Part shown: one piece after another, positions 1 through 64,000 of the stretch | How positions within the stretch are numbered: position 1 is the stretch's first letter | Layout of the letters: every line of letters starts with the position of its first letter | Origin: Clostridiales bacterium | GTDB lineage: Bacteria > Bacillota > Clostridia > Christensenellales > CAG-314 | Assembly (NCBI GenBank): GCA_022508345.1 | Contig: JAFLVK010000001.1 | Coordinates: 164,371-228,370 of the forward strand | DNA: 64,000 bases | Direction: 5' to 3' | Translations under genes and position numbers: made by a program | The notes under the pieces: model-generated | The model's database searches: none | What the model was told of the DNA's origin: nothing | What the model saw: only the letters and a program-made list of their open reading frames with translations

Positions 1-1723
1 CGTTGACTATGCGCAGCTTGTCGGCAGGGGTTACGCGCGCGTACACGGCAATTCGGCTTACCTTTTCGCTAAGCTCTTCATCCGTAAAGCCGGCAAGCGT
101 TTCACCGTCCACCGCCAGGTCGTTTTCGTTCAAAATCCCCAACCCAAGTGCAATTTCCGTTGCGGTATCAACATTGTCACCCGTAATCATAACGGGGCGA
201 ATACCTGCACTCTTGCAGGTAGCAACCGCCGTTGCTGCCTCTTCACGCGGTGGGTCTACAATGGTAAACAGGGCGCAAACAGTCAGCTGCTTCTCGAGCG
301 CCAACGACCGCGGAAAGTTGTGCGCAACTTCATTTACCGACAGCGCCATTACACGCAGTCCCTTTTTGGTGTACATGCGGTACTGCTTGTTGAACTCGTC
401 GTAGTTGTCGGCCCCCTTCATTGCCTCAAGGCTGCCCTTTGTTACGGCGTAGTATCTGCCATCCACCTTGACAACCACCGTCATGAGCTTGCGGTTGCTG
501 TCAAAGGGTATTTCGTAAAGTCGCACAGCGTGCTTGGAGTTTTTTGTAATGCTGGTAACTGCAATTTCCGTTGGGTCGCCAAGCCACTGCCCCTCGGCGT
601 TGACAACGGCATCGCTACACCAGCAGTACGCTTGCAAAAGAAAGCTTTGCTTATCCAAGTTGCCTGTAGCTGTATACGATTTGCCGTCGAACATGCCTGT
701 CAAGCTCATTTTGTTTTGCGTGAGTGTGCCCGTCTTGTCCGAACAAATAACCGTTGCGCTGCCCAGTGCTTCTACGGCAGTGAGGCGCTTGACAACGGCG
801 TTTTTGCTTGCCAACCGTTCAATGCCCTTGGCAAGTACTATCGTGACCACTGCGGGCAAGCCCTCGGGAATTGCCGCAACAGCAAGCGACACGGAGGTTA
901 GCAAAATATCAATGAAAACGGAGGTGAGCGTTGCGCCTGCCGCCATGTTCTTTACGCCCTTGATAAAGCCGATAATCAACACCAACAAGCACACAGCAAG
1001 GCACACAAGCCCAATAACCTTGGACAGCTGTTTTAGCTTTTGTTGCAATGGGGTGAGATTGTTTTGCGAATTGGCAAGCATGCCTGCAATCTTGCCCAGC
1101 TCTGTGCGCCTGCCCGTGGACGTAACCCTGGCGTAGCACCTGCCCTTTGTCACAAGGCTACCGCTAAATATCTTGTTGACGTCGCTTTCGCGCTTGCCGT
1201 GTGAAAGCGCCTGCTTCTCCACAGGTATGCTTTCGCCTGTCAGCGCCGATTGATTGACGAAAAAGCTCTCGGAAGATAGCAGCACGCAGTCCGCTGTTAC
1301 CACGTCGCCTGCTTCGAATATGCACACATCGTCAGGCACAAGCTGACGGCTATCCAAGAGCGTTACGGTGTTGTTGCGTATCACCTTGGTTTTGGGTGAG
1401 GTGAGCTGCTTGAGCGCCTCCAGCGACTTCTCCGCCCTGTACTCCTGAATTGTCCCCAGCGTTGCGTTGGCTAACACAATGGCAATTATTATCAGCGGTT
1501 CAAGTAGGTCCGCACGCTCGCCGGTGTAAAGTGCCATTCCAAACGACAGCGCCGCAGCAACCAACAAAATGATAATCATCAAGTCGCTGAACTGGTTGAT
1601 AAATTTCCGCAGGAAGCCGTGCTTGACCTTTTCTTCCGTTACGTTTTCGCCAAATTCACTTAGGCGCGCCGAAACCTGTTCGTCTGTCAAGCCGCTATTT
1701 ACTATTTTGTCGTTTTGCGTCAA
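1..1723 (-). CDS. P-type cation-transporting ATPase (Ca2+-ATPase-like), N-terminal ~574 codons; 3' end lies left of the window
   Basis: Absent from the ORF track because its stop is outside the window. My own minus-strand translation reads LTQNDKIVNSGLTDEQVSARLSEFGEN, TGESIPVEK, AAIPEGLPAVVTIVLA, phosphorylation site ICSDKTGTLTQNKM, MITGDN and PADKLRIV. TTG at 1723 with GGAG about 10 nt upstream is the likeliest start. Confidence 0.85.
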   Translation of the reverse strand, partial: MTQNDKIVNSGLTDEQVSARLSEFGENVTEEKVKHGFLRKFINQFSDLMIIILLVAAALSFGMALYTGERADLLEPLIIIAIVLANATLGTIQEYRAEKSLEALKQLTSPKTKVIRNNTVTLLDSRQLVPDDVCIFEAGDVVTADCVLLSSESFFVNQSALTGESIPVEKQALSHGKRESDVNKIFSGSLVTKGRCYARVTSTGRRTELGKIAGMLANSQNNLTPLQQKLKQLSKVIGLVCLAVCLLVLIIGFIKGVKNMAAGATLTSVFIDILLTSVSLAVAAIPEGLPAVVTIVLAKGIERLASKNAVVKRLTAVEALGSATVICSDKTGTLTQNKMSLTGMFDGKSYTATGNLDKQSFLLQAYCWCSDAVVNAEGQWLGDPTEIAVTSITKNSKHAVRLYEIPFDSNRKLMTVVVKVDGRYYAVTKGSLEAMKGADNYDEFNKQYRMYTKKGLRVMALSVNEVAHNFPRSLALEKQLTVCALFTIVDPPREEAATAVATCKSAGIRPVMITGDNVDTATEIALGLGILNENDLAVDGETLAGFTDEELSEKVSRIAVYARVTPADKLRIVN

Positions 1724-1885
1724 AATCCTGTTTCTCCAAAAAAATCTTCCGTAAAGTATATGAAGAAGCAGGCTCGGGTATTCATCTTGGAGCCTAGCGC
1801 CTTGCGATGTCTCCAATCCGAACACCCTCGCCTCTAGTATTTCGGTAGGCGAAAAATAATTCAGTACGCTAGTTCAAAAATGTAT

Positions 1886-1917
1886 AAGGACACAATGCCT
1901 TGATACATTGTGTCCTT
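1886..1917 (-). terminator. Rho-independent terminator downstream of the MATE gene
   Basis: Perfect 12-bp inverted repeat aaggacacaatg / cattgtgtcctt with an 8-nt loop. On the minus strand it is followed by a T-rich stretch (atacattttt). Confidence 0.6.
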
Positions 1918-1937
1918 GTGTGTTTATGATATGGTTT

Positions 1938-3533
1938 TTATTGTCTATCGAACAAATTGTCGCGATATTGCTTTTCCTTGTAAGCAAATTGCCTGCGATA
2001 ATCGCGTATTGCAAAGGGCAAGTAAATTAGCACCGACAGCACCTCCGCAAAGGGATAACAGTACCAAATTCCGCTTTGTTGCCACAGATAGTTGAACAGC
2101 AATGCCGACGGTATCAAAAACAGCAGCTGACGTGACAGGCTCATCAACAAGCTTGAAACGGCACAGTTGATGGACTGCAGCATATTGATAATCAATATAC
2201 TGAATGCCGCAGGAATAAAGGCTATGCTTATCGCGCGGAATGCGTAGGCACCCTCCTGTATCAGCTGTTGATTGGCTTGTGCAAGCTGCTCCGCTGTTTG
2301 CCCTTCTGCAACCTGGTTGCTTTTGAATATGGTCATTAGCGCTTCGGGGAATATTTGGAACAGCAGCGTGCCCACCACCATAACGCCCAGCGCGATAAAA
2401 AGACCAAGCTTAAATGTGTCATTAAAGCGCTTCTTTTGGTTTGCGCCGTAGTTGTAGCTCAGTATCGGCATTGCACCCTGCATAAGCCCAAATATCGGCA
2501 TAAAGATAAATGACTGCACCTTGAAGTACGCCGATAACACCGTGATACCGTTGGGGTAGCTCTTCAGCATGATGTTCATGATTATCGTAACTACGCTACC
2601 CATGGCGTTCATTATAAACGCGGGCGTACCTATACGAAGTATGCGCGCAAAGTACTTCTTTTGAAGACGGAAGCCTTTTAGCGTTATGGAAACGTCCTGC
2701 TTTTTGAATATGAACGTGGCAATGTCAATCGCGGCAGCCGCCCACTGTCCGATAACAGTGGCAAGTATTGCGCCCAGCACCCCCATCTTGAATACGACAA
2801 TAAACAGCGCGTCAAGGGCAATGTTTGTAAGCGCGCCCACAAGCTGTGTAATCATGGGTATCTTCATGTTGCCCGTTGCTTGCAGTATACGCGCGCAGGT
2901 GATGTCCATTATCAGACCGATACTGCCTGCCAAGTAAATTTCAAGGTACAGCGCACCTTGATTTACAACGTAATCTACATCTGTTGCGTTGTCGCTGTTG
3001 ACGAACGCACGCATAAATGGCTTGGATATCACAAACGCCAGCGCAAGCATAACAAGCCAAGCTGCAACGCTCATGACTATTGCCGTCTTTGCCGCCTTGT
3101 TGGCATGGTCGCGGTTGCCCTCGCCAAGCTTACGCGCAATGTAGGCGTTTGCACCCACGCCAATGCCAATAGCAAGTGCCACAACAAACATGGTCATGGG
3201 CATAACTACACTCACTGCATTGAAGGAATCCTTGCCGATGTTGGTACCGACATAGCCTGCAACATTGTAGCTGATATTTGTCAAAAACAGCGAGTCCACA
3301 ATGTTGTACAGCGCTTGCACCAGCATGGAAAATATCGCAGGCAGGCTCATGGTTAGCAGCAGCTTGCCAATCTTGGTATTGCGCATCTTGTCCGATTGCA
3401 GTGCCACTTCACCGGTCTGACGACTAGCTTCATCACCGTCGGTCACAGTTGATTGCGGTTCGATGTCTGCTTCTACTAAATCTATATCGTTTTGTCTTTG
3501 GTATATTTTTTTATTTCTCAATTTTTCACCCAC
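1938..3533 (-). CDS. MATE family efflux transporter
   Basis: 531-aa ORF, polytopic hydrophobic throughout. MatE-like N-terminal helix LLLTMSLPAIFSMLVQALYNIVDSLF and a second half-repeat ILRIGTPAFIMNAMGSVV. About 50-aa hydrophilic N-terminal extension. Confidence 0.85.
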   Translation of the reverse strand: MGEKLRNKKIYQRQNDIDLVEADIEPQSTVTDGDEASRQTGEVALQSDKMRNTKIGKLLLTMSLPAIFSMLVQALYNIVDSLFLTNISYNVAGYVGTNIGKDSFNAVSVVMPMTMFVVALAIGIGVGANAYIARKLGEGNRDHANKAAKTAIVMSVAAWLVMLALAFVISKPFMRAFVNSDNATDVDYVVNQGALYLEIYLAGSIGLIMDITCARILQATGNMKIPMITQLVGALTNIALDALFIVVFKMGVLGAILATVIGQWAAAAIDIATFIFKKQDVSITLKGFRLQKKYFARILRIGTPAFIMNAMGSVVTIIMNIMLKSYPNGITVLSAYFKVQSFIFMPIFGLMQGAMPILSYNYGANQKKRFNDTFKLGLFIALGVMVVGTLLFQIFPEALMTIFKSNQVAEGQTAEQLAQANQQLIQEGAYAFRAISIAFIPAAFSILIINMLQSINCAVSSLLMSLSRQLLFLIPSALLFNYLWQQSGIWYCYPFAEVLSVLIYLPFAIRDYRRQFAYKEKQYRDNLFDRQ

Positions 3534-3613
3534 ATAAATAAACGGCTGTCGATAACGACAACCGCTTTATATTTTAACATATTTTAATTCGATACACAAC
3601 CAAATTGCGCGCT

Positions 3614-4123
3614 TCAACACAGTATTGTTTTATTTACATACTTGCAAAACTGTATTTGATGTTCGCCGTCCTGTACAATTTCACTTGATTCCACCAATTC
3701 CCAGCCCTGCAATGTGTCAAGATTTGGGAAAAACAGTTGAGCATTGCCGCAGGAATTTACCTTGGTTACGTAGGCATACTTGCAGCGACTCAATAGCTGC
3801 GAATACACGCTTGCGCCACCGCAAACAAACACGTCGTCACTGTCGTAGCCTGCAAGCACCTTGTCAAGCTGTTCAATGTCGGCAACTGTTGTGGCATCGG
3901 GGCGAGGTGTACCACTGTCGTCCAATACAATGTTTACTCTGTTGGGCAACGCGCCGTTAGGAAAACTGTCGTAGGTATTTGCACCGACAACAATCACCTT
4001 GCCCGTTGTTGTCTGACGGAAAAATGCCATATCCTTTTTCAATGAGAAGAGCAAACCGTTGTTTTTGCCTATTCCCCAGTGATTGTCCACAACTACAATT
4101 ACATTCACGTTTTTGCACCCCAA
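3614..4123 (-). CDS. folA: Dihydrofolate reductase
   Basis: VVDNHWGIGKNNGLLFSLKKDMAFFRQTTTGKVIVVGANTYDSFP and LPNRVNIVL match the DHFR fold signature. The ORF-track start is a TTG; an internal GTG at 4108 (MNVIVVVD...) with GGGGTG upstream is an alternative start. Confidence 0.9.
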   Translation of the reverse strand: MGCKNVNVIVVVDNHWGIGKNNGLLFSLKKDMAFFRQTTTGKVIVVGANTYDSFPNGALPNRVNIVLDDSGTPRPDATTVADIEQLDKVLAGYDSDDVFVCGGASVYSQLLSRCKYAYVTKVNSCGNAQLFFPNLDTLQGWELVESSEIVQDGEHQIQFCKYVNKTILC

Positions 4124-4163
4124 GTGTAAAATTTTTCAACAGTGTAAGTTTACTATGCTTTGG

Positions 4164-5102
4164 CTAAATTTGCAAGGGTTTAACGGCTAACTGTTGAAAT
4201 TCCTCGCGACTGACGCCTTTGTGAACTTCCTGCAAGTATTCGCTGATACCAACAATCCACATGGGTGATTCATTTTCGAAATACAAATTGGTTACGTAGC
4301 GCAACGGATTGTAATAAGCGCTATTCGCGTACTCCACCTCGTAAACACTATCGGGGATGTACATATGTTCAATGCTGGCGTAGCGTAGCGACAGACGACC
4401 AATTGTACGCACTCCGTCGGGCAACTCCAGCACGCTGTCATGACCGTAAGGCACGTATTCCAGCCTTGTACCGCTATTGGAAAGCAGCACGCCGTCCACT
4501 TCGCTAAAGACAACATTGCCCTCTTCCACGCTTACCCTTTCAACGTATTTGTTGCAGTAGTTCCAATAACTTTCGTAAATTTCACTAACGCCACGGTTGA
4601 TGTACATTGTTGTGTCACGCTTTGCCGGCGGATACATGATGAGCGTAAGGTAATCCTTGCTGTACAGCACTCCGTCAAGGCTTGCGTAGCTTTCGTTGTT
4701 CTTGTGCACTTCTATTTCTTCCAGGTAATCAAAGGTGTCCGTCACGCTGAAGCCGAACAGGTTGATTTCCGTAACAGTTTCAGCAATGACAAGCTTTTTC
4801 ACATGTCCGCCCACGACAAGTTCACGCTCGTAGCCGTTGTCGGTCAACTCGGTAACTGTGTACTCCTTGTCGTTGTAGTAAATGATTGAGGGCACAACAC
4901 ACTCCTGTGGCTCGTACGCACCTACACTGCTGTCCTTGTCAAAGCCGTAGATGGATGCCGTATTACTCGAAGTGTCTAGCACTGCGTAAAGCCCGTTGAT
5001 GTGCACATCTATATAAGGATCGCAGCAACACAACAAAATCAATGTGCATGCAAACATTGCTGCTGCTAACAATATTGAAATTATCTTTTTTGTTTTGTTC
5101 AT
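4164..5102 (-). CDS. BspA-type leucine-rich-repeat (LRR_5-like) lipoprotein
   Basis: Signal peptide with Cys cluster (LILLCCCD). Motifs DGVLYSKDYLTLIMYPPAK and DGVLLSNSGTRLEYVP are typical of BspA-like LRR proteins. Paralogous to the next gene. Confidence 0.75.
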   Translation of the reverse strand: MNKTKKIISILLAAAMFACTLILLCCCDPYIDVHINGLYAVLDTSSNTASIYGFDKDSSVGAYEPQECVVPSIIYYNDKEYTVTELTDNGYERELVVGGHVKKLVIAETVTEINLFGFSVTDTFDYLEEIEVHKNNESYASLDGVLYSKDYLTLIMYPPAKRDTTMYINRGVSEIYESYWNYCNKYVERVSVEEGNVVFSEVDGVLLSNSGTRLEYVPYGHDSVLELPDGVRTIGRLSLRYASIEHMYIPDSVYEVEYANSAYYNPLRYVTNLYFENESPMWIVGISEYLQEVHKGVSREEFQQLAVKPLQI

Positions 5103-6241
5103 AACTGTTCTCCTGCACTCTGTAGCGCCTCAACGTCAGCCTGGAACTGCTCGCGCGTTACCCCGAACTGCACACTGCCTGTAAAGTTGGTGTAGCGCAA
5201 AAATATCGGCAGCTCGCTGCTTTCAAAATAAACGTACGCCACCTCTGCAATGGGGTTGCTCACATTGACGTCCTCGTAACGGTTGCTTGTTTCAAATACA
5301 ATCCTTTCAAGTCCCGACGGAACGTAAAGATACTTCACCTTGTCTAACATGCCAAGTCCGACTGTCGTGATGTTTTCCGCCAGCTCCAGCACTTCCATGT
5401 TGTTGCCGCGGGGGCGATACAGCAGTATCGTGTAGTTGTGTGAATACAAGTCGCCTTGGAACGTGGCAAATACGGTGTTGCCCTCTTCCACCTCCAGGTA
5501 CTTGAGATGTGCGTTAGCATCTAAGCGGAAGGTGTTTAGCACTGTACAGCTTTGGGGGATGACGTAGGTATTGTCCTTTTTGTTAAGCGGATAACACAGC
5601 ATTTCCTTGCCGTCGGCGGTGAACAGCACACCGTCTTTAGCGCTGTAGCTTGTGTTGCCCTCTTCCACCTCGATTGTGCTTAAATTCTTTTTGCCGCTGA
5701 GGTAGTCGTTGATGCTCGAAGTTTGCTTGGGTAACACAAGATTGTTGCCCACCTTAGCCGACGGATAAAATACAAGCGTACTCAAGTCCTTGGAGTAAAC
5801 AACGCCGTCTACGCTCATGTAAGTGGAGCTAGCTGTGTTGACAGTTATCTTTTGCAAGTTTTCAAGCTCCGCGTACGCATACCTGCTCAGCTTCAGCTCC
5901 GCCATCGTTTCGGGAACAATGAGCTCGGTGACAACACCGTTGTCGCGCACAAGCTTGTAGTTTGTGTCTCCCGACGGACTCAGCTCCCTTACAGGATACC
6001 TGATTGCCTTGTACTTGACGCGTGACGGTATTTCGTACACGCTGCCGCTGATGTTTTTGTCAAAGCCGTGCGCCACAGCATAGCGCTTGAGTACATATAC
6101 CGTGTAATACACGCCGTCCTTGTGTATTGATATTCCGTTTTTCAAATCTGAAAGATTGCATGCCGACAAGGTTGCAAGCACAACCGTCGCAAGCATTACA
6201 AGTAAAATAATTGAACAGATTTTCCTTTTAACGCCAGTCAT
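5099..6241 (-). CDS. BspA-type leucine-rich-repeat (LRR_5-like) lipoprotein
   Basis: Lipobox LATLSAC. Motifs DGVVYSKDLSTLVFYPSAK and DGVLFTADGKEMLCYP. The C-terminal VTREQFQ tail is shared with 4164-5102. 4-nt overlap with the downstream gene. Confidence 0.75.
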   Translation of the reverse strand: MTGVKRKICSIILLVMLATVVLATLSACNLSDLKNGISIHKDGVYYTVYVLKRYAVAHGFDKNISGSVYEIPSRVKYKAIRYPVRELSPSGDTNYKLVRDNGVVTELIVPETMAELKLSRYAYAELENLQKITVNTASSTYMSVDGVVYSKDLSTLVFYPSAKVGNNLVLPKQTSSINDYLSGKKNLSTIEVEEGNTSYSAKDGVLFTADGKEMLCYPLNKKDNTYVIPQSCTVLNTFRLDANAHLKYLEVEEGNTVFATFQGDLYSHNYTILLYRPRGNNMEVLELAENITTVGLGMLDKVKYLYVPSGLERIVFETSNRYEDVNVSNPIAEVAYVYFESSELPIFLRYTNFTGSVQFGVTREQFQADVEALQSAGEQL

Positions 6242-6379
6242 AATATCACCTTTTTAGCCACTCGGGGCTTGTTTCTGCTAATACAACACCGCGGGACAAA
6301 GTTTTGTCCCGCGTGATAAAAAAATAGTAGATTTTTTAAAAACTTAACACATAGCCTGCATCACGAAGCGAATGCGTTT

Positions 6380-7210
6380 TCAAATTGCTACTTCAAATTT
6401 CTCGTTGAATGGCTCGTATTCGTAGCCCTCCAGCGCGAAATCGTCCACAGTAAACTTGTAAAAATCGGTAATTTCTCTGTTCATCACAAACTTGGGAGCG
6501 GGGTGCGTTGCTCCCTTTAGCATGCGTTCAACCTGCGGGATGTGTCTGTCGTAGATGTGCGCATCGGCAATGACGTGAACAAGCTCGCCTACCTGAAGCC
6601 CGCTAACCTGCGCCAACATATGCACAAGCACGGCGTACTGCACTACGTTCCAGTTGTTGGCTACCGCCATATCGTTGGAGCGTTGATTGAGGATAGCATT
6701 GAGCTTGCCGTCTGCCACGTTGAACGTGACGGAGTACGCGCAGGGATACAGGTGCATTTCGTGCAGGTCTTGGTGCACATATATATTTGTGATTATGCGC
6801 CGACTTGACGGATTGTGCTTGAGGTCGTACAGCACGCGGTCCACCTGATCGAACTCACCCTCGGGGTACACATGCTTGATACCCAGTTGATAGCCGTACG
6901 CCTTGCCAATGCTGCCGGTTTCGTCCGCCCAGCTGTCCCAAATGTGCGAGTTAAGTTGGTGAACATTGTTGCTCTTCTTTTGCCATATCCACAACAGCTC
7001 GTCAATTGCCGACTTAAATGCCGTGCGGCGCAGGGTGATTACGGGAAATTCCTCCTGCAGGTTGTAGCGGTTGACAACGCAAAAGAGCTTGCGTGTGTGC
7101 GCGGGTGTGCCGTCCGCCCAGTGTGGACGAACCTGCGAATTGGCGTCGTCTACACCGTGAGCTAAAATGTCCTGCATGTTTTGTATAAAGATTTCGTCCG
7201 CTCTACTCAT
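6380..7210 (-). CDS. thyA: Thymidylate synthase (ThyA type)
   Basis: Conserved ThyA-type blocks FPVITLRRTAFKSAIDELLWIWQ and QRSNDMAVANNWNVVQYAVLVHMLAQ, with PCAYSVTFNV around the presumed catalytic Cys. Start moved to ATG 7210 (MSRADEIF) because GGGAGAAAGCAA precedes it and the promoter at 7247-7275 lies inside the longer ORF-track version. Confidence 0.9.
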   Translation of the reverse strand: MSRADEIFIQNMQDILAHGVDDANSQVRPHWADGTPAHTRKLFCVVNRYNLQEEFPVITLRRTAFKSAIDELLWIWQKKSNNVHQLNSHIWDSWADETGSIGKAYGYQLGIKHVYPEGEFDQVDRVLYDLKHNPSSRRIITNIYVHQDLHEMHLYPCAYSVTFNVADGKLNAILNQRSNDMAVANNWNVVQYAVLVHMLAQVSGLQVGELVHVIADAHIYDRHIPQVERMLKGATHPAPKFVMNREITDFYKFTVDDFALEGYEYEPFNEKFEVAI

Positions 7211-7246
7211 TTGCTTTCTCCCTGAGCTTACACAAATAATGAAGAT

Positions 7247-7275
7247 ATTGTACCAAAACACAACCACGCCGTCAA
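7247..7275 (-). promoter_or_regulatory. Sigma-70-type promoter for thyA (TTGACG-17-TACAAT with TGn extension)
   Basis: Minus strand reads TTGACG gcgtggttgtgttttgg TACAAT. Spacing is 17 nt, and it lies about 37 nt upstream of the thyA ATG. Confidence 0.5.
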
Positions 7276-7351
7276 ATGTAAATGTAGGTGTATCACATTA
7301 AAATTTAGTTTTTAAACAGTGGTTTGCAATATAAATTTCTATATATCAGCA

Positions 7352-7381
7352 TTGACTAACAGTTTATAATTATGTTATAAT
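7352..7381 (+). promoter_or_regulatory. Candidate sigma-70 promoter (TTGACT-18-TATAAT) facing the XRE/membrane gene
   Basis: TTGACT aacagtttataattatgt TATAAT on the + strand, about 277 nt upstream of ATG 7658. A second extended -10 (TGgTAAAAT, 7589-7597) lies closer to the gene. Confidence 0.35.
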
Positions 7382-7657
7382 TTAAGCCAACAAAAAGCTT
7401 TGCAACAAAAAGTTGCAAGAGTGTTTGTTATAACAAAAACATTCTCAACTGATAGTTGACGAAGACAATTTCGCCTTTAAAAGTAGCAAAAAATGCGCCA
7501 AAAACTATCCAAAAAGTTGATTTTCAACTAAATGTAGACAAATACAACTTTTGGTTGCAAGGAAACTATACACAAACCGCGCCGTTTTTGGTAAAATGTT
7601 TGTACGTGGCGAGCGACTGTGTTGCTCCGCCCAAAATACTTATTTAAGGAAGGACTT

Positions 7658-8506
7658 ATGACAGACTACGGAACTAAAATTGCCGAGTTGCGCTCAGCCA
7701 ACAAGATGACGCAAGCTCAGTTAGGCGAACAGCTCAACGTAACTTCACAAGCGGTGTCCAAATGGGAAAACGGATTGTCCGAACCGGACATTGAATCCAT
7801 AAGAAAGATATGTGAAATTTTCCACATAACCTTCGACGAATTTTTTGGCGCAGAAACAGCCAAGCAGGATTCGGAGGAGGAATCAACGCAAGAAAAAAAA
7901 TCGCAAGAGGCACCGTCAGTTATACTTGCGTACTGCGACACCTGTGACAAACCATTGTACAACCCCAAGGAATATCAGGTAACAATAGAAAACGGCGTAC
8001 AGCACACCACCTGCATGGAATGCGTACCCAAGAAGGCTGCCGCAAAGCAAAAGGCTGCTGCAAAGGCACGCGAACAAAAGAGAGCCGCCCAAAAAGCCGA
8101 AAACCGACGCGAACTGCGCAAGGGTATGCTGTGGGGAATTCTCGGTGGCGTTGTGTTGGCAGTACTTGCACTGATTGGCGGCATATTCGCCGAACAACCG
8201 GCGTGGCTTATTGCAATAGGTACGTTACTCGGCGCGTACGGCGGCTTTGCCATGCTTACGCAGCTTATATGGGTGAACAGTGTGTGGGACGTGTTCTGTT
8301 TCTTTTTGAAAACGGTCAAGTGGCCCGGCGTAATATTTACACTTGATCTTGACGGAATATTCTTCCTTATCTTTGTAAAGATACTGTTTGCAGTGCTGGG
8401 CGCAATCATAGGCGTGTTGCTGTTTATCGTCGGTTTCTTCGTAACCTGGGCATACGCAATGATAATCTTCCCCTTTGCACTGATAAAGGAACTGCGAGAA
8501 CTGTAA
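7658..8506 (+). CDS. Membrane-tethered XRE-family HTH regulator with central zinc-ribbon-like Cys pairs
   Basis: N-terminal HTH MTQAQLGEQLNVTSQAVSKWENGLSEPD, then CDTCDKP...CMEC, a Lys/Ala-rich linker and 3-4 C-terminal TM helices. Start set at ATG 7658 after AAGGAAGGA. Confidence 0.8.
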   Translation: MTDYGTKIAELRSANKMTQAQLGEQLNVTSQAVSKWENGLSEPDIESIRKICEIFHITFDEFFGAETAKQDSEEESTQEKKSQEAPSVILAYCDTCDKPLYNPKEYQVTIENGVQHTTCMECVPKKAAAKQKAAAKAREQKRAAQKAENRRELRKGMLWGILGGVVLAVLALIGGIFAEQPAWLIAIGTLLGAYGGFAMLTQLIWVNSVWDVFCFFLKTVKWPGVIFTLDLDGIFFLIFVKILFAVLGAIIGVLLFIVGFFVTWAYAMIIFPFALIKELREL

Positions 8507-8551
8507 AACTTGTTTTGTAACAATAAACATTCACTTAATAGGAGAGGCAAA

Positions 8552-11500
8552 ATGAACAAACTACGCAAGCTTAACACTTTGCTACTAACGGTACTGACGG
8601 TAGTTTTGGCAGCGGCTCTGCTAGCTGCATGCGCAACGAATGAACCTCCCGTAACTCCGAAAAAGGACATTACGGGCGTAACATTTGAAAATGCTACCGT
8701 CAACTACGACGGAAACGAACATGAAATAACCGTAAGCGGCACTATCCCCGAGGGTGTAAATGTAAGCTACACCAACAACAAGGGAACGGACACGGGAACA
8801 TACAACGCCACCGCAACCTTATCGGGCGAAGAGTACAACACGTTGACGCTCAATGCAACCCTTAAAATTGTGGGAACGGATATTACGGGCATCACATTTC
8901 AAGATGCAACATTTCCATACGACAAGCAGGAGCATTCGATATCCATTTCGGGTGAGCTGCCCGACGGCGTAACCGTTGTTTACCAAAACAACAAAGCAAC
9001 GGACTACGGTGTGCACACCGCTACTGCAACACTTAGCGGAAAGGGCTACAACACACTTACGCTCACAGCTACTCTCACCATTGAGGCAAAGGATATAACT
9101 GGCGTTACGTTTGCCAACCGCACTGTTACCTACAACGGAAGCGAGTACACTATCGACACGATTACAGGCTTGCCTACAGGTGTCACTGTCCAGTCCATTA
9201 CCGGCAACAAGGCAACAGATGTGGGCACCTACACTGCTACTGCCGAAATTTGGGGAGTAGGCTACAAGCCCTTGACACTCAAAGCAACTCTCACGATAAA
9301 CCCGGCGGAAATAACAGGCATTGACATTAGCGACGATACCGTAACGTATGACGAGCAACCCCACTCGATAGAAATCGTTGGAACATTGCCCACCGGCGTT
9401 AGCGTAGCTTACACCTACAACGGACAGGCAGCAACTAGTGCAACAGTAGTCGGTTCATACACAGTAGTAGCAACACTCAGTGGCAAGAACTACGTTACAA
9501 AAACGCTCTCCGCAACCTTAACAATTGACAAAGCAACTATCACAGGTGTAACCCTCACCGGGAAAAACGTAGAATACGACACCTTTGTACACTCGTTGCA
9601 GGTGGTTGGAAACGTCCCCGCAGGTGTTACCACTACCTATTACTACGACGGCGAAATAGCAGACGGCGTTTCTGCCGTTGGCAAGCACGAGGTTACAGCA
9701 GTGCTGAGCGGACCTAACCACAAGACGTTGGAGCTGACGGCTAATCTCACCATTACCGCCAGCGAAGAAATGCTGTACAGCGTTTACTACAACGGCTACG
9801 TGTACTTCCAAAACAATCTTGACGGAAACAGGCTGTACCGCGTAACAGGAAACGGCACACCCACCAAAGTGTCCAACGACGTGGCAACACACTTTACCGC
9901 AAGCGGTTCAAAGCTATTCTTTTACAGTGCAAGCTTGTTTTCTCAAACGGTAAAGACCTTTGACGAAAACGGCAAGCTGAGCGTTGCGTTCAACCCCGGC
10001 AGAAGCACCTACCTCACAAGCGACGGTGATGGCTACATCTACTACTCCAAGGCAAACCTTGTAGATACCAAAAATGAAAACGGAATTTACAAAGTAAAAA
10101 TACTGGACGAGGATGGCAAAATTGTAGAAGATTCAACAGCTGTTCGCTTGACAACTGACAAGGCAGACTACTTGGCATACTACAACGGATACATCTACTA
10201 CTGCAACAACAGCGACAGCGGCAAGCTTTACCGCATATCTGTGGAGGCACAGGAAGTAGTTGAAATCACGGACGGAATTAAAGAAAAACTAACCGACGAA
10301 AAGGTATCGGATATCATTGTAGACGGCGGCGTTGTATACTTTGCACAGCATGCTACGTTGAACACCACAATTCAAAGATACAACATCACCACCAAGGAGA
10401 AAAAGCAATTAACGGTAGACAACGGCGCTTACCTGACCAAGATTGGCGAATACATCTACTACGTCAACAAAGATTTGCTAACAACACATATCTACGGCAA
10501 GGGTATCTTCCGCGTGTCAATACAGGGCGGCGACAAGGACAAGGTACTGGAAGATGACGGAAACGGTTACTACTCGCTTGCAACGGACGGAACCAACCTG
10601 TACTACTACAAGCTGAACGACAAGCACATCTACTGCTACTACGTATCCACGGAAAGGGAAATTGACCTGATGCGCAACTTCGAGCCGCAGGAAACGACGT
10701 CGATTTCACGTTCTCCTTACGCAAGCATTGCAACCTACAACGGCGAAATTTACTTCACTAACGTAACCGACAGCAACAATCTGTACAAGTACAACTTGCA
10801 AACCAAGTCAACCTACAAGGTGCTTTCCGACAGCGTATCCAACGTGTACTTCAACGGCACCTACATGTACTACAGCACGTACATTGTTACCAACTACGCT
10901 TTGTGGAGAGTAGACTTGTCCAACCCCGAAGCTGTACCGGAAAAGATTTCCTCCAGCAGATACGAAAACCTGATATTCGAGGGCGACCACTTCTACGCAA
11001 TACGGGTTTCACCGCCGTTTGCTTATCACAACTATATTATAAAGATGAACCTTGACGGTACAGAGGAAACAGAGCTGTACACTGAAAGAAACTTGTATAT
11101 AGCAAAGCTGTACTTAGTAAACGGCAATTTCCACTTCACAATCAATCCTGCAAGCTCGGCAGTGTCGGAAAATATCTACACTCACGCACTAGACGACAGC
11201 AATCCCAAGTCACATACCAACGTGGGCTTGACGTCAAATAACTTCGTAATAAGCAACGGCAGATATTTCTACTACAATCACAAGAAAAACACCTTCTGCA
11301 GTAGTGATATAACAAACGCCAAAGAGGAAGTTATCACACAAAAAGTGGACATCACCGACATCTACGTATACAACGGCGTTATTTACTACACCAGTAAGAG
11401 CAGCCAAAACACAGGTATTTATGCTTACAATATTGCAAGCGGTACAACTACCAGATTAACAGAACAAGTTGGACACGGCTTCAAGGTTGTTGACAATCAA

Positions 11501-11617
11501 CTGTACTTTGTAAACATTGCAATTAGCTACACCACCGACTACCCGCAGTACAAATCGGGTGACGGACATCTGTACAGCATCAACCTGTCAACAAATGCAT
11601 TGACAAAGATTGCATAG
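8552..11617 (+). CDS. Large surface lipoprotein: five Ig-like (MBG-type) repeats plus a beta-propeller-like (DUF5050-like) C-terminal region
   Basis: Lipobox LLAAC. Five ~72-aa repeats of ITGVTF.N.TV.YDG.EH.I.V.G.LP.GV.V.Y..NK.TD.GTY.ATA.LSG..Y..L.L.ATLTI. The C-terminal ~600 aa has recurring NG.IYY / LYY blades. Start at ATG 8552 after GGAGAGG. Confidence 0.85.
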   Translation: MNKLRKLNTLLLTVLTVVLAAALLAACATNEPPVTPKKDITGVTFENATVNYDGNEHEITVSGTIPEGVNVSYTNNKGTDTGTYNATATLSGEEYNTLTLNATLKIVGTDITGITFQDATFPYDKQEHSISISGELPDGVTVVYQNNKATDYGVHTATATLSGKGYNTLTLTATLTIEAKDITGVTFANRTVTYNGSEYTIDTITGLPTGVTVQSITGNKATDVGTYTATAEIWGVGYKPLTLKATLTINPAEITGIDISDDTVTYDEQPHSIEIVGTLPTGVSVAYTYNGQAATSATVVGSYTVVATLSGKNYVTKTLSATLTIDKATITGVTLTGKNVEYDTFVHSLQVVGNVPAGVTTTYYYDGEIADGVSAVGKHEVTAVLSGPNHKTLELTANLTITASEEMLYSVYYNGYVYFQNNLDGNRLYRVTGNGTPTKVSNDVATHFTASGSKLFFYSASLFSQTVKTFDENGKLSVAFNPGRSTYLTSDGDGYIYYSKANLVDTKNENGIYKVKILDEDGKIVEDSTAVRLTTDKADYLAYYNGYIYYCNNSDSGKLYRISVEAQEVVEITDGIKEKLTDEKVSDIIVDGGVVYFAQHATLNTTIQRYNITTKEKKQLTVDNGAYLTKIGEYIYYVNKDLLTTHIYGKGIFRVSIQGGDKDKVLEDDGNGYYSLATDGTNLYYYKLNDKHIYCYYVSTEREIDLMRNFEPQETTSISRSPYASIATYNGEIYFTNVTDSNNLYKYNLQTKSTYKVLSDSVSNVYFNGTYMYYSTYIVTNYALWRVDLSNPEAVPEKISSSRYENLIFEGDHFYAIRVSPPFAYHNYIIKMNLDGTEETELYTERNLYIAKLYLVNGNFHFTINPASSAVSENIYTHALDDSNPKSHTNVGLTSNNFVISNGRYFYYNHKKNTFCSSDITNAKEEVITQKVDITDIYVYNGVIYYTSKSSQNTGIYAYNIASGTTTRLTEQVGHGFKVVDNQLYFVNIAISYTTDYPQYKSGDGHLYSINLSTNALTKIA
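8666..9760 (+). repeat. In-frame tandem coding repeats (5 x ~216-228 bp) inside the surface lipoprotein gene
   Basis: Five successive protein repeat units starting DITGVTF, DITGITF, DITGVTF, EITGIDI and TITGVTL. Boundaries are approximate. Confidence 0.7.
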
Positions 11618-11640
11618 TAAACCAAATACTAAATAAAAAA

Positions 11641-11671
11641 AGTAGCGTACGAACCGTACGCTACTTTTTGT
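11641..11671 (+). terminator. Rho-independent (probably bidirectional) terminator
   Basis: agtagcgtacg / cgtacgctact 11-bp stem with a 3-nt loop, A-run before and T-run after. It lies between convergent genes. Confidence 0.75.
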
Positions 11672-11800
11672 TATCAATTTTATTAATTATGATTTATTGT
11701 ATCATCATTCGAAAAGCTCAGAAGCGAGCAAGACGAGGCGCACGCGGATGAGGCGACAGGAGCGTACTAATCGTACGTGACTGAGCCGAAACGCAAGTGC

Positions 11801-11824
11801 AACAAAGTATTGCGAAGCTTATCA
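11801..11824 (-). repeat. 24-nt sequence identical to 23333-23356, spanning the glmM tandem stop codons
   Basis: aacaaagtattgcgaagcttatca on + (minus sense TGA TAA GCTTCGCAATACTTTGTT). The same 24-mer sits at the end of alaS. Confidence 0.8.
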
Positions 11825-13120
11825 GCTTTTCGAAGCAAATGTGGCAACAACCTCCGACATTGCTTCGTTTGCTTGCTCACCCTCGAGATATGCGCGGACG
11901 GCATTTTCCGTACCGCTTTTGCGCAGTACAATCCTGCACCCCGGGTACAGCGCATTTATACGGCTGACAGTTGCAGTAAGGCTTTCGTTTGTTGTAAGCC
12001 GCAAATTTGCCCGTGTAATGGGTATGTTGGCGCTGGCACAGGGCTTGTCGCAACACTCCTCAGTGTAACCGAGCAGGCTTCCCTTTTCGGCGTAAATCTT
12101 GCACGCAAACAGCGCGTTGACAATGGCGTCCGAGCTTGTGGCGTAGTCGCACAGCAGGTAATGCCCGCTTTCCTCTCCGCCGAAGTTCAGGCTGTCCTCA
12201 ACCATTCTGTTAAATACGTTTGTGTCGCCGACACTTGAGCGCACAAGCGTAATTCCCAGCTTGTTTAGTGCAAGTTCAACTCCGCCGTTTGTGAGCACTG
12301 TACCGCAAACAGTGCCCTTGTGCAGTTCGCCCTTTTCGTGCAGGTACTTGGCAAAAGCGTAAAACACTCTGTTGTTGGGAACAAGCTCCGTCCCTTCAAA
12401 AACGGCAAGCCTGTCCGCATCACCGTCGAAAGCAAACCCAAGCTGGTAATCGCCCTGTTTTAGTATATCCAGCAAAAACTGCGGATTTGTTGCTCCGCAA
12501 CCGACGTTGACGTTTGCACCGTTGTTTTGGTTGCAAAATGCCGTAACGCTAGCGCCTGCCTTGGTGAACGCCAACGGAGCAACCTTATATGATGCACCGT
12601 AACAGCAGTCCAAGGCCACCTTGATAAAGGGCAGCTTCACATTCACCGCGCGCAGCATATCGTCGCAGTAGATGTTTTCAATGTCGTAAAATACAGGCTC
12701 GTAAATCTTGCTGACCTCTGCGCGCTCGTTTCTCAGCCCGTCCATCATGCGGGATACAACCAGCTGCTTGGATTCGCACAGCTTCACCCCGTACCTGTCA
12801 AATACTTTCAAGCCGTTGTCGTCAGGCGGGTTGTGGCTTGCCGTTATCATAACGCCGTAGTCGCCACCAAGTTTGCGGACAAAGTGCCCCACCGAGTTGG
12901 TGGGCAATATACCAAGATTGATTACATTGCCCCCACCGGAGTACACACCCTGCGCCAAAGCTGTGAACAGATTGTCGCCCGAAAGCCGTGTGTCACGTGC
13001 AATGACAATAATCGGGCAATCGCCCAAACTTGCCAGGCTTTTTCCTAACAGAAAGGCAGTACTGTCCTTAAGGGTACTGCCGTATGTTCCGCGTATTCCG
13101 TCCGTACCAAAGTAGTTCAT
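11822..13120 (-). CDS. glmM: Phosphoglucosamine mutase
   Basis: MNYFGTDGIRGTYG start, active-site TASHNPPDDNGLKVF, FDGDADRL and GGEESGH blocks. Confidence 0.92.
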   Translation of the reverse strand: MNYFGTDGIRGTYGSTLKDSTAFLLGKSLASLGDCPIIVIARDTRLSGDNLFTALAQGVYSGGGNVINLGILPTNSVGHFVRKLGGDYGVMITASHNPPDDNGLKVFDRYGVKLCESKQLVVSRMMDGLRNERAEVSKIYEPVFYDIENIYCDDMLRAVNVKLPFIKVALDCCYGASYKVAPLAFTKAGASVTAFCNQNNGANVNVGCGATNPQFLLDILKQGDYQLGFAFDGDADRLAVFEGTELVPNNRVFYAFAKYLHEKGELHKGTVCGTVLTNGGVELALNKLGITLVRSSVGDTNVFNRMVEDSLNFGGEESGHYLLCDYATSSDAIVNALFACKIYAEKGSLLGYTEECCDKPCASANIPITRANLRLTTNESLTATVSRINALYPGCRIVLRKSGTENAVRAYLEGEQANEAMSEVVATFASKS

Positions 13121-13178
13121 AATTATCCCCCTGAGATTTTGTTACTTCTTTGGTACTTCGTATTAGCTTTGTAAAATT

Positions 13179-13673
13179 TTATTTAAGCTGCAAAATATAA
13201 CTATGTCCGTTGGCTGTCTTATCTAACGGAGTAAAACCCAACTCTTCAAAAAGTTTAATTGACGCTGTATTGTAATCAAAAATCTCTCTAATGCAAAGAT
13301 ATGCATAATCTAGTTTTTTACCTCTATCAATAAGCGTTGAAATAACCTTTTTACCTATACCCTTACTGCGAAAATTCTTGTCGCCAATTACTATCGGCAT
13401 ATCCGTTTGACTAAACGTAACGTCACCAATTGGTTTGTACATCCCATCTATGAAGCTTTCAATAAAATACAACTCACCTTTATCATTGAGATACTCATAC
13501 ATATCGGCTAATAATTGCTCATCATACGTTTTTTGCACCCCATCGACCAAATACACAGTTTGTGTATCTTGATACCACTCAAGTGCGAAATCAAATACTC
13601 CGTCGTACTTTCTCAACCTAAGTTGTCTATTTATATGAATGATTTCGGGTTGTTGTACTCCCAAGATAGGCAT
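13179..13673 (-). CDS. GNAT-family N-acetyltransferase (AAC(6')-like layout)
   Basis: 164 aa. LEWYQD...VYLVDG, PIGDVTF and the acetyl-CoA loop FRSKGIGKKVISTLI fit the GNAT fold. The gene is visibly more AT-rich than both neighbours. Substrate is unknown. Confidence 0.75.
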   Translation of the reverse strand: MPILGVQQPEIIHINRQLRLRKYDGVFDFALEWYQDTQTVYLVDGVQKTYDEQLLADMYEYLNDKGELYFIESFIDGMYKPIGDVTFSQTDMPIVIGDKNFRSKGIGKKVISTLIDRGKKLDYAYLCIREIFDYNTASIKLFEELGFTPLDKTANGHSYILQLK

Positions 13674-13675
13674 GA

Positions 13676-14581
13676 CTATTTTTCCTTTGTACTAGCCGCA
13701 AATGCTGATGCAAAAGCGCCCGCCTTTGCCCCATCAGCGCAGGCGGTAACAATTTGTTTCAGCGGACCGTTGGTAACGTCCCCTGCTGCAAACAAGCCCT
13801 TGACCGTTGTTTCGCATCTTCCGTCTACAACAATGTAACCGCGTTGCTTTTCCACTTGGTCTATGTGGATAAAGTCTGTTACGGGGATTGCACCTATTGC
13901 CACAAATATGCCGTTAACTGCCAAGTGTTGCACTTCGTTGTTGTTGAATATCTTTACTTCACTTACCGTGTCGGAGCCTAGTATCTCGGCAACGGAAGTG
14001 TTGTACAACGCCTCAACATTTTGCTTTTTCAGCAGCGTTTCAACCAGCATTTCTTCCGCAGTAAAGTTCGCCTGCGGAACAGCAACGTAAACCTTGCTAC
14101 AAATGTCGGACAGATACAACGCTTCGCGCGCTGCTGTCGATCCGCCGCCCACAACCATAACAGGAAGGTCGCGGTAAAATGCGCCGTCGCAGGTTGCACA
14201 GTAGCTCACACCACGACCTACGTAGTCGCCCTCTATTCCCAGCTTGTTGTGCGCTGTTCCCGTAGCAACTACCACACTGGGGAATGTGTACTCTCCCTTA
14301 TCCGTTACAATCTTGAAGCCCAATTCGTGAGTTTCCAGCGAAAGCACCTTTTGACGGACTGTTTTGAGCCCCAGCGCCTTTGCCTGAGCAGCCATGTCGC
14401 TTGAGAGCTTCCAGCCCTCCACGCTCTTGTAAGATGGATAGTTTTCTATCTTGTCGATTGTTGTTACAAGTCCGCCCAAGCCGAACTGTTCAAACATTGT
14501 AACTTCGGCATTTGCGCGCAATGCGTACACCGCTGCGGACAGTCCTGCAACTCCACCGCCTATAATTGCTATCTTTTTCAT
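13676..14581 (-). CDS. trxB: Thioredoxin-disulfide reductase
   Basis: FAD site IIGGGVAGLSAAVYA, redox-active CATCDG, NADPH site VVGGGSTAAREALYL, and C-terminal GLFAAGDV. Confidence 0.92.
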   Translation of the reverse strand: MKKIAIIGGGVAGLSAAVYALRANAEVTMFEQFGLGGLVTTIDKIENYPSYKSVEGWKLSSDMAAQAKALGLKTVRQKVLSLETHELGFKIVTDKGEYTFPSVVVATGTAHNKLGIEGDYVGRGVSYCATCDGAFYRDLPVMVVGGGSTAAREALYLSDICSKVYVAVPQANFTAEEMLVETLLKKQNVEALYNTSVAEILGSDTVSEVKIFNNNEVQHLAVNGIFVAIGAIPVTDFIHIDQVEKQRGYIVVDGRCETTVKGLFAAGDVTNGPLKQIVTACADGAKAGAFASAFAASTKEK

Positions 14582-14870
14582 AATTCTCCTTTGTGATGCA
14601 AGTTTCCAATTGCGTGCTGATTAACAGTTACTATATTGTACATCATACATATTACGCAACTTGTAAAAAATTGCCTTTTCGTCAACTATTATATCACAAA
14701 GATATTTGCGTGTAAATCACAAAACGTCTCGCGCCGATACAGTGCGGATAAAGTTCTTTATTTTCGGAAATATCTATGGTAAAATATAAATATAACAAGG
14801 AAAAAACGAAATTCTTTTGTAATCTTTCGGCATTATTTGGCTGTATCTAAATTGAGTGAGGTAATGGGTA

Positions 14871-15764
14871 ATGGAATACTACGAAAAGTTAAGAGATTTA
14901 AGAATACAAAGCAACATGTCACAGGAACAACTTGCCGAACTGCTGCATGTAACTAGGCAGACCGTATCTAAATGGGAGCAAGGCGTAAATCAGCCTGACA
15001 TTTACACTCTCAAGCAGTACGCATCAATATTTAACGTGTCGCTTGATGAATTGATAGGCGATGGGATAAATGTTAAAAACCCGGGTGATAAACGCCGCCT
15101 GGCAAGCAAATGCTTGTTTGTGGCAAGCACGCTACTTTTTGTTTTTTGCGTATTGACAGCATTTATTTTTTGGCGTTTTTTGCAGGATACCATGCCCGGG
15201 CACTACAATATTCACGGCGAAATAGACCGCTATGCCAATAAGTCGGAAATACTGCTGCACTTGCTGTCATTTACCGTATATTACATTGTTGCCTTGTGCT
15301 TGTATCTTACAGGCAGGCGAAATGTAGGAACCAAGCTACCCAACACAAGCTCGGCATCCTTTATAGTTCTGTTTTCAATTGTATTGGCAATACAGCTAGG
15401 GTACTTAATATTTGTGCTGTGCTTTTACGCTCCCTATCTGGTAAGCGAAAGCGTGGTTTCATTTGTTTACTGTGAAGCATCGGCGCTGATACTTGTCGTT
15501 GCAATTGCCACTCACCCGAAAATTACACCGCAAAACTTTGTTATGGGCATGCGCACCAATTTCACTATGACAAATGTCGATGCCTGGAAGAAAATCAACA
15601 ATGTTTCCTCCATATGTATTTCCGCAACAGCATTGATTATGATTGCAATCAACATGATTTTTGTACAGTTTTGGGTGGCACTAGCTTCACCACTGTTATT
15701 GATAGTTACCGTAGCAATTGTATTTATTTACCACGAAATTGTGCGCAAACAAATGCAAAATTGA
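14871..15764 (+). CDS. XRE-family HTH fused to a DUF1648/SdpI-like polytopic membrane domain
   Basis: HTH MSQEQLAELLHVTRQTVSKWEQGVNQPD. Then TM helices with the DTMPGHYNIHGEIDRYANK motif typical of DUF1648/SdpI-type immunity-signalling proteins. Confidence 0.8.
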   Translation: MEYYEKLRDLRIQSNMSQEQLAELLHVTRQTVSKWEQGVNQPDIYTLKQYASIFNVSLDELIGDGINVKNPGDKRRLASKCLFVASTLLFVFCVLTAFIFWRFLQDTMPGHYNIHGEIDRYANKSEILLHLLSFTVYYIVALCLYLTGRRNVGTKLPNTSSASFIVLFSIVLAIQLGYLIFVLCFYAPYLVSESVVSFVYCEASALILVVAIATHPKITPQNFVMGMRTNFTMTNVDAWKKINNVSSICISATALIMIAINMIFVQFWVALASPLLLIVTVAIVFIYHEIVRKQMQN

Positions 15765-15799
15765 CACACACTACCGTAAGTTGTTTTTTCTTACAGCAT

Positions 15800-15836
15800 A
15801 AAAAAACCTCGAAACAATCGTTTCGAGGTTTTTGTT
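15800..15836. terminator. Bidirectional Rho-independent terminator between convergent genes
   Basis: cctcgaaac / gtttcgagg 9-bp stem, A-run upstream and T-run downstream. It serves both the + strand membrane regulator and minus-strand rpsI. Confidence 0.8.
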
Positions 15837-15860
15837 TGAATTTGTAAAGATGTTGAAAGA

Positions 15861-16271
15861 TTATCTCTTGCTGAATTGAGGAGCCTTACGAGCTTTCTTC
15901 AAGCCGTACTTCTTTCTTTCCTTCATACGGGGGTCACGGGTGAGGAAACCGCTCTTCTTGAGGATTGCCTTGTCTTCGCCTGCAATTACCAACGCACGGG
16001 AAATACCGTGGCGGATTGCGCCGGCTTGTCCTGTGTAACCGCCGCCTGAGACGTTAACTACTACGTCGTACTTGCCGAGAGTTTCTGTTGCGTTCAAGGG
16101 TTGACGAACGATGTACTTAAGCGTATCAAGACCGAAGTAGGTGTCGATATCACGCTTGTTGATGGTGATAGCGCCAGTGCCGCCGGGGATAAGTCTTACG
16201 CGTGCAATGGACTTCTTTCTTCTGCCTGTTCCCCAAAATTGAACTTTTTTACTAGCTTTAGCTTTTGCCAT
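15861..16271 (-). CDS. rpsI: 30S ribosomal protein S9
   Basis: [33 protein letters not shown], and the C-terminal [12 protein letters not shown] signature. Confidence 0.97.
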
Positions 16272-16285
16272 TGTTCATACCCTCC

Positions 16286-16720
16286 TTAGTCCAACACCAG
16301 CACTTCGGGATGTTGTGCTTCGTGCTTGTGTTCTGCGCCTTTGTAAACGCGAAGTTTTGTGAGCATCTTTCTACCGAGACTGTTGTGAGGAAGCATGCCT
16401 TTTACAGCGTGCATCATTGCGAAATCACTTCGTGTAGCCATGAGCTTAGCGTATTGCGTTTGCTTCAGATGACCGGGTCTGGGTGAACGGCGAACATACA
16501 TTTTTTGTTGTAGTTTATTTCCTGTCAGCACCACCTTGTCGCAGTTGATAACGATTACATGATCGCCAGTGTCAACGTGCGGAGTGAATGTGGGCTTGTG
16601 CTTACCGCGAAGAACGGAAGCTACTTGGCTTGCAACACGTCCGAGAGGAAGTCCTGCAGCGTCTACAACGTACCATTTTCTTTCAACGGCTTCTTTTTTA
16701 GCCATAAAGGTCTTTACCAT
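16286..16720 (-). CDS. rplM: 50S ribosomal protein L13
   Basis: [51 protein letters not shown] is the canonical L13 N-terminus. AGGAGAAAT RBS upstream. Confidence 0.97.
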
Positions 16721-16747
16721 TGTTAATTTCTCCTGACATTTAAGATT

Positions 16748-17034
16748 TAGCCACTCAGGAATTGAATCAGTAAGGTTTTGTCGGTGTAATGAACAGTTAT
16801 TCGGCGTAAATCCATGTTTGCAGTACGTCCAGTACAGCTTCGCATGTATTTACTTGCCTAACGGTCCATTCCATCCGCCAAAACTGCTACGCACCGAAAG
16901 GGTGTAGCTTGTGTGGAATTGACATTATTGCGTTGCGAACTCGTACTCTCTGCAGTACGTGGAGCAATGGAATGTGGCAAGAACGCGCGAGATACGCGCT
17001 ATTCGGCTTGCTGGTTTCAATTCCTGAGTGGCTA
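16748..17034 (-). ncRNA. Candidate structured RNA / ornate 5' leader of rplM-rpsI (class not recognised)
   Basis: 19-bp perfect closing helix tagccactcaggaattgaa (16748-16766) / ttcaattcctgagtggcta (17016-17034). Nested helices: cttgcc/ggcaag, cattccat/atggaatg, a 9-bp hairpin gctacgcacc-gaaa-gggtgtagc, and gcgcg-agata-cgcgc. It lies downstream of a consensus minus-strand promoter and upstream of the rplM RBS, with no U-tract after the helix. Strand assignment is inferred from the promoter. Confidence 0.4.
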
Positions 17035-17128
17035 TTGCTGTTCACGGTTGAACAATTACCGCCAGTGGAAATGCGGTTTAGACAAGGCAGAGCTTAAAAT
17101 ACCTTGCCGAATTATTCACAGCCTTACT

Positions 17129-17157
17129 ATTATATAAATAACTACAACTATTGTCAA
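17129..17157 (-). promoter_or_regulatory. Perfect consensus sigma-70 promoter (TTGACA-17-TATAAT) reading toward the structured element and rplM
   Basis: Minus strand reads TTGACA atagttgtagttattta TATAAT. The predicted start near 17122 gives a leader of about 400 nt before the rplM ATG at 16720. Confidence 0.6.
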
Positions 17158-17233
17158 GCAAATAAAGCCGTTTGCGCGACTGTTTGTTGCAAATTCATGG
17201 TATTTTTCATATTGTATACAGAGGAAAATTGTT

Positions 17234-19294
17234 ATGAAAAGAGCAAAAGACAGTATAAGTTTTGCCGAAAACGTATTTGACGACGGCAAAATGAAAAAAT
17301 ACCTGCCAAAAAGTACATATAAGGCACTAATTTACGCCCGTGAAAACTACACGGAGCTGTTGCAAAAGGACAGAGACATATACGCAAACGCTGTGTGCCG
17401 TTGGGCTCTCAAAAAGGGCGTTACACGCTACACGCACTGGTTTCAGCCGCTAAACAACTACACCGCCGAAAAGCGCAACAGCCTGTACAGCGTTGATAAG
17501 GAGCGCAACGCCGTGGTCAAATTTCGCGGAAAGGAGCTTTCCATTGGCGAGGGGGATGCAAGCAGCTTCCCCAACGGCGGTATACGCCAAACATTTGAGG
17601 CAAGGGGAATTACGCACTGGGACTACACCTCCTACGCGTTTATCAAGGACGGTTGCCTGTGTATCCCCACTACGTTCAGCGGCAACAACGGCGAAATGCT
17701 GGACAAAAAAACGCCCCTGATCAACAGCTGCAAGGCGCTGGACATGCAGGCGGTGCGGGTGCTTAGGGCAATGGGTGAGAACGTAAAGCACGTGTACAGC
17801 GTTGTTGGCGCCGAACAGGAATACTTCCTCATTGACAAGGCACTGTACGAACGTCGAATTGATTTGATGTACACAGGTCGCACCATATTCGGGGCTGAGC
17901 CACCCAAGGGGCAGGAATTTGACGATCACTACTTCCGCCCGCCGAACAAACGCACGGACGAATTCATGAAATCGGTGGACGACGAGCTGTGGAAGCTGGG
18001 CATACTTGTGCGAACGGAGCACAATGAGGTAGCACCCCACCAGCATGAGCTTGCACCATGCTACACCAAGGCAAACCTTGCTTGCGACTACAATCAGCTT
18101 ACTATGGAAACGCTGAAAAGGGTGGCAAGCGAGCACGGCTTTGCCTGTTTGCTCCACGAAAAGCCATTTGCCTACGTAAACGGTAGCGGAAAGCACAACA
18201 ATTGGTCGTTACTTACGAACGGTGACGAAAATCTGCTGGAAATTGGCGATAATGAACGGCAAAACGCGCGATTTTTGCTGTTTTTGTCCGCTGTTATCAA
18301 GGCGGTGGACGACTACTCCGAGCTACTAATTGAAAGCGTAAGCACTCACGGAAACGACTGCCGTCTGGGCGGATACGAAGCTCCGCCAAAGGTGTTGACG
18401 GTGTTTTTGGGCGAACCGCTAACCAAAGCTATACAGTACGCAACAACATCGCGCAAATGGCGTTGCGGGCTTGACGCACTACCCACAATATCCATGGTGA
18501 CGGACAGAAACCGCACTTCGCCATTCGCATTTACGGGGAACAAATTTGAGTTCCGCACGGTGGGTTCGTCTGCGTCCATATCCGACGTCAACACGGTATT
18601 GAACACTGCCGTTGCAGAAAGCCTGCGAGTGTATGCCGACAGGTTGGAAAACAGCACCTGCGTGTGGCAGACGGTACACGAGCTAATCTGCGAAACATTT
18701 GCCAAGCACAAGCGTGTAATATTTGAGGGGGATAACTACTCGGATACCTGGGCAGAGGAGGCAAAGCGGCGCAATTTGAAAAACGTCTCCACCGTTGAAG
18801 CCATTGAAAACCTGTCCAACGCGCACAATGTAAACTTGTTGGAAAAGCACAATGTGTTGAGCCATCGCGAAGTGTTGGCGCGCCAGCAGGTGTTACTGCA
18901 AAACTACGTAAACACCGTCAACATCGAGGGTAATGTTGCGCTTAAAATGTATTCGAAGCAAATTGAGCCATGTGTGGAAAAATACGTCAAAGAGCTGACG
19001 GATATAATAACAAACAAAAGCAGCATAAACACTCCCTGTGAACTGGAGCTGAGCAAGGTTGACAAGCTTGCCAAGCTGTTGAAGCTGTGCAACGTAAGGA
19101 CCGCAGCGTTACGCAACCACCTGCAAAAGCTAAACACTTGCGAAAACACTTTGCAAAAGGCGCACTACTGCGAAAGTTACGTTTTGCCCGCACTCAGCAA
19201 CTTGCGCAAAAGCGTTGACAGGTTGGAGCGGCTAACTCCGCGGCATTATTGGGAGATACCCACCTACGGACAGTTGCTATTTGATGAAAAATAA
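17234..19294 (+). CDS. glnN: Glutamine synthetase, type III
   Basis: 686 aa. The N-terminal FAENVFDDGKMKKYLPKSTYKAL and WALKKGVTRYTHWFQPLNNYTAEKRN blocks are characteristic of GSIII. The catalytic region has NEVAPHQHELAP and NGSGKHNNWSL. Confidence 0.9.
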   Translation: MKRAKDSISFAENVFDDGKMKKYLPKSTYKALIYARENYTELLQKDRDIYANAVCRWALKKGVTRYTHWFQPLNNYTAEKRNSLYSVDKERNAVVKFRGKELSIGEGDASSFPNGGIRQTFEARGITHWDYTSYAFIKDGCLCIPTTFSGNNGEMLDKKTPLINSCKALDMQAVRVLRAMGENVKHVYSVVGAEQEYFLIDKALYERRIDLMYTGRTIFGAEPPKGQEFDDHYFRPPNKRTDEFMKSVDDELWKLGILVRTEHNEVAPHQHELAPCYTKANLACDYNQLTMETLKRVASEHGFACLLHEKPFAYVNGSGKHNNWSLLTNGDENLLEIGDNERQNARFLLFLSAVIKAVDDYSELLIESVSTHGNDCRLGGYEAPPKVLTVFLGEPLTKAIQYATTSRKWRCGLDALPTISMVTDRNRTSPFAFTGNKFEFRTVGSSASISDVNTVLNTAVAESLRVYADRLENSTCVWQTVHELICETFAKHKRVIFEGDNYSDTWAEEAKRRNLKNVSTVEAIENLSNAHNVNLLEKHNVLSHREVLARQQVLLQNYVNTVNIEGNVALKMYSKQIEPCVEKYVKELTDIITNKSSINTPCELELSKVDKLAKLLKLCNVRTAALRNHLQKLNTCENTLQKAHYCESYVLPALSNLRKSVDRLERLTPRHYWEIPTYGQLLFDEK

Positions 19295-19330
19295 GGCTGG
19301 ATTGTTTCCGTCGTCAAAAATATTGCAATA

Positions 19331-19366
19331 AAAAACTTCAAGTCGAAAATGACTTGAAGTTTTTTC
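19331..19366. terminator. Bidirectional Rho-independent terminator
   Basis: acttcaagtc / gacttgaagt 10-bp stem, 6-nt loop, A5 before and T5 after. It lies between convergent glnN and the LRR giant gene. Confidence 0.85.
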
Positions 19367-19387
19367 ATTATTTTTAATATTTCAATC

Positions 19388-22300
19388 TTACGTGCGACTC
19401 CACGAGCGTTCTGCATAAGTGACTGTGAGTAGCTGAGCAGCGTGTTCTGCGTCGAGAAGCTCAGTCTCGCTTAACAGTCTGTCATCACCCAAAGGATAAG
19501 TTCTATTCGCAATCCAACCTTTTGCATTTACGAAGGTGACTTCCTTTAGATTAGTGCAACCTCCAAAAGTCCCGGAACCAATGCGAGTAACATTTTCGGG
19601 AATGGTAATCGCCGTCAAGCTTGTGCAACCGTTAAATGCCGAGTAATTGATTGTCTCCAACGAATCGGGCAATTGCACATTCTTCAGCTCCTTGCAACCG
19701 TAAAACATAGTATTGGGAATTACCTTGACCTTGTCGCCGAAAACTACTTTTGTCAGGTTTGTAGCGGACGAAAAGCTTACAGAAGAGGTCAATTCTATTA
19801 CATTCCAGTTCACTAGGTAAATGTTGGTGCATCTGTTAAAAGCATCTCTACCAATGTACGTTACGTTCTCGTGGATGGTAATAACGGACAGTTGACTGCA
19901 CCCGGAAAAGGCACTGTCGCCAATTGTGGTAATGTTATCGGGCACGGTATATTCGGTTACGTTACTACCTGCGTACATATACGCGGGAAGCTCCGTTTGT
20001 CCGTGGAAAATAACATTGAAGTTTCCGCATTTGTAGAAAGCGCTGCCGTCCAGCGTGCAATCGAACGGATACCATTCGACAGTTTGAAGATTAGTGTTGC
20101 TGCCAAATGCGCTACTTTTCAGCACCTTCATACTTGAAGGTATCACTATCCTTTCCAGGTCGTTGGAAGAAAAGGCGGTTGCGTTTACTGTTTCTATGCC
20201 TTCGGGCAACTCAAGAATCCTGATATTTGCCCACCAAAATGCTCTTTCGTCAATGCTGTTTAACTTGCTACCCGAAGCAAACGTCAAGACACTCAAACTG
20301 CTACAATCGCTAAACGCGTATTCGCCTATGGTTTGTACGTCTGCGGGAATTTCAATATTTGTTACTCCACTTTTGTAAAAACAGTACGTCGGTATCTCCG
20401 TCAAATGAGCAGGCAAATTTATTTCGGTCAGCACGTCGCAATAGGCAAAAGCATACCAGCCAAATGTAGTAATGCCGTCGGGTAGCTCCACTCGTGTGAG
20501 GTTGGAACAGTGTGAAAATGTGTAGCTGCCTATTTCTTTCACACCGCTAGGTATACTGATAGATTCAATTGCGCTGTAATAGAAAGCGCTGTTGCCAATG
20601 ATATTTACGGTGCTGGGTAACGTGATACTCAACAGGCTGTCACAGTGAGCAAATGCCCCACTGTTTATGATACGCAGTCCGTCCGAAAGCGTTACTTGAG
20701 ATAGCGACGTGCAGTTGCTAAATGCACTTGCGCCAATATGAGTGATATTGCTTGGAATGGTTACGCTTACAAGATTTTCCAAATACTCAAATGCCTTACT
20801 AGGAATGGATGGAATGTCCTCGCCTATCACCAACGTCGTAAGCGCTGTGCAACCTTCGAAAATAGTGTCACCAATTACGCACTGCGAGTTGTTCCAATGC
20901 AAGGTGGATATATTAGTACAATTTTTGAATACACCTTTACCCAGGCTTTGCAAAGTGTTGGGTATAGTAAGCGAAGTGAGACCTGTGCAGCCTTCGAAAG
21001 CGGAACTTCCCACAGTCACAACATTGTTCCATTCAATTTCCGTCAAGCCACTGTTTATAAAAGCCGACTCGCCGATTTCCGTAACGCTATTGGGGAATTG
21101 TATGCTAAGTAAGCCCGTTGTATCCTTAAATACTTGTTCCCCTATCGATGCAAGCTTGATGTCTGCATCAAACAATATATTATTGAGGCTACTGCACCCG
21201 TCAAAGGCTTTAGCGCCAATGGAAGTTACGCTTGCAGGGATGTAAATTTGAGCAAGATTGGTACATTCTGCAAAGGCATACTCACCTATCGTGGTTGTTT
21301 TGTTAAGAACGATACTTTCGAGCATGTCGAACTCGTTAAATGCGCAGTAATGCACTTCGCCACCGGTAACGGTAACCGACCGCAAACTACCGGGAACTGT
21401 ATGCAATCTCATGTTGCTTCCCGTGCCGTCTGCCCTGCGATAGTATCCGCGTACTATCGTGCTTCCCTCAAAGGAAGGACCGTTAAATATGTAACCAAAC
21501 GGATACAGGTAATCCTTAGTACCGTAGCTTGCATACGCGCCTATAAATGGGACGGTAATGCTCTCCAATTGGCTACAGCCGTTGAATGCGCCCTCGTTGA
21601 TAGCGGTTACGTAATCGGGAACAATAATTTCGGTAACGGTTTTGTCATAGATACCCGTTATTGTACAAGTGTTTATTGTTGAAGTAAAGCGGAACAGTTG
21701 CAGCTCCTCATTAGCCTGCCACTTTGCAGTGTAAGTAGCGTTGTTTTCCGTCAGCTTAATAGTATAGGTGGATTGATTGGATAGCAATGTATCGCCGTCA
21801 AACCAACCCAGGAACTTGTAGCCCATGTACGTAGTTACACTGAGTATAGTGCTGTCGCCCACCTTGTATTTGCCGCTTAGTCCGTTGATTACACCTGCAC
21901 CGCTGATGTTTGTTGCAACGGTTACCTTGGACCACTTGGCAGTAAGAGACCTGCCTAAACCCATTGTAAAGGTGTAGCTTTGATTGTCCGTAAGCTTGGT
22001 GTTGCCGTCAAACCAGCCCACCCAGGTGTAGCCTGCGTTGGTGCTTGCCGTTACCGTTACACTGCTTTCGTAAGCGTGCTTGCCGGCTCCCGTTACACTA
22101 CCTGCGCTTGTATCACTGCGAGTGATTGTCACGTCGTAGTTATTTGCTTGCCAACGCGCGGCCAGCTGCGCGTTTTGTGCTGTTGACCATGTTGAAAGGC
22201 TTGCTCCGTTTGCGCCTGTGAGCTGATTGTTGCCCGCATACCAACCCAAAAAGGAATATCCCGTGCGCGTGGGTACAGGCAACGTAAAGGAACTGCCGTA

Positions 22301-22942
22301 GGTTAGTTCATATTCCGTTTTGCTCAGCTGGTTTCCGCCGTTAACACTAAGTGATACGGCGTACTTGTTTCCCGTTTTGTCGGCATAAAGGGAGATAGGT
22401 TCCCACAGCGTTTCTGTGGTGAATGGCTTGCCCGTTGCGTCTACCCATCGGTTGAAGGTGTACCCCTCAAGGGTAGGCTGATAGCTTGCTGTGTACTCCA
22501 CGCCCGTTTGGCATGTATCGATGTACAGCAATATGCTACCGTCGTAGTAATGTATGGTGATTTCACTGTTACGGTAAATGATAAGGGTGTAGGTAAGCGA
22601 ATCGTTGGTAATGTAGCTTGTAACAACGATGTAGTAGATGTTTTCTCCCTCTCCTACAGGGGCAACCTTGCTTGCAATTTCCCGCTGTCCGTATTCGTCA
22701 TCGGCGCAAAGCTTCCAAGTACAACCCACGCCGCACTTTACCTTATCTGAAAGATCGACAGTTTTCACATTGCCGTAAACGTGCATTGTGAATTCATTGC
22801 CCGATCTCGTTGCGCCTTTAATTGACGAAATACCGTCCTTTAAATGCAAAGGCGAATTGTTACATGCAATCAAAAGAGTTGCCGTCAATGTCAGCATTAC
22901 GGCAAGCACCAATATCAACAATTTTTGTTTCGTTTTGTTCAT
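19388..22942 (-). CDS. Giant surface lipoprotein: Listeria-Bacteroides (InlB B-repeat-like) repeats plus a long BspA-type LRR array
   Basis: Lipobox LLIACN. Repeats GYTFNRWVDATG, GYSFLGWYAGNNQL, GYTWVGWFDGN and GYKFLGWFDGD. Then more than 20 units of IP..VT.IG..AF..C..L..I. Confidence 0.88.
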   Translation of the reverse strand: MNKTKQKLLILVLAVMLTLTATLLIACNNSPLHLKDGISSIKGATRSGNEFTMHVYGNVKTVDLSDKVKCGVGCTWKLCADDEYGQREIASKVAPVGEGENIYYIVVTSYITNDSLTYTLIIYRNSEITIHYYDGSILLYIDTCQTGVEYTASYQPTLEGYTFNRWVDATGKPFTTETLWEPISLYADKTGNKYAVSLSVNGGNQLSKTEYELTYGSSFTLPVPTRTGYSFLGWYAGNNQLTGANGASLSTWSTAQNAQLAARWQANNYDVTITRSDTSAGSVTGAGKHAYESSVTVTASTNAGYTWVGWFDGNTKLTDNQSYTFTMGLGRSLTAKWSKVTVATNISGAGVINGLSGKYKVGDSTILSVTTYMGYKFLGWFDGDTLLSNQSTYTIKLTENNATYTAKWQANEELQLFRFTSTINTCTITGIYDKTVTEIIVPDYVTAINEGAFNGCSQLESITVPFIGAYASYGTKDYLYPFGYIFNGPSFEGSTIVRGYYRRADGTGSNMRLHTVPGSLRSVTVTGGEVHYCAFNEFDMLESIVLNKTTTIGEYAFAECTNLAQIYIPASVTSIGAKAFDGCSSLNNILFDADIKLASIGEQVFKDTTGLLSIQFPNSVTEIGESAFINSGLTEIEWNNVVTVGSSAFEGCTGLTSLTIPNTLQSLGKGVFKNCTNISTLHWNNSQCVIGDTIFEGCTALTTLVIGEDIPSIPSKAFEYLENLVSVTIPSNITHIGASAFSNCTSLSQVTLSDGLRIINSGAFAHCDSLLSITLPSTVNIIGNSAFYYSAIESISIPSGVKEIGSYTFSHCSNLTRVELPDGITTFGWYAFAYCDVLTEINLPAHLTEIPTYCFYKSGVTNIEIPADVQTIGEYAFSDCSSLSVLTFASGSKLNSIDERAFWWANIRILELPEGIETVNATAFSSNDLERIVIPSSMKVLKSSAFGSNTNLQTVEWYPFDCTLDGSAFYKCGNFNVIFHGQTELPAYMYAGSNVTEYTVPDNITTIGDSAFSGCSQLSVITIHENVTYIGRDAFNRCTNIYLVNWNVIELTSSVSFSSATNLTKVVFGDKVKVIPNTMFYGCKELKNVQLPDSLETINYSAFNGCTSLTAITIPENVTRIGSGTFGGCTNLKEVTFVNAKGWIANRTYPLGDDRLLSETELLDAEHAAQLLTVTYAERSWSRT

Positions 22943-23037
22943 AGCTATCCTTTGAATAAAGTTTATAGATATATTGTACTATGATTTTGTCAAACTTGCA
23001 ATATATTTTAATGAAAATATAGTCATAATTATGAATA

Positions 23038-23066
23038 TTGTCAATTTTTTGACAACAAAATATAAT
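23038..23066 (+). promoter_or_regulatory. Promoter TTGTCA-17-TATAAT with overlapping palindrome; implies a leaderless mRNA for the small HTH gene
   Basis: TTGTCA (23038-23043), 17-nt spacer, TATAAT (23061-23066). The ATG at 23074 is 7 nt after the -10 and has no Shine-Dalgarno. The inverted repeat ttgtcaa-tttt-ttgacaa (23038-23055) covers the -35 and spacer. Confidence 0.45.
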
Positions 23067-23073
23067 TATTGAT

Positions 23074-23277
23074 ATGATAAGTTACGAACCATTTTGGAAA
23101 ACGCTCAAGGAAAAGGGCGAAAGTACGTACACGCTTATAACCAAGCATCATATAAGCAGTGCCACCATTGACAGAATGAAAAAGGGCAACGGAATAAGCA
23201 CAGCTAAGGTGGATGATTTTTGCAGAATACTCAATTGCCGAGTTGAAGATATAATAGAATACAAGAAAAATGACTAA
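23074..23277 (+). CDS. Small XRE/Cro-like HTH DNA-binding protein
   Basis: 67 aa. TLITKHHISSATIDRMKKGNGISTAKVDDFCRILNCRVEDII matches the short HTH_26-type transcription regulators. Confidence 0.75.
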   Translation: MISYEPFWKTLKEKGESTYTLITKHHISSATIDRMKKGNGISTAKVDDFCRILNCRVEDIIEYKKND

Positions 23278-23301
23278 CGCGACTGCAAATGCAGTCGCGT
23301 T
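23277..23301. terminator. Hairpin terminator shared by convergent HTH gene and alaS
   Basis: acgcgactgc / gcagtcgcgt 10-bp stem with loop aaat. It overlaps the HTH stop codon and lies about 50 nt downstream of the alaS stop. Confidence 0.6.
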
Positions 23302-23332
23302 TAATTATAGTTACATTTCTATTTATAAGGGT

Positions 23333-23356
23333 AACAAAGTATTGCGAAGCTTATCA
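23333..23356 (-). repeat. 24-nt sequence identical to 11801-11824, spanning the alaS tandem stop codons
   Basis: aacaaagtattgcgaagcttatca on the + strand. Flanks diverge immediately on both sides. Confidence 0.8.
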
Positions 23357-25141
23357 CCGTCTCAACTCGGCTTTAATGCGGCGCACACCGCTCGACGACG
23401 ACTGTTCCTTGGTAATGACAAAATGTCCAAGCTCTTCGGTGTTGTTTGCGTGCGGTCCACCGCATATTTCCTTGCTGAAGTCACCCATTGTGTACACCTT
23501 GACAACTTCGCCGTATCTGTCTCCGAACAAGCCGATTGCGCCTGTTTTGCGAGCGTCCTCGATTGGCATTTCTTCGCAGGTGATGGGTAGCTTGCGTGCA
23601 ATTGCGTCGTTTACCAAGCGTTCCGTTTCAGCAATTTCTTCCGCAGTCATGGGGCGTCCGAAGCTGAAGTCGAAGCGCAAACGCTCGGGTGTGATATTGC
23701 TGCCCTTTTGCTTTACTTCGTCGCCAAGCACCTTGCGCAATGCCGCTTGGAGCAAATGGGTTGCCGTGTGTAGGTGGGTTGTTTCCAAGCCGCCGCCTTC
23801 TGCCATGCCGCCCTTGAAGCGTTGTTCGCTACCTGCGTGAGACTTAGCCTGGTGCTCGGCAAACTTTTGCTTGAAGCCCTCAACGTCCACTTCGTAGCCG
23901 TTTTCAGCGGCAAGCTCCACTGTCATTTCCACAGGGAAACCGAACGTGTCGTACAATTTGAAAGCCGTACCACCGGGCACCACCTTGCCGGGGATGTGCG
24001 AAATAACCTTGAAAAATTCCTTTTCGCCGGCAACCAATGTCTTGGTGAACTTTTCCTCTTCCTTGATTAGTTCGTCCACAATTTTTGCTGCGTTATCCTT
24101 GAGTTCGGTGTAAACGTCTTGGTACACGTCAATGTACACCTTGGCAATTTCCGCTATTGCGCCCTTGCTCATTTCAAGGGAGTTAGCCATGCGAACGGCT
24201 CTGCGAATGAGCCTGCGGAGCACGTAACCTTGGTCTACATTGCTGGGCACTACACCCACGGGGTCGCCCAAAAGGAATGTTGCCGTACGAACGTGGTCGG
24301 CAATGATACGCATAGCCTTGGTGGTTTTCACATCTGCGCCGTACTTTTTGCCCGACAGCTCCTGAATCTTTGCAAGTGCACCTTGGAACAAATCGATATC
24401 GTAAACGGATTTCATGCCGTTAAGCACGCACACCGTACGCTCCAAGCCCATGCCTGTGTCAACATTCTTTTGTTGAAGTGGCAGATACGTTCCGTCAGCT
24501 TGACGGTTAAATTGCATAAATACGTTGTTCCATATTTCCAGGTATTTGCCACAGTCGCAGGACGGATCGCAGTGGTCGCTGCATTTCGGCTTGCCCGTAT
24601 CCCAAAAGATTTCCGTATCCGGTCCGCAAGGTCCCGTTATGCCTGCTATCCACCAGTTGTTCTTCTTGGGAAGGTAAAAAATACGTTCCTTGGGGATACC
24701 GCACTGTTCCCAAACCTTTGCGGAGTCGGTATCTCTCGGCGCATCGTCGTCGCCTGCAAAAACTGTTACGGAAATACGGTTTTTATCCAAGCCAAGATAC
24801 TTTTTGCTTGTCAAAAATTCGTAGCTCCACTGTATGGACTCGTGATTGAAGTAATCGCCAAGCGACCAGTTGCCCAGCATTTCGAAAAACGTCAAGTGGC
24901 TGTCGTCGCCCACTTCTTCAATGTCGCCCGTACGCACGCACTTCTGCACGTCGGTGAGGCGCGTTCCTGCAGGGTGCTTTTGTCCCAGCAGATACGGAAT
25001 AAGTGGGTGCATGCCTGCCGTCGTAAACAAAACGGACGGGTCGTTTTCGGGAATGAGGCTTGCCGACTTGATAACAGCGTGCCCCCTGTCCTTAAAGAAA
25101 TTCAAAAATTTTTCTCTCAAAAATTGTGATGTGATATTCAT
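23354..25141 (-). CDS. alaS: Alanine--tRNA ligase, short form (catalytic + tRNA-recognition + editing domains, no C-Ala domain)
   Basis: N-terminus FLNFFKDRGHAVIKSASLIPENDPSVLFTTAGM, FFEMLGNWSLGDYF. Editing-domain zinc ligands HTATHLLQAAL and ICGGPHANNT. The ORF ends about 20 aa after the editing core at 595 aa, whereas typical bacterial AlaRS is about 870-880 aa. Confidence 0.88.
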   Translation of the reverse strand: MNITSQFLREKFLNFFKDRGHAVIKSASLIPENDPSVLFTTAGMHPLIPYLLGQKHPAGTRLTDVQKCVRTGDIEEVGDDSHLTFFEMLGNWSLGDYFNHESIQWSYEFLTSKKYLGLDKNRISVTVFAGDDDAPRDTDSAKVWEQCGIPKERIFYLPKKNNWWIAGITGPCGPDTEIFWDTGKPKCSDHCDPSCDCGKYLEIWNNVFMQFNRQADGTYLPLQQKNVDTGMGLERTVCVLNGMKSVYDIDLFQGALAKIQELSGKKYGADVKTTKAMRIIADHVRTATFLLGDPVGVVPSNVDQGYVLRRLIRRAVRMANSLEMSKGAIAEIAKVYIDVYQDVYTELKDNAAKIVDELIKEEEKFTKTLVAGEKEFFKVISHIPGKVVPGGTAFKLYDTFGFPVEMTVELAAENGYEVDVEGFKQKFAEHQAKSHAGSEQRFKGGMAEGGGLETTHLHTATHLLQAALRKVLGDEVKQKGSNITPERLRFDFSFGRPMTAEEIAETERLVNDAIARKLPITCEEMPIEDARKTGAIGLFGDRYGEVVKVYTMGDFSKEICGGPHANNTEELGHFVITKEQSSSSGVRRIKAELRR

Positions 25142-25212
25142 AAGACCTCTTCATTAAGAAAGACCAAGGCTCTTGGTCTTTCGGTTTTGCTATTGTAAAT
25201 TGTTGTATTTAA

Positions 25213-26226
25213 CTACGCCTTCTCTTTGAGCTGCTTAGCCTTGGCGCACAGTGAGAAAAGATAGAAGAACCAGAAATACACGGGGATTGCCCAGATTGCA
25301 AGTCCCAGCGATGTATCTTCAGGCAGTATGAACCAGCCGGCAACCGTGGACATAAATCCATCGGGCACGCTTACATACTTGAACAGCGTCATTAAGCCCA
25401 CAACAACCGTTGCAACGATGGCAACAATCATGAAGTACAAGTTCATCTTCTTGGAGCGTTTCGTAGTGAAGATACGTACAATAACTACAATCAAATGCAC
25501 CAGCAACGTAAATACCGCAAGAAGCACAAGCACACCTATCATAAAGCCTGCAACGCCATTGGCAAACAATGCTTCACCGATAGCAGCGCCGCCTACAACA
25601 GCCATGATGTTGCTTACAAGCGCAAATAATGTTTCGTAGCCGTAGGTGGTTGTATCAACGCTTCCGCCATTGGTAAAACCGCCGTCAATGCCCACCAAAA
25701 CGCTTGGACGTGCTTGGTACGGTGCTACAATGTAATACGCAAACAGCAACAGGAAAACAAGCGCTGCAATTGCCCAACCGCGGCCGCCTTTGGTGCTGTA
25801 CACCTTTTCAACCTTTTCTTTCTTTTGCTTTTTCTTTTCGGGCTTGTCAGCTTTGGCTTGGTCTTGCACTTGGGAATTTGCGGAAGTCTGCTCATCCTTC
25901 AATACAGACACATCTACAGCGTGCTCGGTACTGGGAATTGTTTGTTGATAAGTAACAAATGAGTAGCCGCATTCGCAAATTGCTTTGTCTCCGCTCACTT
26001 CTTTGCCGCATCTTGGGCAAAGCTTAGTTTCCGAACCCACCTTGAGGGTCGTGCCACAGTTACGGCAGAAGTTAGCCATAGGCGTGTTGTGTGTATGACA
26101 CTTGTGACATACCACGGGCTCTTCGGGAACCTTGAGTTGTCCGCCACATCTACTGCAATATTTGGCGTTCAATGCGTTGGAGTTACCACAACGCGGACAT
26201 ATATTGAAACTGTTGGAACTGTTCAT
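25213..26226 (-). CDS. Zinc-ribbon array protein with C-terminal polytopic membrane domain
   Basis: Four CxxC...CxxC ribbons (CPRCGNS..CSRCG, CHKCH..CRNCG, CPRCG..CECG), a Lys-rich linker, then 5-6 TM helices. Start set at ATG 26226 after AAGGAGAA. Confidence 0.75.
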   Translation of the reverse strand: MNSSNSFNICPRCGNSNALNAKYCSRCGGQLKVPEEPVVCHKCHTHNTPMANFCRNCGTTLKVGSETKLCPRCGKEVSGDKAICECGYSFVTYQQTIPSTEHAVDVSVLKDEQTSANSQVQDQAKADKPEKKKQKKEKVEKVYSTKGGRGWAIAALVFLLLFAYYIVAPYQARPSVLVGIDGGFTNGGSVDTTTYGYETLFALVSNIMAVVGGAAIGEALFANGVAGFMIGVLVLLAVFTLLVHLIVVIVRIFTTKRSKKMNLYFMIVAIVATVVVGLMTLFKYVSVPDGFMSTVAGWFILPEDTSLGLAIWAIPVYFWFFYLFSLCAKAKQLKEKA

Positions 26227-26237
26227 AACCGTTCTCC

Positions 26238-27074
26238 TTATTTTTGTCGTTTTTGTCCGCAGTTGGAACAAAACGAATCTTCGTGTTCATTGGCGTGTTG
26301 ACAGAAAGGACACGTCCATTTTTCTATTTTGTCGGGTGTTTCACCCTCAAATGACCAACGGCACTTTGAGCAGAACTGGCTTTCCGCCGAGTTCTCCGTA
26401 CCGCAGTTGGGGCAGTACTTCTTGGGAGCGTCTACTTCCAGCTTCAAGCCACAGTTTACGCAGAAGGGTTCACCCGGCTCATTCAATGTGCCGCAATTGG
26501 AACAAATGAGCTGCTTGCCGTTCAACCCCTCAAGGTACACCTGCCTGATGGTAATCTCCCCAAGGTTTTCGCTTTCGTGCGTTACGTGCAGCTGCTCCGT
26601 ATCGGCGTGCGCAAGAGAGCTAAAGCAGTAGGAACACAGGCTTGTGTCCAGCTTGTTGAGCTTGCCGCAGTGTGGGCACACCTTGCGCTCTACTACGCGC
26701 CTGGAGTGTAAATTTGCAACGCTTACTCCGCACTTGGGGCAAAAGATTGCCGTAATGGGCACCATCGTTCCGCAATGAGGGCAGCGCGCCATTTCGGACG
26801 GAATTGACGTCAGCCCTGTGTCGAATACCCCCGACAGCTCCTGCTTGATGTCCACGGGAACGGGTGTGTATCCGGCGCTTTGCGGTGCTTCGCGAGTGGA
26901 AGTATCTCTTAGCCTTGTGCCGCAGTTGATGCAGTGAGAAAAGGACTTGTCGTTTAGTGCGCCGCAATTGGGACAGGCAATTTCGTCCTGCAATATGAAG
27001 TTGGATTGACCGCAGTTACAACAATACGACGAATCGTTAGTGTTGATTTCTCCGCAGTGTTTACATACTTTCAT
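26238..27074 (-). CDS. Multi-zinc-ribbon (DZR-like) protein
   Basis: 278 aa consisting almost entirely of 10 or more CxxC pairs (CKHCG, CCNCG, CPNCG, CINCG, CPHCG, CPKCG and others). No other domain is evident. Confidence 0.7.
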   Translation of the reverse strand: MKVCKHCGEINTNDSSYCCNCGQSNFILQDEIACPNCGALNDKSFSHCINCGTRLRDTSTREAPQSAGYTPVPVDIKQELSGVFDTGLTSIPSEMARCPHCGTMVPITAIFCPKCGVSVANLHSRRVVERKVCPHCGKLNKLDTSLCSYCFSSLAHADTEQLHVTHESENLGEITIRQVYLEGLNGKQLICSNCGTLNEPGEPFCVNCGLKLEVDAPKKYCPNCGTENSAESQFCSKCRWSFEGETPDKIEKWTCPFCQHANEHEDSFCSNCGQKRQK

Positions 27075-27172
27075 TGTACCACCTTAAATAGCGATTGTTA
27101 CTATTTATACAATATTATACTATTTGAGCACGTTTGTCAAGATTTAATATTGTCAAAGTTACGCGATTAAAG

Positions 27173-28813
27173 TTACTTGGAGGGGTTAAAGCTGTCCTTT
27201 AAGCCGACTATTTCGTTGAAAACAAGCCTGTCGCCCTTGCTGTCCTTGTCCAGTACGTAGTAGCCTACCCGCATAAATTGGAACCTATCCTCCACCTTGG
27301 CAGAAAGTAGACTGCGCTCAACCTTGGCGGTTACAACCTGCAAGCTGTCCTCGTTGAAGCGTTCGTTGAAGTCGGTTACGCCGTCAACAACATCGCACAG
27401 CAGGCTTTGCAACTTGCGAACGGTCACGTCAACGCACGTTTTGGCATCTACCCACTGTATAACGCCCTTTACCTTTACTCCACTTGTATCGTCGCCCGAC
27501 TTGGAATTGGGCACCACCGAACAACGCAGTTCAACAACTTCGCCGTCGCTGCCCAGCACTGCTTCGTCACAGTGAATGATATACGCACCCTTGAGCCTTA
27601 CGTATCCGTCGGGCTTCAGGCGGTAGTACTTGGGCGGGGGAACAAGCGCGAAGTCACTACGGTCTATATAAATCTCCTTGGAGAACGGAACGGACCTGTA
27701 CGTCACAACTTCCGCATTGCCGTTGTCTTCAACCGTCACTTCTTCTGCACCGTCGTAGTTGGTCAGCACAACCTTCAACGGGTCGAACACTGCCATTACA
27801 CGGTTTGCCGTGCGGTTGAGGTTGTCGCGAACACAGGACTGCAAATAGCTTTCCTGCACTTCGCTGTTTGCCTTGGACACGCCTATACGCTCGCAAAAGT
27901 CCTTGAGCGCTTCGGGTGGGTAACCGCGCCGTCTAAGTCCCGAAAGGGTGGGCATGCGGGGGTCGTCCCAGCCCATAACCTTGCCCTCGTCCACCAGCTT
28001 TTTGAGGTAACGCTTGGACATTATCGTATTGGTGACGTTCAAGCGGGCAAATTCAATCTGTTGCGGAAGAGGCTTTTTGAAGCCGCACTCGCGTACAACC
28101 CAGTCGTACAGCGGGCGGTGATCTTCGAATTCCAACGTACATATAGAGTGCGTGATACCCTCGTGCGCGTCCTCGATTGGGTGTGCGAAGTCGTACATGG
28201 GATAGATACACCATTTGTCGCCCGTGTTGTGGTGCGTTGCGTGTAGCACCCTGTAAATTACTGGGTCGCGCATGTTGAGGTTAGGTGAAGCCATGTCAAT
28301 TTTTGCACGCAGCACCTTGGAGCCGTCGGGATATACGCCGTCACGCATTTCGTAAAACAGCTTGAGGTTTTCTTCCACACTTCTGTTGCGGAATGGGCTT
28401 TCAACGCCTGCGTCGTAAAGCGTTCCACGGCGCTCGCGAATTTCCTCCGCCGTTTCGTCGCTGACATACGCCAAGCCCTTTTTGATAAGCTTTACAGCGC
28501 AGTCAAACATCACGTCGAAGTAGTCGCTGGCAAACAAAATCTTGTCCCACTTAAATCCCAGCCACTCAATATCCGACTTGATGCTCTCAACGTACTCTAC
28601 GTCTTCCTTGCTGGGGTTGGTGTCGTCGAAACGCAAATTGCACTTGCCCTTGTACTTGCTCTTTATGCCGAAGTTGATGCACAGGCTCTTTGCGTGACCG
28701 ATATGTAAGTATCCGTTTGGCTCGGGCGGAAAGCGCGTGTAAACCTTTTTGACCTTTCCGCTTGCCAAATCATTGTCTATGATGTCTTCGATAAAATTTT
28801 TAAATTCACTCAT
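27173..28813 (-). CDS. glnS: Glutamine--tRNA ligase
   Basis: RFPPEPNGYLHIGHAKS (HIGH), TIMSKRYL (KMSKS variant of GlnRS), and the C-terminal anticodon-binding beta-barrel region. Confidence 0.93.
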   Translation of the reverse strand: MSEFKNFIEDIIDNDLASGKVKKVYTRFPPEPNGYLHIGHAKSLCINFGIKSKYKGKCNLRFDDTNPSKEDVEYVESIKSDIEWLGFKWDKILFASDYFDVMFDCAVKLIKKGLAYVSDETAEEIRERRGTLYDAGVESPFRNRSVEENLKLFYEMRDGVYPDGSKVLRAKIDMASPNLNMRDPVIYRVLHATHHNTGDKWCIYPMYDFAHPIEDAHEGITHSICTLEFEDHRPLYDWVVRECGFKKPLPQQIEFARLNVTNTIMSKRYLKKLVDEGKVMGWDDPRMPTLSGLRRRGYPPEALKDFCERIGVSKANSEVQESYLQSCVRDNLNRTANRVMAVFDPLKVVLTNYDGAEEVTVEDNGNAEVVTYRSVPFSKEIYIDRSDFALVPPPKYYRLKPDGYVRLKGAYIIHCDEAVLGSDGEVVELRCSVVPNSKSGDDTSGVKVKGVIQWVDAKTCVDVTVRKLQSLLCDVVDGVTDFNERFNEDSLQVVTAKVERSLLSAKVEDRFQFMRVGYYVLDKDSKGDRLVFNEIVGLKDSFNPSK

Positions 28814-28898
28814 TATTTTGACTTTCGTCCTTATTTATTTGGATTTTACTTTGTATAAGAATAATTTTGAAACCTCCGATGGATTCAAGCGGTTCAAT

Positions 28899-30407
28899 TT
28901 ATTCTTCGTCTGAGGGAACGTACTCAGGAGCAACGTCGTCCATTTCGTCTTGCGGGGGCTCGCCGTTGCTTTGCTCAGCGGGTTGCTCGCTAGTTACGCG
29001 GATACCGTGTTGCATCAAATATTCCTCGTCCACGAAACGAACAATCTTGCCCAGCCAGAAAATGGGAATGTTGCCCGTTTCACCGTTACGGTGCTTGGCT
29101 ATAATCAGGCTGTACTTGGTGTTTCCGCCACCGTCCGACTCCTTGTGTATGAACATGACGATGTCGGCGTCCTGCTCGATTGCGCCCGATTCGCGCAAGT
29201 CGGACAGTACAGGTTCGCCACCGCCTGTGGAGCCGTCCTTACCCTTGATGTTGCGGATTTCCGCATCACGCTTCAACTGTGACAGCGCAATTACGGGAAC
29301 ATTGAGCTCCTTGGCAAGCAGCTTCAATGCACGGGATATTGCAGCAACTTCCTGCTGTCTGCCGTCGCTGCGTGACTTGTCGCCACCCGACATCAACTGG
29401 ATGTAGTCGATGAGCACCATGTCCAAGCCGTGTTGCGCCTTGAGCCTGCGGCACTGAGAGGCAATTTCCGACGGCTTGATGTTAGCGTAGTCGTTACCGT
29501 ACAGGCGCATAGATGAACATATGGTCTCTTGTGCAACTCTCAGCTTTGTAAGGTCGCTTGCGCCACCGGGGAGCTGACCGCTCTTGATGTATTCAAGGGG
29601 CACCGTGGACATACTGGACAGCAGACGTTCGATGAGCTGTTGGTTGCTCATTTCCAAGCTGAACACCGCTACCGTCTTGCCCTGCTTTGCCACGTGCTCG
29701 ACAATGTTCATTGAAAGCGCCGATTTACCCACACCGGGACGGGCAGCAATGACAATTAGCTCGCCGCCGTGCAGTCCGTTTGTGATACGGTCAAGACGCC
29801 TGATACCAGTTTGTATTCCGCGGAATTTGCCGGGGTTGAGGAAACGCTCGTTGATTTCCCACAATGCCCGCGACGTGTCGTCAGCCAAGGAAACCAAACC
29901 GCCGTTTGCACCACCCTGCGAAAGCTTGAATATTTCCTCTTCCGCGTAGGTGATTGCTTCCTCGGCGCTACTTGCACTTCTCGCTTTTTGCGTGACGTCG
30001 CTGCAAATACGGATAAGCTGGCGCATCTTGGAAGCGCGCAGCACAATGGACAGATACTCGTCGTAATTTGCCGTGCTGGGAAGAAAATCGTTCAGTCGCG
30101 TTATGTAGTCGATGTCGCCTACAGCGGCTAACTGCCCGTTACGTCTCAGGTGGTCGATTACCGAGGCGATATTTACGGTGTTTGCCCTGTTTTCGTCCCC
30201 CGAACGGTGCGTTTCCGAGTTGATTTCGCGCATTGCGGAAAAAATCACCGAGTGATTGTTTTGATAAAAATCTTCAGGCTTCAACGCCGCAATTATTTCC
30301 GCCTGGAATGCTTCGTCACGCAATATACAGCACAAAACACTCTGTTCCGCCTCTACGCTGTTGGGCATTGTTACGGTTGCAGCTACCTGTTCTTTCTTGG
30401 CTGGCAT
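28899..30407 (-). CDS. dnaB: Replicative DNA helicase DnaB with acidic C-terminal extension
   Basis: PNSVEAEQSVLCCIL N-terminal domain, Walker A AARPGVGKSALSMN, LIDYIQLM, and RNGETGNIPIFW. Start set at ATG 30407 after AAGGAGG. Confidence 0.92.
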   Translation of the reverse strand: MPAKKEQVAATVTMPNSVEAEQSVLCCILRDEAFQAEIIAALKPEDFYQNNHSVIFSAMREINSETHRSGDENRANTVNIASVIDHLRRNGQLAAVGDIDYITRLNDFLPSTANYDEYLSIVLRASKMRQLIRICSDVTQKARSASSAEEAITYAEEEIFKLSQGGANGGLVSLADDTSRALWEINERFLNPGKFRGIQTGIRRLDRITNGLHGGELIVIAARPGVGKSALSMNIVEHVAKQGKTVAVFSLEMSNQQLIERLLSSMSTVPLEYIKSGQLPGGASDLTKLRVAQETICSSMRLYGNDYANIKPSEIASQCRRLKAQHGLDMVLIDYIQLMSGGDKSRSDGRQQEVAAISRALKLLAKELNVPVIALSQLKRDAEIRNIKGKDGSTGGGEPVLSDLRESGAIEQDADIVMFIHKESDGGGNTKYSLIIAKHRNGETGNIPIFWLGKIVRFVDEEYLMQHGIRVTSEQPAEQSNGEPPQDEMDDVAPEYVPSDEE

Positions 30408-30483
30408 CTTAGCCTCCTTAGTGATACGCAAATAGCCCCGTGTTGTACACCGAGCGCCAATTTACGCATAATATGCTAGCCTA

Positions 30484-30512
30484 ATTATACTGTATTTACC
30501 TTTATAAAGCAA
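30484..30512 (-). promoter_or_regulatory. Sigma-70-type promoter for dnaB (TTGCTT-17-TATAAT)
   Basis: Minus strand reads TTGCTT tataaaggtaaatacag TATAAT, about 75 nt upstream of the dnaB ATG. Confidence 0.5.
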
Positions 30513-30546
30513 TAAAATCTTTGAAAATTTTAAAATTATTGCAACA

Positions 30547-31788
30547 CTACATGGGCTCCTGCTCCACGGGGCGTTGCTCTGCACCGTGTGCGATAACCTG
30601 GTCTACGCGCTTGTAGCTGTTTTTGCGGATGAGTTTCGTTTCCACAAGCTGCTCCCCTTGGTAGTACTTCAGATATGATTGCGTTTTCACCCCGTCGGAG
30701 CCGCTTGTAACCACCTTGGTCTGGTCGGTGTAGATAAGGTCGGGATATTTGTCGGTGTCAACAACGTATGTTGTGCTAAATTTGTCCCGCTCCTCCACGC
30801 TTACGCGCTCAATGCGGTACACATTGGGCTCGCCGTACACCGTAAAGGTTACGCTTTTGCCCTGCGTTGTAGCGGCAATGTATATGGGGTGGTTGGTATT
30901 GTTGGTAAAGGTCAAGTCTGCCGAGCCGTAGCTTACCATGGCGTCAAAGCCCGCCTTGACGTAGGAGGAAATAAGTGAGTGCTGCACGGCATGAGGAACA
31001 AAGCCCGCAAGCAGCAGCGCGTTGTACAGCGTTGTGGATACCTGACACACGCCTCCGCCAACGCCCTCGGTATAGTTGCCGTCCAGTATCACCTTGGATA
31101 GCTTGTAACCGCGCTCAACTGTTCTGTCTCCCACTATGTCGTTAAAGGAAAATGTTTCGCCCACACCTACAGTTGTGCCGTCGATAGCATCGGCGGCCTT
31201 TGCAATGTTGTAACAGCGGTTAGCAGCACTATTTGCGTAGGTTGTAGTAAAAGTGGATTTCAACACCGTGTTTTGCTTCAATTCTGTCACAGTAACGGCC
31301 TTGTCCACCGTAAGCGGAAGGGTCAGTCGCAGCTGCTTCCCGTTGGAACGCAACGCCTGCTCAAACAGTTTTTGTGCGTTTATCTTCACCCCATTGCGTC
31401 CGTTAGCGTAGCAGAAGCCGTTTTTACCAAATGTAACGGAGGCGTCCTGTCTTGCACAGTTGACGTAATTAAAATGCGAAAGAAGCTTGGAAAAGTTGGG
31501 CAACAGATACTCGTACACTGCAACTTCGTCCACGCCGGTACCAAGTAACTGTCGGTACAATTCACCCTTGGCCTTACGCCCCAGATAGAACCCACGTTTT
31601 TCCGCCTGCGCCTCCAGACCCTTTATTTCCTTTTGCAGATTGTACGCGACAACGTCGCCCTTGTACTCCACAGTGAACTGCACGTTCCATGGAGCAAGAG
31701 ATTCGGCAAAAGCAACGTCCTTGCTACAAATAAAAATGCCCGTGAACAACACGAGCATAATTGTCAATACTGTAAAAATTTTTTTCAT
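30547..31788 (-). CDS. VanW-family protein with C-terminal G5-like domain
   Basis: N-terminal signal/anchor. The VanW core is GETFSFNDIVGDRTVERGYK...GVGGGVCQVSTTLYNALLLAG. The C-terminus TKVVTSGSDGVKTQSYLKYYQGE is G5-like. Confidence 0.85.
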   Translation of the reverse strand: MKKIFTVLTIMLVLFTGIFICSKDVAFAESLAPWNVQFTVEYKGDVVAYNLQKEIKGLEAQAEKRGFYLGRKAKGELYRQLLGTGVDEVAVYEYLLPNFSKLLSHFNYVNCARQDASVTFGKNGFCYANGRNGVKINAQKLFEQALRSNGKQLRLTLPLTVDKAVTVTELKQNTVLKSTFTTTYANSAANRCYNIAKAADAIDGTTVGVGETFSFNDIVGDRTVERGYKLSKVILDGNYTEGVGGGVCQVSTTLYNALLLAGFVPHAVQHSLISSYVKAGFDAMVSYGSADLTFTNNTNHPIYIAATTQGKSVTFTVYGEPNVYRIERVSVEERDKFSTTYVVDTDKYPDLIYTDQTKVVTSGSDGVKTQSYLKYYQGEQLVETKLIRKNSYKRVDQVIAHGAEQRPVEQEPM

Positions 31789-32600
31789 ATACCCAATATC
31801 TTTCGAGTGTAGACGTTTGGCGAAAAACTCTTTGTTCCCAGCTCGACGCCGTGCACGTAATCGTGGAAATCGCTGCCGCCTGTCACTATGAGTTTGTACT
31901 TTTTCGCCATCTTGTTGTAGAAATTACGCTCGGGCATATTGTGTGTAAAATAGTTGGCTTCAATACCTGCCAACCCCGCTTTCACCAACGGTTTCAAAAA
32001 CTCTTCAAATTCCCTTTCGTTCATATGCAGCTGCTTGGGGTGCGCAAGGACGGGAATACCGCCAAACTGCAACGTGAAGCGCACAACCTCAACAGGGGTG
32101 AGCCTGCGCGTCTGCACAAAGCAGCACTTGCCCGTACCGACGTATCTTTCAAAGGCGTCGGCAACGTCCTTTGCCGCTCCCAGCCTCACCATTTCGCGAG
32201 CGATGACGGCACGGCCGACGGAGTTGACCTTTTGTTTCAGCGCATCAAGATCGATGTCTATCCCGTGTTCGTGAAGCTTGCCCACAATTGCGATGTTTCG
32301 CTGATTGCGCAAATCGGATATACGCTCCATTGCCACGCGGAACTCGGGATTATCGATGTCGACGTTGTACGCCAGCATGTGTACGTCCAGCCCGTTTAGC
32401 ACACTGGATATTTCCGCCCCGACAACGTATTTCAACCCCAGTTCGTGAGCGCGCCCCCTTGCACGTTCAACGCCCTGAAAGGTGTCGTGGTCGGTGATTG
32501 CAATGCAGTCCAGTCCGCGCTCCTTCGCCATCTCGACAATAGCTTCGGGAGCAAACAAGCCGTCCGAACAGTTGGTGTGTATGTGTAAATCGCACTTCAT
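31785..32600 (-). CDS. PHP-domain metal-dependent phosphoesterase (TrpH/YciV-like)
   Basis: MKCDLHIHTNCSDG...AITDHDT...HMLAY...AHP...GGSDFH histidine/aspartate ligand pattern. Start set at ATG 32600. Confidence 0.85.
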   Translation of the reverse strand: MKCDLHIHTNCSDGLFAPEAIVEMAKERGLDCIAITDHDTFQGVERARGRAHELGLKYVVGAEISSVLNGLDVHMLAYNVDIDNPEFRVAMERISDLRNQRNIAIVGKLHEHGIDIDLDALKQKVNSVGRAVIAREMVRLGAAKDVADAFERYVGTGKCCFVQTRRLTPVEVVRFTLQFGGIPVLAHPKQLHMNEREFEEFLKPLVKAGLAGIEANYFTHNMPERNFYNKMAKKYKLIVTGGSDFHDYVHGVELGTKSFSPNVYTRKILGI

Positions 32601-32655
32601 ATCCAAAATATACCAAATTTTGCAAAAGGTGTCAAGTACCTCACAAGTTCGCAAC

Positions 32656-35600
32656 TTACAGCATATTCATCAGTTCGTGGTAGGTTATGATGTCGAAGTC
32701 TACCTGCTTGATGTCGGCGTTAAACACCTTGTTGGTAACCATGTAGCTTTGCACCGTGTAACCATCGGTATGCTGCACGTTTAACGCCTTTAAGATGGGC
32801 TGCAGGTGCTTTTCAAGATACTTTATCCGCGCCGAAAATTTCTCGTCCTTTTTGTCCGAAATGAAAAATGTGTATTGGTGGTTGTAATATTCTCTGGTGG
32901 AACCCACCATTATCAAAAATTTACATTCGATGTTCCACACCCTTTTGTTGGCGGTATCAACTGCAACAATGTCGTAATCGCCCAGCTCTTCCGGGTGCCC
33001 GTAGCTTTTGTCCAATTTGTGCAGCTTCAAGTCTTTCCTTGTATCCAAGCCCAGCGCTTTGAATTTGTTTGCAATATCCTCCTCCATTTTCTTTTCGCAC
33101 AGTGCTTTCCATTCTTTAAGCTTTGCCATTGTCGAATCTAACCCGTATTCGTACGGAGGGTAAAACTGCACAATTCCCGATTGCCACATCGTACTTAACT
33201 CGTACATTACCGCAGGGGAAAATATCAGCATATCGTTGTGCTTTACAATGGGGCGCACTTCGAACCTGTAATCACGCCCCTCTCTGTGCCACAGGGGAAC
33301 AAACTGCTCCTTTTTGCCCTTCAAGTCTTTTATCCTGTCGCCTTGCGCAATCAGGTAATCCAATGCGTCGAATACGCCCTGTAGCTTCTCCTCCTCAAAA
33401 CCTTCTAACCAGCTTATTATGTCTTCCTTTACCGCTGCTTGCGGTATTTCAAACACGTCCGGGCAAGCCTCCTGCTGAAATGTGTGGTAGAACTCTCTGT
33501 AAAAATAGGAGCATACAAGCCAAATGCAATCCAGGCTGACTTTGGTGTCATTGTAAAAGCATTCCTTAACCTGCCTCACCATTTCCTCGTCCTTTTCCAA
33601 TAGCGGTCGGTAATCAACATTGTCGTAAAATCGCTTGTTTCGCCTGAGAGCCAATTCCGATTGCTCGTCGTTATGAACGGTGGAAACTCTGTAGTCCTCT
33701 TCAATTTGCACCTTGGTTTCGAAAAGATTGTAGTGTGCTTGGTCGGCGCAATCTTGCAACACCACCAACCAGTGCGAATATGCAATCAACTCTTTCAAGT
33801 TGTCATCTGTTAGCTTTGTTGATTTAGCTGTGTGCTCTATTGCCAGGTTGGTGTCAATGATATAAAGCAAATCGCGTATGGTTTCCTTGTTGCGCTCCCT
33901 GCTGTTCAGAGTGTTTGCGCCGGTCGTCTGCTGCGCATCCGCGCTCAAATTGCTTTTCTGTATTAGCGCATACCGTTGAAAATTTATGTTTTTGTTGTGT
34001 ATGTTGTACGCCAATTCGGAAAGCAACGCCTTGTGCAGTTCTATCCTGTCGTATTGGGCGATTGCCTCTTCGAAATGGGGAATGACTATCTGCTGAATTG
34101 ACCTTATCGTTTTAGTAGCCTGCTCTGCCGTGTACACGCCACTTTTCACGTTGGCTTTTTTGCAGTCGTAGGCAATCTTTTTTCTGACGTTTATGTAGTG
34201 TTTGTCGTCAAGCTTGATACCAATGTTTTTATCCGACATAAAGCATTTGATTTCTATTTTCATGGCTTCGATGTCTTTTTTGTCGGTGCGCGCGCCGTCT
34301 ATTGCCTTGCATATTTCCGCGTAGTTTACAGATGGGAAATCTTGCACACACAGCAACAGCTCCTTCAAAAAGTCGCATTCCACCGACTTGTCCTCGCTTG
34401 CCATGATGTCATCGAAAAGCTGCTGTTCATTTACCGCAAAACGGATAAGGATTCTGTCTTGCTCAATACGCGCGTCGCTGTACACGTATTTTCTGCTTGG
34501 GTCGAAGAATGCGTCGCCGAAGTTATCCCTGGCATATTTCGTGGGGATATACAACACATGCACGCCTGTACAATTGTACAAGCCGTTTTCGCACAAAGAT
34601 TTCTCGTGCGTAACAAAATTGTGCATGCACACTTCCTCAATCATTCGTATTATTTCTATACGCTGGTGGACACCGTCGTCGAAATCTAAAAGTGTGGCGT
34701 TGTGTGTCAAAAACAAATAGGAGGAAGCTACCTTTCGGAAATACCCGCCAAGATCCCTTGCGGCTTTGTTGGTCAAGGTTACAAAACCTTTTTCCGCCCT
34801 GTAATCAGCTATCCATCTACATGGGTTATCGAACGTGTAAGTGTATTTTTCAAACGGATACCAAGCTGCAAGGGTCCTGTACTCCTCGAACAGGCTCCAT
34901 TCCAACACATACACGCCGGCATACACCGCATTTATTTCCACCGCGCCCTGCGAAAACTCCTTGTTTTGCTTCAACCATGCCTCGTATAGCCCTGCTATTC
35001 CCCAAAAATCGAAGTTTATTATTTGCCCACTGTATAGCTTTGTGAAGAATTCACACACGTCTTTTACATGGCGCGTCCTGTACAGCAACGCAATGATATC
35101 GTACACAAAGTAATGTATCGCTTCATTTCTTTCAAACGCTTTCATTGCGTAATCCAGCATGAGGTGGTTGTCGTATACTACCACCACCGCATTCTCAATA
35201 GGAGAAAAATCGTATACGTTTACGCGATTGGAATCGGTAAATTCCGCAATCTTCAACTGCTTGTTTTTGACCAATGAGTTTATCTGTTTTTCCAGCTTTT
35301 TGATATCTCGTTTTTCAATGTTGTCTTCATTAAGCAACAAAACAAGAGACCGCTCACCCACAATTGCAAAATTAAACAGTAATTGCTGCGCAATTTTCTG
35401 AGTAGGCAAATCCTCCACAACGCCTACATTCAGCATCAGATTTTTACTGTCAGGGTTCAATACTATGTTGCTTTGAAGCGCGTCGTACATTGCCAGGTTA
35501 GCCGCTTCGCACACCTGTGTTTTCGTTAAATTGCAATTGAGAAACAGCAATTGAAAAGCATCTACAATAATACCTGCATTAAACAGCGCATAGGTGCCGT

Positions 35601-36267
35601 TTTTTACCACGACAAAGTGCGCTTCTTCAATTTCGCTTTTCTTTTCATTTGTCAAGCCGTTGAGGACACTGCCATTGCTTAACTTGCGCACACGATACCA
35701 CTTTTTGCATGCGTCGAAAAAGCTTTTCTTAGGCAAGTGCAGCTGTGTTAGACTGCTGTTTTCATCATATGGATTTGCTGCACCCAATGCGCGCACCATA
35801 TCTTGGACATACACTAACACTTCTTCAAGTTGAGACACGAAGTCAAACTTTCTGGCGATAGGATACATGCTTTGCATCATCGGAAACACGAAATTGTGTC
35901 CCGTGCCTAAAAACACAGGATAAAATTTTTCGTTATATGCCACTTTAATATCCCCGAAATCGGGCAAAATATTGTCGTAATTCGTGTCTACAAAAAACTG
36001 CTTGATTTTATTGAAAAATTGAGTAAATTCCGAGTACGTTTGCAATCTTTTTTCACCCTTGCGTTCGCAAACAGTCAGGGCGTAATTTAGCGTCAGGCCA
36101 AATTGCAGCTGCACCTTGTTGGATCGCCACGCGTTTATACAAAAAACTGCCCGACACAAATCGAAATAGTTGTAGGTTGAAAATATGGGGGCTAATGTAC
36201 CCGCCAATTTTTTGTCATACAATGTTTGTTTCAAAAACTCCTTCATTCCCGTCTCAAGCATCTTCAT
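32656..36267 (-). CDS. Large (1203 aa) uncharacterised protein with C-terminal PD-(D/E)xK nuclease-like core
   Basis: Long uninterrupted ORF with RBS AGAGGAG, its own upstream terminator (36459-36487) and a candidate promoter. I could find no NTPase motif. Near the C-terminus, GDYDIVAVD...VWNIECKF fits the D...(D/E)xK motif. Confidence 0.7.
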   Translation of the reverse strand: MKMLETGMKEFLKQTLYDKKLAGTLAPIFSTYNYFDLCRAVFCINAWRSNKVQLQFGLTLNYALTVCERKGEKRLQTYSEFTQFFNKIKQFFVDTNYDNILPDFGDIKVAYNEKFYPVFLGTGHNFVFPMMQSMYPIARKFDFVSQLEEVLVYVQDMVRALGAANPYDENSSLTQLHLPKKSFFDACKKWYRVRKLSNGSVLNGLTNEKKSEIEEAHFVVVKNGTYALFNAGIIVDAFQLLFLNCNLTKTQVCEAANLAMYDALQSNIVLNPDSKNLMLNVGVVEDLPTQKIAQQLLFNFAIVGERSLVLLLNEDNIEKRDIKKLEKQINSLVKNKQLKIAEFTDSNRVNVYDFSPIENAVVVVYDNHLMLDYAMKAFERNEAIHYFVYDIIALLYRTRHVKDVCEFFTKLYSGQIINFDFWGIAGLYEAWLKQNKEFSQGAVEINAVYAGVYVLEWSLFEEYRTLAAWYPFEKYTYTFDNPCRWIADYRAEKGFVTLTNKAARDLGGYFRKVASSYLFLTHNATLLDFDDGVHQRIEIIRMIEEVCMHNFVTHEKSLCENGLYNCTGVHVLYIPTKYARDNFGDAFFDPSRKYVYSDARIEQDRILIRFAVNEQQLFDDIMASEDKSVECDFLKELLLCVQDFPSVNYAEICKAIDGARTDKKDIEAMKIEIKCFMSDKNIGIKLDDKHYINVRKKIAYDCKKANVKSGVYTAEQATKTIRSIQQIVIPHFEEAIAQYDRIELHKALLSELAYNIHNKNINFQRYALIQKSNLSADAQQTTGANTLNSRERNKETIRDLLYIIDTNLAIEHTAKSTKLTDDNLKELIAYSHWLVVLQDCADQAHYNLFETKVQIEEDYRVSTVHNDEQSELALRRNKRFYDNVDYRPLLEKDEEMVRQVKECFYNDTKVSLDCIWLVCSYFYREFYHTFQQEACPDVFEIPQAAVKEDIISWLEGFEEEKLQGVFDALDYLIAQGDRIKDLKGKKEQFVPLWHREGRDYRFEVRPIVKHNDMLIFSPAVMYELSTMWQSGIVQFYPPYEYGLDSTMAKLKEWKALCEKKMEEDIANKFKALGLDTRKDLKLHKLDKSYGHPEELGDYDIVAVDTANKRVWNIECKFLIMVGSTREYYNHQYTFFISDKKDEKFSARIKYLEKHLQPILKALNVQHTDGYTVQSYMVTNKVFNADIKQVDFDIITYHELMNML

Positions 36268-36458
36268 TACTCCTCTTTTGTGACACTATTTGCGCAAATA
36301 ACACACCACAACATGCCATTTTTTCACTTGCAACACAACATTCCCACCCAAGCTATTGTAACAGCTATCTTGCCACCATATCATCGCATTACATATAATA
36401 TATACCGCATTTACATCAATTTTGTTAAGCACATTGCCACATATTAGCTTTTTGCAAC

Positions 36459-36487
36459 AAAAAAGAGCGTACACTGGGTACACTCTT
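36459..36487 (-). terminator. Rho-independent terminator after pgmB
   Basis: Minus sense agagtgtac-ccag-tgtacgctct (9-bp stem with one G-U) followed by TTTTTT. Confidence 0.7.
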
Positions 36488-36506
36488 ACTGTCGCATGTT
36501 TAACAA

Positions 36507-37148
36507 TCAATTCCCCTTCAGTTGCAGAATGTCGGACAGCTTGTTGATTTTGTAATTCGATTTTTCATAACTTGCCGCTACACCTATACCAACGGTTGTG
36601 AAACCGCCTGCATTACCTGCGTCAATACCGGATTCAGCATCCTCCACAACCAGGCACTTATCCGGTGGTAGCTGTAGCATATTCGCCGCCTTCAAAAACA
36701 CTTCCGGATCGGGTTTCGACTTGGTCAGTCCGTTTCCGTCGGAAATAGCGTCAAATATCTCAAGTATCCCAAGCCGTTCCAAAATGAAACGGGTATTCTT
36801 GCTAGACGAACCGATTGCAATCGGTACACCACGGTGCTTAAGACTGCACAACGTGAACATTACATCCTCACTCACATCATTGGGAGAAAGGTTTGTCAAC
36901 AGTTGCTTATAAATGTTGTTTTTAGTTTCGCACAACGACGCCTTTTCCTGTGAAGAAAGCTTGCCATCGTACTTTTCCAAAATAATTTCCAGGCTTTGTT
37001 CTCTACTTACACCGCGCAATCTGTCGTTTATTTTTTCGTCAAAGTAAACGCCCAACGGTTCTACCGCCTGTTTCCACGCCAGATAATGAAAGCGGTCGGT
37101 AAAGCATATAACTCCGTCTAAATCAAAAATTACACCCTTGTACTGCAT
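36507..37148 (-). CDS. pgmB: Beta-phosphoglucomutase (HAD superfamily)
   Basis: VIFDLDGVICFTDRFHYLAWK, LRGVSREQSLEIIL, AIGSSSKN, and VVEDAESGIDAGNAGG. Confidence 0.85.
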   Translation of the reverse strand: MQYKGVIFDLDGVICFTDRFHYLAWKQAVEPLGVYFDEKINDRLRGVSREQSLEIILEKYDGKLSSQEKASLCETKNNIYKQLLTNLSPNDVSEDVMFTLCSLKHRGVPIAIGSSSKNTRFILERLGILEIFDAISDGNGLTKSKPDPEVFLKAANMLQLPPDKCLVVEDAESGIDAGNAGGFTTVGIGVAASYEKSNYKINKLSDILQLKGN

Positions 37149-37149
37149 A

Positions 37150-37914
37150 TTACACTTTCCTGCGTTTGTTTTTGTAAAAATCAGTGCGTGGCAGCCACTT
37201 TATAAACTGTTCCAGCTGTTCATCCCAGAAACGCCATTCATGTCCGTATCCGCCCACTTCGTTCCAACTGAATTTAACTTTTCTATCCTCACAATATTGT
37301 TTCAATTTCAGGCTACAATCCAGTATAAAGTCCTCCTTGCCGCAAGATACATATATATCGCCCAATTTTGCGCGTTCTTTCAATCTTTTATCGACAAGAT
37401 GATAAATATTGTACTCCTGTCCCTTTTCCGTTTCAGCGTAATCGAACTTGCCTACCGCACCCGAAAAACAACCGACAGCCCTGTACTTGTCGGGACATCT
37501 GAAAAAGTGAAGAAGCGCGCCATAGCCACCCATAGACAAACCTGCAATGTAGGTGTCTTCGGGGCGTTTCGAAATGGGGAAATAGCCGCTCACAAGGCTG
37601 GGCAATTCCTCTTCAAGAAACTCGGAAAATTTTTCTTCTGTCACGTCAGCGTAAAATTTGTTTTCTCCACTGATGGCAACAACGGCGATGTTGTATTCTT
37701 CTGCAAAAAGCTGTGCGCGAGTGTAATCGAACACTGCATTGCAGTCATTGCCTATTCCGCCAAGGAAATACAAAACGGGATATTGGTTTTCGGGGGCATA
37801 TTCTGCTTTACCTGTGTATCCCAAGATTTCCGGATACACGGGCGAAGGTACCGCTACTATGATGTCCACGGCTCTTCCCATTGCTTTTGATAAGTAATTA
37901 CATTTAATCTTCAT
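37150..37914 (-). CDS. Esterase-family alpha/beta hydrolase (esterase D / putative esterase family)
   Basis: YPVLYFLGGIGND and the nucleophile elbow GLSMGGYGAL. Start set at ATG 37914 (AAAGGA RBS, avoids overlap with the GH3 gene). The ORF-track start is 37944. Confidence 0.8.
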   Translation of the reverse strand: MKIKCNYLSKAMGRAVDIIVAVPSPVYPEILGYTGKAEYAPENQYPVLYFLGGIGNDCNAVFDYTRAQLFAEEYNIAVVAISGENKFYADVTEEKFSEFLEEELPSLVSGYFPISKRPEDTYIAGLSMGGYGALLHFFRCPDKYRAVGCFSGAVGKFDYAETEKGQEYNIYHLVDKRLKERAKLGDIYVSCGKEDFILDCSLKLKQYCEDRKVKFSWNEVGGYGHEWRFWDEQLEQFIKWLPRTDFYKNKRRKV

Positions 37915-37925
37915 ATTACAGTCCT

Positions 37926-39632
37926 TTATATACGGGTATCCCATTTGCCGCAGAAAGCGTCAACAGGTTGCTGTGCAGTAAATTTGCTTCTACCCAAAAG
38001 TTTATCTACCAAGCACGGCACGGTGTATTCATTCATTCCGTAAGTGTTGATATACGTCTTTACCATTGGTACATCCAGAAGGTGATACGGATTTTCCGTC
38101 GAAACAAAAATAGTCGGAACGGATTTCACGAACCTGGGCACGTTTACACCCATGGGATTCATCCATTCGATTCGCACCGTCGTCTGGTTGGATTTAGTCG
38201 CCAAATTGCACAGATATAAAATGAGGTCATAGTTTTCGACCGTGTCGGAATACCGTGCGGTTTTTCCCTCCTTGCCTGTGTTGGGGACAAATCGCGTTAC
38301 GTTGAAGCCTTCCTTTTTCAGTAACGGTTCTATTTGTTCGTAAACACCCAAGCTACGGACATAACCCAAAGCGTTTTCGCCACTTTCTATGTCGTATATG
38401 AGAATATTTTTGATTTTCTTTTTGTCCAACGGCAGTATGTTCTGCTTGTTTTTTACCAGTGCAATGCTCTTGTCTGCCACTTCTTTCGCTACTTGCTTAT
38501 GAGCGGCACAACCAAGTGTTTTTTGCGCATTTTTCCCATTGGGGATATTGTCTTTTTCGTGCAGCTTAAGCGACGCTTTCAGTGCAAGAATACGGGCAAC
38601 AGCTTCATCAAGTCTTTCTTGCGTTATTACGCCCTCGTCGATACCCTGCCGCATGTATGCGTAATCCTCGTCCAAGTTTTTGGAAAACAAGAACATATCG
38701 CATCCTGCCGCTATCGAATAGGGCACGGCTTTATCCCGTGGCATTGCCGCATCAAAACCGGCCATAGTGGTCGCGTCGGAAATAATTAGACCGTTAAAGC
38801 CAAATTTTTCACGCAACAGATTGTTAAGCAGTTCCTTCGACAGCGACGCAGGCAATATTTGCTCATCTGAAAGAGATGGATTTAACAGCTTTGCATATGC
38901 AGGCTGCATAATATGCCCCACCATCACGGTCTTTGCGCCTTGGTCAATTAGCGTTTTGTATATATTGCCGTAAGTTCTATCCCAATCCTCAACCGAGAAA
39001 TCATTTACAGTTGTACACAAATGCTGATCACGCTCGTCCCTACCGTCCCCGGGGAAGTGCTTTATTGAACACGCCACGCCTCTTTTTTGGCACTCACGCA
39101 TATACTCGGAAGCAAAGTGCAAAACGGTATCGGGACTGGATCCAAATGTCCTAGTGTTAGTTATTGGGTTACGGAAATTGTAATCGATATCAACTATTGG
39201 AGCAAATGCGTAATTCGCTCCCACTGACAGTCCTTCCTCGGCGCAAATAGCACCAAGCGAAGCACCGTATTTTTTGTTACCTGTAGCGGCAACCATCATT
39301 TGAGACCCGACTTTCGTTCCGTCAGAACATATCCCGTTGCCACCGGCTTCAAGATTAGCGGCTATAAGCATAGGAATTGTGCTGCCACGTTGCAAAAGAG
39401 AAACTGTTTCCACCACCTTTTCCCGTGACATTACGCGGCACATTACGCCGCCAGCATGTATTTGATTGGTAAGTTTCTCAATATAATTTACGTCAGGTTC
39501 GTAAATGATAAGAAAAAACAGTTGTCCTGTTTTTTCTTCAATGCTCATTGTGCTGAGCGTATTTTTAACCCATTCAATGTCCTTATCTTGTAAAAAGAAT
39601 GGATTTAATTTGAATTGTGCGAAATTTATCAT
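37926..39632 (-). CDS. Glycoside hydrolase family 3 (NagZ/beta-glucosidase-like)
   Basis: KHFPGDGRDERDQH, GLIISDATTMAG, GCDMFLF. Start set at ATG 39632, immediately after the permease stop at 39634. Confidence 0.85.
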   Translation of the reverse strand: MINFAQFKLNPFFLQDKDIEWVKNTLSTMSIEEKTGQLFFLIIYEPDVNYIEKLTNQIHAGGVMCRVMSREKVVETVSLLQRGSTIPMLIAANLEAGGNGICSDGTKVGSQMMVAATGNKKYGASLGAICAEEGLSVGANYAFAPIVDIDYNFRNPITNTRTFGSSPDTVLHFASEYMRECQKRGVACSIKHFPGDGRDERDQHLCTTVNDFSVEDWDRTYGNIYKTLIDQGAKTVMVGHIMQPAYAKLLNPSLSDEQILPASLSKELLNNLLREKFGFNGLIISDATTMAGFDAAMPRDKAVPYSIAAGCDMFLFSKNLDEDYAYMRQGIDEGVITQERLDEAVARILALKASLKLHEKDNIPNGKNAQKTLGCAAHKQVAKEVADKSIALVKNKQNILPLDKKKIKNILIYDIESGENALGYVRSLGVYEQIEPLLKKEGFNVTRFVPNTGKEGKTARYSDTVENYDLILYLCNLATKSNQTTVRIEWMNPMGVNVPRFVKSVPTIFVSTENPYHLLDVPMVKTYINTYGMNEYTVPCLVDKLLGRSKFTAQQPVDAFCGKWDTRI

Positions 39633-39633
39633 T

Positions 39634-40650
39634 TTAAGCGATCTTCTTTTTGGCAGGTTTAATTTTTGCAATAAATTTTTTAATAGCTGTTACTATCAAG
39701 TCTTGGTTAGATGTGTAAGCCATAATTACTACAATGACCACACCTGTAATTATCGTTTGAATAGAGCCGTCTATTCCCGTGCAAACCATACCGTATGTCA
39801 TTACCTGCATACCGATAGCGCCCATCCATACGCCCCAAGGCATACAGGAAAAACGCGCAAGGAACAAGCCAACAAGTACAGGTCCCATTGACGAGTACAT
39901 TAGTGACGTAGAACTCAAATTGGAGGCAGGGTTTACATTTGCTTTGCTTGCATTAAACAGCGCGGCAAAACCCAGCAACACGCCTACTAGCAGGTAAGTT
40001 AGGAATATGTTCTTTTTTTCTTTAACTCCGGAATTTATCGAAAGCAACGCGTTGTTTCCAAGCGATCTCGTGTCGTAGCCGAATTTTGTGTGCTCCATCA
40101 GGAAATACACCGCAACGAGAACGACCGCCAATACGATATAGCACCACGGAGCCTGTGTTATTGCAATAATTCCGTCATATCTATTTAATTTAACGCCACC
40201 GCCTTCGAACACCACTTGAGAAATAGCTTCGTACAGCATAACTACACCTAACGAAACAATCATATTGGGTACCCGCAGGAAAATATACAACACTGCTTCA
40301 ACCATTGCAAGGATAACACAAGTTACTATGCAACACAAAAGCACCACAATTACATTTTCGCTTATCATTAACCCGATGTTACCACCGATAATGGCACCAA
40401 GCACGGCAATTGTTCCCGTAGCGAAGTCCCACCTTCCACCGGAAAGCGGAATGGCAATAGCAAGCGCGACAAATGTAGACAGAATACTCTGTCTGAATAT
40501 ATTGTCAAATCCGTTAGCCGAAACAAACAAGTTTGCCTGTCCGTATGCAGCAGTTATTATCAAAAACAACAGCCACATGGCTATGGGAAATATAAGCGTC
40601 AACGAATAGTTAATCGCTGTCTTTTTTACTTTTTTAGCGTTAAATTTCAT
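39634..40650 (-). CDS. Sugar ABC transporter permease (CUT2 / BPD_transp_2 type)
   Basis: About 9 TM helices with the branched-chain/ribose-type permease pattern. Start set at ATG 40650 after AGGAGG. Confidence 0.85.
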   Translation of the reverse strand: MKFNAKKVKKTAINYSLTLIFPIAMWLLFLIITAAYGQANLFVSANGFDNIFRQSILSTFVALAIAIPLSGGRWDFATGTIAVLGAIIGGNIGLMISENVIVVLLCCIVTCVILAMVEAVLYIFLRVPNMIVSLGVVMLYEAISQVVFEGGGVKLNRYDGIIAITQAPWCYIVLAVVLVAVYFLMEHTKFGYDTRSLGNNALLSINSGVKEKKNIFLTYLLVGVLLGFAALFNASKANVNPASNLSSTSLMYSSMGPVLVGLFLARFSCMPWGVWMGAIGMQVMTYGMVCTGIDGSIQTIITGVVIVVIMAYTSNQDLIVTAIKKFIAKIKPAKKKIA

Positions 40651-40710
40651 AACGGTCCTCCTGTATTTCCTCATACCCACGAATGTGGGTACGAGGTAAC
40701 AGAAATTTAA

Positions 40711-41913
40711 TTATGCGCTTCTTGCAGCTTTAACTTGTGCAAGAGTTCTGGTTGTAAGTGCAGTTAAGCTAGCCCAGGTTGCATTCTCGTTGAAGGAGAG
40801 CATGCATTGTTTAAGCTCTTCATTGGTGATGGGGCCGTTTGCCTTGTCGCCGATTATGAATGCTTTGAAGTCATTTACTTCTGCAACTGATGTAAGGATT
40901 GTATAATCTGCTACACCGTCTGCACCTGCGTATTGATAATATTGGCTATCTGCTTTTGCTCTGTCCGAATACCATGCAGTACCGTCGGATTCAAGTGCGT
41001 CGTATGCTCTTGCAAACATGCTTGCCATACATTGAACGTAGTTGTTGGTGCCTGCAGCAAGCAATGTACCGTCTTGCATATAGGATGCAACATCATCTGT
41101 GTAACCGAGAGAAAGCATCTTTACATTGTTGTGTCCGCCGTTGCGCAGTGCGGGAAGTACGTAGTCCATACCGGAGCCCATACCTACAACGATTTCAATG
41201 TCGGAGTGAGCCGTGAACATTGCCGTAACTGTAGCTTCGCACATTTCCTGCGTGAACATAAAGTACCAGTAGTCGCCTCTGTAATTGAAGGGGAAAGGCA
41301 TCGGATCATTGCCGGCACTGTAAAGGGTCTTAGATGCGTCCAAATCGTCAACCATCTGGTTGAACAATGTTGTTCCGTCAACAAATGCAAAAGGAGGGAA
41401 GGAGATACCTGCAATCTTTGTAAGGTTACTTGCGTTGATAACTTCTGCAAAGATTTTGCCGGTTGCAGCGGGATCGCCGCTAAATTGCTTTACACCGCCC
41501 AGGTAATATTTGCTTTGCAACTTGTCGGAAGCAATTTGTGTGGTTTGTGTATCGCCAAGGATAAGTCCGTAATAAACGCCCGCCTCTTCGCACTTTTCAA
41601 TGCAGGTATCAATTGCTGTGTTGTATCCGCTGAAAATTGCGTTGCAGCCTTGGTTTAAGCAGGATTCAAGTCCTTGAATGTGCGAGTCATCGTCAGAACC
41701 TACTGAAACGTAAACGAATTTAACGTCGAAGTCTTTTTCCAGATAATCGCCATATGCTTTAATTTGTGTGCCTTGTATATCGGTGAAGTTGTACAGAAGT
41801 ATACCAATCTTGTATTTAGCATTATCTGCGCAGCCTGACAAGAGCACTACCGACAACATACATGTGATTGCCAACATAACAATCAAGATTGTTGCTATAA
41901 GTTTCTTTTTCAT
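40711..41913 (-). CDS. Sugar ABC transporter substrate-binding lipoprotein (type 1 periplasmic binding fold)
   Basis: Lipobox LLSGCADN. Alternating beta-alpha pattern KIGILLYNFTD...GCNAIFSGYN typical of Peripla_BP proteins. It sits between two CUT2 permeases. Confidence 0.8.
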   Translation of the reverse strand: MKKKLIATILIVMLAITCMLSVVLLSGCADNAKYKIGILLYNFTDIQGTQIKAYGDYLEKDFDVKFVYVSVGSDDDSHIQGLESCLNQGCNAIFSGYNTAIDTCIEKCEEAGVYYGLILGDTQTTQIASDKLQSKYYLGGVKQFSGDPAATGKIFAEVINASNLTKIAGISFPPFAFVDGTTLFNQMVDDLDASKTLYSAGNDPMPFPFNYRGDYWYFMFTQEMCEATVTAMFTAHSDIEIVVGMGSGMDYVLPALRNGGHNNVKMLSLGYTDDVASYMQDGTLLAAGTNNYVQCMASMFARAYDALESDGTAWYSDRAKADSQYYQYAGADGVADYTILTSVAEVNDFKAFIIGDKANGPITNEELKQCMLSFNENATWASLTALTTRTLAQVKAARSA

Positions 41914-41970
41914 TGTTTTCTCCTTTTTTTGTGTTTTTTTATTATATTTACGGTAACTTGCCCGTAATTT

Positions 41971-42981
41971 TTATCTAGGCATTGCCTTGATTGTGGACGA
42001 ACGGCGAAGCGTAGTAGCTATCATAATAATAAATACAACACTCTTAATAATTAGCACGTACGCATCTGACAGCCCAAGCTGTGACAGTCCATTGGTCAGT
42101 ATAACGTAAGTTATTGAGCCGACAATCGCGGCACTCATTCTCGATTTGCTGCCGCCGGACAGTAGCATTCCGCCCAGTATAAGCGCAATCATTATATCCA
42201 TTTCTCTTCCCTGTCCAAAGTTCTGCGTGACACTGTTGGTACGGGAAAGATAGAACAAAGTAGCCAATCCGACACATGCTCCGGCTATGGCATAGCTGAT
42301 ATACTTTACCTTATTAACCTTTGCGCCCGACTGCATGGAAGAAAGGGGATTGTCGCCTATCGCCCTGTCGTATTTGCCGAAAGCAGTAAAGGAAAATACC
42401 AACCAACATATCACCGCAACGATAATTACGCACAAAATCATAAACCACTGTTCGCGGAACAATGCAAGCGCAGACGTATCGTCCAGTTTGTATCCACTCA
42501 TCGTTTGTGAAACGAGATAAGTTACAGCACCTCTTGCGGTAAACATAATGGCAAGGGAGCCTATCGTGCTCATTATTCTAAATTTAATCGAAACAAAAAT
42601 GTTGAATAAATAGAACACTTCGCACAGGACTATTCCGACAAGCAGCGCCACAAATACGCTTAGCGGCGTACACCCCATTCCATTTATTACAAATATGGAA
42701 ACAAGCGCGCTCAAAGCCAGTACTGCGCCGGAAGAAATATCAAAGTTACCATGAGCAAAAATGAATGTCATTCCCACGCACAGTATGATTAGCGGCGTAA
42801 GCTGGCTTAAAATGGAACTGATACTGAATTTGGAAAAGATTCTTCCTCCCGTAGCAGCAGCAAACACTACCACAACCAAAATCAGAAGTCCGTAACGAAT
42901 AAATGTGTTTTTGTTTACCTTAACAAAGTGTAAGGCGGTATTCAACTTGTTTCTATCTGTTGATTTCTTTTCTTGTTCCAT
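41971..42981 (-). CDS. Sugar ABC transporter permease (CUT2 type), second subunit
   Basis: Polytopic, paralogous in layout to 39634-40650 (GGRIFS, FDISSGAV, LGGMLLSGG). Confidence 0.85.
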   Translation of the reverse strand: MEQEKKSTDRNKLNTALHFVKVNKNTFIRYGLLILVVVVFAAATGGRIFSKFSISSILSQLTPLIILCVGMTFIFAHGNFDISSGAVLALSALVSIFVINGMGCTPLSVFVALLVGIVLCEVFYLFNIFVSIKFRIMSTIGSLAIMFTARGAVTYLVSQTMSGYKLDDTSALALFREQWFMILCVIIVAVICWLVFSFTAFGKYDRAIGDNPLSSMQSGAKVNKVKYISYAIAGACVGLATLFYLSRTNSVTQNFGQGREMDIMIALILGGMLLSGGSKSRMSAAIVGSITYVILTNGLSQLGLSDAYVLIIKSVVFIIMIATTLRRSSTIKAMPR

Positions 42982-42992
42982 CGTACTCCGCC

Positions 42993-44642
42993 TTAAATCA
43001 TATAATTTATTATATCCGTATCGCGCAAATTTTCACTGCGAACAAATTCTTTGGTTATTTCGCCGTTTTTCATGATTACCACTCTATCGCTCATACCGAT
43101 AAGCTCCGGCATTTCTTCAGATATTATCAAAATGGCGTAATTTTGTTTCTTTAGTTCGTACAAAAGCTGATACATCGTGGTTTTTACGCCCACATCAACG
43201 CCACGCGTGGGGGAATCAAACACCAGTATTTTGGAACGGTTGCCTATCCATTTGCCGAAGGAAACCTTTTGCTTGTTTCCGCCGGATAGCTCCCTGACTT
43301 CCTGATTGGGTGAAGAGCACTTAATTTTCAAGCCGTCCACCTGCTCTTGCGCAAACACCGTTTCCCTCGAAGTGGGAATGACGCCGAATACACTCAACAG
43401 CTCTGTTGCCGAAAGACAAAGATTTTCCTTTATTGTTGCCGCAGTGATAAGCGTCTCTCTATCTCTATCTTTTGAAATATATCCAATACCTGCGTCAAAT
43501 GCACTTTTGATGTTTTTTATGTTGTAACCCACAGTATCTTTGACAATGGTTTTACCGGCAAGGTCAATGTTCGGATTTGCAGCTGCTTTACCAAACAGCT
43601 TTCTCACCCTGTGACCGATAAGTATGAGCGTGTCCTTTAGCCTATGCAGGTGAATTGTGCGTCGCTCTTTGAAATCGGGCTTTCTGGGCGCATATGCCGT
43701 AACGGTTCCGGAAATCACTTTTTCCATTCCAAAAAACAGTTTTCCTATCTCATGCATTCCGCTTCCCGACAATCCGCCTATACCGACGATTTCGCCTTTA
43801 TGCACTGCAAGGTTTATGTTTTTTAGCGTTGCCGTCGTTACGTTCTCGGCGGACAGGGCTACTTCGTCACTGCATGTCGGGTCGTAGTCAGACCGATAAT
43901 AGTTGCCTTCAATTTTTCTGCCAACCATTGTCTGCTTGATTTTGTCCTCATCGAACTCGCTCTTGTCTATTTTTGCGATATACTGTCCGTCACGCAAAAC
44001 AATCAACTCATCGCAAGTTTCCATAAGCTCCGGCAAATCGTGCGAGATAAACAATACTGCTTTACCTTCTTGTGCAAATTGCCTAATTATTTCGTGAATC
44101 TTATTTCTGCCATCCTGCGAAAGCGCCGTTGTCGTCTCGTCTACTATGAGGAGCTCGGGATTGTAATACAATGTCTTTGCTATTTCCACCATCTTGCGCG
44201 TTTCAAAGTTGTAAGCGGCGGCAGGTGCAGTTACATCAATCTCAAGCCCGACAAGTGCCAAAGCTTTTCTCGCTTCCTCTTCCAGCTTCGCTCTATTGAC
44301 AATGCCAAATTTGGCGAACTTGTTTTCTTCGCCAAGGAAGATGTTTTCCGCCACGGAAATGTAGTCAACCGTTCCCGCTTCCTGAACAATCATGCCTATG
44401 CCGTGCTTGCGCGCATCACCGGGATCTGTCGGTTTGTACGGTTGACCTTTCAAAAATATTTCGCCTGACGTTATAGTGTGAATTCCACTTATCATTGACG
44501 ATATAGTAGATTTACCCGAGCCGTTTTCTCCTATTAGCCCGAGCACTTTACCAAGTTCTATTTTGATATTTACCGCATCAACTGCAACAACTTCTCCGAA
44601 GTGTTTTGTCAGGTCGCGTGTTTCAATAAAAATTTCACCCAT
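42993..44642 (-). CDS. Sugar ABC transporter ATP-binding protein, duplicated NBD (RbsA/MglA type)
   Basis: NBD1 Walker A GENGSGKST, signature-like TTALSQ, and LLIVDETT. NBD2 has LSGGNKQKV and ILVFDSPTRGVD. Start set at ATG 44642 after AAGGTG. Confidence 0.9.
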   Translation of the reverse strand: MGEIFIETRDLTKHFGEVVAVDAVNIKIELGKVLGLIGENGSGKSTISSMISGIHTITSGEIFLKGQPYKPTDPGDARKHGIGMIVQEAGTVDYISVAENIFLGEENKFAKFGIVNRAKLEEEARKALALVGLEIDVTAPAAAYNFETRKMVEIAKTLYYNPELLIVDETTTALSQDGRNKIHEIIRQFAQEGKAVLFISHDLPELMETCDELIVLRDGQYIAKIDKSEFDEDKIKQTMVGRKIEGNYYRSDYDPTCSDEVALSAENVTTATLKNINLAVHKGEIVGIGGLSGSGMHEIGKLFFGMEKVISGTVTAYAPRKPDFKERRTIHLHRLKDTLILIGHRVRKLFGKAAANPNIDLAGKTIVKDTVGYNIKNIKSAFDAGIGYISKDRDRETLITAATIKENLCLSATELLSVFGVIPTSRETVFAQEQVDGLKIKCSSPNQEVRELSGGNKQKVSFGKWIGNRSKILVFDSPTRGVDVGVKTTMYQLLYELKKQNYAILIISEEMPELIGMSDRVVIMKNGEITKEFVRSENLRDTDIINYMI

Positions 44643-44834
44643 AAAATTCACCTTCGTTTTTATTTTAATATAGTATAAAAAACAAATAAATACAGTTTGA
44701 TGTCTTATTATATGTAAATTTTTGAACTGTAACGGACGAAAATTGTCAATTTTTATTCTTCCGTATTGACTTTACATTATTTATATCGTAAAATATTGAT
44801 AAATTATGTAAAATTTTGTTTTCAAAGGAACATT

Positions 44835-47327
44835 ATGGAACACAGACACGAAATTATCAGCTTCCCCGATAACTCTCCAATTAAAGTATTCATTCACAAG
44901 CTTGGCGACGTCAACATGCATTGGCATCGCTCACTGGAATTGCTGTATATTGTCAAGGGAGAAGTCAAAATTACCGAAGGGGGTAATTTATACACGCTTA
45001 AGGATGACGATATAATTTTAATCAATTCGAAGGTTCCGCATTCTTTACATGCCGAAAACGCCACCATGATAGCGGCACAAATTAAAATCGACCTCCTCTC
45101 TGTCATTCCCGACAAGATAAAAAACTATTTTTTCAATTGCGTTTCCATATCTGACGACAAAGACAAATATACACCGATAAAACAGTGTCTTGCAAATCTG
45201 CTAAAGTTCAACGTGGAAAGCAGCGGAGATTATTCCAATCTTATCAATATTTCGTTGTGTTACAGGCTGATGTACGAATTGTACGTCAATTTCGGCAATC
45301 CGGAAAACAAGATTGCCGGCAATCAAAATGAGCAACTTTCACGGCTCAATGTCCTGCTGGAATATATCAATAAAAATTATTCCGACGATTTATCACTGGA
45401 AAGCCTTGCAGGAATAGTTAATGTAACCCCGTCGTATCTTTCGAAATCGTTTAAACTTTTGATGGGCATGACTGTGAGTGATTACATCAAAAGTATAAGA
45501 CTGCATCAAGCTGCTATCTTATTGAGCACTACTAATCTCAGTTCGGAAATTATTTGTGAAAAATGCGGTTTCCCCAACACGCATTCCTTTTTGTCCGCTT
45601 TCAAGGAGAAGTATTCTACCCTTCCAAGCAAATGGAGAAAAGAAAATAAAAGTCGGGCCAATGTCATAGACGACCCCGAACAGACAATTGGTTATAACGC
45701 AACCAACTCCGCTATTCTCTATAGCAGCGTCACTGACTTTATAGACAAATATGCCAATGCCACTATTTCTACAGGCGAAAGTTCACAAGTAAACTTTCTG
45801 CAAAATGAAATTACCGTTGTTGACGACACTAGCACTAAGCTGACCAGCACGGAAAGATATGTACTCGGCGTAAGTCGCGCAAAAGAATTACTGTTTGCGC
45901 CGGTACGGGAAATGATAACAGAGCTACAGCGAGAGATAGGGTTTAAATATGTTAAAATGCACTCCATTTTTGATGACGACATGATGGTATACAGTGAGTT
46001 TGACGGTACGCCACATTACAACTTCAACTTGATTGACAGCGTTTACGACTTTTTGCTCTCCATCAATTTGAAGCCGTATGTACAGCTTTCCTTTATGCCA
46101 TCTGCTTTGGCTACGCAAAAAGATAAGACCACATTTTATGCCAAAGTAATAGTATCCACACCCAAAGACATCAACAAATGGAATGCATTGGTAGACAAAT
46201 TTGTACAACATCTTATTGCGCGTTATGGCAAAGAAGAAGTTGAAAGCTGGCCCTTTGCCGTTTGGAATGAGCCCTTTACTTCGCAAAATATTTTTGGGTT
46301 TGAAAATAGAGAAGACTATTATTCGCTGTACATCAATTCATATAACACAATAAAAAATATAGACGCCAATATTAAAGTCGGCGGTCCGTCGCACTTTGCA
46401 GCATATGGGAAAAATAACCACCTGCTTGCGGAGTTTTTAACAGTAATGAAAGAACGCGACTGTACCCCGGATTTCATCGATTTGCACTATTACGACACTG
46501 ATATGTCGCGTCTTTATTTAGATAAAAACGGAATGAAAATTTCCACGCAGCTTTCACCTCGCCCGGGAACTTTCGGTGAAGAGATGACAAAACTACAAGC
46601 CGAACTTGCTGCTGTAGGCTTCGGAGACATTCCAATTTATCTAACAGAATGGAATTCCACAACGTCACATAGAGATTTGCTATCCGACACTTGCTTTAAA
46701 TCGTCTTACATTGTCAAAAATGTGCTTGAAACGTACGGTATGTTACAGGCAAGCGGATATTGGCTTTTAACGGATTTGCACGAAGAGAGCTATCTTGAAG
46801 ACAAATTATTCCACGGTGGATTAGGGATGTTTACTGTTAACGGCATCAAGAAGCCGGCGTATTTTGCGTATCGTTTCCTATCGATTCTTGGCGATGAACT
46901 GATAACAAAGGGTGACGGGTATTTCGTTACTAAACGCAATGACAGCTATGTAATTCTATTATACAATTACGCCCACTACTCCTCTGCATATTCCGAAGAG
47001 GTAGGAATAAACACAAACTATACAGACAGGTATTCTGTATTCCCCGAAAGTGGCATCAAGGAATTTTGTTTCAATTTTCCCAATATCAAAGGAACACACT
47101 TGGCTGTACACCACATTATGAACAGAAAGCACGGATCTGCCTTTGACAATTTTATAAACATGGGCGCAGTTGAACCACTTTCAAAAGAAGAAACAGTGTG
47201 GCTAAAACAAATTACCGAACCGCAAATAAAAAAGGAGCTAATCAAAGCTCCTGTCAATATTCGCATTACTCTTCAACCCTTTGAAATAAGATTGATTGAA
47301 ATAATCCCAACCATAGACTCACAATAA
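44835..47327 (+). CDS. AraC-family regulator fused to a GH39 (beta-xylosidase-like) glycoside hydrolase domain
   Basis: N-terminal cupin (VFIHKLGDVNMHWHRSLELLYIV). AraC HTH pair (VTPSYLSKSFK...GFPNTHSFLSAFKEKY). Then a TIM-barrel region with FAVWNEPF (acid/base) and IYLTEWNS (nucleophile). Start set at ATG 44835 after AAAGGAA. Confidence 0.85.
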   Translation: MEHRHEIISFPDNSPIKVFIHKLGDVNMHWHRSLELLYIVKGEVKITEGGNLYTLKDDDIILINSKVPHSLHAENATMIAAQIKIDLLSVIPDKIKNYFFNCVSISDDKDKYTPIKQCLANLLKFNVESSGDYSNLINISLCYRLMYELYVNFGNPENKIAGNQNEQLSRLNVLLEYINKNYSDDLSLESLAGIVNVTPSYLSKSFKLLMGMTVSDYIKSIRLHQAAILLSTTNLSSEIICEKCGFPNTHSFLSAFKEKYSTLPSKWRKENKSRANVIDDPEQTIGYNATNSAILYSSVTDFIDKYANATISTGESSQVNFLQNEITVVDDTSTKLTSTERYVLGVSRAKELLFAPVREMITELQREIGFKYVKMHSIFDDDMMVYSEFDGTPHYNFNLIDSVYDFLLSINLKPYVQLSFMPSALATQKDKTTFYAKVIVSTPKDINKWNALVDKFVQHLIARYGKEEVESWPFAVWNEPFTSQNIFGFENREDYYSLYINSYNTIKNIDANIKVGGPSHFAAYGKNNHLLAEFLTVMKERDCTPDFIDLHYYDTDMSRLYLDKNGMKISTQLSPRPGTFGEEMTKLQAELAAVGFGDIPIYLTEWNSTTSHRDLLSDTCFKSSYIVKNVLETYGMLQASGYWLLTDLHEESYLEDKLFHGGLGMFTVNGIKKPAYFAYRFLSILGDELITKGDGYFVTKRNDSYVILLYNYAHYSSAYSEEVGINTNYTDRYSVFPESGIKEFCFNFPNIKGTHLAVHHIMNRKHGSAFDNFINMGAVEPLSKEETVWLKQITEPQIKKELIKAPVNIRITLQPFEIRLIEIIPTIDSQ

Positions 47328-47374
47328 GGTCACGCCAAATTATAAATTTCACTATTATCCCCAAAATCAATTTT

Positions 47375-47402
47375 CTGCCCAAAACCGCAATGTTTTGGGC
47401 AG
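47375..47402 (+). terminator. Rho-independent terminator of the AraC-GH39 gene; last core feature before the island
   Basis: ctgcccaaaa / ttttgggcag 10-bp stem with an 8-nt loop, followed by a T-rich tail. Confidence 0.7.
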
Positions 47403-47450
47403 TTCAATTTCTCCATTTACTACCACTATTCCTTAATCCCATATCACAAA

Positions 47451-47725
47451 GTCAGAAGCATTTTGACCCAAAATCCAATTTAGGAAATCTTAACCATTTT
47501 CCCTCTTTTTCTCGCTTAAAATACGACGAATTCGTGCTAAAACTAGGATTTTTTAACCACTTAACATCTTTTCTCGTTTGCATATCGGATTTTTCCCCAA
47601 TTTTCCCAAACACGGAACTGGAATCCTTTACATCCGGTGGAATATAACATATACCCCCATCGAATTCCCCAGATTAAAAAGTTGCAAAAATTACATTTCC
47701 CCAATTTTCAATAAATTGGGGAAAA
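47451..47725. repeat. Direct repeat copy A (~275 bp) at the core/island junction, 3' of module 1
   Basis: Aligns with 52978-53250. The core 47531-47725 versus 53058-53250 looks roughly 80 percent identical by eye (not computed). It contains TTTCCCCAATTT twice direct (47592-47603, 47696-47707) and once inverted (47713-47724). The last pair forms a 12-bp hairpin followed by a U-run on the minus strand. Confidence 0.8.
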
Positions 47726-47823
47726 TAGATATCATGATGTATTGAACTGATTTTCATTGGAATTAAAAATAAACATTTATGATTGACCGCTAGTCAATAA
47801 ACTTGGGGACTTCCTATAATTAT

Positions 47824-49719
47824 TTATTTTGTTTTACCATACTGTTTCATCACATCTCTTAGACATATCTCATTCACTTTATCAAAAAAATTATGATCAA
47901 ACATGCTACCGACAAAATAGTTCTCTATACGCAGTTTATATCGCCCGATACTCATTTGATTTTCTTGATAAACTATTTTATCTCTATAATTAAAAATACA
48001 GAAATCACAATCATAGAATTTAAAGAGTTTATAGATATTTACTTCACCCTCGAACACCTTTTTTAGTTTGCGTATCTTAACATAATCTTCAAATAATGTC
48101 CCTCTGTCAAATGGCAAAATAAAATTGTCAAAATCCATGATATACACATCATCCTTTACAATAACACCATCTACTGTTCCAGAGTGTATAACAATGCTCT
48201 TTATACTATAAAATTTTTTGCTTTTAATTTTTATTCTTTTTTTCTCAAATGCTTCAAAAACGAAGTTCATATTGTTTTTGTAAAAAGAAACAATTCGATT
48301 CAACTGCTTTACATCATCTAAATATTTGACTGATTCTCTTGTTTCTAACTCATGTCCAGTTCTACTTTTACATTCGCAAAAAACGAAAGTATCATTCATA
48401 TAAAACACGGCATCACATTCATATTCTTCCCTATCTACATGATGATGCATCTGCACATACGGAGTTTTGGTTAAATCTAAAAATCTATATAAATTTTTTT
48501 CAAAATTATGTCCTTTGATATCAATATTAATATCTTGACTGTTAAACCTCGAAATGACAGACCTCGCTGCGTGAATCCATTTTGTAATAGAAAGACAAAT
48601 GGCATACTTATTGTTTATTGGAATAAATGGATAATCGTATAAATCTGTCGCACCTTTGCGTAGTATCATGTTATCAAAAACGATTGTCGCACTCTCTACA
48701 GGAATTCCATTTTTTACAAATATATTAATCCATTGCTTTTTAGTCTTACAATAAATGTGATTAGATAGAATTTTTGAAAAAGACACAATATCTTTGTTAG
48801 AGTTATTTTGGCTTATTTTATAAATAATCACATAGGCTTTAATCCAATATTTTATTTTAACACTTTTTATTTCGATGTCTGCACTTTCGCAGTAAAAGTG
48901 CTTATCCAATATTTTTTGACTAGTGTACTCCATCACTTTGGGAGTCAAATTTCTAAACGGTTTAATATAAAAATAATATTCATGAAGCGCGTTATTTTCA
49001 TAGATAAAACTCATTATTTTTTCTTTTATATACGGACTCGTGTACTGTGTGAGCCTTATCTTATCAAGTATAGATAGGTGAACTTCTTTATCATTTATTA
49101 TTTCTAAACCATAAATGTTCTTTTTCCAATAATTATATTTTTCATGCCACATGGAAACGTTGTATGAGTTAATTAAATACTCCATCACGCACCTTTTATA
49201 TTTAAATGGTGACGACAAAGCATCTGCGTCATTTAAACTACACATAAACTTACTATCGCTATACACTTTTTCATTGTATATTAAGGACTTTATTGCTTGT
49301 ATGGTAAGTTCCGCATTTTTTTCATATGCCGTGACGCTGTCTGCATGTTTTCCCTTGAAAAAGTCTTTTGCTTTAGCAGACTCGTATTTTTCAACATTAT
49401 ATGATCCCCAATAAAGTAAAAGCGGCAAAATTAAGTTGGGTGGGACAGCATCGATTTTGCTTTGCAACCTTGCGCATTCCTCAAATATAGCATTTATTAT
49501 GTTTATTTCCTCGAGATAAGCTATAGCTTCTTTTATTTGAAGTTTCTCCAAAATGTCATCAACCAACTTATTGAATTTATGAGTCCCACGAACATCAACT
49601 AAAAAGTCACAACTCTTTAATTCTTTAATATTCTCAAGGAAATTTCCATTTTGAATTAAGTTACATAACTCTTCCGTATCACTATTATCAATAATTCTAT
49701 CTACAGTTTTTTTATTCAT
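47824..49719 (-). CDS. Uncharacterised 631-aa protein with PD-(D/E)xK nuclease-like core
   Basis: AT-rich ORF with a 14-nt gap to the upstream gene. GHNFEKNLYRFL...EYECDAVFYMNDTFVFCECKS fits E...D...ExK. The N-terminal ~400 aa has no motif I recognise. Confidence 0.7.
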   Translation of the reverse strand: MNKKTVDRIIDNSDTEELCNLIQNGNFLENIKELKSCDFLVDVRGTHKFNKLVDDILEKLQIKEAIAYLEEINIINAIFEECARLQSKIDAVPPNLILPLLLYWGSYNVEKYESAKAKDFFKGKHADSVTAYEKNAELTIQAIKSLIYNEKVYSDSKFMCSLNDADALSSPFKYKRCVMEYLINSYNVSMWHEKYNYWKKNIYGLEIINDKEVHLSILDKIRLTQYTSPYIKEKIMSFIYENNALHEYYFYIKPFRNLTPKVMEYTSQKILDKHFYCESADIEIKSVKIKYWIKAYVIIYKISQNNSNKDIVSFSKILSNHIYCKTKKQWINIFVKNGIPVESATIVFDNMILRKGATDLYDYPFIPINNKYAICLSITKWIHAARSVISRFNSQDINIDIKGHNFEKNLYRFLDLTKTPYVQMHHHVDREEYECDAVFYMNDTFVFCECKSRTGHELETRESVKYLDDVKQLNRIVSFYKNNMNFVFEAFEKKRIKIKSKKFYSIKSIVIHSGTVDGVIVKDDVYIMDFDNFILPFDRGTLFEDYVKIRKLKKVFEGEVNIYKLFKFYDCDFCIFNYRDKIVYQENQMSIGRYKLRIENYFVGSMFDHNFFDKVNEICLRDVMKQYGKTK

Positions 49720-49733
49720 TCAATATACCCATA

Positions 49734-50987
49734 TTAATTTAAAGCTGAATTATGGACAATAATCGTCTTAGAACTAATGATTTCTCTCGGTTCTGCGAGT
49801 CTTACAATCTCATACTCAAAGCTGGCCACACCTATTTTTTGTTGATATACAGTGAGATTATTTTTCTTTGCAATTTGCATGAGTCGTTCTTTATTCTCTT
49901 TAGATATATCTTTCCCCATATAAATCCCTGTGGCAAAAGGAAACCATATTAAACCCGGCTCTTCTCCGCCGATTACAATTCTCCATTCTTGCTCATTCGA
50001 ATACTTCGGGTTTTTCATAAGCGTTTGCAGATGTAGTTTTGTTGCCATATCTGGATCATGGGAGGTGTTCTTTATTTCGAACAATGTATCATGGTATTGT
50101 AGAAATTGAAATTTATATGAGTTAAATTTCGGTCTTCGTTCCGTATAAAATACAGGTAATAATCCTTTCAACGCATATACTGAACTTTCAACATCCAGCA
50201 AATCGAATCTTATTCCTTGAGTAAAATCATATCTAATACAAAAGCCACCATAATTGTCCGCATATTCTTCCCACATTTTAGGGTTGTTATTAGTTTCAGT
50301 CAAACTGCAAACATATCTTGCTTTTCGATTTAAATCGATTGTAGACGAACACCATTCCTCACAGTGTGCCTTATACCAATCAAGCAATCCCTGTGCTCTG
50401 CCGCGCTGTGATATTTCTTGATCGAACAGCACAATTTTTTTTACAATTTTCTCCCGTTGTTCTATCGGATACTTTTTCTTTATATATTTTTGTGTTCTCT
50501 TAACATTTAATACTAAATCGTCATTATAACAATGTGCAAAAAATATGTTTCTTACTTCTTCTGGCGTTAATGAATTTTCGTCTTTAGAAAGGTTATCTTC
50601 ATTGTTGACATAAATGTAGGAGGCAAAAACAAACCATTTTGCAAGCCTTTTTATTTTACTTTTCGGCAGGTTCTTGATTGAAAAAGGTAGTCTACAATCG
50701 TATGGATCCATAAATTGTTCAGCCGAAGATACCCAAATACTGTTATCTTCTAACGCTTTGAAATTGTTCGCATTGCAACTTCGATATTTAAACAAACACT
50801 TCGGAACCGTCTTCAGGTGATCCAAAATATATCCTAAATCATCAAACTTTTTTCGCTGCTCGGATATTTTCAGCGAAGCCCAAATAGAATTCGGATCTTC
50901 TGACATTTCTCTAAAATACTCTTCAAGCAACATGTTCCTTATGTATCGTTCAGTTTTTTTGAGTCGATATTTTTGTTTTAACTTCAT
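49734..50987 (-). CDS. DUF2971-like protein
   Basis: CLFKYRSCNANNFKALEDNSIWVSSAEQFMDPYDCRLPF reproduces the DUF2971 N-terminal signature (L.KYRs...l....lw.s....fNDP.E), with a later EQEWRIVIG block. RBS is AAGGAGAA. Confidence 0.7.
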   Translation of the reverse strand: MKLKQKYRLKKTERYIRNMLLEEYFREMSEDPNSIWASLKISEQRKKFDDLGYILDHLKTVPKCLFKYRSCNANNFKALEDNSIWVSSAEQFMDPYDCRLPFSIKNLPKSKIKRLAKWFVFASYIYVNNEDNLSKDENSLTPEEVRNIFFAHCYNDDLVLNVKRTQKYIKKKYPIEQREKIVKKIVLFDQEISQRGRAQGLLDWYKAHCEEWCSSTIDLNRKARYVCSLTETNNNPKMWEEYADNYGGFCIRYDFTQGIRFDLLDVESSVYALKGLLPVFYTERRPKFNSYKFQFLQYHDTLFEIKNTSHDPDMATKLHLQTLMKNPKYSNEQEWRIVIGGEEPGLIWFPFATGIYMGKDISKENKERLMQIAKKNNLTVYQQKIGVASFEYEIVRLAEPREIISSKTIIVHNSALN

Positions 50988-51191
50988 TTATTCTCCTTAG
51001 CATTTCGCTCTCACATTTTTATTATTTTGGTCTATAAATAATGAATGAGTGATATACTTATTGCCATGTGCTTGGATGTGATATTCCCATAATAAATTTT
51101 TTTTACCAATTCTCAAAATGTTCACCACGCATTCTAATAACAATTTATTTTACTGCTATCTCATCGCTTTCGAATTTCATAATATTGTCGA

Positions 51192-51512
51192 CTACCTTCC
51201 ACTTCTACTGCCTACAATATTTTTCTTTTTGTTATTATGGTAATGTCCGTGAAATTGTATAGACTTGCTTTTATTCGTTTTATTGAGACTAATATATGTA
51301 GTAATATTAGTTGTTTTACTAACCGGTTGTCTCATTTCTACTTTTGCAATGTCAATTTCAACTTTGTTGCGATGTATCTCCTGGTTAATTTGCCAATATT
51401 TACTCGGTTCATAAAATTCACTTACATTAGATCTTTTACTACGTAAGCGCTGAATATTTTTATCTGCAATTCTAATTCTCTCTTGTGGTGTTTTATTTTT
51501 AAATATAAACAT
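51192..51512 (-). CDS. Small basic protein (106 aa), unknown function
   Basis: Start moved to ATG 51512 (MFIFKNKTPQERIRI), which has AAGGTGGA 8 nt upstream and removes the overlap with the RNase III-like gene. Lys/Arg/Asn-rich. No homology recognised. Confidence 0.55.
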   Translation of the reverse strand: MFIFKNKTPQERIRIADKNIQRLRSKRSNVSEFYEPSKYWQINQEIHRNKVEIDIAKVEMRQPVSKTTNITTYISLNKTNKSKSIQFHGHYHNNKKKNIVGSRSGR

Positions 51513-51531
51513 TTCTAAATTCCACCTTAAA

Positions 51532-52515
51532 TTATTTCTCATCTTGTTCGAGTACATATAACAGCATTGAGTATGCTGATGCCTTTTTAGCTTCTTTCTT
51601 TAGAGGCGCTGTCTCCCTAAAGCAAATATCATATTCTTCTATACTACATGTACAAGTCCAAAAAGTATTGTTGTGCACGTCCAATTGTTCTTCGAATAAA
51701 TACTCGGGCATCGAAAAATATTCCTTTTGCGCCAATTCCTGCAATTGATTTATTGCATTGTCTAACGATGGTTCGTCGATTTCATCTGCCATAGAGTACA
51801 TCCTCCCACTATCTTCTAGATAGCGATAAACTTGTTTTGCTGCCTCCATTCGGGCTTCATTCTTTGTCATTCCATCGCCTGAAAATTTGTAGCCATCAAC
51901 ATTTACTGTACAATGATAATAATCCCACGTAAACTTAAATCTATAATTCGGCGCCTTGCCAAATTCCTTTTGATGCCACTGTTGAACTAAAGCGACATAG
52001 TTATTGTCCTCAGTGAAACTATTTTGAATATAATGATCAATATCCAACATAAGACCGACTACTTCTTGTATGATTTCAAGATCCCAATTACAGTCCAGTG
52101 TTACAGCTCCTACGATAGCTTCAAATAAATCCTCTTTAACATGAGTATCCTCGGCAACATTTTGCTTAATATCGCCGTTTCCCATTATCAAATATTTTTG
52201 AAATCCGAACAACTCAGTTCTGCTGGCGAGCATTTTGCTTTTCACAAGCCGTTTCTTGATTTCGGTCAGCTTTCCTTCAGTGCGTTTTGAGATAAATTCT
52301 TCTTCCTCAGTAAATTCGCCATAATACTCTATAAGTGTTTTCATTACGGCAATATCAAGAGCTTTATCTCCAATAAACTCCAATACCTCATTATCTTCAC
52401 TTTCTGGATGCTCTTGCGAATAGGATTTTCTGATAAACGCCTGCTGTAACAACATTTTGTTATCAAACTGATATCCAATTTGTTTTTCAATTTCTCTTAG
52501 TTCTTTTTTTGTCAC
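51532..52515 (-). CDS. RNase III-like ribonuclease with two C-terminal dsRBD-like domains
   Basis: RNase III signature NEVLEFIGDKALD and second acidic cluster KEDLFEAIVGAVTLD. dsRBD-like 1 is NYRFKF...GDGMTKNEARMEAAKQVYRYL. dsRBD-like 2 is MPEYLFEE...TAPLKKEAKKASAYSMLLYVL. GTG start with GGAGG 10 nt upstream. Confidence 0.8.
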   Translation of the reverse strand: MTKKELREIEKQIGYQFDNKMLLQQAFIRKSYSQEHPESEDNEVLEFIGDKALDIAVMKTLIEYYGEFTEEEEFISKRTEGKLTEIKKRLVKSKMLASRTELFGFQKYLIMGNGDIKQNVAEDTHVKEDLFEAIVGAVTLDCNWDLEIIQEVVGLMLDIDHYIQNSFTEDNNYVALVQQWHQKEFGKAPNYRFKFTWDYYHCTVNVDGYKFSGDGMTKNEARMEAAKQVYRYLEDSGRMYSMADEIDEPSLDNAINQLQELAQKEYFSMPEYLFEEQLDVHNNTFWTCTCSIEEYDICFRETAPLKKEAKKASAYSMLLYVLEQDEK

Positions 52516-52736
52516 AAAAAAATACCTCCGTTGTAAAATTTACACGAAGGTATAATAATAGCCTAACGATAAGAGTATAGTATTCCCCTCTAAATTTCGT
52601 TAGGCACCATATATTAAAATAAATTACATAAATCATTTTTATTTGAATTAAGCCACTGCCAACCCAATTCAAATAACCCTATTTTATGTTCAGCATTTTA
52701 ATCTATTATACCCTCGGGTTAGATTTATTTTAGCAT

Positions 52737-52765
52737 CTCTTAACTAATTTGTCAATAGATGCATC
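52737..52765 (-). promoter_or_regulatory. Near-consensus promoter (TTGACA-17-TAAAAT) for module 1, giving a ~215-nt leader
   Basis: Minus strand reads TTGACA aattagttaagagatgc TAAAAT. The leader contains hairpins atttgaatt/aattcaaat (52643-52676) and gcctaacga/tcgttaggc (52561-52604). Confidence 0.55.
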
Positions 52766-52977
52766 AAAATTATATGTTGTTTTACGTAAATTCAAAACAA
52801 CTTGAACTAACGACATAATATTCATCATTGTTGCTTTTACATAATTAAGACTACCATTTACATAGCAATCGAACAATAAGTTCATTACCGTTCAATGCTG
52901 CCACTATGTTTTTTGTTGTTATGCAAAATTTCTTTAGAGATTTTGATACCATATTTTGTTATATATTGTCGAAAAAT

Positions 52978-53250
52978 GTCAGAAGCCTTGACATCATAAA
53001 TTCGATTTTGAATATTTTAACCATTTGACATCATTTTGCACAAAAAAGACGGTAAACTCGTGATAAAATTAGGATTTTTTAACCACCTTACCAATTTTCT
53101 CGTTTGCACAACGGATTTTTCCCCAATTTTCCCATATACGGAACAGGAATCCTTTACATCATTTAAGATGTAACATATACCTTATCGGATTTGCCAGATT
53201 AAAAAGCAGCAAAAAATAACTTTCCCCAATTTATTGAGAAATGGGGAAAG
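52978..53250. repeat. Direct repeat copy B (~273 bp), 3' of module 2 and upstream of module 1
   Basis: Aligns with 47451-47725. The hairpin tttccccaattt...aaatggggaaa (53221-53249) starts 7 nt after the stop of 53256-53852 and is followed by UUAUUUUUU on the minus strand. Confidence 0.8.
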
Positions 53251-53255
53251 TTTGA

Positions 53256-53852
53256 TTAGTTGTTATCTTCAATATTCTTATAATGTGCTTTGTATACCAC
53301 GGTATTACCCGTGACGTTATCCAACCGTACATTTCTAAATTTTTTATATCTAATTTTGTTATCTATTAATGTAAAAACTACGGTAACATAAGTCTCTGTC
53401 TCTCTTATGGCCGGAAAATTCGGAAATATAAAATAACCCATAATTGCCGAATATGCCGGAACTACAAGCGGCACCTGTAGTCGTAATGATTTACTATCCT
53501 GTGGTATGCCGCTTCTCTGACCAAACGTTAGATTAAACGGTGCGATATCATAAATTGAACCTACTGTTTCAGCATGATACTGCATATTTTCATATTCTAT
53601 GTAAATATCTGCAATTGTACCACCCACCGAAGAATTATTGTAAAAACTTAATCTTAAATCCACCAAAGTTTTAAAACCCACACCTTCAAATACAGCATCT
53701 GCATATGACAATGTGCCAAAATTCTTCTTTAGCCTAACACCTATTTTAGGTTTTGAATGCCGAAAGTGTATAATACAAGAAACGACTGCTGCAATTGCTG
53801 AAACTGCAGCACAAATCGAAGAAATCATTGCTATTAACTCTGACGTTTTCAT
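53256..53852 (-). CDS. N-terminally membrane-anchored 198-aa protein, unknown function (last gene of module 2)
   Basis: One strong TM helix (LIAMISSICAAVSAIAAVVSCII) followed by a beta-rich soluble domain. RBS AAGAGG. Confidence 0.65.
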   Translation of the reverse strand: MKTSELIAMISSICAAVSAIAAVVSCIIHFRHSKPKIGVRLKKNFGTLSYADAVFEGVGFKTLVDLRLSFYNNSSVGGTIADIYIEYENMQYHAETVGSIYDIAPFNLTFGQRSGIPQDSKSLRLQVPLVVPAYSAIMGYFIFPNFPAIRETETYVTVVFTLIDNKIRYKKFRNVRLDNVTGNTVVYKAHYKNIEDNN

Positions 53853-53903
53853 TTGTTACCTCTTAAAACGCGTAAAATCTGATTTATTAAACACATGCAC
53901 ATT

Positions 53904-55355
53904 TTAACTGTTATTGATTTCATCGTACTTTTTTAATAAAAAGTCACTAATTGTATTGTCGATTTTCCTTTGTTGCAATAATTCAATTATTTCCTCATCC
54001 GTTATATGTATTATCCAGCCACGCCCATCCTTTACTGTGTCCATTTCACATTGAATAAATTTTTGCGGATCATCCAAATATCTACAGCAAATAATACCGA
54101 ATTTTCCTCTATTTGCAGAAAATCTCCCTGACATTTGATCCAATTCTGGGTTTGCAATGTCTTTAGAATAATTCTTACACTCTACCATAATTAAACTGCA
54201 TGGTACATTATAGGTCGTACCTAAATAATGTAAGAATCCACTCTCAGCAATATTATTGAACACAATATCTATGCGCTTTCTGCCGTCATTTATCTCCTTC
54301 TCGATTTTGGGATGAGCAATATATGGATAGAAAAGCAACTCTAAAATTCCGCTAATCAGTCGATGATACCTTGTCGCATGCTCACTTCCCGGTGGTATAG
54401 ATTTAAGCGCCTCTATAAGATTATCGATAATTTCTTCTATATCTTCATCGCTTATATCATCTAATTCTCCATATGATATCTTTTGAATAATCTCATTTTT
54501 AAATTTGCTCAGCACATCAGGATTTTCTTTTGTAAAACGTGATAACCAATTTTTTGTTAAAAATTCGCCACGACTTTCGTAATCTGCTACAATGTCTTTC
54601 TTACAAACCTTAGCATTTTTTAGTGATCCATTTTTGTCGTATGTTTTTCGAACCAAATGCGTGTCCTCTTTTAAGTTTTTCTCTTTTAAAAATTCAAGCA
54701 CATATTGATTCAAGAATTCCTGTGCGTTGTAATATTTTGCGTCAGAAACTAAATTTTTAGGAAACAATAGATATCTTTTCCCATCTATTACCAGTGTTTC
54801 GTGGTGTCCTCTATCCCAACGTGTAGCAGTTTTATTCCAATAGTAGCCAACCTCAGCATTAGTTAACTTTATACCCAATAACTCACACTGTTCCTTAGTG
54901 TACTTAATAAGTGGATATTTTATAATATTAGCAACCATATCAGAAACCTTGTCCTTATCCACACCTTCGACGAACAATCTTAAATCTTCAATATGTTCTG
55001 CTACCCCATCATTTATTGCGCAACTTTTCTTGATTGCTTCAAAAATCGTTCGCGCGTTTACTCGTCCAACGCCTTTACCCGCCGGCTTGCCACGACTCAT
55101 TCCTAAGCATATCTCATTAACTTCTCCCAAATGATTAAAAAGCTCAAACGCACGTTCTTCATCATATTGTAATAAGTATAAAAATCTATTAAAAAAGGTT
55201 TCTATGTACTCATTACATTCAGCTAAAAAAGCATCTTCCTTCCGGGAAATATAATAAGGATCGAAAAACATATATGTGTCGAGTTCTATTTCATAGTCAT
55301 AAAAATCCAATTCCAGTTGAGACTTCTTAAGCCCTAATTTCTCACTTATTTTCAT
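53904..55355 (-). CDS. 483-aa protein with novel N-terminal region and C-terminal restriction-endonuclease-fold (Mrr/NERD-like) domain
   Basis: C-terminus EHATRYHRLISGILE...GRKRIDIVFNN...SLIMVECKNYSKDIANPELDQMSGRF fits E...D...ExK. Start set at ATG 55355 after GGAGGAATT. Confidence 0.7.
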   Translation of the reverse strand: MKISEKLGLKKSQLELDFYDYEIELDTYMFFDPYYISRKEDAFLAECNEYIETFFNRFLYLLQYDEERAFELFNHLGEVNEICLGMSRGKPAGKGVGRVNARTIFEAIKKSCAINDGVAEHIEDLRLFVEGVDKDKVSDMVANIIKYPLIKYTKEQCELLGIKLTNAEVGYYWNKTATRWDRGHHETLVIDGKRYLLFPKNLVSDAKYYNAQEFLNQYVLEFLKEKNLKEDTHLVRKTYDKNGSLKNAKVCKKDIVADYESRGEFLTKNWLSRFTKENPDVLSKFKNEIIQKISYGELDDISDEDIEEIIDNLIEALKSIPPGSEHATRYHRLISGILELLFYPYIAHPKIEKEINDGRKRIDIVFNNIAESGFLHYLGTTYNVPCSLIMVECKNYSKDIANPELDQMSGRFSANRGKFGIICCRYLDDPQKFIQCEMDTVKDGRGWIIHITDEEIIELLQQRKIDNTISDFLLKKYDEINNS

Positions 55356-55368
55356 AATTCCTCCTAAA

Positions 55369-57171
55369 TTATAATATATCAGCAATAGTAATTTTTATAT
55401 ATTCGCGCAAATACTTAAATGGGAATGGCACAACTGTTAACTGTCCGTTGCGAACAAATGTAACCGACATTAATGGCAGCAAATCATCAAACATAACAGT
55501 TGCATTTTTGTGCGCTTCTATTAATCTAATATTAGCTGCTCGATTAATTTTTCTCTTCATTCCTTCTCCGATTTCGCCGACAAAATAATATTGTATGCCA
55601 TCAATTTTAAACATCTTAATATCTAAGCACGCTGATAGTAGTTTTTCTCGCATTGCTTTACCACGCAGCTTTGTATTTCCGCTTTCAAGTTCTGCTTTGA
55701 TACTATCAATCATCGGAATAGTAAACCAATCGGTATCTTTAATAATGTTAATTTCATTTTTCGAGTTTTTTATAATACCGTTAATCTTTTCCGATCTTAA
55801 TTTGGCATCCTCAAATATTTCAACACATTCGCTATATTCTGTTAAGTTAAACAAATCTAACTTCGTTTCTCTAAATTCAAATGTACCATCTGGATGTATA
55901 TTCATAAAGAAAGATCTATCCTCATGCGTCACGCCAAAAGAAATGTTTTCATTGTAACCAAGCTTGTCCCATTCAAACAAAGAAATGCGTTTTGTCTTGA
56001 TGTCGTCCTTAATTAACAATTCGTTAACTACCGTTTTAATCGCAAATTCAGCACAGTCGACGAAATCTTCCAATGTGATATGCTGAATAACCGCATCGTT
56101 ATATTCTTCATAAGCATCCTCATTTCCGCCATAATACTCGGCATTATGAATAACGCATATATTTAAACTTTGTTTGTTGATTTTTTTGCTTAAGTTTGCA
56201 TTTATACTGTATGTATCATATAAAAGTTGTTGGATTTCCGAACAAAATCTTTTTGAGTATTCGTCAGATATTTTATCAACAATGTTTATTGACTTGGAAG
56301 TCAAAATCGTCTCGATACGTTTTTTATTTTCTCGTTTTTCCACATGTGAATAATCAAGTGAAGAATACTCCTCTATCTTTTCGAGCTTTATTTGCGCATA
56401 TTTTGCATGCTTGCCATTAAACTCATTTAAAACTGAATACAAAACGCCTAGCTTACAACAATTAAATTTGTCGATGTCTTCCAAATTTAAAAATGGAATT
56501 TCAATCTTTTTGCCTTCTATTTGTCTTAGTATAAAGGCACCACCTTTATCATCTTTCAACTTGCGTTTTAATGTATAATGTGCTGAAATGACATATTGTG
56601 GATATTCGTCAAATTTTCGCTTTTCGAACACTATATGATTGCGTAATTTAATTGATGTAAAAGTATGAACATTGAACAATAAATGAAAGTCTTTCGTTAT
56701 TCTAATGTCTAGGCAAGGAATTTGCCATATGATTTCATTAGTTTTTTCCTTAGATTTTTTCAACCATTGGGGATGAAAACAGTATAAGTGTCCAGTTAAG
56801 TTATTAAACTTCAAGTTTGTACTCTCAAAATTTCCCATGCCATTTAACAATAATTGCAACGAGATATAATGAGGAAGTTGAGAAAAATTGAGTTGTTGTA
56901 TAGACAAGTTTTCAGATCCTTCGCAACTGTTTAGGATTAGGAGTAATGAATGTCTGTTTTCTTCATTATGTTTCATTAATACATATAACGATTTGCCTTT
57001 TTCAAAATACAATGAATAAACAGAATTTCCAAGGGATGGTGCATCTAATATAAATGCACCACTCCGAATATAATTCTCAGATGTTGATATTTGAAAAACA
57101 TCAAATTGTTTATTTAATTCTGTTATATTCAAAGAGTAGTTTACTCTATTAGTACTAATTGGAAAACTCAT
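55369..57171 (-). CDS. 600-aa protein, possible catalytically inactive Argonaute/PIWI-like protein
   Basis: No catalytic motif found. The C-terminal TVVPFPFKYLREYIK resembles the PIWI C-terminal [ST]VP.P..YA motif. LNICVIHN...YEEYNDAVIQHI resembles a MID strand-helix. The gene overlaps the helicase gene by 17 nt and has AAGGAG 8 nt upstream of its ATG. The fold assignment is inference only. Confidence 0.6.
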   Translation of the reverse strand: MSFPISTNRVNYSLNITELNKQFDVFQISTSENYIRSGAFILDAPSLGNSVYSLYFEKGKSLYVLMKHNEENRHSLLLILNSCEGSENLSIQQLNFSQLPHYISLQLLLNGMGNFESTNLKFNNLTGHLYCFHPQWLKKSKEKTNEIIWQIPCLDIRITKDFHLLFNVHTFTSIKLRNHIVFEKRKFDEYPQYVISAHYTLKRKLKDDKGGAFILRQIEGKKIEIPFLNLEDIDKFNCCKLGVLYSVLNEFNGKHAKYAQIKLEKIEEYSSLDYSHVEKRENKKRIETILTSKSINIVDKISDEYSKRFCSEIQQLLYDTYSINANLSKKINKQSLNICVIHNAEYYGGNEDAYEEYNDAVIQHITLEDFVDCAEFAIKTVVNELLIKDDIKTKRISLFEWDKLGYNENISFGVTHEDRSFFMNIHPDGTFEFRETKLDLFNLTEYSECVEIFEDAKLRSEKINGIIKNSKNEINIIKDTDWFTIPMIDSIKAELESGNTKLRGKAMREKLLSACLDIKMFKIDGIQYYFVGEIGEGMKRKINRAANIRLIEAHKNATVMFDDLLPLMSVTFVRNGQLTVVPFPFKYLREYIKITIADIL

Positions 57172-60100
57172 GAATCAAACTCCTTATTTCTCTAAATGCC
57201 TTTACACTGACCTGCGGTTTTTTATAACCGAAAAACAAACATGGAACATCTACAATTGTGACTTCGCCGGAACTCCGAACAATTGGACGTTCTTCTTTGG
57301 TCAAAATGTTAATAGTCAAAACGCATTTGCATCCACATTTTTTTGCTTTACAAATTATTTTTGATCTCATTTTTTCTTTATCTATAGTCATAGATTCATG
57401 CCAGTGTTTAAAATCAACATATATAGGTGCGTCTTTAACCTTAAAATCAAAACACTCAAATAAGTCATTATCGTTTATTTCATCTAGGTCTATGTCAAAA
57501 TAACGCTTTAAGAGATACCTGCCAACGAATTCACCCAATGCGCCTTTATATATGTTGTTATATAAGGCTGGGGACACAATAAAATTACCCGGTTTAAATG
57601 TGGTTGCATAGTGTTTTTCATTAAATTGATCTTTTACACCTTCTATTTCCATTAAAACATTTAGTCGCGCATCGTGGGCTGACACTTCATAGTTAAAATG
57701 ACTTCTTTGCTGGAATGAAACTAATATGTTATTAAAATCTGATTCTTGCTGGTAAAATATGCGATCTTGTACTTGCGGCAATTTTACATACAGCTGATTT
57801 ATCATAAAATTTTTATCCATATCAATTTCATTTCTAGAGAATGTTGGATTTCGTAACACCATTTCTCGCATTTCCTTCCAATCCTTCATGCTATCATCAG
57901 TCCAATCCTCTCGCAAAATGTTCTGTATAAATTTATTAACACGAACAGATAGTAAAGAGGCCGTATTTTCGGCGATATTGCTATTGTTGATACATGATGT
58001 TGATTGCACCTTACTCATCAGTGCCAAAAACTCAGGATTAAACAAATTACTATTAATAATTGTTTTATCAATATTTTCATGCAATCTACTATCTGCTAGA
58101 ATATAAATTTTTCTTTTCTTCTGATTGGTTCTGCAGATACGACCTATTGCTTGAATTATGGTCCGTGTGCAAAGCAGTTTAACATCCTGCAGGTCATATA
58201 AATTTTTAACCCATTCTGAACGTGCATGACCAGTCATGTAGCATCTAAAAGCCTTTTTTATATGGGAGAACGCTTCCGTCATTGAAAGCTGTCCATTCTG
58301 CTGTAAAAACTCAACATGGAAAATGTATTTGGCAAAGTCCTCCTCTATCAAATGTTCGTCTAGTCGAACCAATAAATTTGTTGGTTTGTCTAAATATATA
58401 GCATCAAAATCTTTCTCGTTTCTAGAATCAAAATCATTTACACCAATTAGCCGTTTTCTATCACCTTGCGGTATAGGATATTGTAAGTTTTGTCCAGCTC
58501 CAATAGTTTGATAAACGGAGATGACGAATAATCTTTCCCCTTTTGCTAAACGCGAAATAATATGTTCTTTTCGAGCATCGTATTCATCTCCATCCAACTG
58601 AATAACTGTATCCTCTTGAAAAACCTCTTTTTTGTTTTCTTCCCATATGTGTTTGAAAATTTTCAACAAAAAATCAATATCAAGCATTGCATTATTTTTT
58701 CGAGGATGTCTGGTTAATACACATAAGAATGATTGAATATCATCATGTTGAACGAAAAATTTAAAAGCGGATGCTACTCGACAGTATCTTTTCTTATCGT
58801 AATTATTACTGTCATCGGAGAACATTATTTCTAAATTTTCATAAACATCATAAACGCGTTCTGTCTTCAAAACTTCTTGCCATGCAGATAGACCATAATT
58901 TGCCTCTGAATTTTCACCAATGATGGACACATCAATATCTATATTGTCATAGCCTTTTGTAGCAATTGCATATTGATCGCTTAACCGCTTCAGATCTTCT
59001 TGCGAGACCTTGCAAAATGCAGTCTTCATTTTTGCTTGTAAATAATCCATGTCATAATTTCCTATATTCGTTGGAATTGTAGCCGTTGCTGAAATACCAA
59101 TTACCTTGGCACGCTCGCAAATTTTCAACAATATTTTTTCTGGAGTATTTTGAAAAGAATACATCATTATTTTAGACTGCATATCATGAAAGGTGTCGTT
59201 CTCAAATGCGTAATATCTGAAACCCCGTTCATAAAACGACAGGTCATAGTTTGCTCCCTCAATGTTGGTAGACCTTTTGGGCGATGCTGATAGTATTTGT
59301 AGTGTAAGGTATTCTATCGAATCATTTGACAATCTGAATTCTGACAAAACCGATCTTATTGCTGATTCCATCGAAAAATCGTCTTCGCCAGTTTTATGTC
59401 TCTCCCGCTTCGTTTCCAGATAATTTATTGCAAGAATGCTGACGCCAATTTGAAAATACGTAATAAATCCGCGCAATTTGCCAAGCATAACATGGATATT
59501 TTGCGAATCATGCTGCGGCTTTTTATCCGCAAACTTTATTTCATTTAGTCTTAACTTTTCATTACTGTATGTATAGATGAAAGATTTATTACCATTCAAT
59601 ATCGAATGAAATTGGTGATCTTGAAATAAAAAATTCTTATTTTGATCTTCTGCTTCCACACTAGTTCTATGACTAAATTTTAAAGAAAAATCTTTGTATA
59701 ATACCTCTGCTTTTGACCTTATATCATCAATAATACCATCAAGTGACTGATCGGCGAATCTACTAGCTTGTCTCTGTCGCGATGCGGTTGTTAAGACAGA
59801 GGGAAATTCAGTGGTTTGCAAACCAGAATAAATTTCTCTAAACAATTCAATATAATCAATTTTATCTCGTAACCCATTTTCTATAATATTGTTTAAAATC
59901 GTTGCCTTTGTTGCGTCAAACTCATCTATAAATATTACTGCATCTTTAATTATGTCTGAATTGTAAAACATATATGACGGTTCAACAATGGTTGAATTTC
60001 TAGAAAGAAATTTATCCATGCTCATAAAAATAATTTGTTTGCTTTGTGTAAATACAGCAGGATATAACCTGCCTAACCATTGCCAACGCTCACTTGTTTT

Positions 60101-60625
60101 TATGGCATAAAGCTTATCTTTAACGGATGTAAATTCTTTATTAAGATACGCTTGTATTAAGCCTCGGAATGCGGGCTCTGTTTTTTCGCGAAGATTTTTC
60201 TCGATGGTCTCCACTAATTGTTTAGTCGTATTATCAGATTTTTGTCTTTTGATAAAAAGAAGATCTTGTTTAAGTGCTCTATATTCGTCTGTTTTTGTTA
60301 TTTCAGATGGCATACTTTTTTCTAATTTGGCATTCCAGTTGGTTAATACAGTATCAATATTGGAATCCAAAAAGACAAATTTTTCATCAAAAAGCACTTG
60401 TTCATTACGTCTAGCAAACCTTTCTTTTAATTCATCAATCGGCAGGTTCTTTTTTTGCGTGGTAATAAAAAACACTTTTTTCTTATCAAACTTATGCGAC
60501 AGCACTGCATCACAAATATAGTCTAAAACAGAATGTGTTTTACCAAATCCTGTTGGCATATCTATTAGTAATAACCCGTTCGATTTGTCATTATTCTCGC
60601 AGTATTTTTTTATGATTTGATACAT
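57155..60625 (-). CDS. SF2 (DinG/DdmD-like) helicase with C-terminal PD-(D/E)xK nuclease-like domain
   Basis: Motif I LIDMPTGFGKTH, II VIFIDEFDAT, III VIGISATATIP, V-like QTIGAGQNL and VI IIQAIGRICR. The C-terminus is GALGEFVGRYLL...ECFDFKV...IYVDFKHW. Start set at ATG 60625 after GAGGTG. Confidence 0.85.
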   Translation of the reverse strand: MYQIIKKYCENNDKSNGLLLIDMPTGFGKTHSVLDYICDAVLSHKFDKKKVFFITTQKKNLPIDELKERFARRNEQVLFDEKFVFLDSNIDTVLTNWNAKLEKSMPSEITKTDEYRALKQDLLFIKRQKSDNTTKQLVETIEKNLREKTEPAFRGLIQAYLNKEFTSVKDKLYAIKTSERWQWLGRLYPAVFTQSKQIIFMSMDKFLSRNSTIVEPSYMFYNSDIIKDAVIFIDEFDATKATILNNIIENGLRDKIDYIELFREIYSGLQTTEFPSVLTTASRQRQASRFADQSLDGIIDDIRSKAEVLYKDFSLKFSHRTSVEAEDQNKNFLFQDHQFHSILNGNKSFIYTYSNEKLRLNEIKFADKKPQHDSQNIHVMLGKLRGFITYFQIGVSILAINYLETKRERHKTGEDDFSMESAIRSVLSEFRLSNDSIEYLTLQILSASPKRSTNIEGANYDLSFYERGFRYYAFENDTFHDMQSKIMMYSFQNTPEKILLKICERAKVIGISATATIPTNIGNYDMDYLQAKMKTAFCKVSQEDLKRLSDQYAIATKGYDNIDIDVSIIGENSEANYGLSAWQEVLKTERVYDVYENLEIMFSDDSNNYDKKRYCRVASAFKFFVQHDDIQSFLCVLTRHPRKNNAMLDIDFLLKIFKHIWEENKKEVFQEDTVIQLDGDEYDARKEHIISRLAKGERLFVISVYQTIGAGQNLQYPIPQGDRKRLIGVNDFDSRNEKDFDAIYLDKPTNLLVRLDEHLIEEDFAKYIFHVEFLQQNGQLSMTEAFSHIKKAFRCYMTGHARSEWVKNLYDLQDVKLLCTRTIIQAIGRICRTNQKKRKIYILADSRLHENIDKTIINSNLFNPEFLALMSKVQSTSCINNSNIAENTASLLSVRVNKFIQNILREDWTDDSMKDWKEMREMVLRNPTFSRNEIDMDKNFMINQLYVKLPQVQDRIFYQQESDFNNILVSFQQRSHFNYEVSAHDARLNVLMEIEGVKDQFNEKHYATTFKPGNFIVSPALYNNIYKGALGEFVGRYLLKRYFDIDLDEINDNDLFECFDFKVKDAPIYVDFKHWHESMTIDKEKMRSKIICKAKKCGCKCVLTINILTKEERPIVRSSGEVTIVDVPCLFFGYKKPQVSVKAFREIRSLIHEFSN

Positions 60626-60785
60626 AAAACACACCTCATCTTATTTGTACAAAAATTGTTCTACCATCGATTTGGGTTTCCTCTCATAAGAGTGAAAAAT
60701 AATTATCAGGAATTCCCTTCGATAAAAGTAGATATATAATATACCTATACAAATATATTTTTGTTAAGCACAATTAAAAATATTA

Positions 60786-60815
60786 TAAAAAGCTATTGCT
60801 CAATTACAATAGCTT
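60786..60815 (-). terminator. Rho-independent terminator ending module 3, upstream of module 2
   Basis: Minus sense aagctattg-taattgag-caatagctt followed by TTTTTAT. It begins about 15 nt after the stop at 60830. Confidence 0.7.
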
Positions 60816-60829
60816 CATATTGATATCGC

Positions 60830-61597
60830 TTAGGATAAAGTTTTATTTTTTATATGATAGGCTATATTACGTGCCTCGCAAAACTCTATTACTTGGTGAG
60901 CTGCATTGTTGAAAAACTCTTTGTGCTGTTTATATGTTGTTGCCACCTTGTTGTAGTGAATACGCCCAAAGATTATTTTGTCAACAAAGCTTATTTCTTC
61001 TAATATTTGTGCCAAATCTTGCTCGCACATATTAGGTGTAGGATACGGCTCAACGCTTACCCATGTCCTAAACCCTGCATCGTGTAACGCACGTAGAGCG
61101 GCTATTCTTTCAGGATACGGTGCTGTGTTACACTCATATTGCACGCGAAAATGATCATCCAAGGATACCAAGGTAATACCATATTCATTTTCATGAGAAT
61201 AGTTGACGAGTTCAATTGGCAAAAGACCTTTTGTCAATACAGTGCACTTTATACCGTTATCATTTAGTGTACCTATTATTTGTAGACTTAAATTTTTTAC
61301 TTCGTCCTGACCATACATAAAAGGATCTGTCATAAAGGACAATTGGACCGATTTAATTTTATTCTTGTATTTAGGTATTTCCTTGTTCAGTATTTCAAGA
61401 GCATTCCCGACAAGCTTGGGCTCACACCAATCTTCATAAGTTTTAACTTGACCAAATCTCTTCTTCATCATCATCGCATAACAAGGATATTTACAACCAT
61501 GTGAACAGCCTTGAACATGATTTATTGTATAATCCCCATATTCCACACCTGTTTTATATAAAAGAGATTTTCGGTTGATCTTTTTCACTTTTTCCAC
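60830..61597 (-). CDS. Radical-SAM-like (SplB/COG1533-like) protein with atypical three-Cys motif CX3CX3C
   Basis: NHVQGCSHGCKYPCYAM resembles the NPY.GC.HGC.YCYA cluster motif but has one extra residue. Downstream blocks FMTDPF, VLTKGLLP, RIAALRALHDAGFRTWVSVEPYP follow the COG1533 layout. 13-nt overlap with the TcmP-like gene. Confidence 0.7.
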   Translation of the reverse strand: MEKVKKINRKSLLYKTGVEYGDYTINHVQGCSHGCKYPCYAMMMKKRFGQVKTYEDWCEPKLVGNALEILNKEIPKYKNKIKSVQLSFMTDPFMYGQDEVKNLSLQIIGTLNDNGIKCTVLTKGLLPIELVNYSHENEYGITLVSLDDHFRVQYECNTAPYPERIAALRALHDAGFRTWVSVEPYPTPNMCEQDLAQILEEISFVDKIIFGRIHYNKVATTYKQHKEFFNNAAHQVIEFCEARNIAYHIKNKTLS

Positions 61598-62786
61598 CTC
61601 ACAGAAACAGTTTTCCCGCGTCCTTCAGACATAAAAGTTGTTGCCTTTCCATTGTTTGTGGTTTGAGGATTGCGAATTACTTCGATGATTCCAGCTTTTT
61701 CCCATGTTTTTAATATGTCTTTGATGTGATTCGTAGCGCAGATTGCTCCATATTCAACAAAAAAGTTCGCCAAAGCCTCATGTAGTGAAATTGCTGTTGT
61801 ATATTTAGAAAAATGGCGCCTTGCTTTTTCTTTGATGTCATCTATGTCTATTATCTCATTGTCAAAGGTCTCTTCAAATAGCGACATTTGTCCATAATTT
61901 TGAATATCTCTAAGGTTTTGCCAACGATTATAAATATTGTCTACCATCAACAGACATCCATCTTTGTGATTAGTGGCATGAACCATTCTGTACTTTGGTC
62001 TTTGTCCTGGTTTTATTCTAAGTGGCAAATTCAAAACATATTTGTAACTATGACTTAGTCTTCTACAATATTCGTCGGCAAATGTTTTCTCTGCTTCATA
62101 GCCGTCGATTTTTGACGCTTTATAATCTTTAATAATTTCTTGCCAATAATCTCCACCTGCAATATCGTTAAGGTCTTGTATTGACTTTTCGGAAGCGACA
62201 AATCTACTGGGTTCATATTCGACTAGGTCATCAAACAATTCCTTATCATCGAATCGTGTTCCTAAAGCATTACAAGCCTCTCTGATAAAACCGAATGAGT
62301 TCAAATTTATTAGCAACTCAATTGAATTAAAGCCACTTCTTGCAAAACCGTCAAACTGCCAACAATTAAGTGCTTTTATACCATATGGATCAATGTATAA
62401 GAACACATTACAATTTCTTTTTTTTTCAAGATGTCGAGAATATTATCCTCATATTTACCCGAATAGATATTTACATACTGATATCCGCACAAATTTTCGC
62501 GTAAATCATCAGCATAATTTAGATCAATAAAATTGGTGCTGATATCAACAGCATCCATAGTTGTGCTACTCACGCAATTTTGTATTATATCTAACGCAAT
62601 CAGTGGCGAACCAGGTTTGCCATCGTCAAACTTACCCTTTCCGGCAAAGCAATCGACGTAAACCAACGGTTTGTATGTATGTAAAATTTTTTGAACGTAC
62701 GGTCTAAAATAACAACCAAGTAGTTCGTCCTTTACCTCAGACCATGCCTTCTTCTCTTTGAAAAAATCATCATTATTTTTCGACAC
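61585..62786 (-). pseudogene. TcmP-like (three-Cys-motif partner protein, methyltransferase-fold-like) gene split by a frameshift at an A9 tract
   Basis: The N-fragment 62376-62786 (KKAWSEVKDELLGCYFRPYV...LVYVDCFAGKGKF...GSPLIAL) and C-fragment 61585-62406 (FLYIDPYGIKAL...) are adjacent frames. The C-fragment frame stays open upstream through EKKRNCNV into the run of nine T (62418-62426, A9 on the coding strand). A 1-nt change there fuses them into one protein of about 400 aa. Confidence 0.7.
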
Positions 62787-62808
62787 TTAATAATCTCCTC
62801 TTTCGCAT

Positions 62809-63267
62809 CTATTTGTCTAGTACAACTACTCCTTTTTCAGTTTCCAGGAGTATCCCTTCTAGCATGCCGCCTTGATTTATGTGGCCGACAACAATTTCGT
62901 CCGCAAGTTCGATAACTTTGAGGTTGCGAATCCGAGCACGTTCGCGAGTTACAATGGGGATATCATCATCGAAGGGTGATACAATCAACATTTGCCCGCT
63001 TTCCACTGCTGCACGGTATTTGGCAGGACACTTGACAAAGATACTTCTTGCCAACACCATTACAATTGGACTTGTCCCCTGCAACAAAATATCCAAGATG
63101 TCCATTTCCAATCTGCTTTGAAAGCCGGAAATTACACACCTCTTTTGCTTTTTAATTTCACTTACCCAGTCATAAGATGCCAGAACAGATTTGCTACTGT
63201 ATTTATCCGAGCAAAGAAAAGCTATCTTTTGAGTATTTAATAGTTGTATATTACCTATTGATTTCAT
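62809..63267 (-). CDS. DprA/Smf-like (SLOG superfamily) Rossmann-fold protein
   Basis: KIAFLCSDKYSSKSVLASYDWV...RCVISGFQSRLEMDILDILL...SPIVMVLARSI...GQMLIVSPF follows the DprA core layout (ivGsR...vvSG.A.GiD...tiaVla.g...llsp). Confidence 0.6.
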   Translation of the reverse strand: MKSIGNIQLLNTQKIAFLCSDKYSSKSVLASYDWVSEIKKQKRCVISGFQSRLEMDILDILLQGTSPIVMVLARSIFVKCPAKYRAAVESGQMLIVSPFDDDIPIVTRERARIRNLKVIELADEIVVGHINQGGMLEGILLETEKGVVVLDK

Positions 63268-63292
63268 TTCGTTAAATAGCTACTTAACACCG

Positions 63293-64000
63293 TTAATCGT
63301 TTTCGTCTTCAACGCCGAGCCGATATTTGATATCGTAGTTGATAATATAATCCAATTCTTCCTGTGTAAAGCCATATGCTGTCGCCAAGTTTATATCAAT
63401 TAAATCCATAGTGTTTTTACTGAGCGCCTTATTGTATGTAATAGTCTCGTTTGCACCACGTGTGACACTGTTTATAGTGTAGTGTTTTGCATTAGAAAGC
63501 AACTCGCTTTCCATGGTATTTGATAATTCTACAATAGAGGCTACATCAATGGAATAATAGTTCATTCTAAAACCAAATAGCATGTAGTCTTTAAAATTGA
63601 AGTGATCATAATTTACACAGTAATACCACCAGAAAATGTTAGAGTTCAGCGCAGCACTTATTACTCTTGAATCACATTTAACTTCAAAACTTTTTGACTT
63701 GTTACTCAAAGACTCTGTTTGAAAAGGAGAATTGAGAATAGTTATCCAATATCCACCACCTGCTGTTCTATAATAAACGGCATTTTCAACATTGTGTTTA
63801 TCTAGATAGAGGTTAATAGGTCTGTGCCTATATAATTTATCTTCGATAGCCAACTCGATTTTATTGCCTAGTTTTAAGAAGTGGTCAACTTTTGCTTGAT
63901 TCGATTTAATATATGCTACTCCCTCAAATAAAAAACGACGTGTATGAGAATACCATCTTTTTACACCCGATGTATAAAAAGCGCGTTGATAACCATGTAT
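63293..64000 (-). CDS. C-terminal (TaqI_C-like specificity) part of an N6-adenine DNA methyltransferase or type IIG restriction-modification enzyme; 5' end beyond the window
   Basis: My translation shows the frame is open from 64000 (IHGYQRAFYTSGVKRWY...) through the ORF-track segment. IFWWYYCVNYDHFNFKDY and the tail LATAYGFTQEELDYIINYDIKYR are typical of the TaqI-class C-terminal target-recognition domain. The catalytic part is not visible. Confidence 0.6.
   Translation of the reverse strand: MHGYQRAFYTSGVKRWYSHTRRFLFEGVAYIKSNQAKVDHFLKLGNKIELAIEDKLYRHRPINLYLDKHNVENAVYYRTAGGGYWITILNSPFQTESLSNKSKSFEVKCDSRVISAALNSNIFWWYYCVNYDHFNFKDYMLFGFRMNYYSIDVASIVELSNTMESELLSNAKHYTINSVTRGANETITYNKALSKNTMDLIDINLATAYGFTQEELDYIINYDIKYRLGVEDEND

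Follow-up and report, generated by a model that had tools for sequence, protein, structure and literature searches.

The window analyzed here, a whole stretch of 64,000 nucleotides, comes from the genome of an uncultured gut Clostridia bacterium, a relative of Christensenella, and changes in character next to an AraC-GH39 core gene (44835–47327). The intrinsic terminator of this gene, an 11-bp stem followed by a T-run on the plus strand (47375–47402; −17.3 kcal/mol, z = −5.5), is the left edge of an AT-rich island. We computed a GC content of 0.460 for positions 1–47402 and of 0.331 for positions 47403–64000, and the values of 1-kb windows did not overlap, the lowest in the core (0.393) exceeding the highest in the island (0.376; P = 3e-9, Mann–Whitney test). 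The best single change point fell at ~47200 (100-bp resolution), with the GC step at ~47.2–47.4 kb, and tetranucleotide usage correlated at 0.91 between the two halves of the core vs. 0.54–0.70 between core and island. The abrupt drop in base composition after 47402, estimated by eye in the initial annotation, is thus borne out by computation as a sharp step.

All long ORFs across 47.8–64 kb lie on the minus strand, as the initial annotation had stated, and make up three operons, numbered here from the left and comprising genes g4–g1, g8–g5, and, within the window, g12–g9 in the direction of transcription. Each operon is followed by a minus-strand hairpin with a U-tract: after g1 (47696–47724; z = −3.4), after g5 (53221–53249; −16.3 kcal/mol, z = −5.0), and 14 nt past the stop codon of g9 (60789–60816; −14.8 kcal/mol, z = −3.1). 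Because of these terminators we consider the three transcription units real; the three modules proposed earlier hold as operons, but these contain at least six separable gene sets. As to the earlier count of 12 island genes, two of the ORFs are halves of a single frameshifted TcmP gene. Domain matches bore out three of the families named earlier, the RNase III-like, SF2 helicase, and radical-SAM-like proteins. Of the four proteins said to carry a PD-(D/E)xK core, g1, g6, and g8 were verified; the fourth, a non-island protein at 32656–36267, gave no match in Pfam, PADLOC, or PDB sequence searches. The matches of a PADLOC run included DdmD, DdmE, PDC-S31, PDC-M36A, PDC-M30A, and PsyrA.

The best-understood part of the island is operon 2, which the initial annotation had not recognized for what its sequence indicates it to be, a homologue of the DdmDE system. 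Its first gene, g8 (57155–60625, minus strand; 1156 aa), encodes an SF2 helicase of the DdmD type that ends in a PD-(D/E)xK nuclease domain; it matches DdmD of Lactobacillus casei (PDB 9ix4; 4.6e-66 across residues 8–1126), DdmD of Vibrio cholerae (6e-47), and the PADLOC DdmD model (1e-47). The translation shows a Walker A motif (PTGFGKT) and a DEFD motif, and its GALGE/ECFD/VDFK segments align to E1059/E1082/D1085/D1100/K1102 of the V. cholerae protein. In the alignment, g8 keeps all five of these nuclease residues, which mutagenesis has found essential in V. cholerae DdmD (10.1101/2024.05.10.593530). Overlapping g8 by 17 nt, g7 (55369–57171, minus strand; 600 aa) encodes a compact DdmE-type Argonaute of the long-C clade and matches L. 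casei DdmE (PDB 9iw3; 3e-17, in two stretches), V. cholerae DdmE (1e-4), and the PADLOC DdmE model (1.7e-8). The relatives of g7 form 820 clusters at 50% identity; in the family alignment, the PIWI region has no invariant acidic residues and a C-terminal PFPFKYLREY motif is conserved. Judged from its sequence, g7 is a catalytically dead-looking DdmE Argonaute.

With the DdmDE systems of V. cholerae VSP-II and L. casei (PDB 9ix4, 9iw3, 9ixm, and 8u3k), operon 2 shares two neighboring genes that overlap, with DdmD first and DdmE second, a DdmD of ~1150–1190 aa that starts with an SF2 helicase and ends with a PD-(D/E)xK nuclease and its five catalytic residues, and a DdmE that is an Argonaute relative without the conserved DEDX-type acidic set. 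The identity of g8 and g7 to the characterized proteins is low, and for V. cholerae DdmE just the C-terminal end is detectable; between the L. casei and V. cholerae systems, too, identity is only ~14%. At 600 aa, g7 is shorter than the characterized DdmE proteins (687 and 715 aa) and, to judge from its length and from its matches being split, appears to be without the ~107-aa PIWI insertion domain of L. casei DdmE; since the compact form is common in the family, g7 is not unique. The operon differs further in its host, a gut Clostridia bacterium, and in carrying two further genes, one for a DUF8370 nuclease and one for a small protein that is hydrophobic at its N terminus. The activity we infer for the pair follows the known system: g7, catalytically inactive by homology, would load short 5′-phosphorylated DNA guides and bind complementary plasmid DNA, and it would then recruit the helicase-nuclease g8 and open the auto-inhibited DdmD dimer. 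DdmD would translocate along the displaced strand and degrade the invader DNA.

The DUF8370 protein g6 (53904–55355, minus strand; 483 aa) matches PDC-M36A at 4e-39 and has a precomputed PF28123 assignment on its record. Its N-terminal domain is novel, and its C-terminal domain is a PD-(D/E)xK nuclease with the motif GRKRID363...E392-C-K394, in which D363 and E392 are invariant and K394 is at least 90% conserved. The AF2 model (pLDDT 88) gave only weak fold matches, to FokI, MspJI, N.BspD6I, and EcoT38I. The last gene of the operon, g5 (53256–53852, minus strand; 198 aa), had no match in Pfam, NCBIfam, or PADLOC; on inspection of the translation by eye, its N terminus has a hydrophobic stretch resembling a transmembrane segment. 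Instead of being hitchhikers, both genes could be working parts of a DdmDE variant extended to four genes, as they follow g7 with gaps of 13 nt (g7–g6) and 51 nt (g6–g5) inside one terminator-bounded operon. The closest homologue of g6 (69% identity) similarly lies 3′ of a DdmD-like gene, and another follows a type III Res helicase-nuclease. The former locus, however, lacks DdmE, and the DdmD-like protein there shares just 30% identity with g8; elsewhere, DUF8370 genes stand alone after HTH/Bro-N genes or follow Gabija on a Bacillus plasmid. In addition, the two domains of g6 occur separately, the nuclease domain being found fused to Dcm methyltransferases on Bacillus plasmids, g5 was not seen beside DUF8370 homologues in the contexts examined, and the characterized DdmDE systems function as two proteins (10.1101/2024.05.10.593530). 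We regard a four-gene variant as quite unlikely; most likely, g6, a nuclease of the stand-alone type, and g5 are independent additions to DdmDE.

Operon 1 starts with g4 (51532–52515, minus strand; 327 aa), an RNase III with a Ribonuclease_3 domain and two dsRNA-binding (dsrm) stretches. Its score against TIGR02191 was 152 bits, under the cutoff of 166 bits. Its catalytic signature is intact, with the motifs EVLEFIGD and DLFEAIVGA lining up with Aquifex RNase III (PDB 1yyk). The g4 family comprises at least 1730 clusters of 325–390 aa. Upstream, a minus-strand TTGACA-17-TAAAAT site with a TG element (52727–52755) is the best promoter-like sequence of the region, agreeing at 11 of 12 consensus positions. 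The small basic protein g3 (51192–51512, minus strand), read as 106 aa from M16 of a 121-aa ORF in agreement with the public contig, had no family match and is the predicted partner of g4. It is 80% identical to the product of a 97-aa gene located 3′ of an RNase III homologue in another locus (L038). The third gene, g2 (49734–50987, minus strand; 417 aa), encodes a DUF2971 protein (PF11185, 1.8e-8) resembling the PADLOC single-gene candidate PDC-S31 (3e-33).

The last gene of the operon, g1 (47824–49719, minus strand; 631 aa), belongs to a rare family with only 19 clusters among 5.8 billion proteins and found no sequence match in Pfam, NCBIfam, PADLOC, or PDB. The PD-(D/E)xK core in its C-terminal half, D436...E449-C-K451, is invariant across the 19 homologues. 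With its AF2 model (pLDDT 86.6), Foldseek retrieved Upx, a single-protein anti-phage nuclease with dual PD-(D/E)xK domains (9wuf; E = 1.9e-4), and McrC (probability 0.98–0.99) as the best structural matches. By this model and its canonical D...ExK core, g1 is a putative McrC/Upx-like nuclease, although it is half the size of Upx (631 vs. 1212 aa) with 9% identity and a low TM-score (0.31), has no McrB partner, and matches no PADLOC model by sequence.

These genes might form one four-gene system, in which the RNase III and g3 would sense or process invader dsRNA and the DUF2971 protein and g1 would act as swappable effectors. The intact catalytic signature of g4 is in line with such a role. L038 keeps the promoter-like site, the RNase III gene, and the small gene as a block (75% nucleotide identity; window 51223–52770) followed by a different 597-aa gene, and across 80 metagenomic loci variable RNA-related partners often lie close behind the RNase III homologue. 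Among these partners are a 468-aa family whose end is HicA-like, proteins resembling Thg1, SymE, and the N-terminal domain of RNase H1. The homologues of g1, on the other hand, were found in other defense contexts and never with RNase III or DUF2971 in those examined; the DUF2971 family is a PADLOC candidate as a single gene, a gap of 204 nt separates g3 from g2, the g3 partner is present only in the closest g4 homologue, and the neighbors of the g4 family in some loci include housekeeping genes. We found no paper describing a system of an RNase III, a small partner, and an effector of this type, and consider the four-gene reading unlikely.

Operon 3 extends past position 64,000. A contig 100% identical to the window (L001) continues beyond its end and provided the sequence to 73.3 kb. 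The gene at the window's end, g12 (63293–64000, continuing to ~66547, minus strand), had been annotated as a methyltransferase specificity domain. It is not a fragment: the 236 codons inside the window are the end of a gene for a 1084-aa restriction-methyltransferase of type IIG. This enzyme fits the REase_MTase_IIG model PDLC03628 end to end (5e-253) and also matches Eco57I and MmeI_Mtase, the Eco57I/MmeI-like type IIG enzymes being among the closest known systems. Upstream of g12, at ~66549–69902 in window numbering, lies a gene for an 1117-aa HKD-SNF2 helicase (PLDc_2, SNF2, and Helicase_C) matching C3a139 "HKD+Snf2" at 1.7e-53. The pairing of such a helicase-nuclease with a type IIG enzyme would imply a methylation-based discrimination of self from nonself. 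As in class 1 DISARM, with its DrmD SNF2 helicase and DrmMI methylase, the HKD-SNF2 gene matches DrmD models and g12 matches DrmMI weakly; we rejected DISARM because homologues of DrmA, DrmB, and a separate DrmC are all missing.

Unlike both type IIG and DISARM systems, the operon adds SLOG, TcmP, and radical-SAM genes. The DprA-like (SLOG-type) protein g11 (62809–63267, minus strand; 152 aa) matches DNA_processg_A below the cutoff (2.5e-5) and PADLOC PsyrA (4e-13). The TcmP (three-Cys-motif partner) gene g10 (61585–62786, minus strand) is broken into two ORFs, 136 and 273 aa long, that match positions 2–121 and 131–256 of TIGR04474, with a PDC-M30A match at 4e-10. The frameshift lies in a run of nine A's (62418–62426), identical in three assemblies, and ten A's would rejoin a single ORF; TcmP is probably off, or attenuated, through this frameshift. 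Its radical-SAM/DUF5131-like partner, g9 (60830–61597, minus strand; 252–255 aa), matches Radical_SAM (4.7e-9), DUF5131 (2e-6), rSAM_mob_pairB (2e-15, far under the cutoff), PDC-M41B (6e-7), and PDC-M30B (4.5e-6). The two genes are, by these matches, a putative PADLOC candidate pair of the PDC-M30/M41 type; PDC-S31, PDC-M36, and PDC-M30/M41 are computational candidates, and the matches of g9 and g10 to them are weak, with TcmP frameshifted here.

Operon 1 is bracketed by two copies of a noncoding junction element of ~278 bp that are 77% identical and in direct orientation. Copy A occupies 47448–47724 on the minus strand and its first 29 nt (47724–47696) are the operon 1 terminator hairpin; copy B occupies 52975–53249 and includes the operon 2 terminator hairpin (53249–53221). 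Two more copies were found in L038/L039, at both ends of the region with a second RNase III-homologue cassette, giving four known copies in two loci; since both contigs occur in metagenome ERZ27293309, the two loci may belong to one organism. The element had no Rfam match and no consensus RNA fold. Like integron attC sites and the att repeats of CIME/ICE accretion, it is a conserved element that closes each cassette on the 3′ side, always oriented alike, begins with a hairpin, and flanks an inserted gene set. At 165–280 nt it is far longer than those sites and is conserved in sequence, not structure; the cassettes are multigene units with promoters of their own, and no integron integrase or other recombinase was seen. 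The repeat could be an ordinary lineage-specific intergenic repeat, but its bracketing position and its recurrence at the second RNase III cassette fit a separate insertion of operon 1. The insertion order and mechanism that we infer are that operon 1 would have entered as a separate cassette beside an already resident operon 2, the repeat being the expected footprint.

Synteny of the ABC and AraC-GH39 genes is kept in nine relatives, with 53–74% identity in AraC-GH39. None of the nine carries island genes downstream of AraC-GH39 within at most 10 kb (1.5–2.7 kb in three short loci), which bears out the accessory status of the island. It also argues against a native AT-rich housekeeping stretch that includes the cell's own RNase III: g4 is an RNase III with an intact signature, as this would require, but it stays below the equivalog cutoff and bears an extra dsRNA-binding domain, the compositional step is sharp, and defense families dominate the content. 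We consider this explanation highly improbable.

In two relatives (L010 and L015), the site is instead occupied by elements that bring an integrase or a recombinase. They partly support the hotspot proposed in the initial annotation, which rests on two loci because the relatives are distant (at most 74% amino acid identity). The same elements would suit a single acquisition, in which the whole AT-rich block is the cargo of one integrated element (an ICE, an IME, or a degraded prophage) with its recombinase beyond 73.3 kb. In agreement with that, all genes are co-oriented, the GC content remains low past the window end (0.35–0.42 up to 73.3 kb), and the right border of the island, which reaches at least about 69.9 kb, was not found in the sequence up to 73.3 kb. 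The search past 64 kb for a recombinase nevertheless found none up to 73.3 kb: the window and the next 9.3 kb hold no integrase, transposase, or tRNA, and the 26 kb of island sequence contain no short att repeats and no mobility, conjugation, or phage structural gene. Moreover, the direct repeats set operon 1 off internally, GC content (0.317, 0.328, and 0.384) and tetranucleotide usage vary among the three units, and individual genes are independently distributed elsewhere, homologues of g1 and g6 sitting in other defense islands with different neighbors. A single acquisition is a possible but minority reading; assembly by successive insertions, as claimed at the outset, is supported by the repeats and the differing GC of the units but not proven.

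The DdmDE genes, the type IIG and HKD-SNF2 pair, the SLOG gene, the TcmP/radical-SAM pair, the PDC-S31 candidate, and the McrC/Upx-like nuclease support the earlier designation as a defense island, which, as stated there, continues past the window's last position. What we observed directly is the base composition, the set of genes and their homology, the retention of catalytic residues, the lack of the island in relatives, and the repeats. On balance we are confident that the region from 47403 to beyond position 64000 is a chromosomal defense island gained by horizontal transfer, with three co-oriented operons, one of which includes DdmDE. It resembles known defense islands and integration hotspots in being a low-GC block of unrelated immune genes beside a conserved core gene, at a site whose content varies among relatives, partly with integrases. 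It is unlike typical ones in the missing recombinase, tRNA, and short att repeats, and in its internal borders being marked by a diverged noncoding repeat. Because the known anti-plasmid system DdmDE, in the form of a homologue, is its centerpiece, the island is for the most part an ordinary case of a familiar kind, and beside that centerpiece it holds a few side features that are uncharacterized.

The base composition of the window changes abruptly where the core ends. GC content was 0.460 over positions 1–47402 and 0.331 over 47403–64000, and among 1-kb windows the highest island value (0.376) was below the lowest core value (0.393; Mann–Whitney P = 3e-9). At 100-bp resolution, a single change point fitted best at about 47200. 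Tetranucleotide frequencies correlated at 0.54–0.70 between the island and the core, in comparison with 0.91 between the two core halves, and the AT-rich shift after 47402 that the initial annotation had estimated by eye was thus reproduced by computation. The part of the core beside the island (35000–47000) has a lower GC content (0.39–0.45) than the first 34 kb (mostly 0.44–0.54) and includes genes for sugar transport and glycosidases whose synteny is kept in relatives. Pfam, PADLOC and PDB sequences gave no match to a 1,203-aa protein encoded in the core (32656–36267, minus strand), for which the initial annotation proposed a putative PD-(D/E)xK core. The core closes with the plus-strand terminator hairpin of the AraC-GH39 gene (47375–47402, fold z = −5.5), and every long ORF in 47.8–64 kb is on the minus strand. 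We numbered the island genes g1–g12 from the left edge. They form three transcription units, each closed by a minus-strand hairpin and U-tract: operon 1 at 47696–47724, 3′ of g1; operon 2 at 53221–53249, 3′ of g5; and operon 3 at 60789–60816, 3′ of g9. Both the single-strand layout and the division into three terminator-separated units agree with the first reading of the sequence.

The same site holds different genes in related genomes. The closest are MAGs of uncultured Christensenella and Clostridia, with identities of 53–74% for AraC-GH39 and 67–85% for the adjoining ABC ATPase. The ABC–AraC/GH39 pair is kept in nine syntenic relatives, each with different downstream content, and none of the nine has island genes 3′ of AraC-GH39 (up to 10 kb downstream; 1.5–2.7 kb in three short loci); the comparison proposed as a check of insertion thus found AraC-GH39 followed by different genes in all of them. 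One relative (L010) carries an HsdR fragment, a tyrosine integrase and a PIN protein at the site and another (L015) a tyrosine integrase and a serine recombinase, suggesting that the site has been used repeatedly. To the right, a 9.3-kb extension (locus L001) was obtained from the ENA metagenome contig ERZ27293309:k141_281813; the window is 100% identical to this contig and also to Logan contigs of SRR13619862. The extension stops short of the right end of the island: GC content at 73.3 kb is still 0.35–0.42, and an FMN reductase gene is located at that point. The initial annotation saw no integrase or transposase, and none was found up to 73.3 kb either; over the same sequence, no flanking att repeats were found for the island, the sole repeat being an internal one of 278 bp. 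A window scan gave no tRNA or Rfam family. The downstream genes of eight relatives, compared with the window and its extension in search of the right boundary, gave zero matches, and exact-protein look-ups of g5, g11 and AraC-GH39 returned the same strain only and no strain lacking operon 1.

Homology assigns operon 2 (60625 to 53256) to the DdmDE systems. The 1,156-aa g8 (57155–60625) aligned over its full length (residues 8–1126) with DdmD of Lactobacillus casei (LcDdmD, 9ix4; E = 4.6e-66) and matched the Vibrio cholerae protein (VcDdmD; 6e-47) and the PADLOC DdmD model (1e-47). Its translated N terminus contains the motifs PTGFGKT (Walker A) and DEFD (DExx) of an SF2 helicase, and the C-terminal motifs GALGE, ECFD and VDFK align with the PD-(D/E)xK nuclease positions of VcDdmD and LcDdmD. 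In V. cholerae DdmD, mutation of E1059, E1082, D1085, D1100 or K1102 abolishes plasmid elimination (10.1101/2024.05.10.593530), and all five residues are present at the aligned positions of g8. The next gene, g7 (55369–57171), overlaps g8 by 17 nt, and the two share a promoter region and a terminator, showing the adjacency and cotranscription expected of ddmD and ddmE. The 600-aa g7 matched L. casei DdmE (9iw3; 3e-17) in two stretches as well as the C terminus of V. cholerae DdmE, and gave no match to the Pfam Piwi model. An exhaustive search found relatives of g7 in 820 clusters at 50% identity. Many of these are 590–620 aa long and aligned in one piece, while others, of 650–735 aa, were split near query residue 500, the location of the PIWI insertion domain (∼107 aa) of LcDdmE. 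These lengths and alignments indicate that g7 is a common compact form of the DdmE family. In a 43-sequence family alignment, the PIWI region had no invariant acidic residues and the C-terminal PFPFKYLREY was conserved, a pattern that fits a catalytically dead Argonaute; DdmE proteins are Argonautes of the long-C clade and lack the DEDX catalytic tetrad. By analogy with characterized systems, DdmE would use short 5′-phosphorylated DNA guides to bind plasmid DNA and bring in DdmD, opening its autoinhibited dimer; once opened, DdmD would unwind and degrade the DNA. A DdmD-like helicase-nuclease without any DdmE was seen in another locus (L006, 5478–8876; PADLOC DdmD 8e-31, 30% identical to g8), where it has Dcm methylase/Vsr genes on one side and the closest homologue of the DUF8370 gene g6 on the other. 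Proteins of the DdmD type may thus also be active outside the Argonaute pairing.

The genes following ddmE could be taken as further components of the system. The 483-aa g6 (53904–55355) belongs to Pfam DUF8370 (precomputed record; a family with more than 900 hits) and to PADLOC PDC-M36A (4e-39). Its motif GRKRID363...E392-C-K394 is conserved, with D363 and E392 invariant, and its structural model (pLDDT 88) gave weak matches, all to restriction-type nucleases. Homologues of g6 were found 3′ of a type III Mod/Res pair in Senegalia, 3′ of the DdmE-less DdmD-like gene beside Dcm methylases and Vsr in L006, alone after HTH/Bro-N genes in three loci (L007–L009) and 3′ of Gabija on a Bacillus plasmid. 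The two domains also occur separately: small Bacillus plasmids (H26–H32) encode the N-terminal domain (∼290 aa) by itself, and on the Bacillus plasmid NZ_CP023246.1 (L125, 3819–5507) the C-terminal nuclease domain forms a fusion with a DNA cytosine (Dcm) methyltransferase. With contexts this varied, we rejected g6 as a dedicated third component of DdmDE and, given the separable domains, read it as a promiscuous stand-alone defense gene. The 198-aa g5 has a hydrophobic N-terminal stretch resembling a membrane segment; no relatives were found in any library searched, and it is not conserved beside homologues of g6.

Operon 3 continues past the window end. A type IIG enzyme unites methyltransferase, target-recognition and endonuclease parts in one polypeptide; the predicted type IIG gene of the operon (g12; 1,084 aa) matched the IIG model PDLC03628 over residues 1–1081 (5e-253) as well as Eco57I and MmeI_Mtase, and is preceded by an HKD(PLD)-SNF2 helicase of 1,117 aa (C3a139, 1.7e-53; DrmD-like matches). 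The window part of the operon has, 3′ of the type IIG gene, a DprA-like (SLOG-type) protein (g11; PsyrA model, 4e-13), followed by TcmP (g10) and a radical-SAM/DUF5131-like partner of the PDC-M30/M41 type. Among the domains listed in the initial annotation, the RNase III-like, SF2 helicase and radical-SAM-like ones were recovered, and the supposed methyltransferase specificity domain turned out to be the end of the predicted type IIG enzyme. Class 1 DISARM, defined by DrmA, DrmB (DUF1998) and DrmC together with DrmD and DrmMI, was excluded, as the operon gives DrmD-like and DrmMI-like matches only and has no DrmA, DrmB or DrmC. A frameshift within a run of nine A's (62418–62426, minus strand) divides TcmP between two ORFs, and ten A's would restore a single ORF. 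An assembly error could produce such a split; phase variation or transcriptional slippage is suggested instead by the identity of the frameshifted sequence across three assemblies.

Operon 1 (52515 to 47824) starts with an RNase III-like gene, g4 (51532–52515; 327 aa), whose catalytic signature is intact when aligned to the Aquifex enzyme (1yyk). An equivalog of bacterial class 1 RNase III (rnc) has this signature, one dsRBD and a score above the TIGR02191 cutoff; g4 falls outside this definition, with two dsRBD stretches and a score of 152 against a cutoff of 166. Its family comprises at least 1,730 clusters of 325–390 aa, mostly from gut metagenomes. Partial, low-identity matches led us to reject the two-dsRBD RNase III as a phage or plasmid gene. 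The closest homologue of g4 (68% identity) is in a second locus (L038/L039), where the next gene is 80% identical to the small, basic g3 (51192–51512; ∼106 aa). The small protein is thus better conserved (80% aa, vs. L038 8002–8295) than the accompanying RNase III (68% aa), and no relatives of it were detected beyond that locus. Between the window and L038, one block of 75% nucleotide identity spans the promoter, the RNase III gene and the small gene; in L038 a different gene of 597 aa comes next, which was rejected as a homologue of g1 or g2 for lack of similarity. In 80 further metagenomic RNase III loci, g3 is absent and other partners are found instead: a 468-aa family with a HicA-like C terminus in 9 loci (15–27 nt away), a 529-aa family represented by 16 ORFs, Thg1-like proteins in 3 loci, and SymE and an RNase H1 N-terminal domain protein in 1 each. 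A PRTase was also seen among the genes immediately 3′ of RNase III homologues (loci L038–L123). The wider neighbors include conflict and housekeeping genes alike. A highly variable immediate 3′ gene is a pattern typical of conflict systems. On a rather improbable reading, the pair of two-dsRBD RNase III and small protein would constitute a new immune module that responds to dsRNA and exchanges its partners. In one locus (L078), an RNase III homologue (1369–2433) is 2.4 kb from an HKD-SNF2 gene (4833–7433) 67% identical to that of operon 3, so that the same gene types recur as neighbors.

The remaining genes of operon 1 could act together with the RNase III or be independent of it. The DUF2971 protein g2 matched PDC-S31 (3e-33). 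The family of the 631-aa g1 (47824–49719) is rare, with 19 clusters, and D436...E449-C-K451 is invariant in it, and the top structural matches of its model (pLDDT 86.6) were Upx, a dual-nuclease defense protein (E = 1.9e-4), and McrC. The aligned conserved residues uphold the PD-(D/E)xK cores originally read in g1, g6 and g8. Homologues of g1 belong to other defense neighborhoods, whose members are SIR2, or a helicase together with GmrSD, or HNH, Dcm and a HATPase; RNase III and DUF2971 are absent from the examined neighborhoods, and we therefore rejected g1 as a partner of either. These contexts make several independent modules strung together a likelier reading of operon 1 than a single system.

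A noncoding direct repeat of ∼278 bp brackets operon 1 (47448–47724 and 52975–53249; 77% identical), and both copies open with the hairpin that terminates the upstream operon. Two further copies of this junction element (L038, 314–592 and 10261–10424) flank a low-GC cassette region containing the RNase III homologue of L038/L039. The metagenome that yielded L038 also contains the window, and the core GC content of the two loci is the same; both may thus derive from one organism. The element is 165–280 nt long with a conserved core of ∼165 nt (GGGGAAAAATCC-N4-TGCAAACGAGAAAA...). The 47 kb of core sequence in the window contain no copy; blastn and nhmmer found no copies beyond the window and L038/L039 in ∼120 fetched loci, including AraC-GH39 relatives and the 80 RNase III loci, and neither did blastn (“distant”) in plasmids nor the matching of exact 22–30-nt patterns from the core to viral contigs and JGI metagenomes. 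An RNA is unsupported, with no Rfam match at E ≤ 1, a weak RNAalifold signal on both strands and zero covariation, as is a small gene, the only ORF being broken by one-nucleotide indels. In SRR13619862, which was assembled independently, one Logan contig (L004) ends at window position 47608 and another (L002) starts at 52966, which places the breaks within the two copies or at their margins; fragmentation caused by the repeat, or strain heterogeneity at the site, could be the reason.

The bracketing repeats fit a separate insertion of operon 1. The element could be an ordinary lineage-specific intergenic repeat. A more far-reaching and rather improbable reading is that it is a cassette-capture recombination site, at which a recombinase acting in trans would move multigene defense operons with their own promoters into tandem arrays in these Clostridia, with the RNase III/small-protein immune module as a companion possibility. 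Its role would then be analogous to that of integron attC sites, to which it is structurally unrelated: an integron cassette array has an IntI integrase, attI, and attC sites of 57–141 nt with a conserved folded structure, and here no integrase was seen and the element is 165–280 nt long, conserved in sequence and without a consensus fold. Were the element such a recombination site, it would account for the building of such islands without a resident integrase.

The locus is a typical defense island whose main system, DdmDE, is already known. The proposal of a defense-island hotspot was essentially right. The PADLOC models matched include DdmD, DdmE, PDC-S31 and PDC-M36A, and the content of the site differs in relatives. 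The parts that, from their genomic contexts, could be of wider interest are the junction element and the two-dsRBD RNase III family with its swappable partners. The literature searched held no description of RNase III-based defense, PDC-M36/S31 or DUF8370. The locus groups several candidates, DUF2971/PDC-S31, TcmP/radical-SAM, the Upx/McrC-like nuclease and the two-dsRBD RNase III, and the occurrence of DdmDE with a DUF8370 nuclease in one operon is a natural combination open to testing. From its predicted proteins, operon 2 would place a DdmDE-type, Argonaute-guided antiplasmid system in an uncultured lineage of gut Clostridia, which is relevant to the barriers to plasmids and gene transfer in the gut microbiome and to efforts toward genetic tractability.

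Follow-up and report, generated by a model that had tools for sequence, protein, structure and literature searches.

A non-coding element of about 285 bp, here called R, is present as two direct copies (R_A and R_B) around a 5.5-kb anti-phage module in the window, a 64-kb stretch of DNA. A third copy, R_C, was found in another species, next to the same RNase III gene, and R is for this reason a probable conserved junction for the swapping of defence modules. The reading tentatively preferred here is that R is a lineage-restricted junction element, which terminates one module and, we infer, also serves as a recombination patch for the gain and loss of cassettes. Judging from the sequences found, the R family has so far been seen only in uncultured Christensenellales-like Clostridia; the family and the constraint on it are both described from three known copies.

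Two direct copies of R and the module between them

The original prediction was that two repeats in this region align in the same orientation, and blastn bore this out, with 77.5% identity over 275 nt (47451-47725 against 52978-53249, E 2e-54). A repeat search divided the pair into three collinear blocks (138 nt at 83%, 66 nt at 77% and 63 nt at 71%), among which the left part, described beforehand as weaker, is real too. The third copy served to refine the edges, to 47447-47731 for R_A, which is found by blastn with R_B and R_C and by an nhmmer profile of the three copies (E 7e-87), and to 52975-53254 for R_B, which is found by the repeat search, blastn and nhmmer. Beyond these refined edges on the left, similarity does not significantly exceed an empirical null (P 0.03-0.16). 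By eye, and against shuffles (P of about 0.01-0.05), there seemed to be a relic of the GH39 terminator to the left of R_B; the idea was dropped when real island segments gave P 0.03-0.16.

R_A sits at the junction of core genome and island, as had been claimed for this copy. The terminator of the AraC-GH39 core gene (47375-47402, plus strand, from a terminator scan) marks the core end 45 nt before R_A, and the GC content drops at about 47 kb from 0.40-0.48 (about 0.45) to 0.29-0.34 (about 0.32), with R_A at the break. R is absent from the orthologous GH39 loci of nine related species, and in the closest of them the next gene follows after 37 bp.

R_B lies between module 1 on its left and module 2 on its right. 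Module 1 (47824-52515, minus strand) encodes an RNase III with two dsRBDs (327 aa), an ORF of 106-121 aa, a DUF2971/PDC-S31 protein (417 aa) and a 631-aa protein without a family match. Its promoter and a leader of about 210 nt (52516-52770, minus strand; TTGACA-17-TGnTAAAAT, 52755 to 52727) are conserved with HAN105, the MAG that carries R_C. Between this promoter region and R_B is a 204-bp spacer (52771-52974), which is non-conserved and shows no similarity to L187, the HAN105 sequence with R_C. The last gene before R_B encodes a 198-aa membrane protein (53256-53852, minus strand). No R was found beside homologs of this 198-aa protein (about 41% identity, in prophage-like loci) or of the 631-aa protein (48-58% identity, in other defence islands).

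The gene-proximal end of R_A, and likewise that of R_B, serves as intrinsic terminator for the minus-strand module on its right. The R_A hairpin, found by the terminator scan (47696-47724, minus strand), terminates module 1 with a 12-bp stem and the tail TGTAATTTTT (DNA fold -11.6 kcal/mol, z -4.65), and the R_B hairpin (53221-53249, minus strand) lies 6 nt past the stop of the 198-aa ORF, with a stem of 9-11 bp and then GTTATTTTTT (DNA fold -10.7 kcal/mol, z -5.12). Both have the hairpin and T-run, on the same strand and just 3' of a gene, that define an intrinsic terminator, though only over about 30 of the 285 bp. The earlier suggestion that a direct/inverted motif pair forms the minus-strand terminator of the preceding module is thus upheld by a terminator-like hairpin and tail in each copy. 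R_C has lost this hairpin, and a separate one (L187 7597-7620) occupies its position. Small, weak hairpins are also seen at the outer end of each copy (47451-47467 in R_A, near 52976-52994 in R_B and L187 7280-7294 in R_C; DNA folds of -1.6, -3.4 and -3.0 kcal/mol, z -1.0 to -2.6). The body of R downstream of the terminator, about 245 bp, is conserved in blocks, non-coding and promoter-less.

A third copy in another species and the age of the repeats

R_C was detected only through a two-block pattern search (E 2e-59, 78% identical). It has the same orientation and is placed upstream of the RNase III ortholog, immediately past the 3' end of another minus-strand gene; in HAN105 a 6-kb insert stands between it and the RNase III module. 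L187 also has a second insertion in the same island lineage, with long, diverged direct repeats on both sides (91 bp, 89%). R is 280-285 bp long. Its three copies share one orientation, and their edges are sharp in each of three unrelated contexts, with left and right flanks that are unrelated among all of them.

The three pairs are about equally distant (A-B 77.5%; A-C 78.6% over 285 nt; B-C 77.9% over 244 nt), and so the A/B pair is not a recent in-situ duplication. Duplicated attachment sites had been suggested; the copies are 77% identical instead of near-identical, so this is not a fresh att duplication, and no recombinase or transposase was found in the island or in the 10 kb to each side.

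Insertion of restriction-modification and defence genes with long target duplication (Nobusato/Furuta/Kobayashi) leaves repeats of 46-423 bp which are 93-100% identical copies of the recipient target (PMC2853133). R resembles this in geometry, with direct repeats longer than 30 bp around a defence insert of less than 20 kb, no integrase, transposase or other mobility genes, and an insert GC below that of the genome. It differs in that its copies are 77.5% identical where near-identical copies of a single target, present once in the uninserted genome, are the rule, and in that they are as old as a species split, conserved in blocks and recur in another species. One could still suppose that R_A and R_B come from an old in-situ insertion whose duplicated target, ordinary spacer without function, has been decaying neutrally. 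This is disfavoured and seems very improbable: the A-B distance is no smaller than that of either copy to the one from the other species, R is better conserved than the neighbouring RNase III gene (72% at the nucleotide level) while the adjacent spacers have lost all detectable similarity, and the differences between A and B are clustered.

The clustering amounts to six identical runs of at least 12 nt against 2.4 expected (P 0.005), and it points to constraint on R. The most conserved core, at 47569-47608 of R_A, contains TTTTCTCGTTTGCAnnnCGGATTTTTCCCCA, which is invariant in all three aligned copies. The longest identical A/B block is the 23 nt CGGATTTTTCCCCAATTTTCCCA (47586-47608, equal to 53112-53134), which could be a core but is not at an edge of R. 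A longest run of 23 nt at 77% identity is marginal for RecA-type recombination, and this counts against the junction reading. The copies also show mild mosaicism: C goes with A at every one of the first 15 informative sites (max-chi-square P 0.03), as would be expected if crossovers occur inside R.

Copy number and the question of a dispersed repeat

R was sought in 83 kb from this genome and in 8 kb from HAN105. With nhmmer, two copies were found in the 83 kb, both in the island of about 25 kb, and none in the 57 kb of core. It had been suggested that a third copy or a recombinase might lie beyond the 64 kb; neither appeared, in the 83 kb for the copy and in the island with 10 kb on each side for the recombinase. 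No inverted copies or partner sites were found in the 83 kb.

Wider collections gave no further R. A 23-mer exact-seed scan of genome contigs from other GTDB species had no matches, and a 17-mer scan of genome contigs had at least 119, of which those listed were all chance matches by nhmmer. Viral contigs in IMG/VR gave 15 chance matches (none with a 31-mer), JGI metagenomes gave nine with a 20-mer, among them the low-complexity sequence L168, and blastn against plasmid and phage collections found no R. In the reads of run X1, a single run of very low coverage, there was no R-like contig at 80% identity or more.

These counts bear on whether R is a genome-wide interspersed intergenic repeat of the REP, BOX, ERIC or MITE kind, with module 1 happening to lie between two of its copies (Furuta's 'chance insertion between repeated sequences'). 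The density in the 83 kb, two copies, is compatible with roughly one per 40 kb, but the chance that both would fall in the 25-kb island and none in the 57 kb of core is about 0.09, and the very low coverage reads of run X1 lend the idea no further copy. The copies do look like old dispersed repeats in their mutual identity of about 78%, their intergenic positions adjoining terminators, the small hairpins at both ends and the copy in a second species; random dispersal, however, does not predict that R_C should again stand beside an RNase III module, and R has neither terminal inverted repeats nor a consistent target duplication. The Firmicutes repeats BOX, RUP, EFAR and bcr1 resemble R in size class, in lying between genes close to terminators and in having diverged copies, but they occur in tens to hundreds of copies with stable conserved folds or terminal inverted repeats, whereas R shows only its island copies in 83 kb and no stable shared fold. 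A dispersed repeat is an unlikely explanation.

As for a MITE or IS element, the ends of R (GTCAGAAGC... and ...GGGGAAAATAG) are not mutual inverted copies, and ATATCA flanks R_A only, with nothing comparable at R_B and R_C. A group II intron or IS200/IS605 end was rejected on the lack of an Rfam match and on two end hairpins that are unrelated to each other.

R as a possible RNA, regulator or peptide

The original prediction offered a conserved 3' regulatory RNA as an alternative, and this gained no support. The conserved part lies past the terminator. Rfam has no match in the window, the best sub-threshold scores being 18-25 bits against the 37-153 needed and differing between the copies; consensus folds of R have zero or negative covariation support (terms +0.47 and +4), and folding z-scores are weak (-1.4 to -2.1). 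A TTGAC hexamer resembling a -35 element is kept at the outer end in all three copies, but there is no conserved -10 element.

A broader version, in which R is a cis-regulatory or non-coding RNA part of the RNase III-like module (such as a transcript/antisense pair processed by the RNase III/dsRBD protein, or an upstream operator array), would make sense of the TTGAC hexamer, of the linkage of R to an RNase III module in two species and of its presence on both sides of that module in the window. It is distinctly unlikely in view of the Rfam, covariation, folding and -10 results, and of the 6-kb insert which parts R from the module in HAN105. Coding capacity does not help it, since the copies share a frame of about 38 codons that lacks a Shine-Dalgarno sequence and 3-periodicity and has about 4:1 non-synonymous to synonymous differences. 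A small protein or type I toxin was rejected on the same features of this frame, together with the loss of its stop in R_C.

R as a possible site for a specific recombinase

The motif TTTCCCCAATTT had been reported twice direct and once inverted in each copy and was taken as a possible recombinase or transposase site. R_A does carry it exactly three times, two direct and one inverted; R_B has the direct pair exactly, with an imperfect inverted arm (AAATGGGGAAA). At up to one mismatch the motif occurs five times in the 64 kb against 0.64 expected, and none of 100 shuffles reaches five. R_C has lost the inverted arm and its mid-element direct motif is degenerate (TTTCCCCATTCT), so that what the two direct sites retain in this comparison is TTTCCCCA alone. 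A triplicated recombinase site is therefore not a conserved feature of R.

More generally, R might be a true att-, attC- or CIME-like site, with a tyrosine or serine recombinase encoded elsewhere, cassettes that end in R, and TTTCCCCA-type motifs and phased GGAWWTTT sub-repeats as protein-binding sites. R is a discrete element of one orientation with sharp edges in three contexts, conserved block-wise, always at the 3' end of a module, enriched for the motif and with an internal sub-repeat of about 37 bp (score 18 against a null of 12 +/- 1.9), all of which suits such a site. What makes it rather unlikely is that neither partner sites nor inverted copies were seen, that R_C lacks the inverted arm and an intact mid-element motif, that R is too long for attC and has no RYYYAAC/GTTRRRY cores by eye, that the other module junctions of the island have no R (blastn, nhmmer), and that the 25-kb island and the 10 kb to each side of it yielded no recombinase or transposase. 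Among the genes called from window position 37.9 kb, approximately, to the 83 kb-equivalent there was no Phage_integrase-type protein. That no enzyme was found in this range counts against the junction reading as well.

Integron attC sites and CALINs are similar in that each cassette has a repeated element after its last gene, always in one orientation, and in CALINs the integrase need not adjoin. An attC is 57-141 bp with R''/L''-L'/R' palindromes, whereas R, at 285 bp, is without that architecture; R modules are multi-gene operons with their own promoters, and no IntI was found. An attC or CALIN identity was rejected on the length (280-285 bp), on the missing cores and on a 29-nt terminator being the only strong palindrome. 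CIME accretion of integrative elements likewise gives a recombinase-less segment between direct repeats, adjoining another island at a single hotspot, but CIME att repeats share an identical core and the composite has a recombinase, while the longest identical A/B block of R, 23 nt that could be a core, is internal and no recombinase was found in the island or the 10 kb to each side. For a dif/Xer site there is no good dif match by eye and no GC-skew switch, and a Tn7-like end was rejected since inverted partner motifs and tnsABC genes are both absent.

A bolder proposal is a Clostridia cassette system not described before, with R as its recombination site, in which R-ended multi-gene defence operons are inserted and excised by a dedicated enzyme encoded elsewhere. 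We consider it quite improbable.

R in a variable defence island

The island extends from 47.4 kb to about 72.8 kb (window-equivalent), about 25 kb, and its defence genes include a type IIG RM, HKD-Snf2, PDC-M30-like, DdmDE-like, PDC-M36A and PDC-S31. Its far edge is polymorphic: siblings with a 96%-identical core flank differ in content, and sibling strains diverge 108 bp past the core 109-aa gene, where they carry a PDC-S26 nuclease. The original idea of a hotspot is thus supported, with R marking module boundaries, by the defence-rich island, the sibling differences at its far edge and the same position of R_C by the RNase III module. No excised, empty or hybrid form was seen in the data examined, in which one strain only carries the R side of the island. 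The one hint of an empty site or excised circle is that Logan contig L028 stops at 47608, where the 23-mer common to A and B has its final base; the SRR13619862 assembly also breaks at unrelated places (L030), hence its contig ends are no evidence of polymorphism.

If R is the junction element preferred here, its conserved body would be the patch where cassette DNA gets joined. A circularised or linear donor fragment with its own R would recombine with the resident R, whether by Campbell-type homeologous recombination or through an unlinked site-specific enzyme. The product, R(donor/recipient)-module-R, would correspond to the bracketing of the 5.5-kb RNase III/DUF2971/631-aa module, and the reverse reaction would delete the module.

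Exchange in defence islands without mobility genes is usually explained by homologous recombination in the flanking core genes. At the P. aeruginosa cDHS, the E. coli hotspots and the minimal mobile elements of Neisseria, exchange is said to use the flanking core genes. These recombinase-less hotspots and the R island have in common a strain-variable island between core genes, no mobility genes and presumed homologous recombination. A conserved non-coding element at module junctions inside the island is not known to be part of the cDHS, E. coli and Neisseria picture. If the preferred reading is true, R, which is at module junctions and kept across species, would be a testable handle for exchange inside an island. 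Should a dedicated enzyme act on R, this would be integron-like logic at the scale of operon-sized defence modules. If the role of R is confirmed, scanning for elements of this kind could help to mark out the defence cassettes of uncultured gut Clostridia, including the uncharacterised RNase III/DUF2971/631-aa module.

The repeat and the module it brackets

The repeat, R, is about 285 bp long and occurs twice in the window, as R_A (47447-47731) and R_B (52975-53254), with edges set using a third copy, R_C, as a guide. As the original prediction had it, these are same-orientation repeats of about 275 bp: blastn aligns them over 275 nt at 77.5% identity (E 2e-54). A repeat search resolved the similarity into three blocks in collinear order, of 138 nt (83%), 66 nt (77%) and 63 nt (71%), and the left part was indeed weaker than the core. 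Pairwise alignment placed two indels between the copies, each of 1 nt. The differences are clustered, leaving six identical runs of at least 12 nt vs 2.4 expected (P 0.005).

The motif TTTCCCCAATTT had been predicted to occur twice direct and once inverted in each copy. This is exact in R_A, which has three exact occurrences, but R_B has two, and its inverted arm is imperfect. At one mismatch or fewer there are five matches vs 0.64 expected. The last direct/inverted pair does form a terminator-like hairpin on the minus strand in both copies, as had been proposed, starting 6 nt past the stop of a 198-aa ORF at R_B and lying about 100 nt past the stop of a 631-aa ORF at R_A. R supplies the terminator of the upstream module, and one module is bracketed by two diverged copies of it.

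R is described by the sequence pattern TTTTCTCGTTTGCANNNCGGATTTTTCCCCA. The 19 kb to the right of the window were appended from the same contig (ENA ERZ27293309 k141_281813) for a total of 83 kb. No further copy was found in the window or in the added DNA, and the third copy that was to be looked for beyond 64 kb is absent from these 83 kb of this genome.

A strain-variable defence island

The window derives from an uncultured, Christensenellales-like clostridial bacterium. The core DNA left of R_A has a GC content of 0.40-0.53 and encodes a sugar ABC transporter, GH3, an esterase and AraC-GH39, with the GH39 terminator at 47375-47402. The AraC-GH39 product (44835-47327, 830 aa) is an AraC-type cupin and HTH regulator fused to a GH39 glycoside hydrolase, a fusion kept across related Clostridia (22 loci); its best ortholog, 74% identical, is found in mouse-gut MAGs of 'uncultured Christensenella sp.'. 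Rightwards of R_A the GC content is 0.29-0.37 and all genes are on the minus strand, which places R_A at the junction of core and island where it had been predicted to lie.

Module 1, the 5.5-kb defence gene set between R_A and R_B, has its genes at 47824-52515 on the minus strand: an RNase III with two dsRBDs, a small ORF, a DUF2971/PDC-S31 protein and the 631-aa protein, which had no family match. The RNase III gene (51532-52515, 327 aa with two dsRBD stretches) is a paralog, an extra copy within the defence island; its TIGR02191 score, 152 bits, is under the 166-bit cutoff, and it adjoins the DUF2971/PDC-S31 protein and the family-less 631-aa protein. Upstream of it, within 52516-52770, are a strong promoter, TTGACA-17-TGnTAAAAT (52755->52727), and a leader of about 210 nt; both are conserved with the MAG HAN105, and the leader may have a regulatory role. 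Of module 1, a rodent-gut metagenome run contains the RNase III part (51301-52858, 97-100% identity) and nothing else; a contig leaves the window sequence at 51301, which suggests that the RNase III gene has another downstream partner elsewhere. In a different sample (SRR13619862), a Logan contig of this strain ends at 47608, exactly the last base of a 23-nt block identical in R_A (47586-47608) and R_B (53112-53134). This end could be a read-level hybrid of the two copies, with module 1 deleted, or chance, and it is only a lead because that assembly breaks at unrelated places too.

Right of R_B, all on the minus strand, follow the 198-aa membrane protein, PDC-M36A/DUF8370 and a DdmE-like and DdmD-like pair. 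Within 53904-60634 this pair (DdmD-like 1156-1159 aa, DdmE-like 600 aa) adjoins PDC-M36A/DUF8370 in a Clostridia genome. Beyond it are a radical-SAM/PDC-M30-like group, then a type IIG RM enzyme and an HKD-Snf2 helicase and, as the last island genes, a 74-aa ORF, an FMN reductase and tRNA-Gln, again on the minus strand.

The far edge was located by strain comparison. Contigs of sibling strains from two other samples are 96% identical to this genome across the core acetyltransferase and 109-aa genes and diverge 108 bp past the 109-aa stop (window-equivalent ~72.8 kb; position 10438 of contig L182), beyond which they have a PD-(D/E)XK PDC-S26-like gene, not tRNA-Gln and FMN reductase. The tRNA-Gln(CTG) (position 680-754 of contig L003, window-equivalent ~72.5 kb) sits 211 bp inside the edge of the variable region, without an integrase alongside. 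The recombinase that had been sought beyond 64 kb was not found: no integrase, resolvase or transposase is present in the island or in the 10 kb that flank it on each side. The comparison thus identifies a defence hotspot of about 25 kb that varies between strains and has no recombinase gene, in keeping with the predicted insertion hotspot; R_A marks one of its ends.

A third copy in a second species

Most exact-seed scans for more copies of R gave nothing. A two-block pattern search matched the MAG 'Clostridiales bacterium HAN105', in an 8-kb locus (L187) where nhmmer aligned R_C as a whole element at 7275-7540 (E 2e-59). R_C matches R_A at 78.6% identity over 285 nt; against R_B the identity is 77.9% over 244 nt. 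The locus starts with an ortholog of the module 1 RNase III gene and 255 bp of promoter and leader, 72% identical to the window in nucleotides and 68% in amino acids. An insert of about 6 kb separates this promoter region from R_C. It contains a degraded DDE transposase remnant and a six-gene operon with a GC content of 0.46 (His phosphatase, alpha/beta hydrolase, zeta-toxin-like kinase, NUDIX, a 491-aa protein and AP_endonuc_2), and is flanked by 91-bp direct repeats, 89% identical, at L187 1135-1225 and 7102-7192. With the insert subtracted, the distance from R_C to the promoter region of the RNase III gene would be about 190 bp, and the equivalent distance for R_B is 204 bp. On its right R_C borders the 3' end of another minus-strand gene, which has a separate terminator hairpin; the hairpin of R_C itself has decayed. 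In this second species too, R lies between two minus-strand modules, just 3' of the first and 5' of the second.

Conservation across the three copies known, two from the 83 kb of this genome and one from the 8-kb HAN105 locus, points to the body of the element. The flanks on both sides are unrelated in all three, which makes R a discrete, sharp-edged unit. R is 78% conserved vs 72% for the nucleotides of the neighbouring coding gene, and the adjacent spacers have lost all similarity. Invariant stretches (3/3 copies) include TTTTCTCGTTTGCAnnnCGGATTTTTCCCCA, ACGGAAC, AATCCTTTACATC and AACATATA. Because the terminator hairpin was lost in R_C it seems dispensable, and the constraint would therefore fall on the R body. 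Informative sites form a mild mosaic, in which R_C goes with R_A at each of the first 15 and the others divide 25:19 (max-chi-square P 0.03).

Identity is almost the same for all three pairs of copies, so R_A and R_B are no recent duplication in this genome; judged by these identities, their divergence is as old as the split from HAN105. It is very improbable that they are a target duplication decaying neutrally. The geometry of R_A, module 1 and R_B is like the 'insertion with long target duplication' of RM systems, a class for which PMC2853133 gives near-identical repeats as a feature. Unlike that class as presented there, the R copies are not near-identical and R is conserved across species.

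R was also compared with its site and neighbours. It is absent from all nine orthologous GH39 loci examined in related species, from the surroundings of the closest 198-aa homologs (~41% identity), which adjoin HTH_3 and integrase genes in prophage-like DNA, and from the loci of 631-aa homologs (48-58% identity), which stand alone in other defence islands. In these nearest comparisons, R travels neither with its neighbour genes nor with the site. We consider it unlikely that R is a dispersed intergenic repeat that flanks module 1 by chance.

What the element may be

The original prediction had offered a conserved 3' regulatory RNA as an alternative, and this found no support. The window has no match at the Rfam gathering score; permissive Rfam scans of each copy gave weak matches only, differing between copies. 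Single-copy folds are dissimilar (z -1.4 to -2.1), and three-copy consensus folds have covariation terms of +0.47 on the minus strand and +4 on the plus strand. The conserved 245 bp sit past the terminator on the gene strand, with no promoter-like site common to the copies. R adjoins the same RNase III module in two species, as an RNA or cis-regulatory partner of that module would; given the folds, such a role seems quite unlikely.

Other identities were rejected. An open frame of about 38 codons is common to the copies, but it has no ribosome-binding site or 3-periodicity, its changes are mostly non-synonymous and its stop codon is lost in R_C. R has no terminal inverted repeats or consistent target duplication, as a MITE or IS end would, and the inverted partner motifs of a Tn7-like end are absent throughout the 83 kb. 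It is also too long for an attC and lacks paired core sites. Its logic is like that of attC/CALIN, from which it differs in length, architecture and the lack of an integrase; its layout resembles CIME accretion, but it has no recombinase, and as an identical core the 23-nt block is no more than a candidate. Of the rival readings, a dedicated site-specific recombination site is the likeliest, though we regard it as unlikely.

We know of no description of Pseudomonas or E. coli defence hotspots with a junction element inside the island. The setting itself is like the mobility-gene-free hotspots described for those species (PMC10250203 and PMC10121019).

R is a conserved, discrete, non-coding element at module junctions of a polymorphic, recombinase-less defence island. 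Our preferred reading, held tentatively and at a little less than even confidence, is that the R body is a patch where cassettes are joined. A donor fragment with its own R would recombine with the resident R, through a single Campbell-type crossover if the donor were circular, or through one homologous and one illegitimate end if it were linear. Both routes would leave an insert flanked by one donor-type and one recipient-type R, and thus by direct repeats that are 77% identical, not about 100%. Either RecA, working on identities of 23 nt, or a site-specific recombinase encoded at an unlinked locus might catalyse the exchange. The HAN105 insert and its diverged 91-bp repeats, from the same island lineage, exemplify this type of event.

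Follow-up and report, generated by a model that had tools for sequence, protein, structure and literature searches.

Dimers of budding-yeast Dcr1 measure and dice long dsRNA using an RNase III-dsRBD-dsRBD layout. Among bacteria, a review of 2021 (PMC8708148) describes RNase III and Mini-III only; it also cites Bardwell et al. (1989) for the autoregulation of the E. coli rnc operon, in which the 5' leader (rncO) is cleaved. In B. subtilis, RNase III is essential solely through the silencing of prophage toxin mRNAs (PMC3531473). Plasmid copy number is affected by one of the three RNase III homologues of Synechococcus (PMC5829567; PMC8708148), and in plants a viral class 1 RNase III suppresses silencing (PMC8315922).

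The locus described here lies in a window (the whole stretch of DNA analyzed) of 64,000 nucleotides from a Clostridiales bacterium. It encodes an RNase III paralogue with two dsRBDs, followed by a gene for a small basic protein. The coding features are:

51532-52515, minus strand: RNase III paralogue, 327 aa, GTG start (Pfam, NCBIfam, AlphaFold, Foldseek)
52021-52515, minus strand: RNase III domain, aa 1-165 (AlphaFold)
51811-51999, minus strand: dsRBD1, aa 173-235 (AlphaFold, alpha-beta-beta-beta-alpha)
51553-51756, minus strand: dsRBD2, aa 254-321 (AlphaFold, alpha-beta-beta-beta-alpha)
51521-51528, minus strand: ribosome-binding site AAGGTGGA of the small ORF (direct sequence reading)
51192-51512, minus strand: small basic protein, 106 aa, pI 10.5, ATG at 51512; a clade-specific accessory gene

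The 327-aa translation begins directly with the RNase III domain, contains both NEVLEFIGD and KEDLFEAIVGA and has a pI of 4.7. Pfam detected Ribonuclease_3 and Ribonucleas_3_3 (PF00636 and PF14622; E = 7e-18 and 3e-14) together with two dsrm stretches. In the AlphaFold model (pLDDT 88, pTM 0.71) the two dsRBDs are joined by a linker of ~18 aa, and dsRBD2 bears a KKEAK motif. The residues E43, E46, D50, E80, D129 and E132 were unchanged across 19 family members, and the fold of the nuclease domain matched solved RNase III structures with an rmsd of 1.4-2.3 Å (Foldseek). By domain, catalytic Glu/Asp residues and fold, the enzyme is a member of the RNase III superfamily. Foldseek and PDB sequence searches matched residues ~1-238 to bacterial RNase III and the C-terminal part to the tandem-dsRBD proteins R2D2, TRBP, PKR and Arabidopsis DCL3. 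The initial annotation had reported intact acidic clusters and two tandem dsRBDs; the six invariant residues bear out the former, and the two dsrm stretches and two modeled domains the latter.

The simplest account of such a gene, that it is the organism's own housekeeping rnc with a duplicated dsRBD, is extremely improbable. The profile of the rnc equivalog TIGR02191 did align end to end with residues 9-231, and solved bacterial RNase III structures align too, but the score (152.1 bits) fell under the equivalog cutoff of 166.25 bits, and the enzyme has two dsRBDs instead of the one C-terminal dsRBD of housekeeping rnc. The gene is located in a GC-poor island, and its relatives occupy variable neighborhoods, rich in defence or recombinase genes and devoid of housekeeping synteny. 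Two related strains or species from one sample carry the gene at different chromosomal sites, and just 445 relatives were confirmed by tblastn (E <= 1e-3) among 185,579 GTDB species genomes. No second RNase III was found in the 64-kb window besides 51532-52515. In NCBI, a homologue with 68% identity bears the name "ribonuclease III family protein"; "hypothetical protein" is also used for a homologue. This naming and the TIGR02191 shortfall support the earlier description of a dedicated paralogue with two dsRBDs, unlike housekeeping rnc. The remark that its neighborhood is not the usual one of rnc also stands, as the gene surroundings vary among relatives.

The GC content is 0.31-0.34 from ~47.4 kb onward, up to the end of the window, versus 0.43-0.51 in the remaining window. 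The island comprises the following:

47400-64000, no strand: GC-poor defence island hosting the cassette, continuing past the window end
Within the island: 631-aa protein, unknown
49734-50987: DUF2971/PDC-S31
Within the island: 198-aa protein with a hydrophobic N-terminus
53904-55385: PDC-M36A/DUF8370
55369-57171: DdmE-like
57155-60634: DdmD-like
60830-62786: split TcmP-like gene, and a protein whose similarity to radical-SAM proteins is weak and sub-threshold

PADLOC matches within the island were DdmD, DdmE, PDC-M36A and PDC-S31, and PADLOC-DB 2.0 yielded no family for the RNase III or the small protein (E <= 0.01). NCBIfam and PHROGs scans gave neither protein an assignment beyond RNase III; the matched family, PHROG 28637, is of unknown function. 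PADLOC and a literature search on two-dsRBD bacterial RNase III or RNase III-based defence returned no such described system. Two of the initial claims, that the gene sits in an AT-rich island and that no described defence system was known to be built on such an RNase III, are thus supported, the former by the GC drop and the DdmDE-like, PDC-M36A and PDC-S31 neighbors.

The small basic partner proposed at first is a real ORF of 106 aa with a ribosome-binding site, and the gap between the RNase stop codon and this ORF is 19 nt, not 20. The gene call was reproduced in an independent assembly. Two helices of the protein (aa 9-28 and 36-61) form a hairpin; its tail is disordered, rich in Asn, Thr and Lys, and carries the conserved motif HGHYH. 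Foldseek returned generic helical hairpins alone (E > 0.7), and DUF7366 and phrog_555 were rejected as its identity, their matches being below threshold. Four further genomic contexts have it directly 3' of the enzyme gene, with 58-80% identity, and the enzyme/small-protein pair was retained over RNase identities of 36-68%. The association was confined to one subclade (seven distinct contexts, the window included). In an HMM search the small protein was absent from enzyme family members of ~50% identity, and in L115/L116 and L117 it is present with no RNase III beside it. Searches with it detected one metagenome locus and zero viral loci. The enzyme/small-protein pair noted at first is therefore not what is conserved across the family, being confined to this subclade. 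Elsewhere the downstream gene varies: an XRE-HTH gene (61-88 aa) directly follows the enzyme in 17 loci, a gene of ~468 aa lies downstream in 13, and the other loci have other genes or none. The XRE-HTH proteins resemble RstR, MqsA and HipB-type repressors or antitoxins, below the cutoffs of those families.

This variation bears on whether the locus is a protein toxin-antitoxin system, with the RNase III as toxin and the downstream small protein (106-aa or XRE-HTH) as antitoxin or regulator. The two genes are closely spaced (19 nt apart here, overlapping elsewhere), the two proteins have opposite charges (pI 4.7 versus 10.5), and both the maintenance of the pair across divergent RNases and the 17 loci with a downstream XRE-HTH gene fit such an arrangement. 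However, a conserved adjacent gene pair, as in type II toxin-antitoxin systems, was not found family-wide; in many loci no small gene follows the enzyme, the small protein stands alone in L115/L116 and L117, and its helical-hairpin fold is uninformative. We consider this explanation distinctly unlikely. In the clade of the window, the co-transcribed small basic protein would instead be an accessory modulator (cofactor or inhibitor), not a core component.

The family-wide constant partner of the enzyme is a structured 5' leader RNA, which the initial annotation had not noticed, rather than any protein. Its elements in the window are the following:

52727-52755, minus strand: promoter-like TTGACA-17-TAAAAT with TG extension (11/12 matches)
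52516-52725, minus strand: structured 5' leader RNA, ~210 nt, with P1, P2 and P3 meeting in a three-way junction, and an expression platform
52704-52716, minus strand: P1 5' strand CGAGGGUAUAAUA, with SD-like GAGGG/GAAGG; 7/13 helix-1 pairs change on both sides (unfitted alignment)
52613-52702, minus strand: P2, long hairpin with imperfect pairing, ~34 bp (helices 3-6)
52561-52605, minus strand: P3 hairpin GCCUAACG...CGUUAGGC, containing an insert that varies (helices 7 and 8 paired in 98.6% and 93.9%)
52545-52557, minus strand: P1 3' strand, with the anti-SD CCUUC at 52546-52550
52523-52552, minus strand: alternative hairpin, in which the anti-SD pairs with the SD GGAGG (52525-52529), followed by a U7 run (52516-52522)

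With a covariance model, the leader was located immediately 5' of the RNase gene at 72 loci, and nhmmer matches were likewise upstream. Of the family loci searched, roughly three quarters have it, irrespective of the following gene; about a quarter had no covariance-model match, among them L113, which has the small partner. The minimum free energy of the leader was -60.7 kcal/mol (z = -6.1). In the covariance-model alignment 86.9% of the cells assigned to pairs were paired, versus 38-47% in slid controls, and double changes were seen at 47 of the 56 leader pairs. An independent MAFFT alignment gave 80.9% against a control of ~42%, and P3 was recovered there as helix 6. The TTGACA and the -10 region were identical across six aligned close homologues. 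Rfam 15 contained nothing relevant for the leader of the window (E <= 1) or for those of L039 and L077 (E <= 10). A scan of viral contigs with the leader sequence pattern gave two true truncated leaders and one chance match in an AT-rich giant-virus contig; therefore, no leader was found away from an RNase gene. The conserved position relative to the gene, the covariation and the alternative SD pairing are those of cis-regulatory RNAs in general, and the leader appears to be a new class of them, with ~70 examples, a reading that these comparisons support well. Two further candidates were discarded: a leader peptide from an AUG in the P2 loop, which has no SD and an inconsistent stop position, and a kissing interaction of the P2 loop (UGCAAG) with the 5' strand of the sequestor (CUUGUA), which suits one clade and not others.

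The leader has two mutually exclusive folds. In the P1 fold, the anti-SD CCUUC is held by the SD-like 5' strand, which for this reason acts as an anti-anti-SD, and the Shine-Dalgarno sequence is free. In the alternative fold, which excludes P1, CCUUC and the real SD pair with each other, and the resulting hairpin precedes the U-run. Since this hairpin pairs the SD and the U7 run lies just before the start codon, it was interpreted as a sequestor of the SD that may also be an intrinsic terminator; a simple terminator scan did not call it. The sequestor hairpin formed in 66 of the 70 family leaders when the 3' segment was folded alone, and RNAalifold picked it on the unfitted alignment. Both states are near-isoenergetic, with a mean difference of 0.1 kcal/mol. 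P2 has the size of an RNase III substrate. Its apical loop, UAUGCAAGUG, is near-invariant in most family members and shortened in the clade of the window, which suggests a sequence-specific recognition that simple dsRNA cleavage would not explain.

These features point to a model of self-limitation. The enzyme would be an active homodimeric dsRNA endonuclease, its extra dsRBD stretching the footprint toward longer duplexes, and it would bind or cut P2, the ~34-bp hairpin in the leader of its own mRNA. Binding or cleavage of P2 would break P1 and free the anti-SD, so that translation, and possibly transcription read-through, would be turned off, a negative feedback analogous to E. coli rnc autoregulation. 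Other dsRNA would titrate the enzyme and cause derepression. The action of this enzyme on P2, instead of the host RNase III or another factor, is a pure inference on our part. The leader switch probably keeps the enzyme under feedback control.

The same arrangement could also be read as a type III-like RNA-antitoxin or abortive-infection system. The leader would then be made mainly as a separate RNA of ~200 nt ending at the hairpin and U-run ahead of the start codon, a pseudo-substrate bound by the four dsRBDs of the enzyme and neutralizing it. An invader that stopped host transcription would let the labile RNA decay, and the RNase III would then degrade cellular and phage duplex RNA. A conserved structured RNA immediately 5' of an endoribonuclease gene, with a hairpin and U-run between them, fits this account, as do an RNA and not a protein as constant partner, the defence-island and mobile-element context, and a P2 length suited to a dimer with extra dsRBDs. 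By contrast, the RNA antitoxins of known ToxIN-like type III systems are tandem repeats, upstream of the endoribonuclease gene and processed by the toxin; the window contains one leader copy, and no tandem repeats were found in 50900-53300 except a 19-nt AT repeat. Moreover, the overlap of hairpin and SD suits a cis-acting translational switch at least equally, and the terminator is weak; the simple scan did not call it. We regard an RNA antitoxin as unlikely. A broader version, an RNA-protein innate-immunity module whose Dicer-like nuclease would be restrained or neutralized by the leader until long dsRNA of an invading phage or plasmid titrated it away, or until the RNA decayed, is possible but doubtful; if true, it would be a dsRNA-triggered bacterial antiviral nuclease with an RNA as sensor or antitoxin.

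The distribution of the family was consistent with a mobile cassette. The enzyme belongs to a large, uncharacterized family that is widespread yet patchy and has no fixed neighborhood. The best 80 of the 445 relatives covered query residues ~1-327 with 38-68% identity and came for the most part from gut Clostridia and Anaeroplasmataceae; they included two MAGs labeled Alphaproteobacteria and Bacteroides (L046 and L055). Restriction, Abi, Pycsar and serine-recombinase genes were frequent neighbors. In qualitative terms, known defence genes lay no more than ~8 kb away, both in the window and in L001, L004, L010, L028 and L110, the neighbors differing by locus: HsdR; AbiH, PIN and GmrSD; type III R-M, WYL and Pycsar; and a Pycsar cyclase with PDC-S01. 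Among the 147 neighbor proteins surveyed were AbiEi, AbiH, REase/MTase II, MADS, AriA and PDC-S01. Housekeeping genes (SpoVAD, MgtE and RecO) were also seen. The defence-island context proposed in the initial annotation is thereby supported qualitatively, by repeated adjacency to known defence genes among relatives. In addition, a DUF2971 gene (Pfam) and a PAPS-reductase cluster lie close by in L113. Isolates in culture have the cassette too, namely Lachnospira multipara LB2003, Pseudobutyrivibrio sp. ACV-2, Pumilibacter intestinalis and Hominiventricola spp.; full-length leader matches were recorded in all of them except Pseudobutyrivibrio sp. ACV-2. Therefore, experiments are feasible.

Some ~15 IMG/VR contigs carry the RNase III gene, and two large serine recombinases lie just upstream in 15 loci, nearly all of them IMG/VR contigs. 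Such recombinases, often adjoining the gene, are what would be expected if the enzyme served RNA housekeeping within an element (silencing of type I toxin mRNAs, processing of antisense transcripts, control of copy number) and not action against invaders. The prophage toxin mRNAs of B. subtilis (PMC3531473) and the plasmid copy number of Synechococcus (PMC5829567; PMC8708148) are precedents for this. Nevertheless, the cassette occurs in unrelated neighborhoods that share no conserved target locus or element backbone, and the copy in the window has defence genes around it, while neither recombinase nor replication genes are visible there. In cultured phages, tblastn detected canonical-type RNase III fragments only and no full-length family member. 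In plasmids the sole match was a distant 506-aa protein of Ruminococcus albus 7 pRUMAL01. This role is quite unlikely.

The position of the gene at the element edge in some predicted viral contigs, together with the viral RNase III silencing suppressor known from plants (PMC8315922), gives some support to counter-defence, in which the nuclease would destroy duplex RNAs of host immunity (e.g., crRNA:tracrRNA) or remove the element's own dsRNA before host sensors could detect it. Most members, though, are chromosomal and lie beside host defence genes in defence-type islands, not in phage genomes, and no anti-defence neighbors were recognized. We regard this explanation as very unlikely.

Taken together, the best reading is that the cassette is an accessory dsRNA nuclease carried as cargo of defence islands or mobile elements. 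That the locus is a horizontally mobile, self-contained and self-limiting cassette, composed of a promoter, a bistable leader of ~210 nt and a two-dsRBD accessory RNase III, is held with moderate confidence. Its most likely role would be the protection of host or element against phages or plasmids, or competition between elements, through the destruction of long dsRNA. A defence or toxin role has the neighborhood as its sole basis and is guilt by association. Bacterial RNase III has been regarded as one housekeeping enzyme plus Mini-III, and the present family would be a third, widespread form: accessory, mobile, traveling with immune genes and eukaryote-like in layout, a single catalytic domain being followed by two dsRBDs. 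Should the enzyme act on invader dsRNA, the recognition of dsRNA, a pillar of eukaryotic antiviral immunity, would join the bacterial defence repertoire. Apart from any defence role, the leader offers a directly testable model of how a potentially toxic nuclease may be restrained.

Among described enzymes, bacterial class 1 RNase III (Rnc; structures from E. coli, Aquifex aeolicus, Thermotoga maritima and Campylobacter jejuni) was the best match in sequence and fold over residues 1-238. As in Rnc, one RNase III domain with all the catalytic acidic residues is followed by a dsRBD, and by analogy a homodimeric dsRNA-cleaving mechanism would be expected. Unlike Rnc, the enzyme has a second well-conserved dsRBD (aa 254-321), an equivalog score below cutoff, an accessory distribution like that of mobile elements and a family-specific leader RNA of its own. 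The order RNase III domain-dsRBD-dsRBD is shared, in architecture only, with budding-yeast Dcr1, Arabidopsis RTL2 and the C-terminal part of plant DCL proteins, and Arabidopsis DCL3 was the top Foldseek match (355 aligned columns). In sequence, however, the enzyme is far nearer to bacterial RNase III than to K. polysporus Dcr1 (PDB sequence search, E = 8e-26 versus 6e-4), and it does not have the N-terminal domain of the Dcr1 type. No evidence was found of small-RNA production or of a dedicated Argonaute partner for the enzyme; the DdmE-like neighbor is part of a separate DNA-targeting system and is absent at other family loci.

Like ToxIN, a type III toxin-antitoxin system, the cassette has an endoribonuclease gene after a conserved non-coding RNA with a hairpin and U-run, in a defence-related context. 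It differs from ToxIN in having no tandem RNA repeats, in its enzyme, which is of an unrelated superfamily, and in a hairpin that overlaps the SD. A close parallel to the leader is rncO, which we take to be among the Rfam families searched. Both are 5'-terminal structured leaders with a long duplex upstream of an RNase III gene, and the logic proposed here by analogy, in which the enzyme would limit its own synthesis through the leader of its mRNA, is that of rncO. Unlike rncO, the present leader has no Rfam match and combines a three-way junction with a bistable, terminator-like anti-SD/SD platform; cleavage of its own leader is, for the enzyme described here, a proposal. As in protein-binding leaders and platforms of the riboswitch type, such as ribosomal-protein leaders and T-box-like antiterminator/terminator pairs, two exclusive helices share one strand, and an SD-sequestering or terminator hairpin lies downstream of a conserved sensor domain. 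Unlike in those leaders, the sensor domain is a new fold outside the Rfam families, and its presumed ligand would be the encoded enzyme itself.

The RNase III gene belongs to a cassette, the parts of which lie on the minus strand as follows.

52755-52727, minus strand: strong promoter-like site TTGACA-17-TAAAAT, about 210 nt upstream of the RNase start
52516-52725, minus strand: structured leader RNA
51532-52515, minus strand: RNase gene, GTG start, SD GGAGG at 52525-52529, 327 aa
from 51512 (ATG), minus strand: gene of the small basic protein, RBS AAGGTGGA, 19 nt after the RNase stop, 106 aa, pI 10.5

Both acidic motifs reported in the initial annotation are present in the 327-aa translation, as NEVLEFIGD and KEDLFEAIVGA. 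The two tandem dsRBDs were recovered as well: Pfam detected an RNase III domain and two dsrm stretches, and an AlphaFold model, with an alignment of 19 homologues as input, was confident (pLDDT 88), also for the second dsRBD. In this model the RNase III domain occupies residues 1-165 and alpha-beta-beta-beta-alpha dsRBDs occupy 173-235 and 254-321. Residues ~1-238 were matched by solved bacterial RNase III enzymes and the C-terminal domain pair by the tandem-dsRBD proteins R2D2, TRBP and PKR, the top fold match being Arabidopsis DCL3 (RNase III plus dsRBD region). All of the catalytic acidic residues are invariant across the family and the KKEAK motif is retained in dsRBD2. We infer an active dimeric dsRNA nuclease.

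This RNase is a member of a large, unnamed family, with more than 100 protein clusters at 44-68% identity, covering 96-100% of the query and 325-396 aa long. In the one-genome-per-species GTDB data, 445 relatives were confirmed by tblastn. The best 80 of these align over query residues ~1-327 and come mostly from gut Clostridia (Christensenellaceae, Oscillospiraceae, Lachnospiraceae) and Anaeroplasmataceae, the cultured isolates Lachnospira multipara LB2003, Pseudobutyrivibrio sp. ACV-2, Pumilibacter intestinalis and Hominiventricola among them. The gene was also found on about 15 IMG/VR contigs; no carrier was found among the cultured phages searched. The only plasmid match was a distant 506-aa protein of Ruminococcus albus 7, encoded on the megaplasmid pRUMAL01 (NC_014824.1, 76931-78451) as a 'ribonuclease III domain-containing protein'. 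It is 29% identical over 95% of the query, is extended at the N-terminus and represents one more accessory RNase III lineage.

The gene of the small basic protein proved to be real. Its product, at 58-80% identity, is encoded directly downstream of the RNase in the homologous loci L001/L008, L110, L111 and L007, the flanks of which all differ, and also behind the distant RNases of L113 (43% identical) and L118 (36%); the protein database holds 45 clusters. An HMM of this protein gave no match in the RNase loci of ~50% identity, and homologues without any RNase III occur in L115 (8001-8294), L116 and L117 (7475-7783). The small protein is therefore a clade-specific accessory factor and not a defining partner, and the initial view of the two proteins as a unit did not hold. 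The neighbours of one RNase-free homologue are an integrase, a KAP NTPase and a protein of 268 aa; another has YopX and an HTH repressor around it, in what looks like a prophage. The small protein was modelled with confidence as a helical hairpin; the basic tail behind it is disordered and contains an invariant motif of the type H..HGHYH. A fold search with this model gave no informative match. The centre of gravity is leader RNA plus enzyme rather than enzyme plus small basic protein.

The constant partner of the RNase is the leader RNA. It folds at -60.7 kcal/mol (z = -6.1 against shuffled controls) and is more conserved than expected among close homologues. Of about 96 RNase-bearing loci, 72 were shown by nhmmer and a covariance model from six sequences to carry it directly before the RNase gene, some of them with RNases just 42-50% identical; a detectable leader is missing in about a quarter of the family loci. 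The structure comprises P1, a closing helix of 13-14 bp at the 5' end, P2, an imperfect hairpin of ~34 bp, and P3, a hairpin of 8 bp into which a segment of variable length or sequence is inserted. The apical loop of P2, UAUGCAAGUG (columns ~103-115 of A6, the leader alignment; at ~7850 in the locus L039), is near-invariant in most of the family, distant members included, and shortened in the clade of the window; this near-invariance goes beyond what recognition of dsRNA alone would explain. The clade with the shortened loop is also the one with the small protein. In the model-fitted alignment 86.9% of the cells are paired (38-47% in controls slid to shifted positions), both sides change in 47 of 56 pairs and the covariation score is 0.457 (controls, 0.07-0.13). 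When 25 diverse sequences were aligned independently with MAFFT, 80.9% of the cells were paired (controls, ~42%), both sides changed in 40 of 57 pairs and the score was 0.407 (controls, ~0.11). The leaders of the window, L039 and L077 matched no family in Rfam 15.

The 3' strand of P1 contains a CCUUC whose 5' partner is an SD-like GAGGG/GAAGG. This CCUUC, together with the bases after it, can instead pair further downstream with the real SD, which is GGAGG or, in some clades, GAAAGG. Behind the resulting hairpin of 9-12 bp comes a conserved U-run, which directly adjoins the start codon. This sequestor forms in 66 of 70 leaders when the 3' segment is folded alone, and RNAalifold picks it on the unfitted alignment. 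Among 68 full leaders the two states differ by a mean of 0.1 kcal/mol, with P1 in the minimum free energy fold of 26 and the sequestor in that of 40. Such balanced exclusive folds are the signature of a bistable switch, in which the P1 state would be on (SD free, antiterminated) and the sequestor state off (SD masked, termination possible).

The RNase may recognise the leader of its own mRNA at the long P2 duplex; if it cut or bound the RNA at this point, P1 would be disrupted, the anti-SD would then close the SD, and the outcome would be negative feedback on RNase synthesis, relieved by competing dsRNA. The biological role would most plausibly be anti-invader or in inter-element conflict. Taken jointly, feedback and role have about an even chance of being right. 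An abortive-infection module, or one with an RNA antitoxin as in type III systems, is an unlikely explanation; apart from a 19-nt AT repeat, no tandem repeats were found in 50900-53300.

No protein-coding neighbour of the RNase gene is conserved family-wide, in agreement with the earlier remark that this is not the usual rnc neighbourhood. An XRE-type HTH protein of 61-88 aa lies directly downstream in 17 loci, often overlapping the RNase stop (including L021, 8959-9177, and L024, L028-L030, L035, L037 and L039-L041); these proteins are RstR-, MqsA- or HipB-like, all below cutoffs. This layout resembles a toxin-antitoxin pair. A protein toxin-antitoxin pair with variable antitoxins is improbable as an account of the family. 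A conserved protein of ~468 aa, which may be an alternative partner, follows in 13 loci, overlapping or within ~120 nt (including L013, 9062-10468, and L016, L022, L027, L033 and L087). No Pfam domain was detected in it; PADLOC models matched it weakly, as HEC-07 and, at the C-terminus, as HicA-like (dsRBD fold). A Thg1-like protein is downstream in 3 loci, and two large serine recombinases are upstream in 15, mostly viral contigs.

Known defence genes are frequent neighbours: HsdR at one locus, AbiH, PIN and GmrSD beside TubZ/TubR-like genes at another, type III R-M, WYL and Pycsar near a further one, and a Pycsar cyclase with PDC-S01 near yet another. A census of 147 proteins from 46 loci included AbiEi, AbiH, type II R-M, MADS, AriA and PDC-S01, together with the housekeeping SpoVAD, MgtE and RecO. 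Such varied neighbours indicate insertion of the cassette at many different places in the chromosome, often within defence islands or at element edges, which supports an accessory, mobile RNase gene. In a single metagenome (ENA sample ERZ27293309), two 68%-identical versions (L001 and L108) occupy different chromosomal sites; LacI/ABC transporter genes adjoin one of them and AraC-GH39 the other, a pattern that fits separate insertion events in related strains or species. Of the defence-type module first proposed, the defence neighbourhood stood; this qualitative survey suggests the defence role itself by association only. Counter-defence is a very improbable role. Element-internal RNA control has RNase III-linked parallels in the prophage type I toxins of B. 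subtilis (PMC3531473) and plasmid copy number in Synechococcus (PMC5829567), and is rather unlikely here.

In the window, GC is 0.31-0.34 from ~47.4 kb to the end and 0.43-0.51 elsewhere, bearing out the AT-rich island, which holds the following further genes.

47824-49719, minus strand: 631-aa protein
49734-50987, minus strand: DUF2971/PDC-S31 protein, flanking the cassette
53256-53852, minus strand: 198-aa protein with a hydrophobic N-terminus
53904-55385, minus strand: PDC-M36A candidate defence protein (DUF8370), flanking the cassette
55369-60634, minus strand: DdmD-like helicase-nuclease and DdmE-like protein (PADLOC)
60830-62786, minus strand: 255-aa weakly radical-SAM-like protein and TcmP-like gene in two ORFs

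The DdmD-like protein has 1159 aa (PADLOC DdmD, E = 1e-47) and the C-terminus of the following 600-aa protein matches DdmE (E = 2e-8, PADLOC); the two resemble an anti-plasmid pair of the DdmDE type, in divergent form and carried by a gut Clostridia genome. Close to the RNase and small-protein genes of L113/L114 there is another DUF2971 protein, 25% identical to that of the window; the association may therefore be a recurrent one. The 255-aa protein scores 57 bits against a cutoff of 410 for 'radical SAM mobile pair protein B' and 37 bits for Pfam Radical_SAM. The TcmP-like ORFs cover profile positions 2-121 (62376-62786) and 131-256 (61585-62406), both under cutoff; either a frameshift or a true division of the gene could account for them. 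The 631-aa and 198-aa proteins had no Pfam, NCBIfam, PADLOC or PHROGs match.

The cassette is a real feature, and more interesting than a lone RNase III paralogue. The RNase is absent from the PADLOC models, and no literature was found on a two-dsRBD bacterial RNase III or an RNase III-based defence system, in keeping with the initial impression that none built on a dual-dsRBD enzyme had been described. A 2021 review gives RNase III and Mini-III as the only bacterial forms (PMC8708148). The enzyme works like, and falls within, the RNase III superfamily, and an NCBI homologue is named 'ribonuclease III family protein'. A plain housekeeping rnc is, however, scarcely credible, since three defining features differ: the equivalog score (152 bits against a cutoff of 166), the single dsRBD (two here) and, in the loci surveyed, the stable context. 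Budding-yeast Dcr1 and plant RTL2 have an identical domain order, but the sequence affinity of this RNase is bacterial. The proposed feedback would follow the same logic as the classical autoregulation through the E. coli rnc leader (Bardwell 1989, as cited in PMC8708148), with a different RNA.
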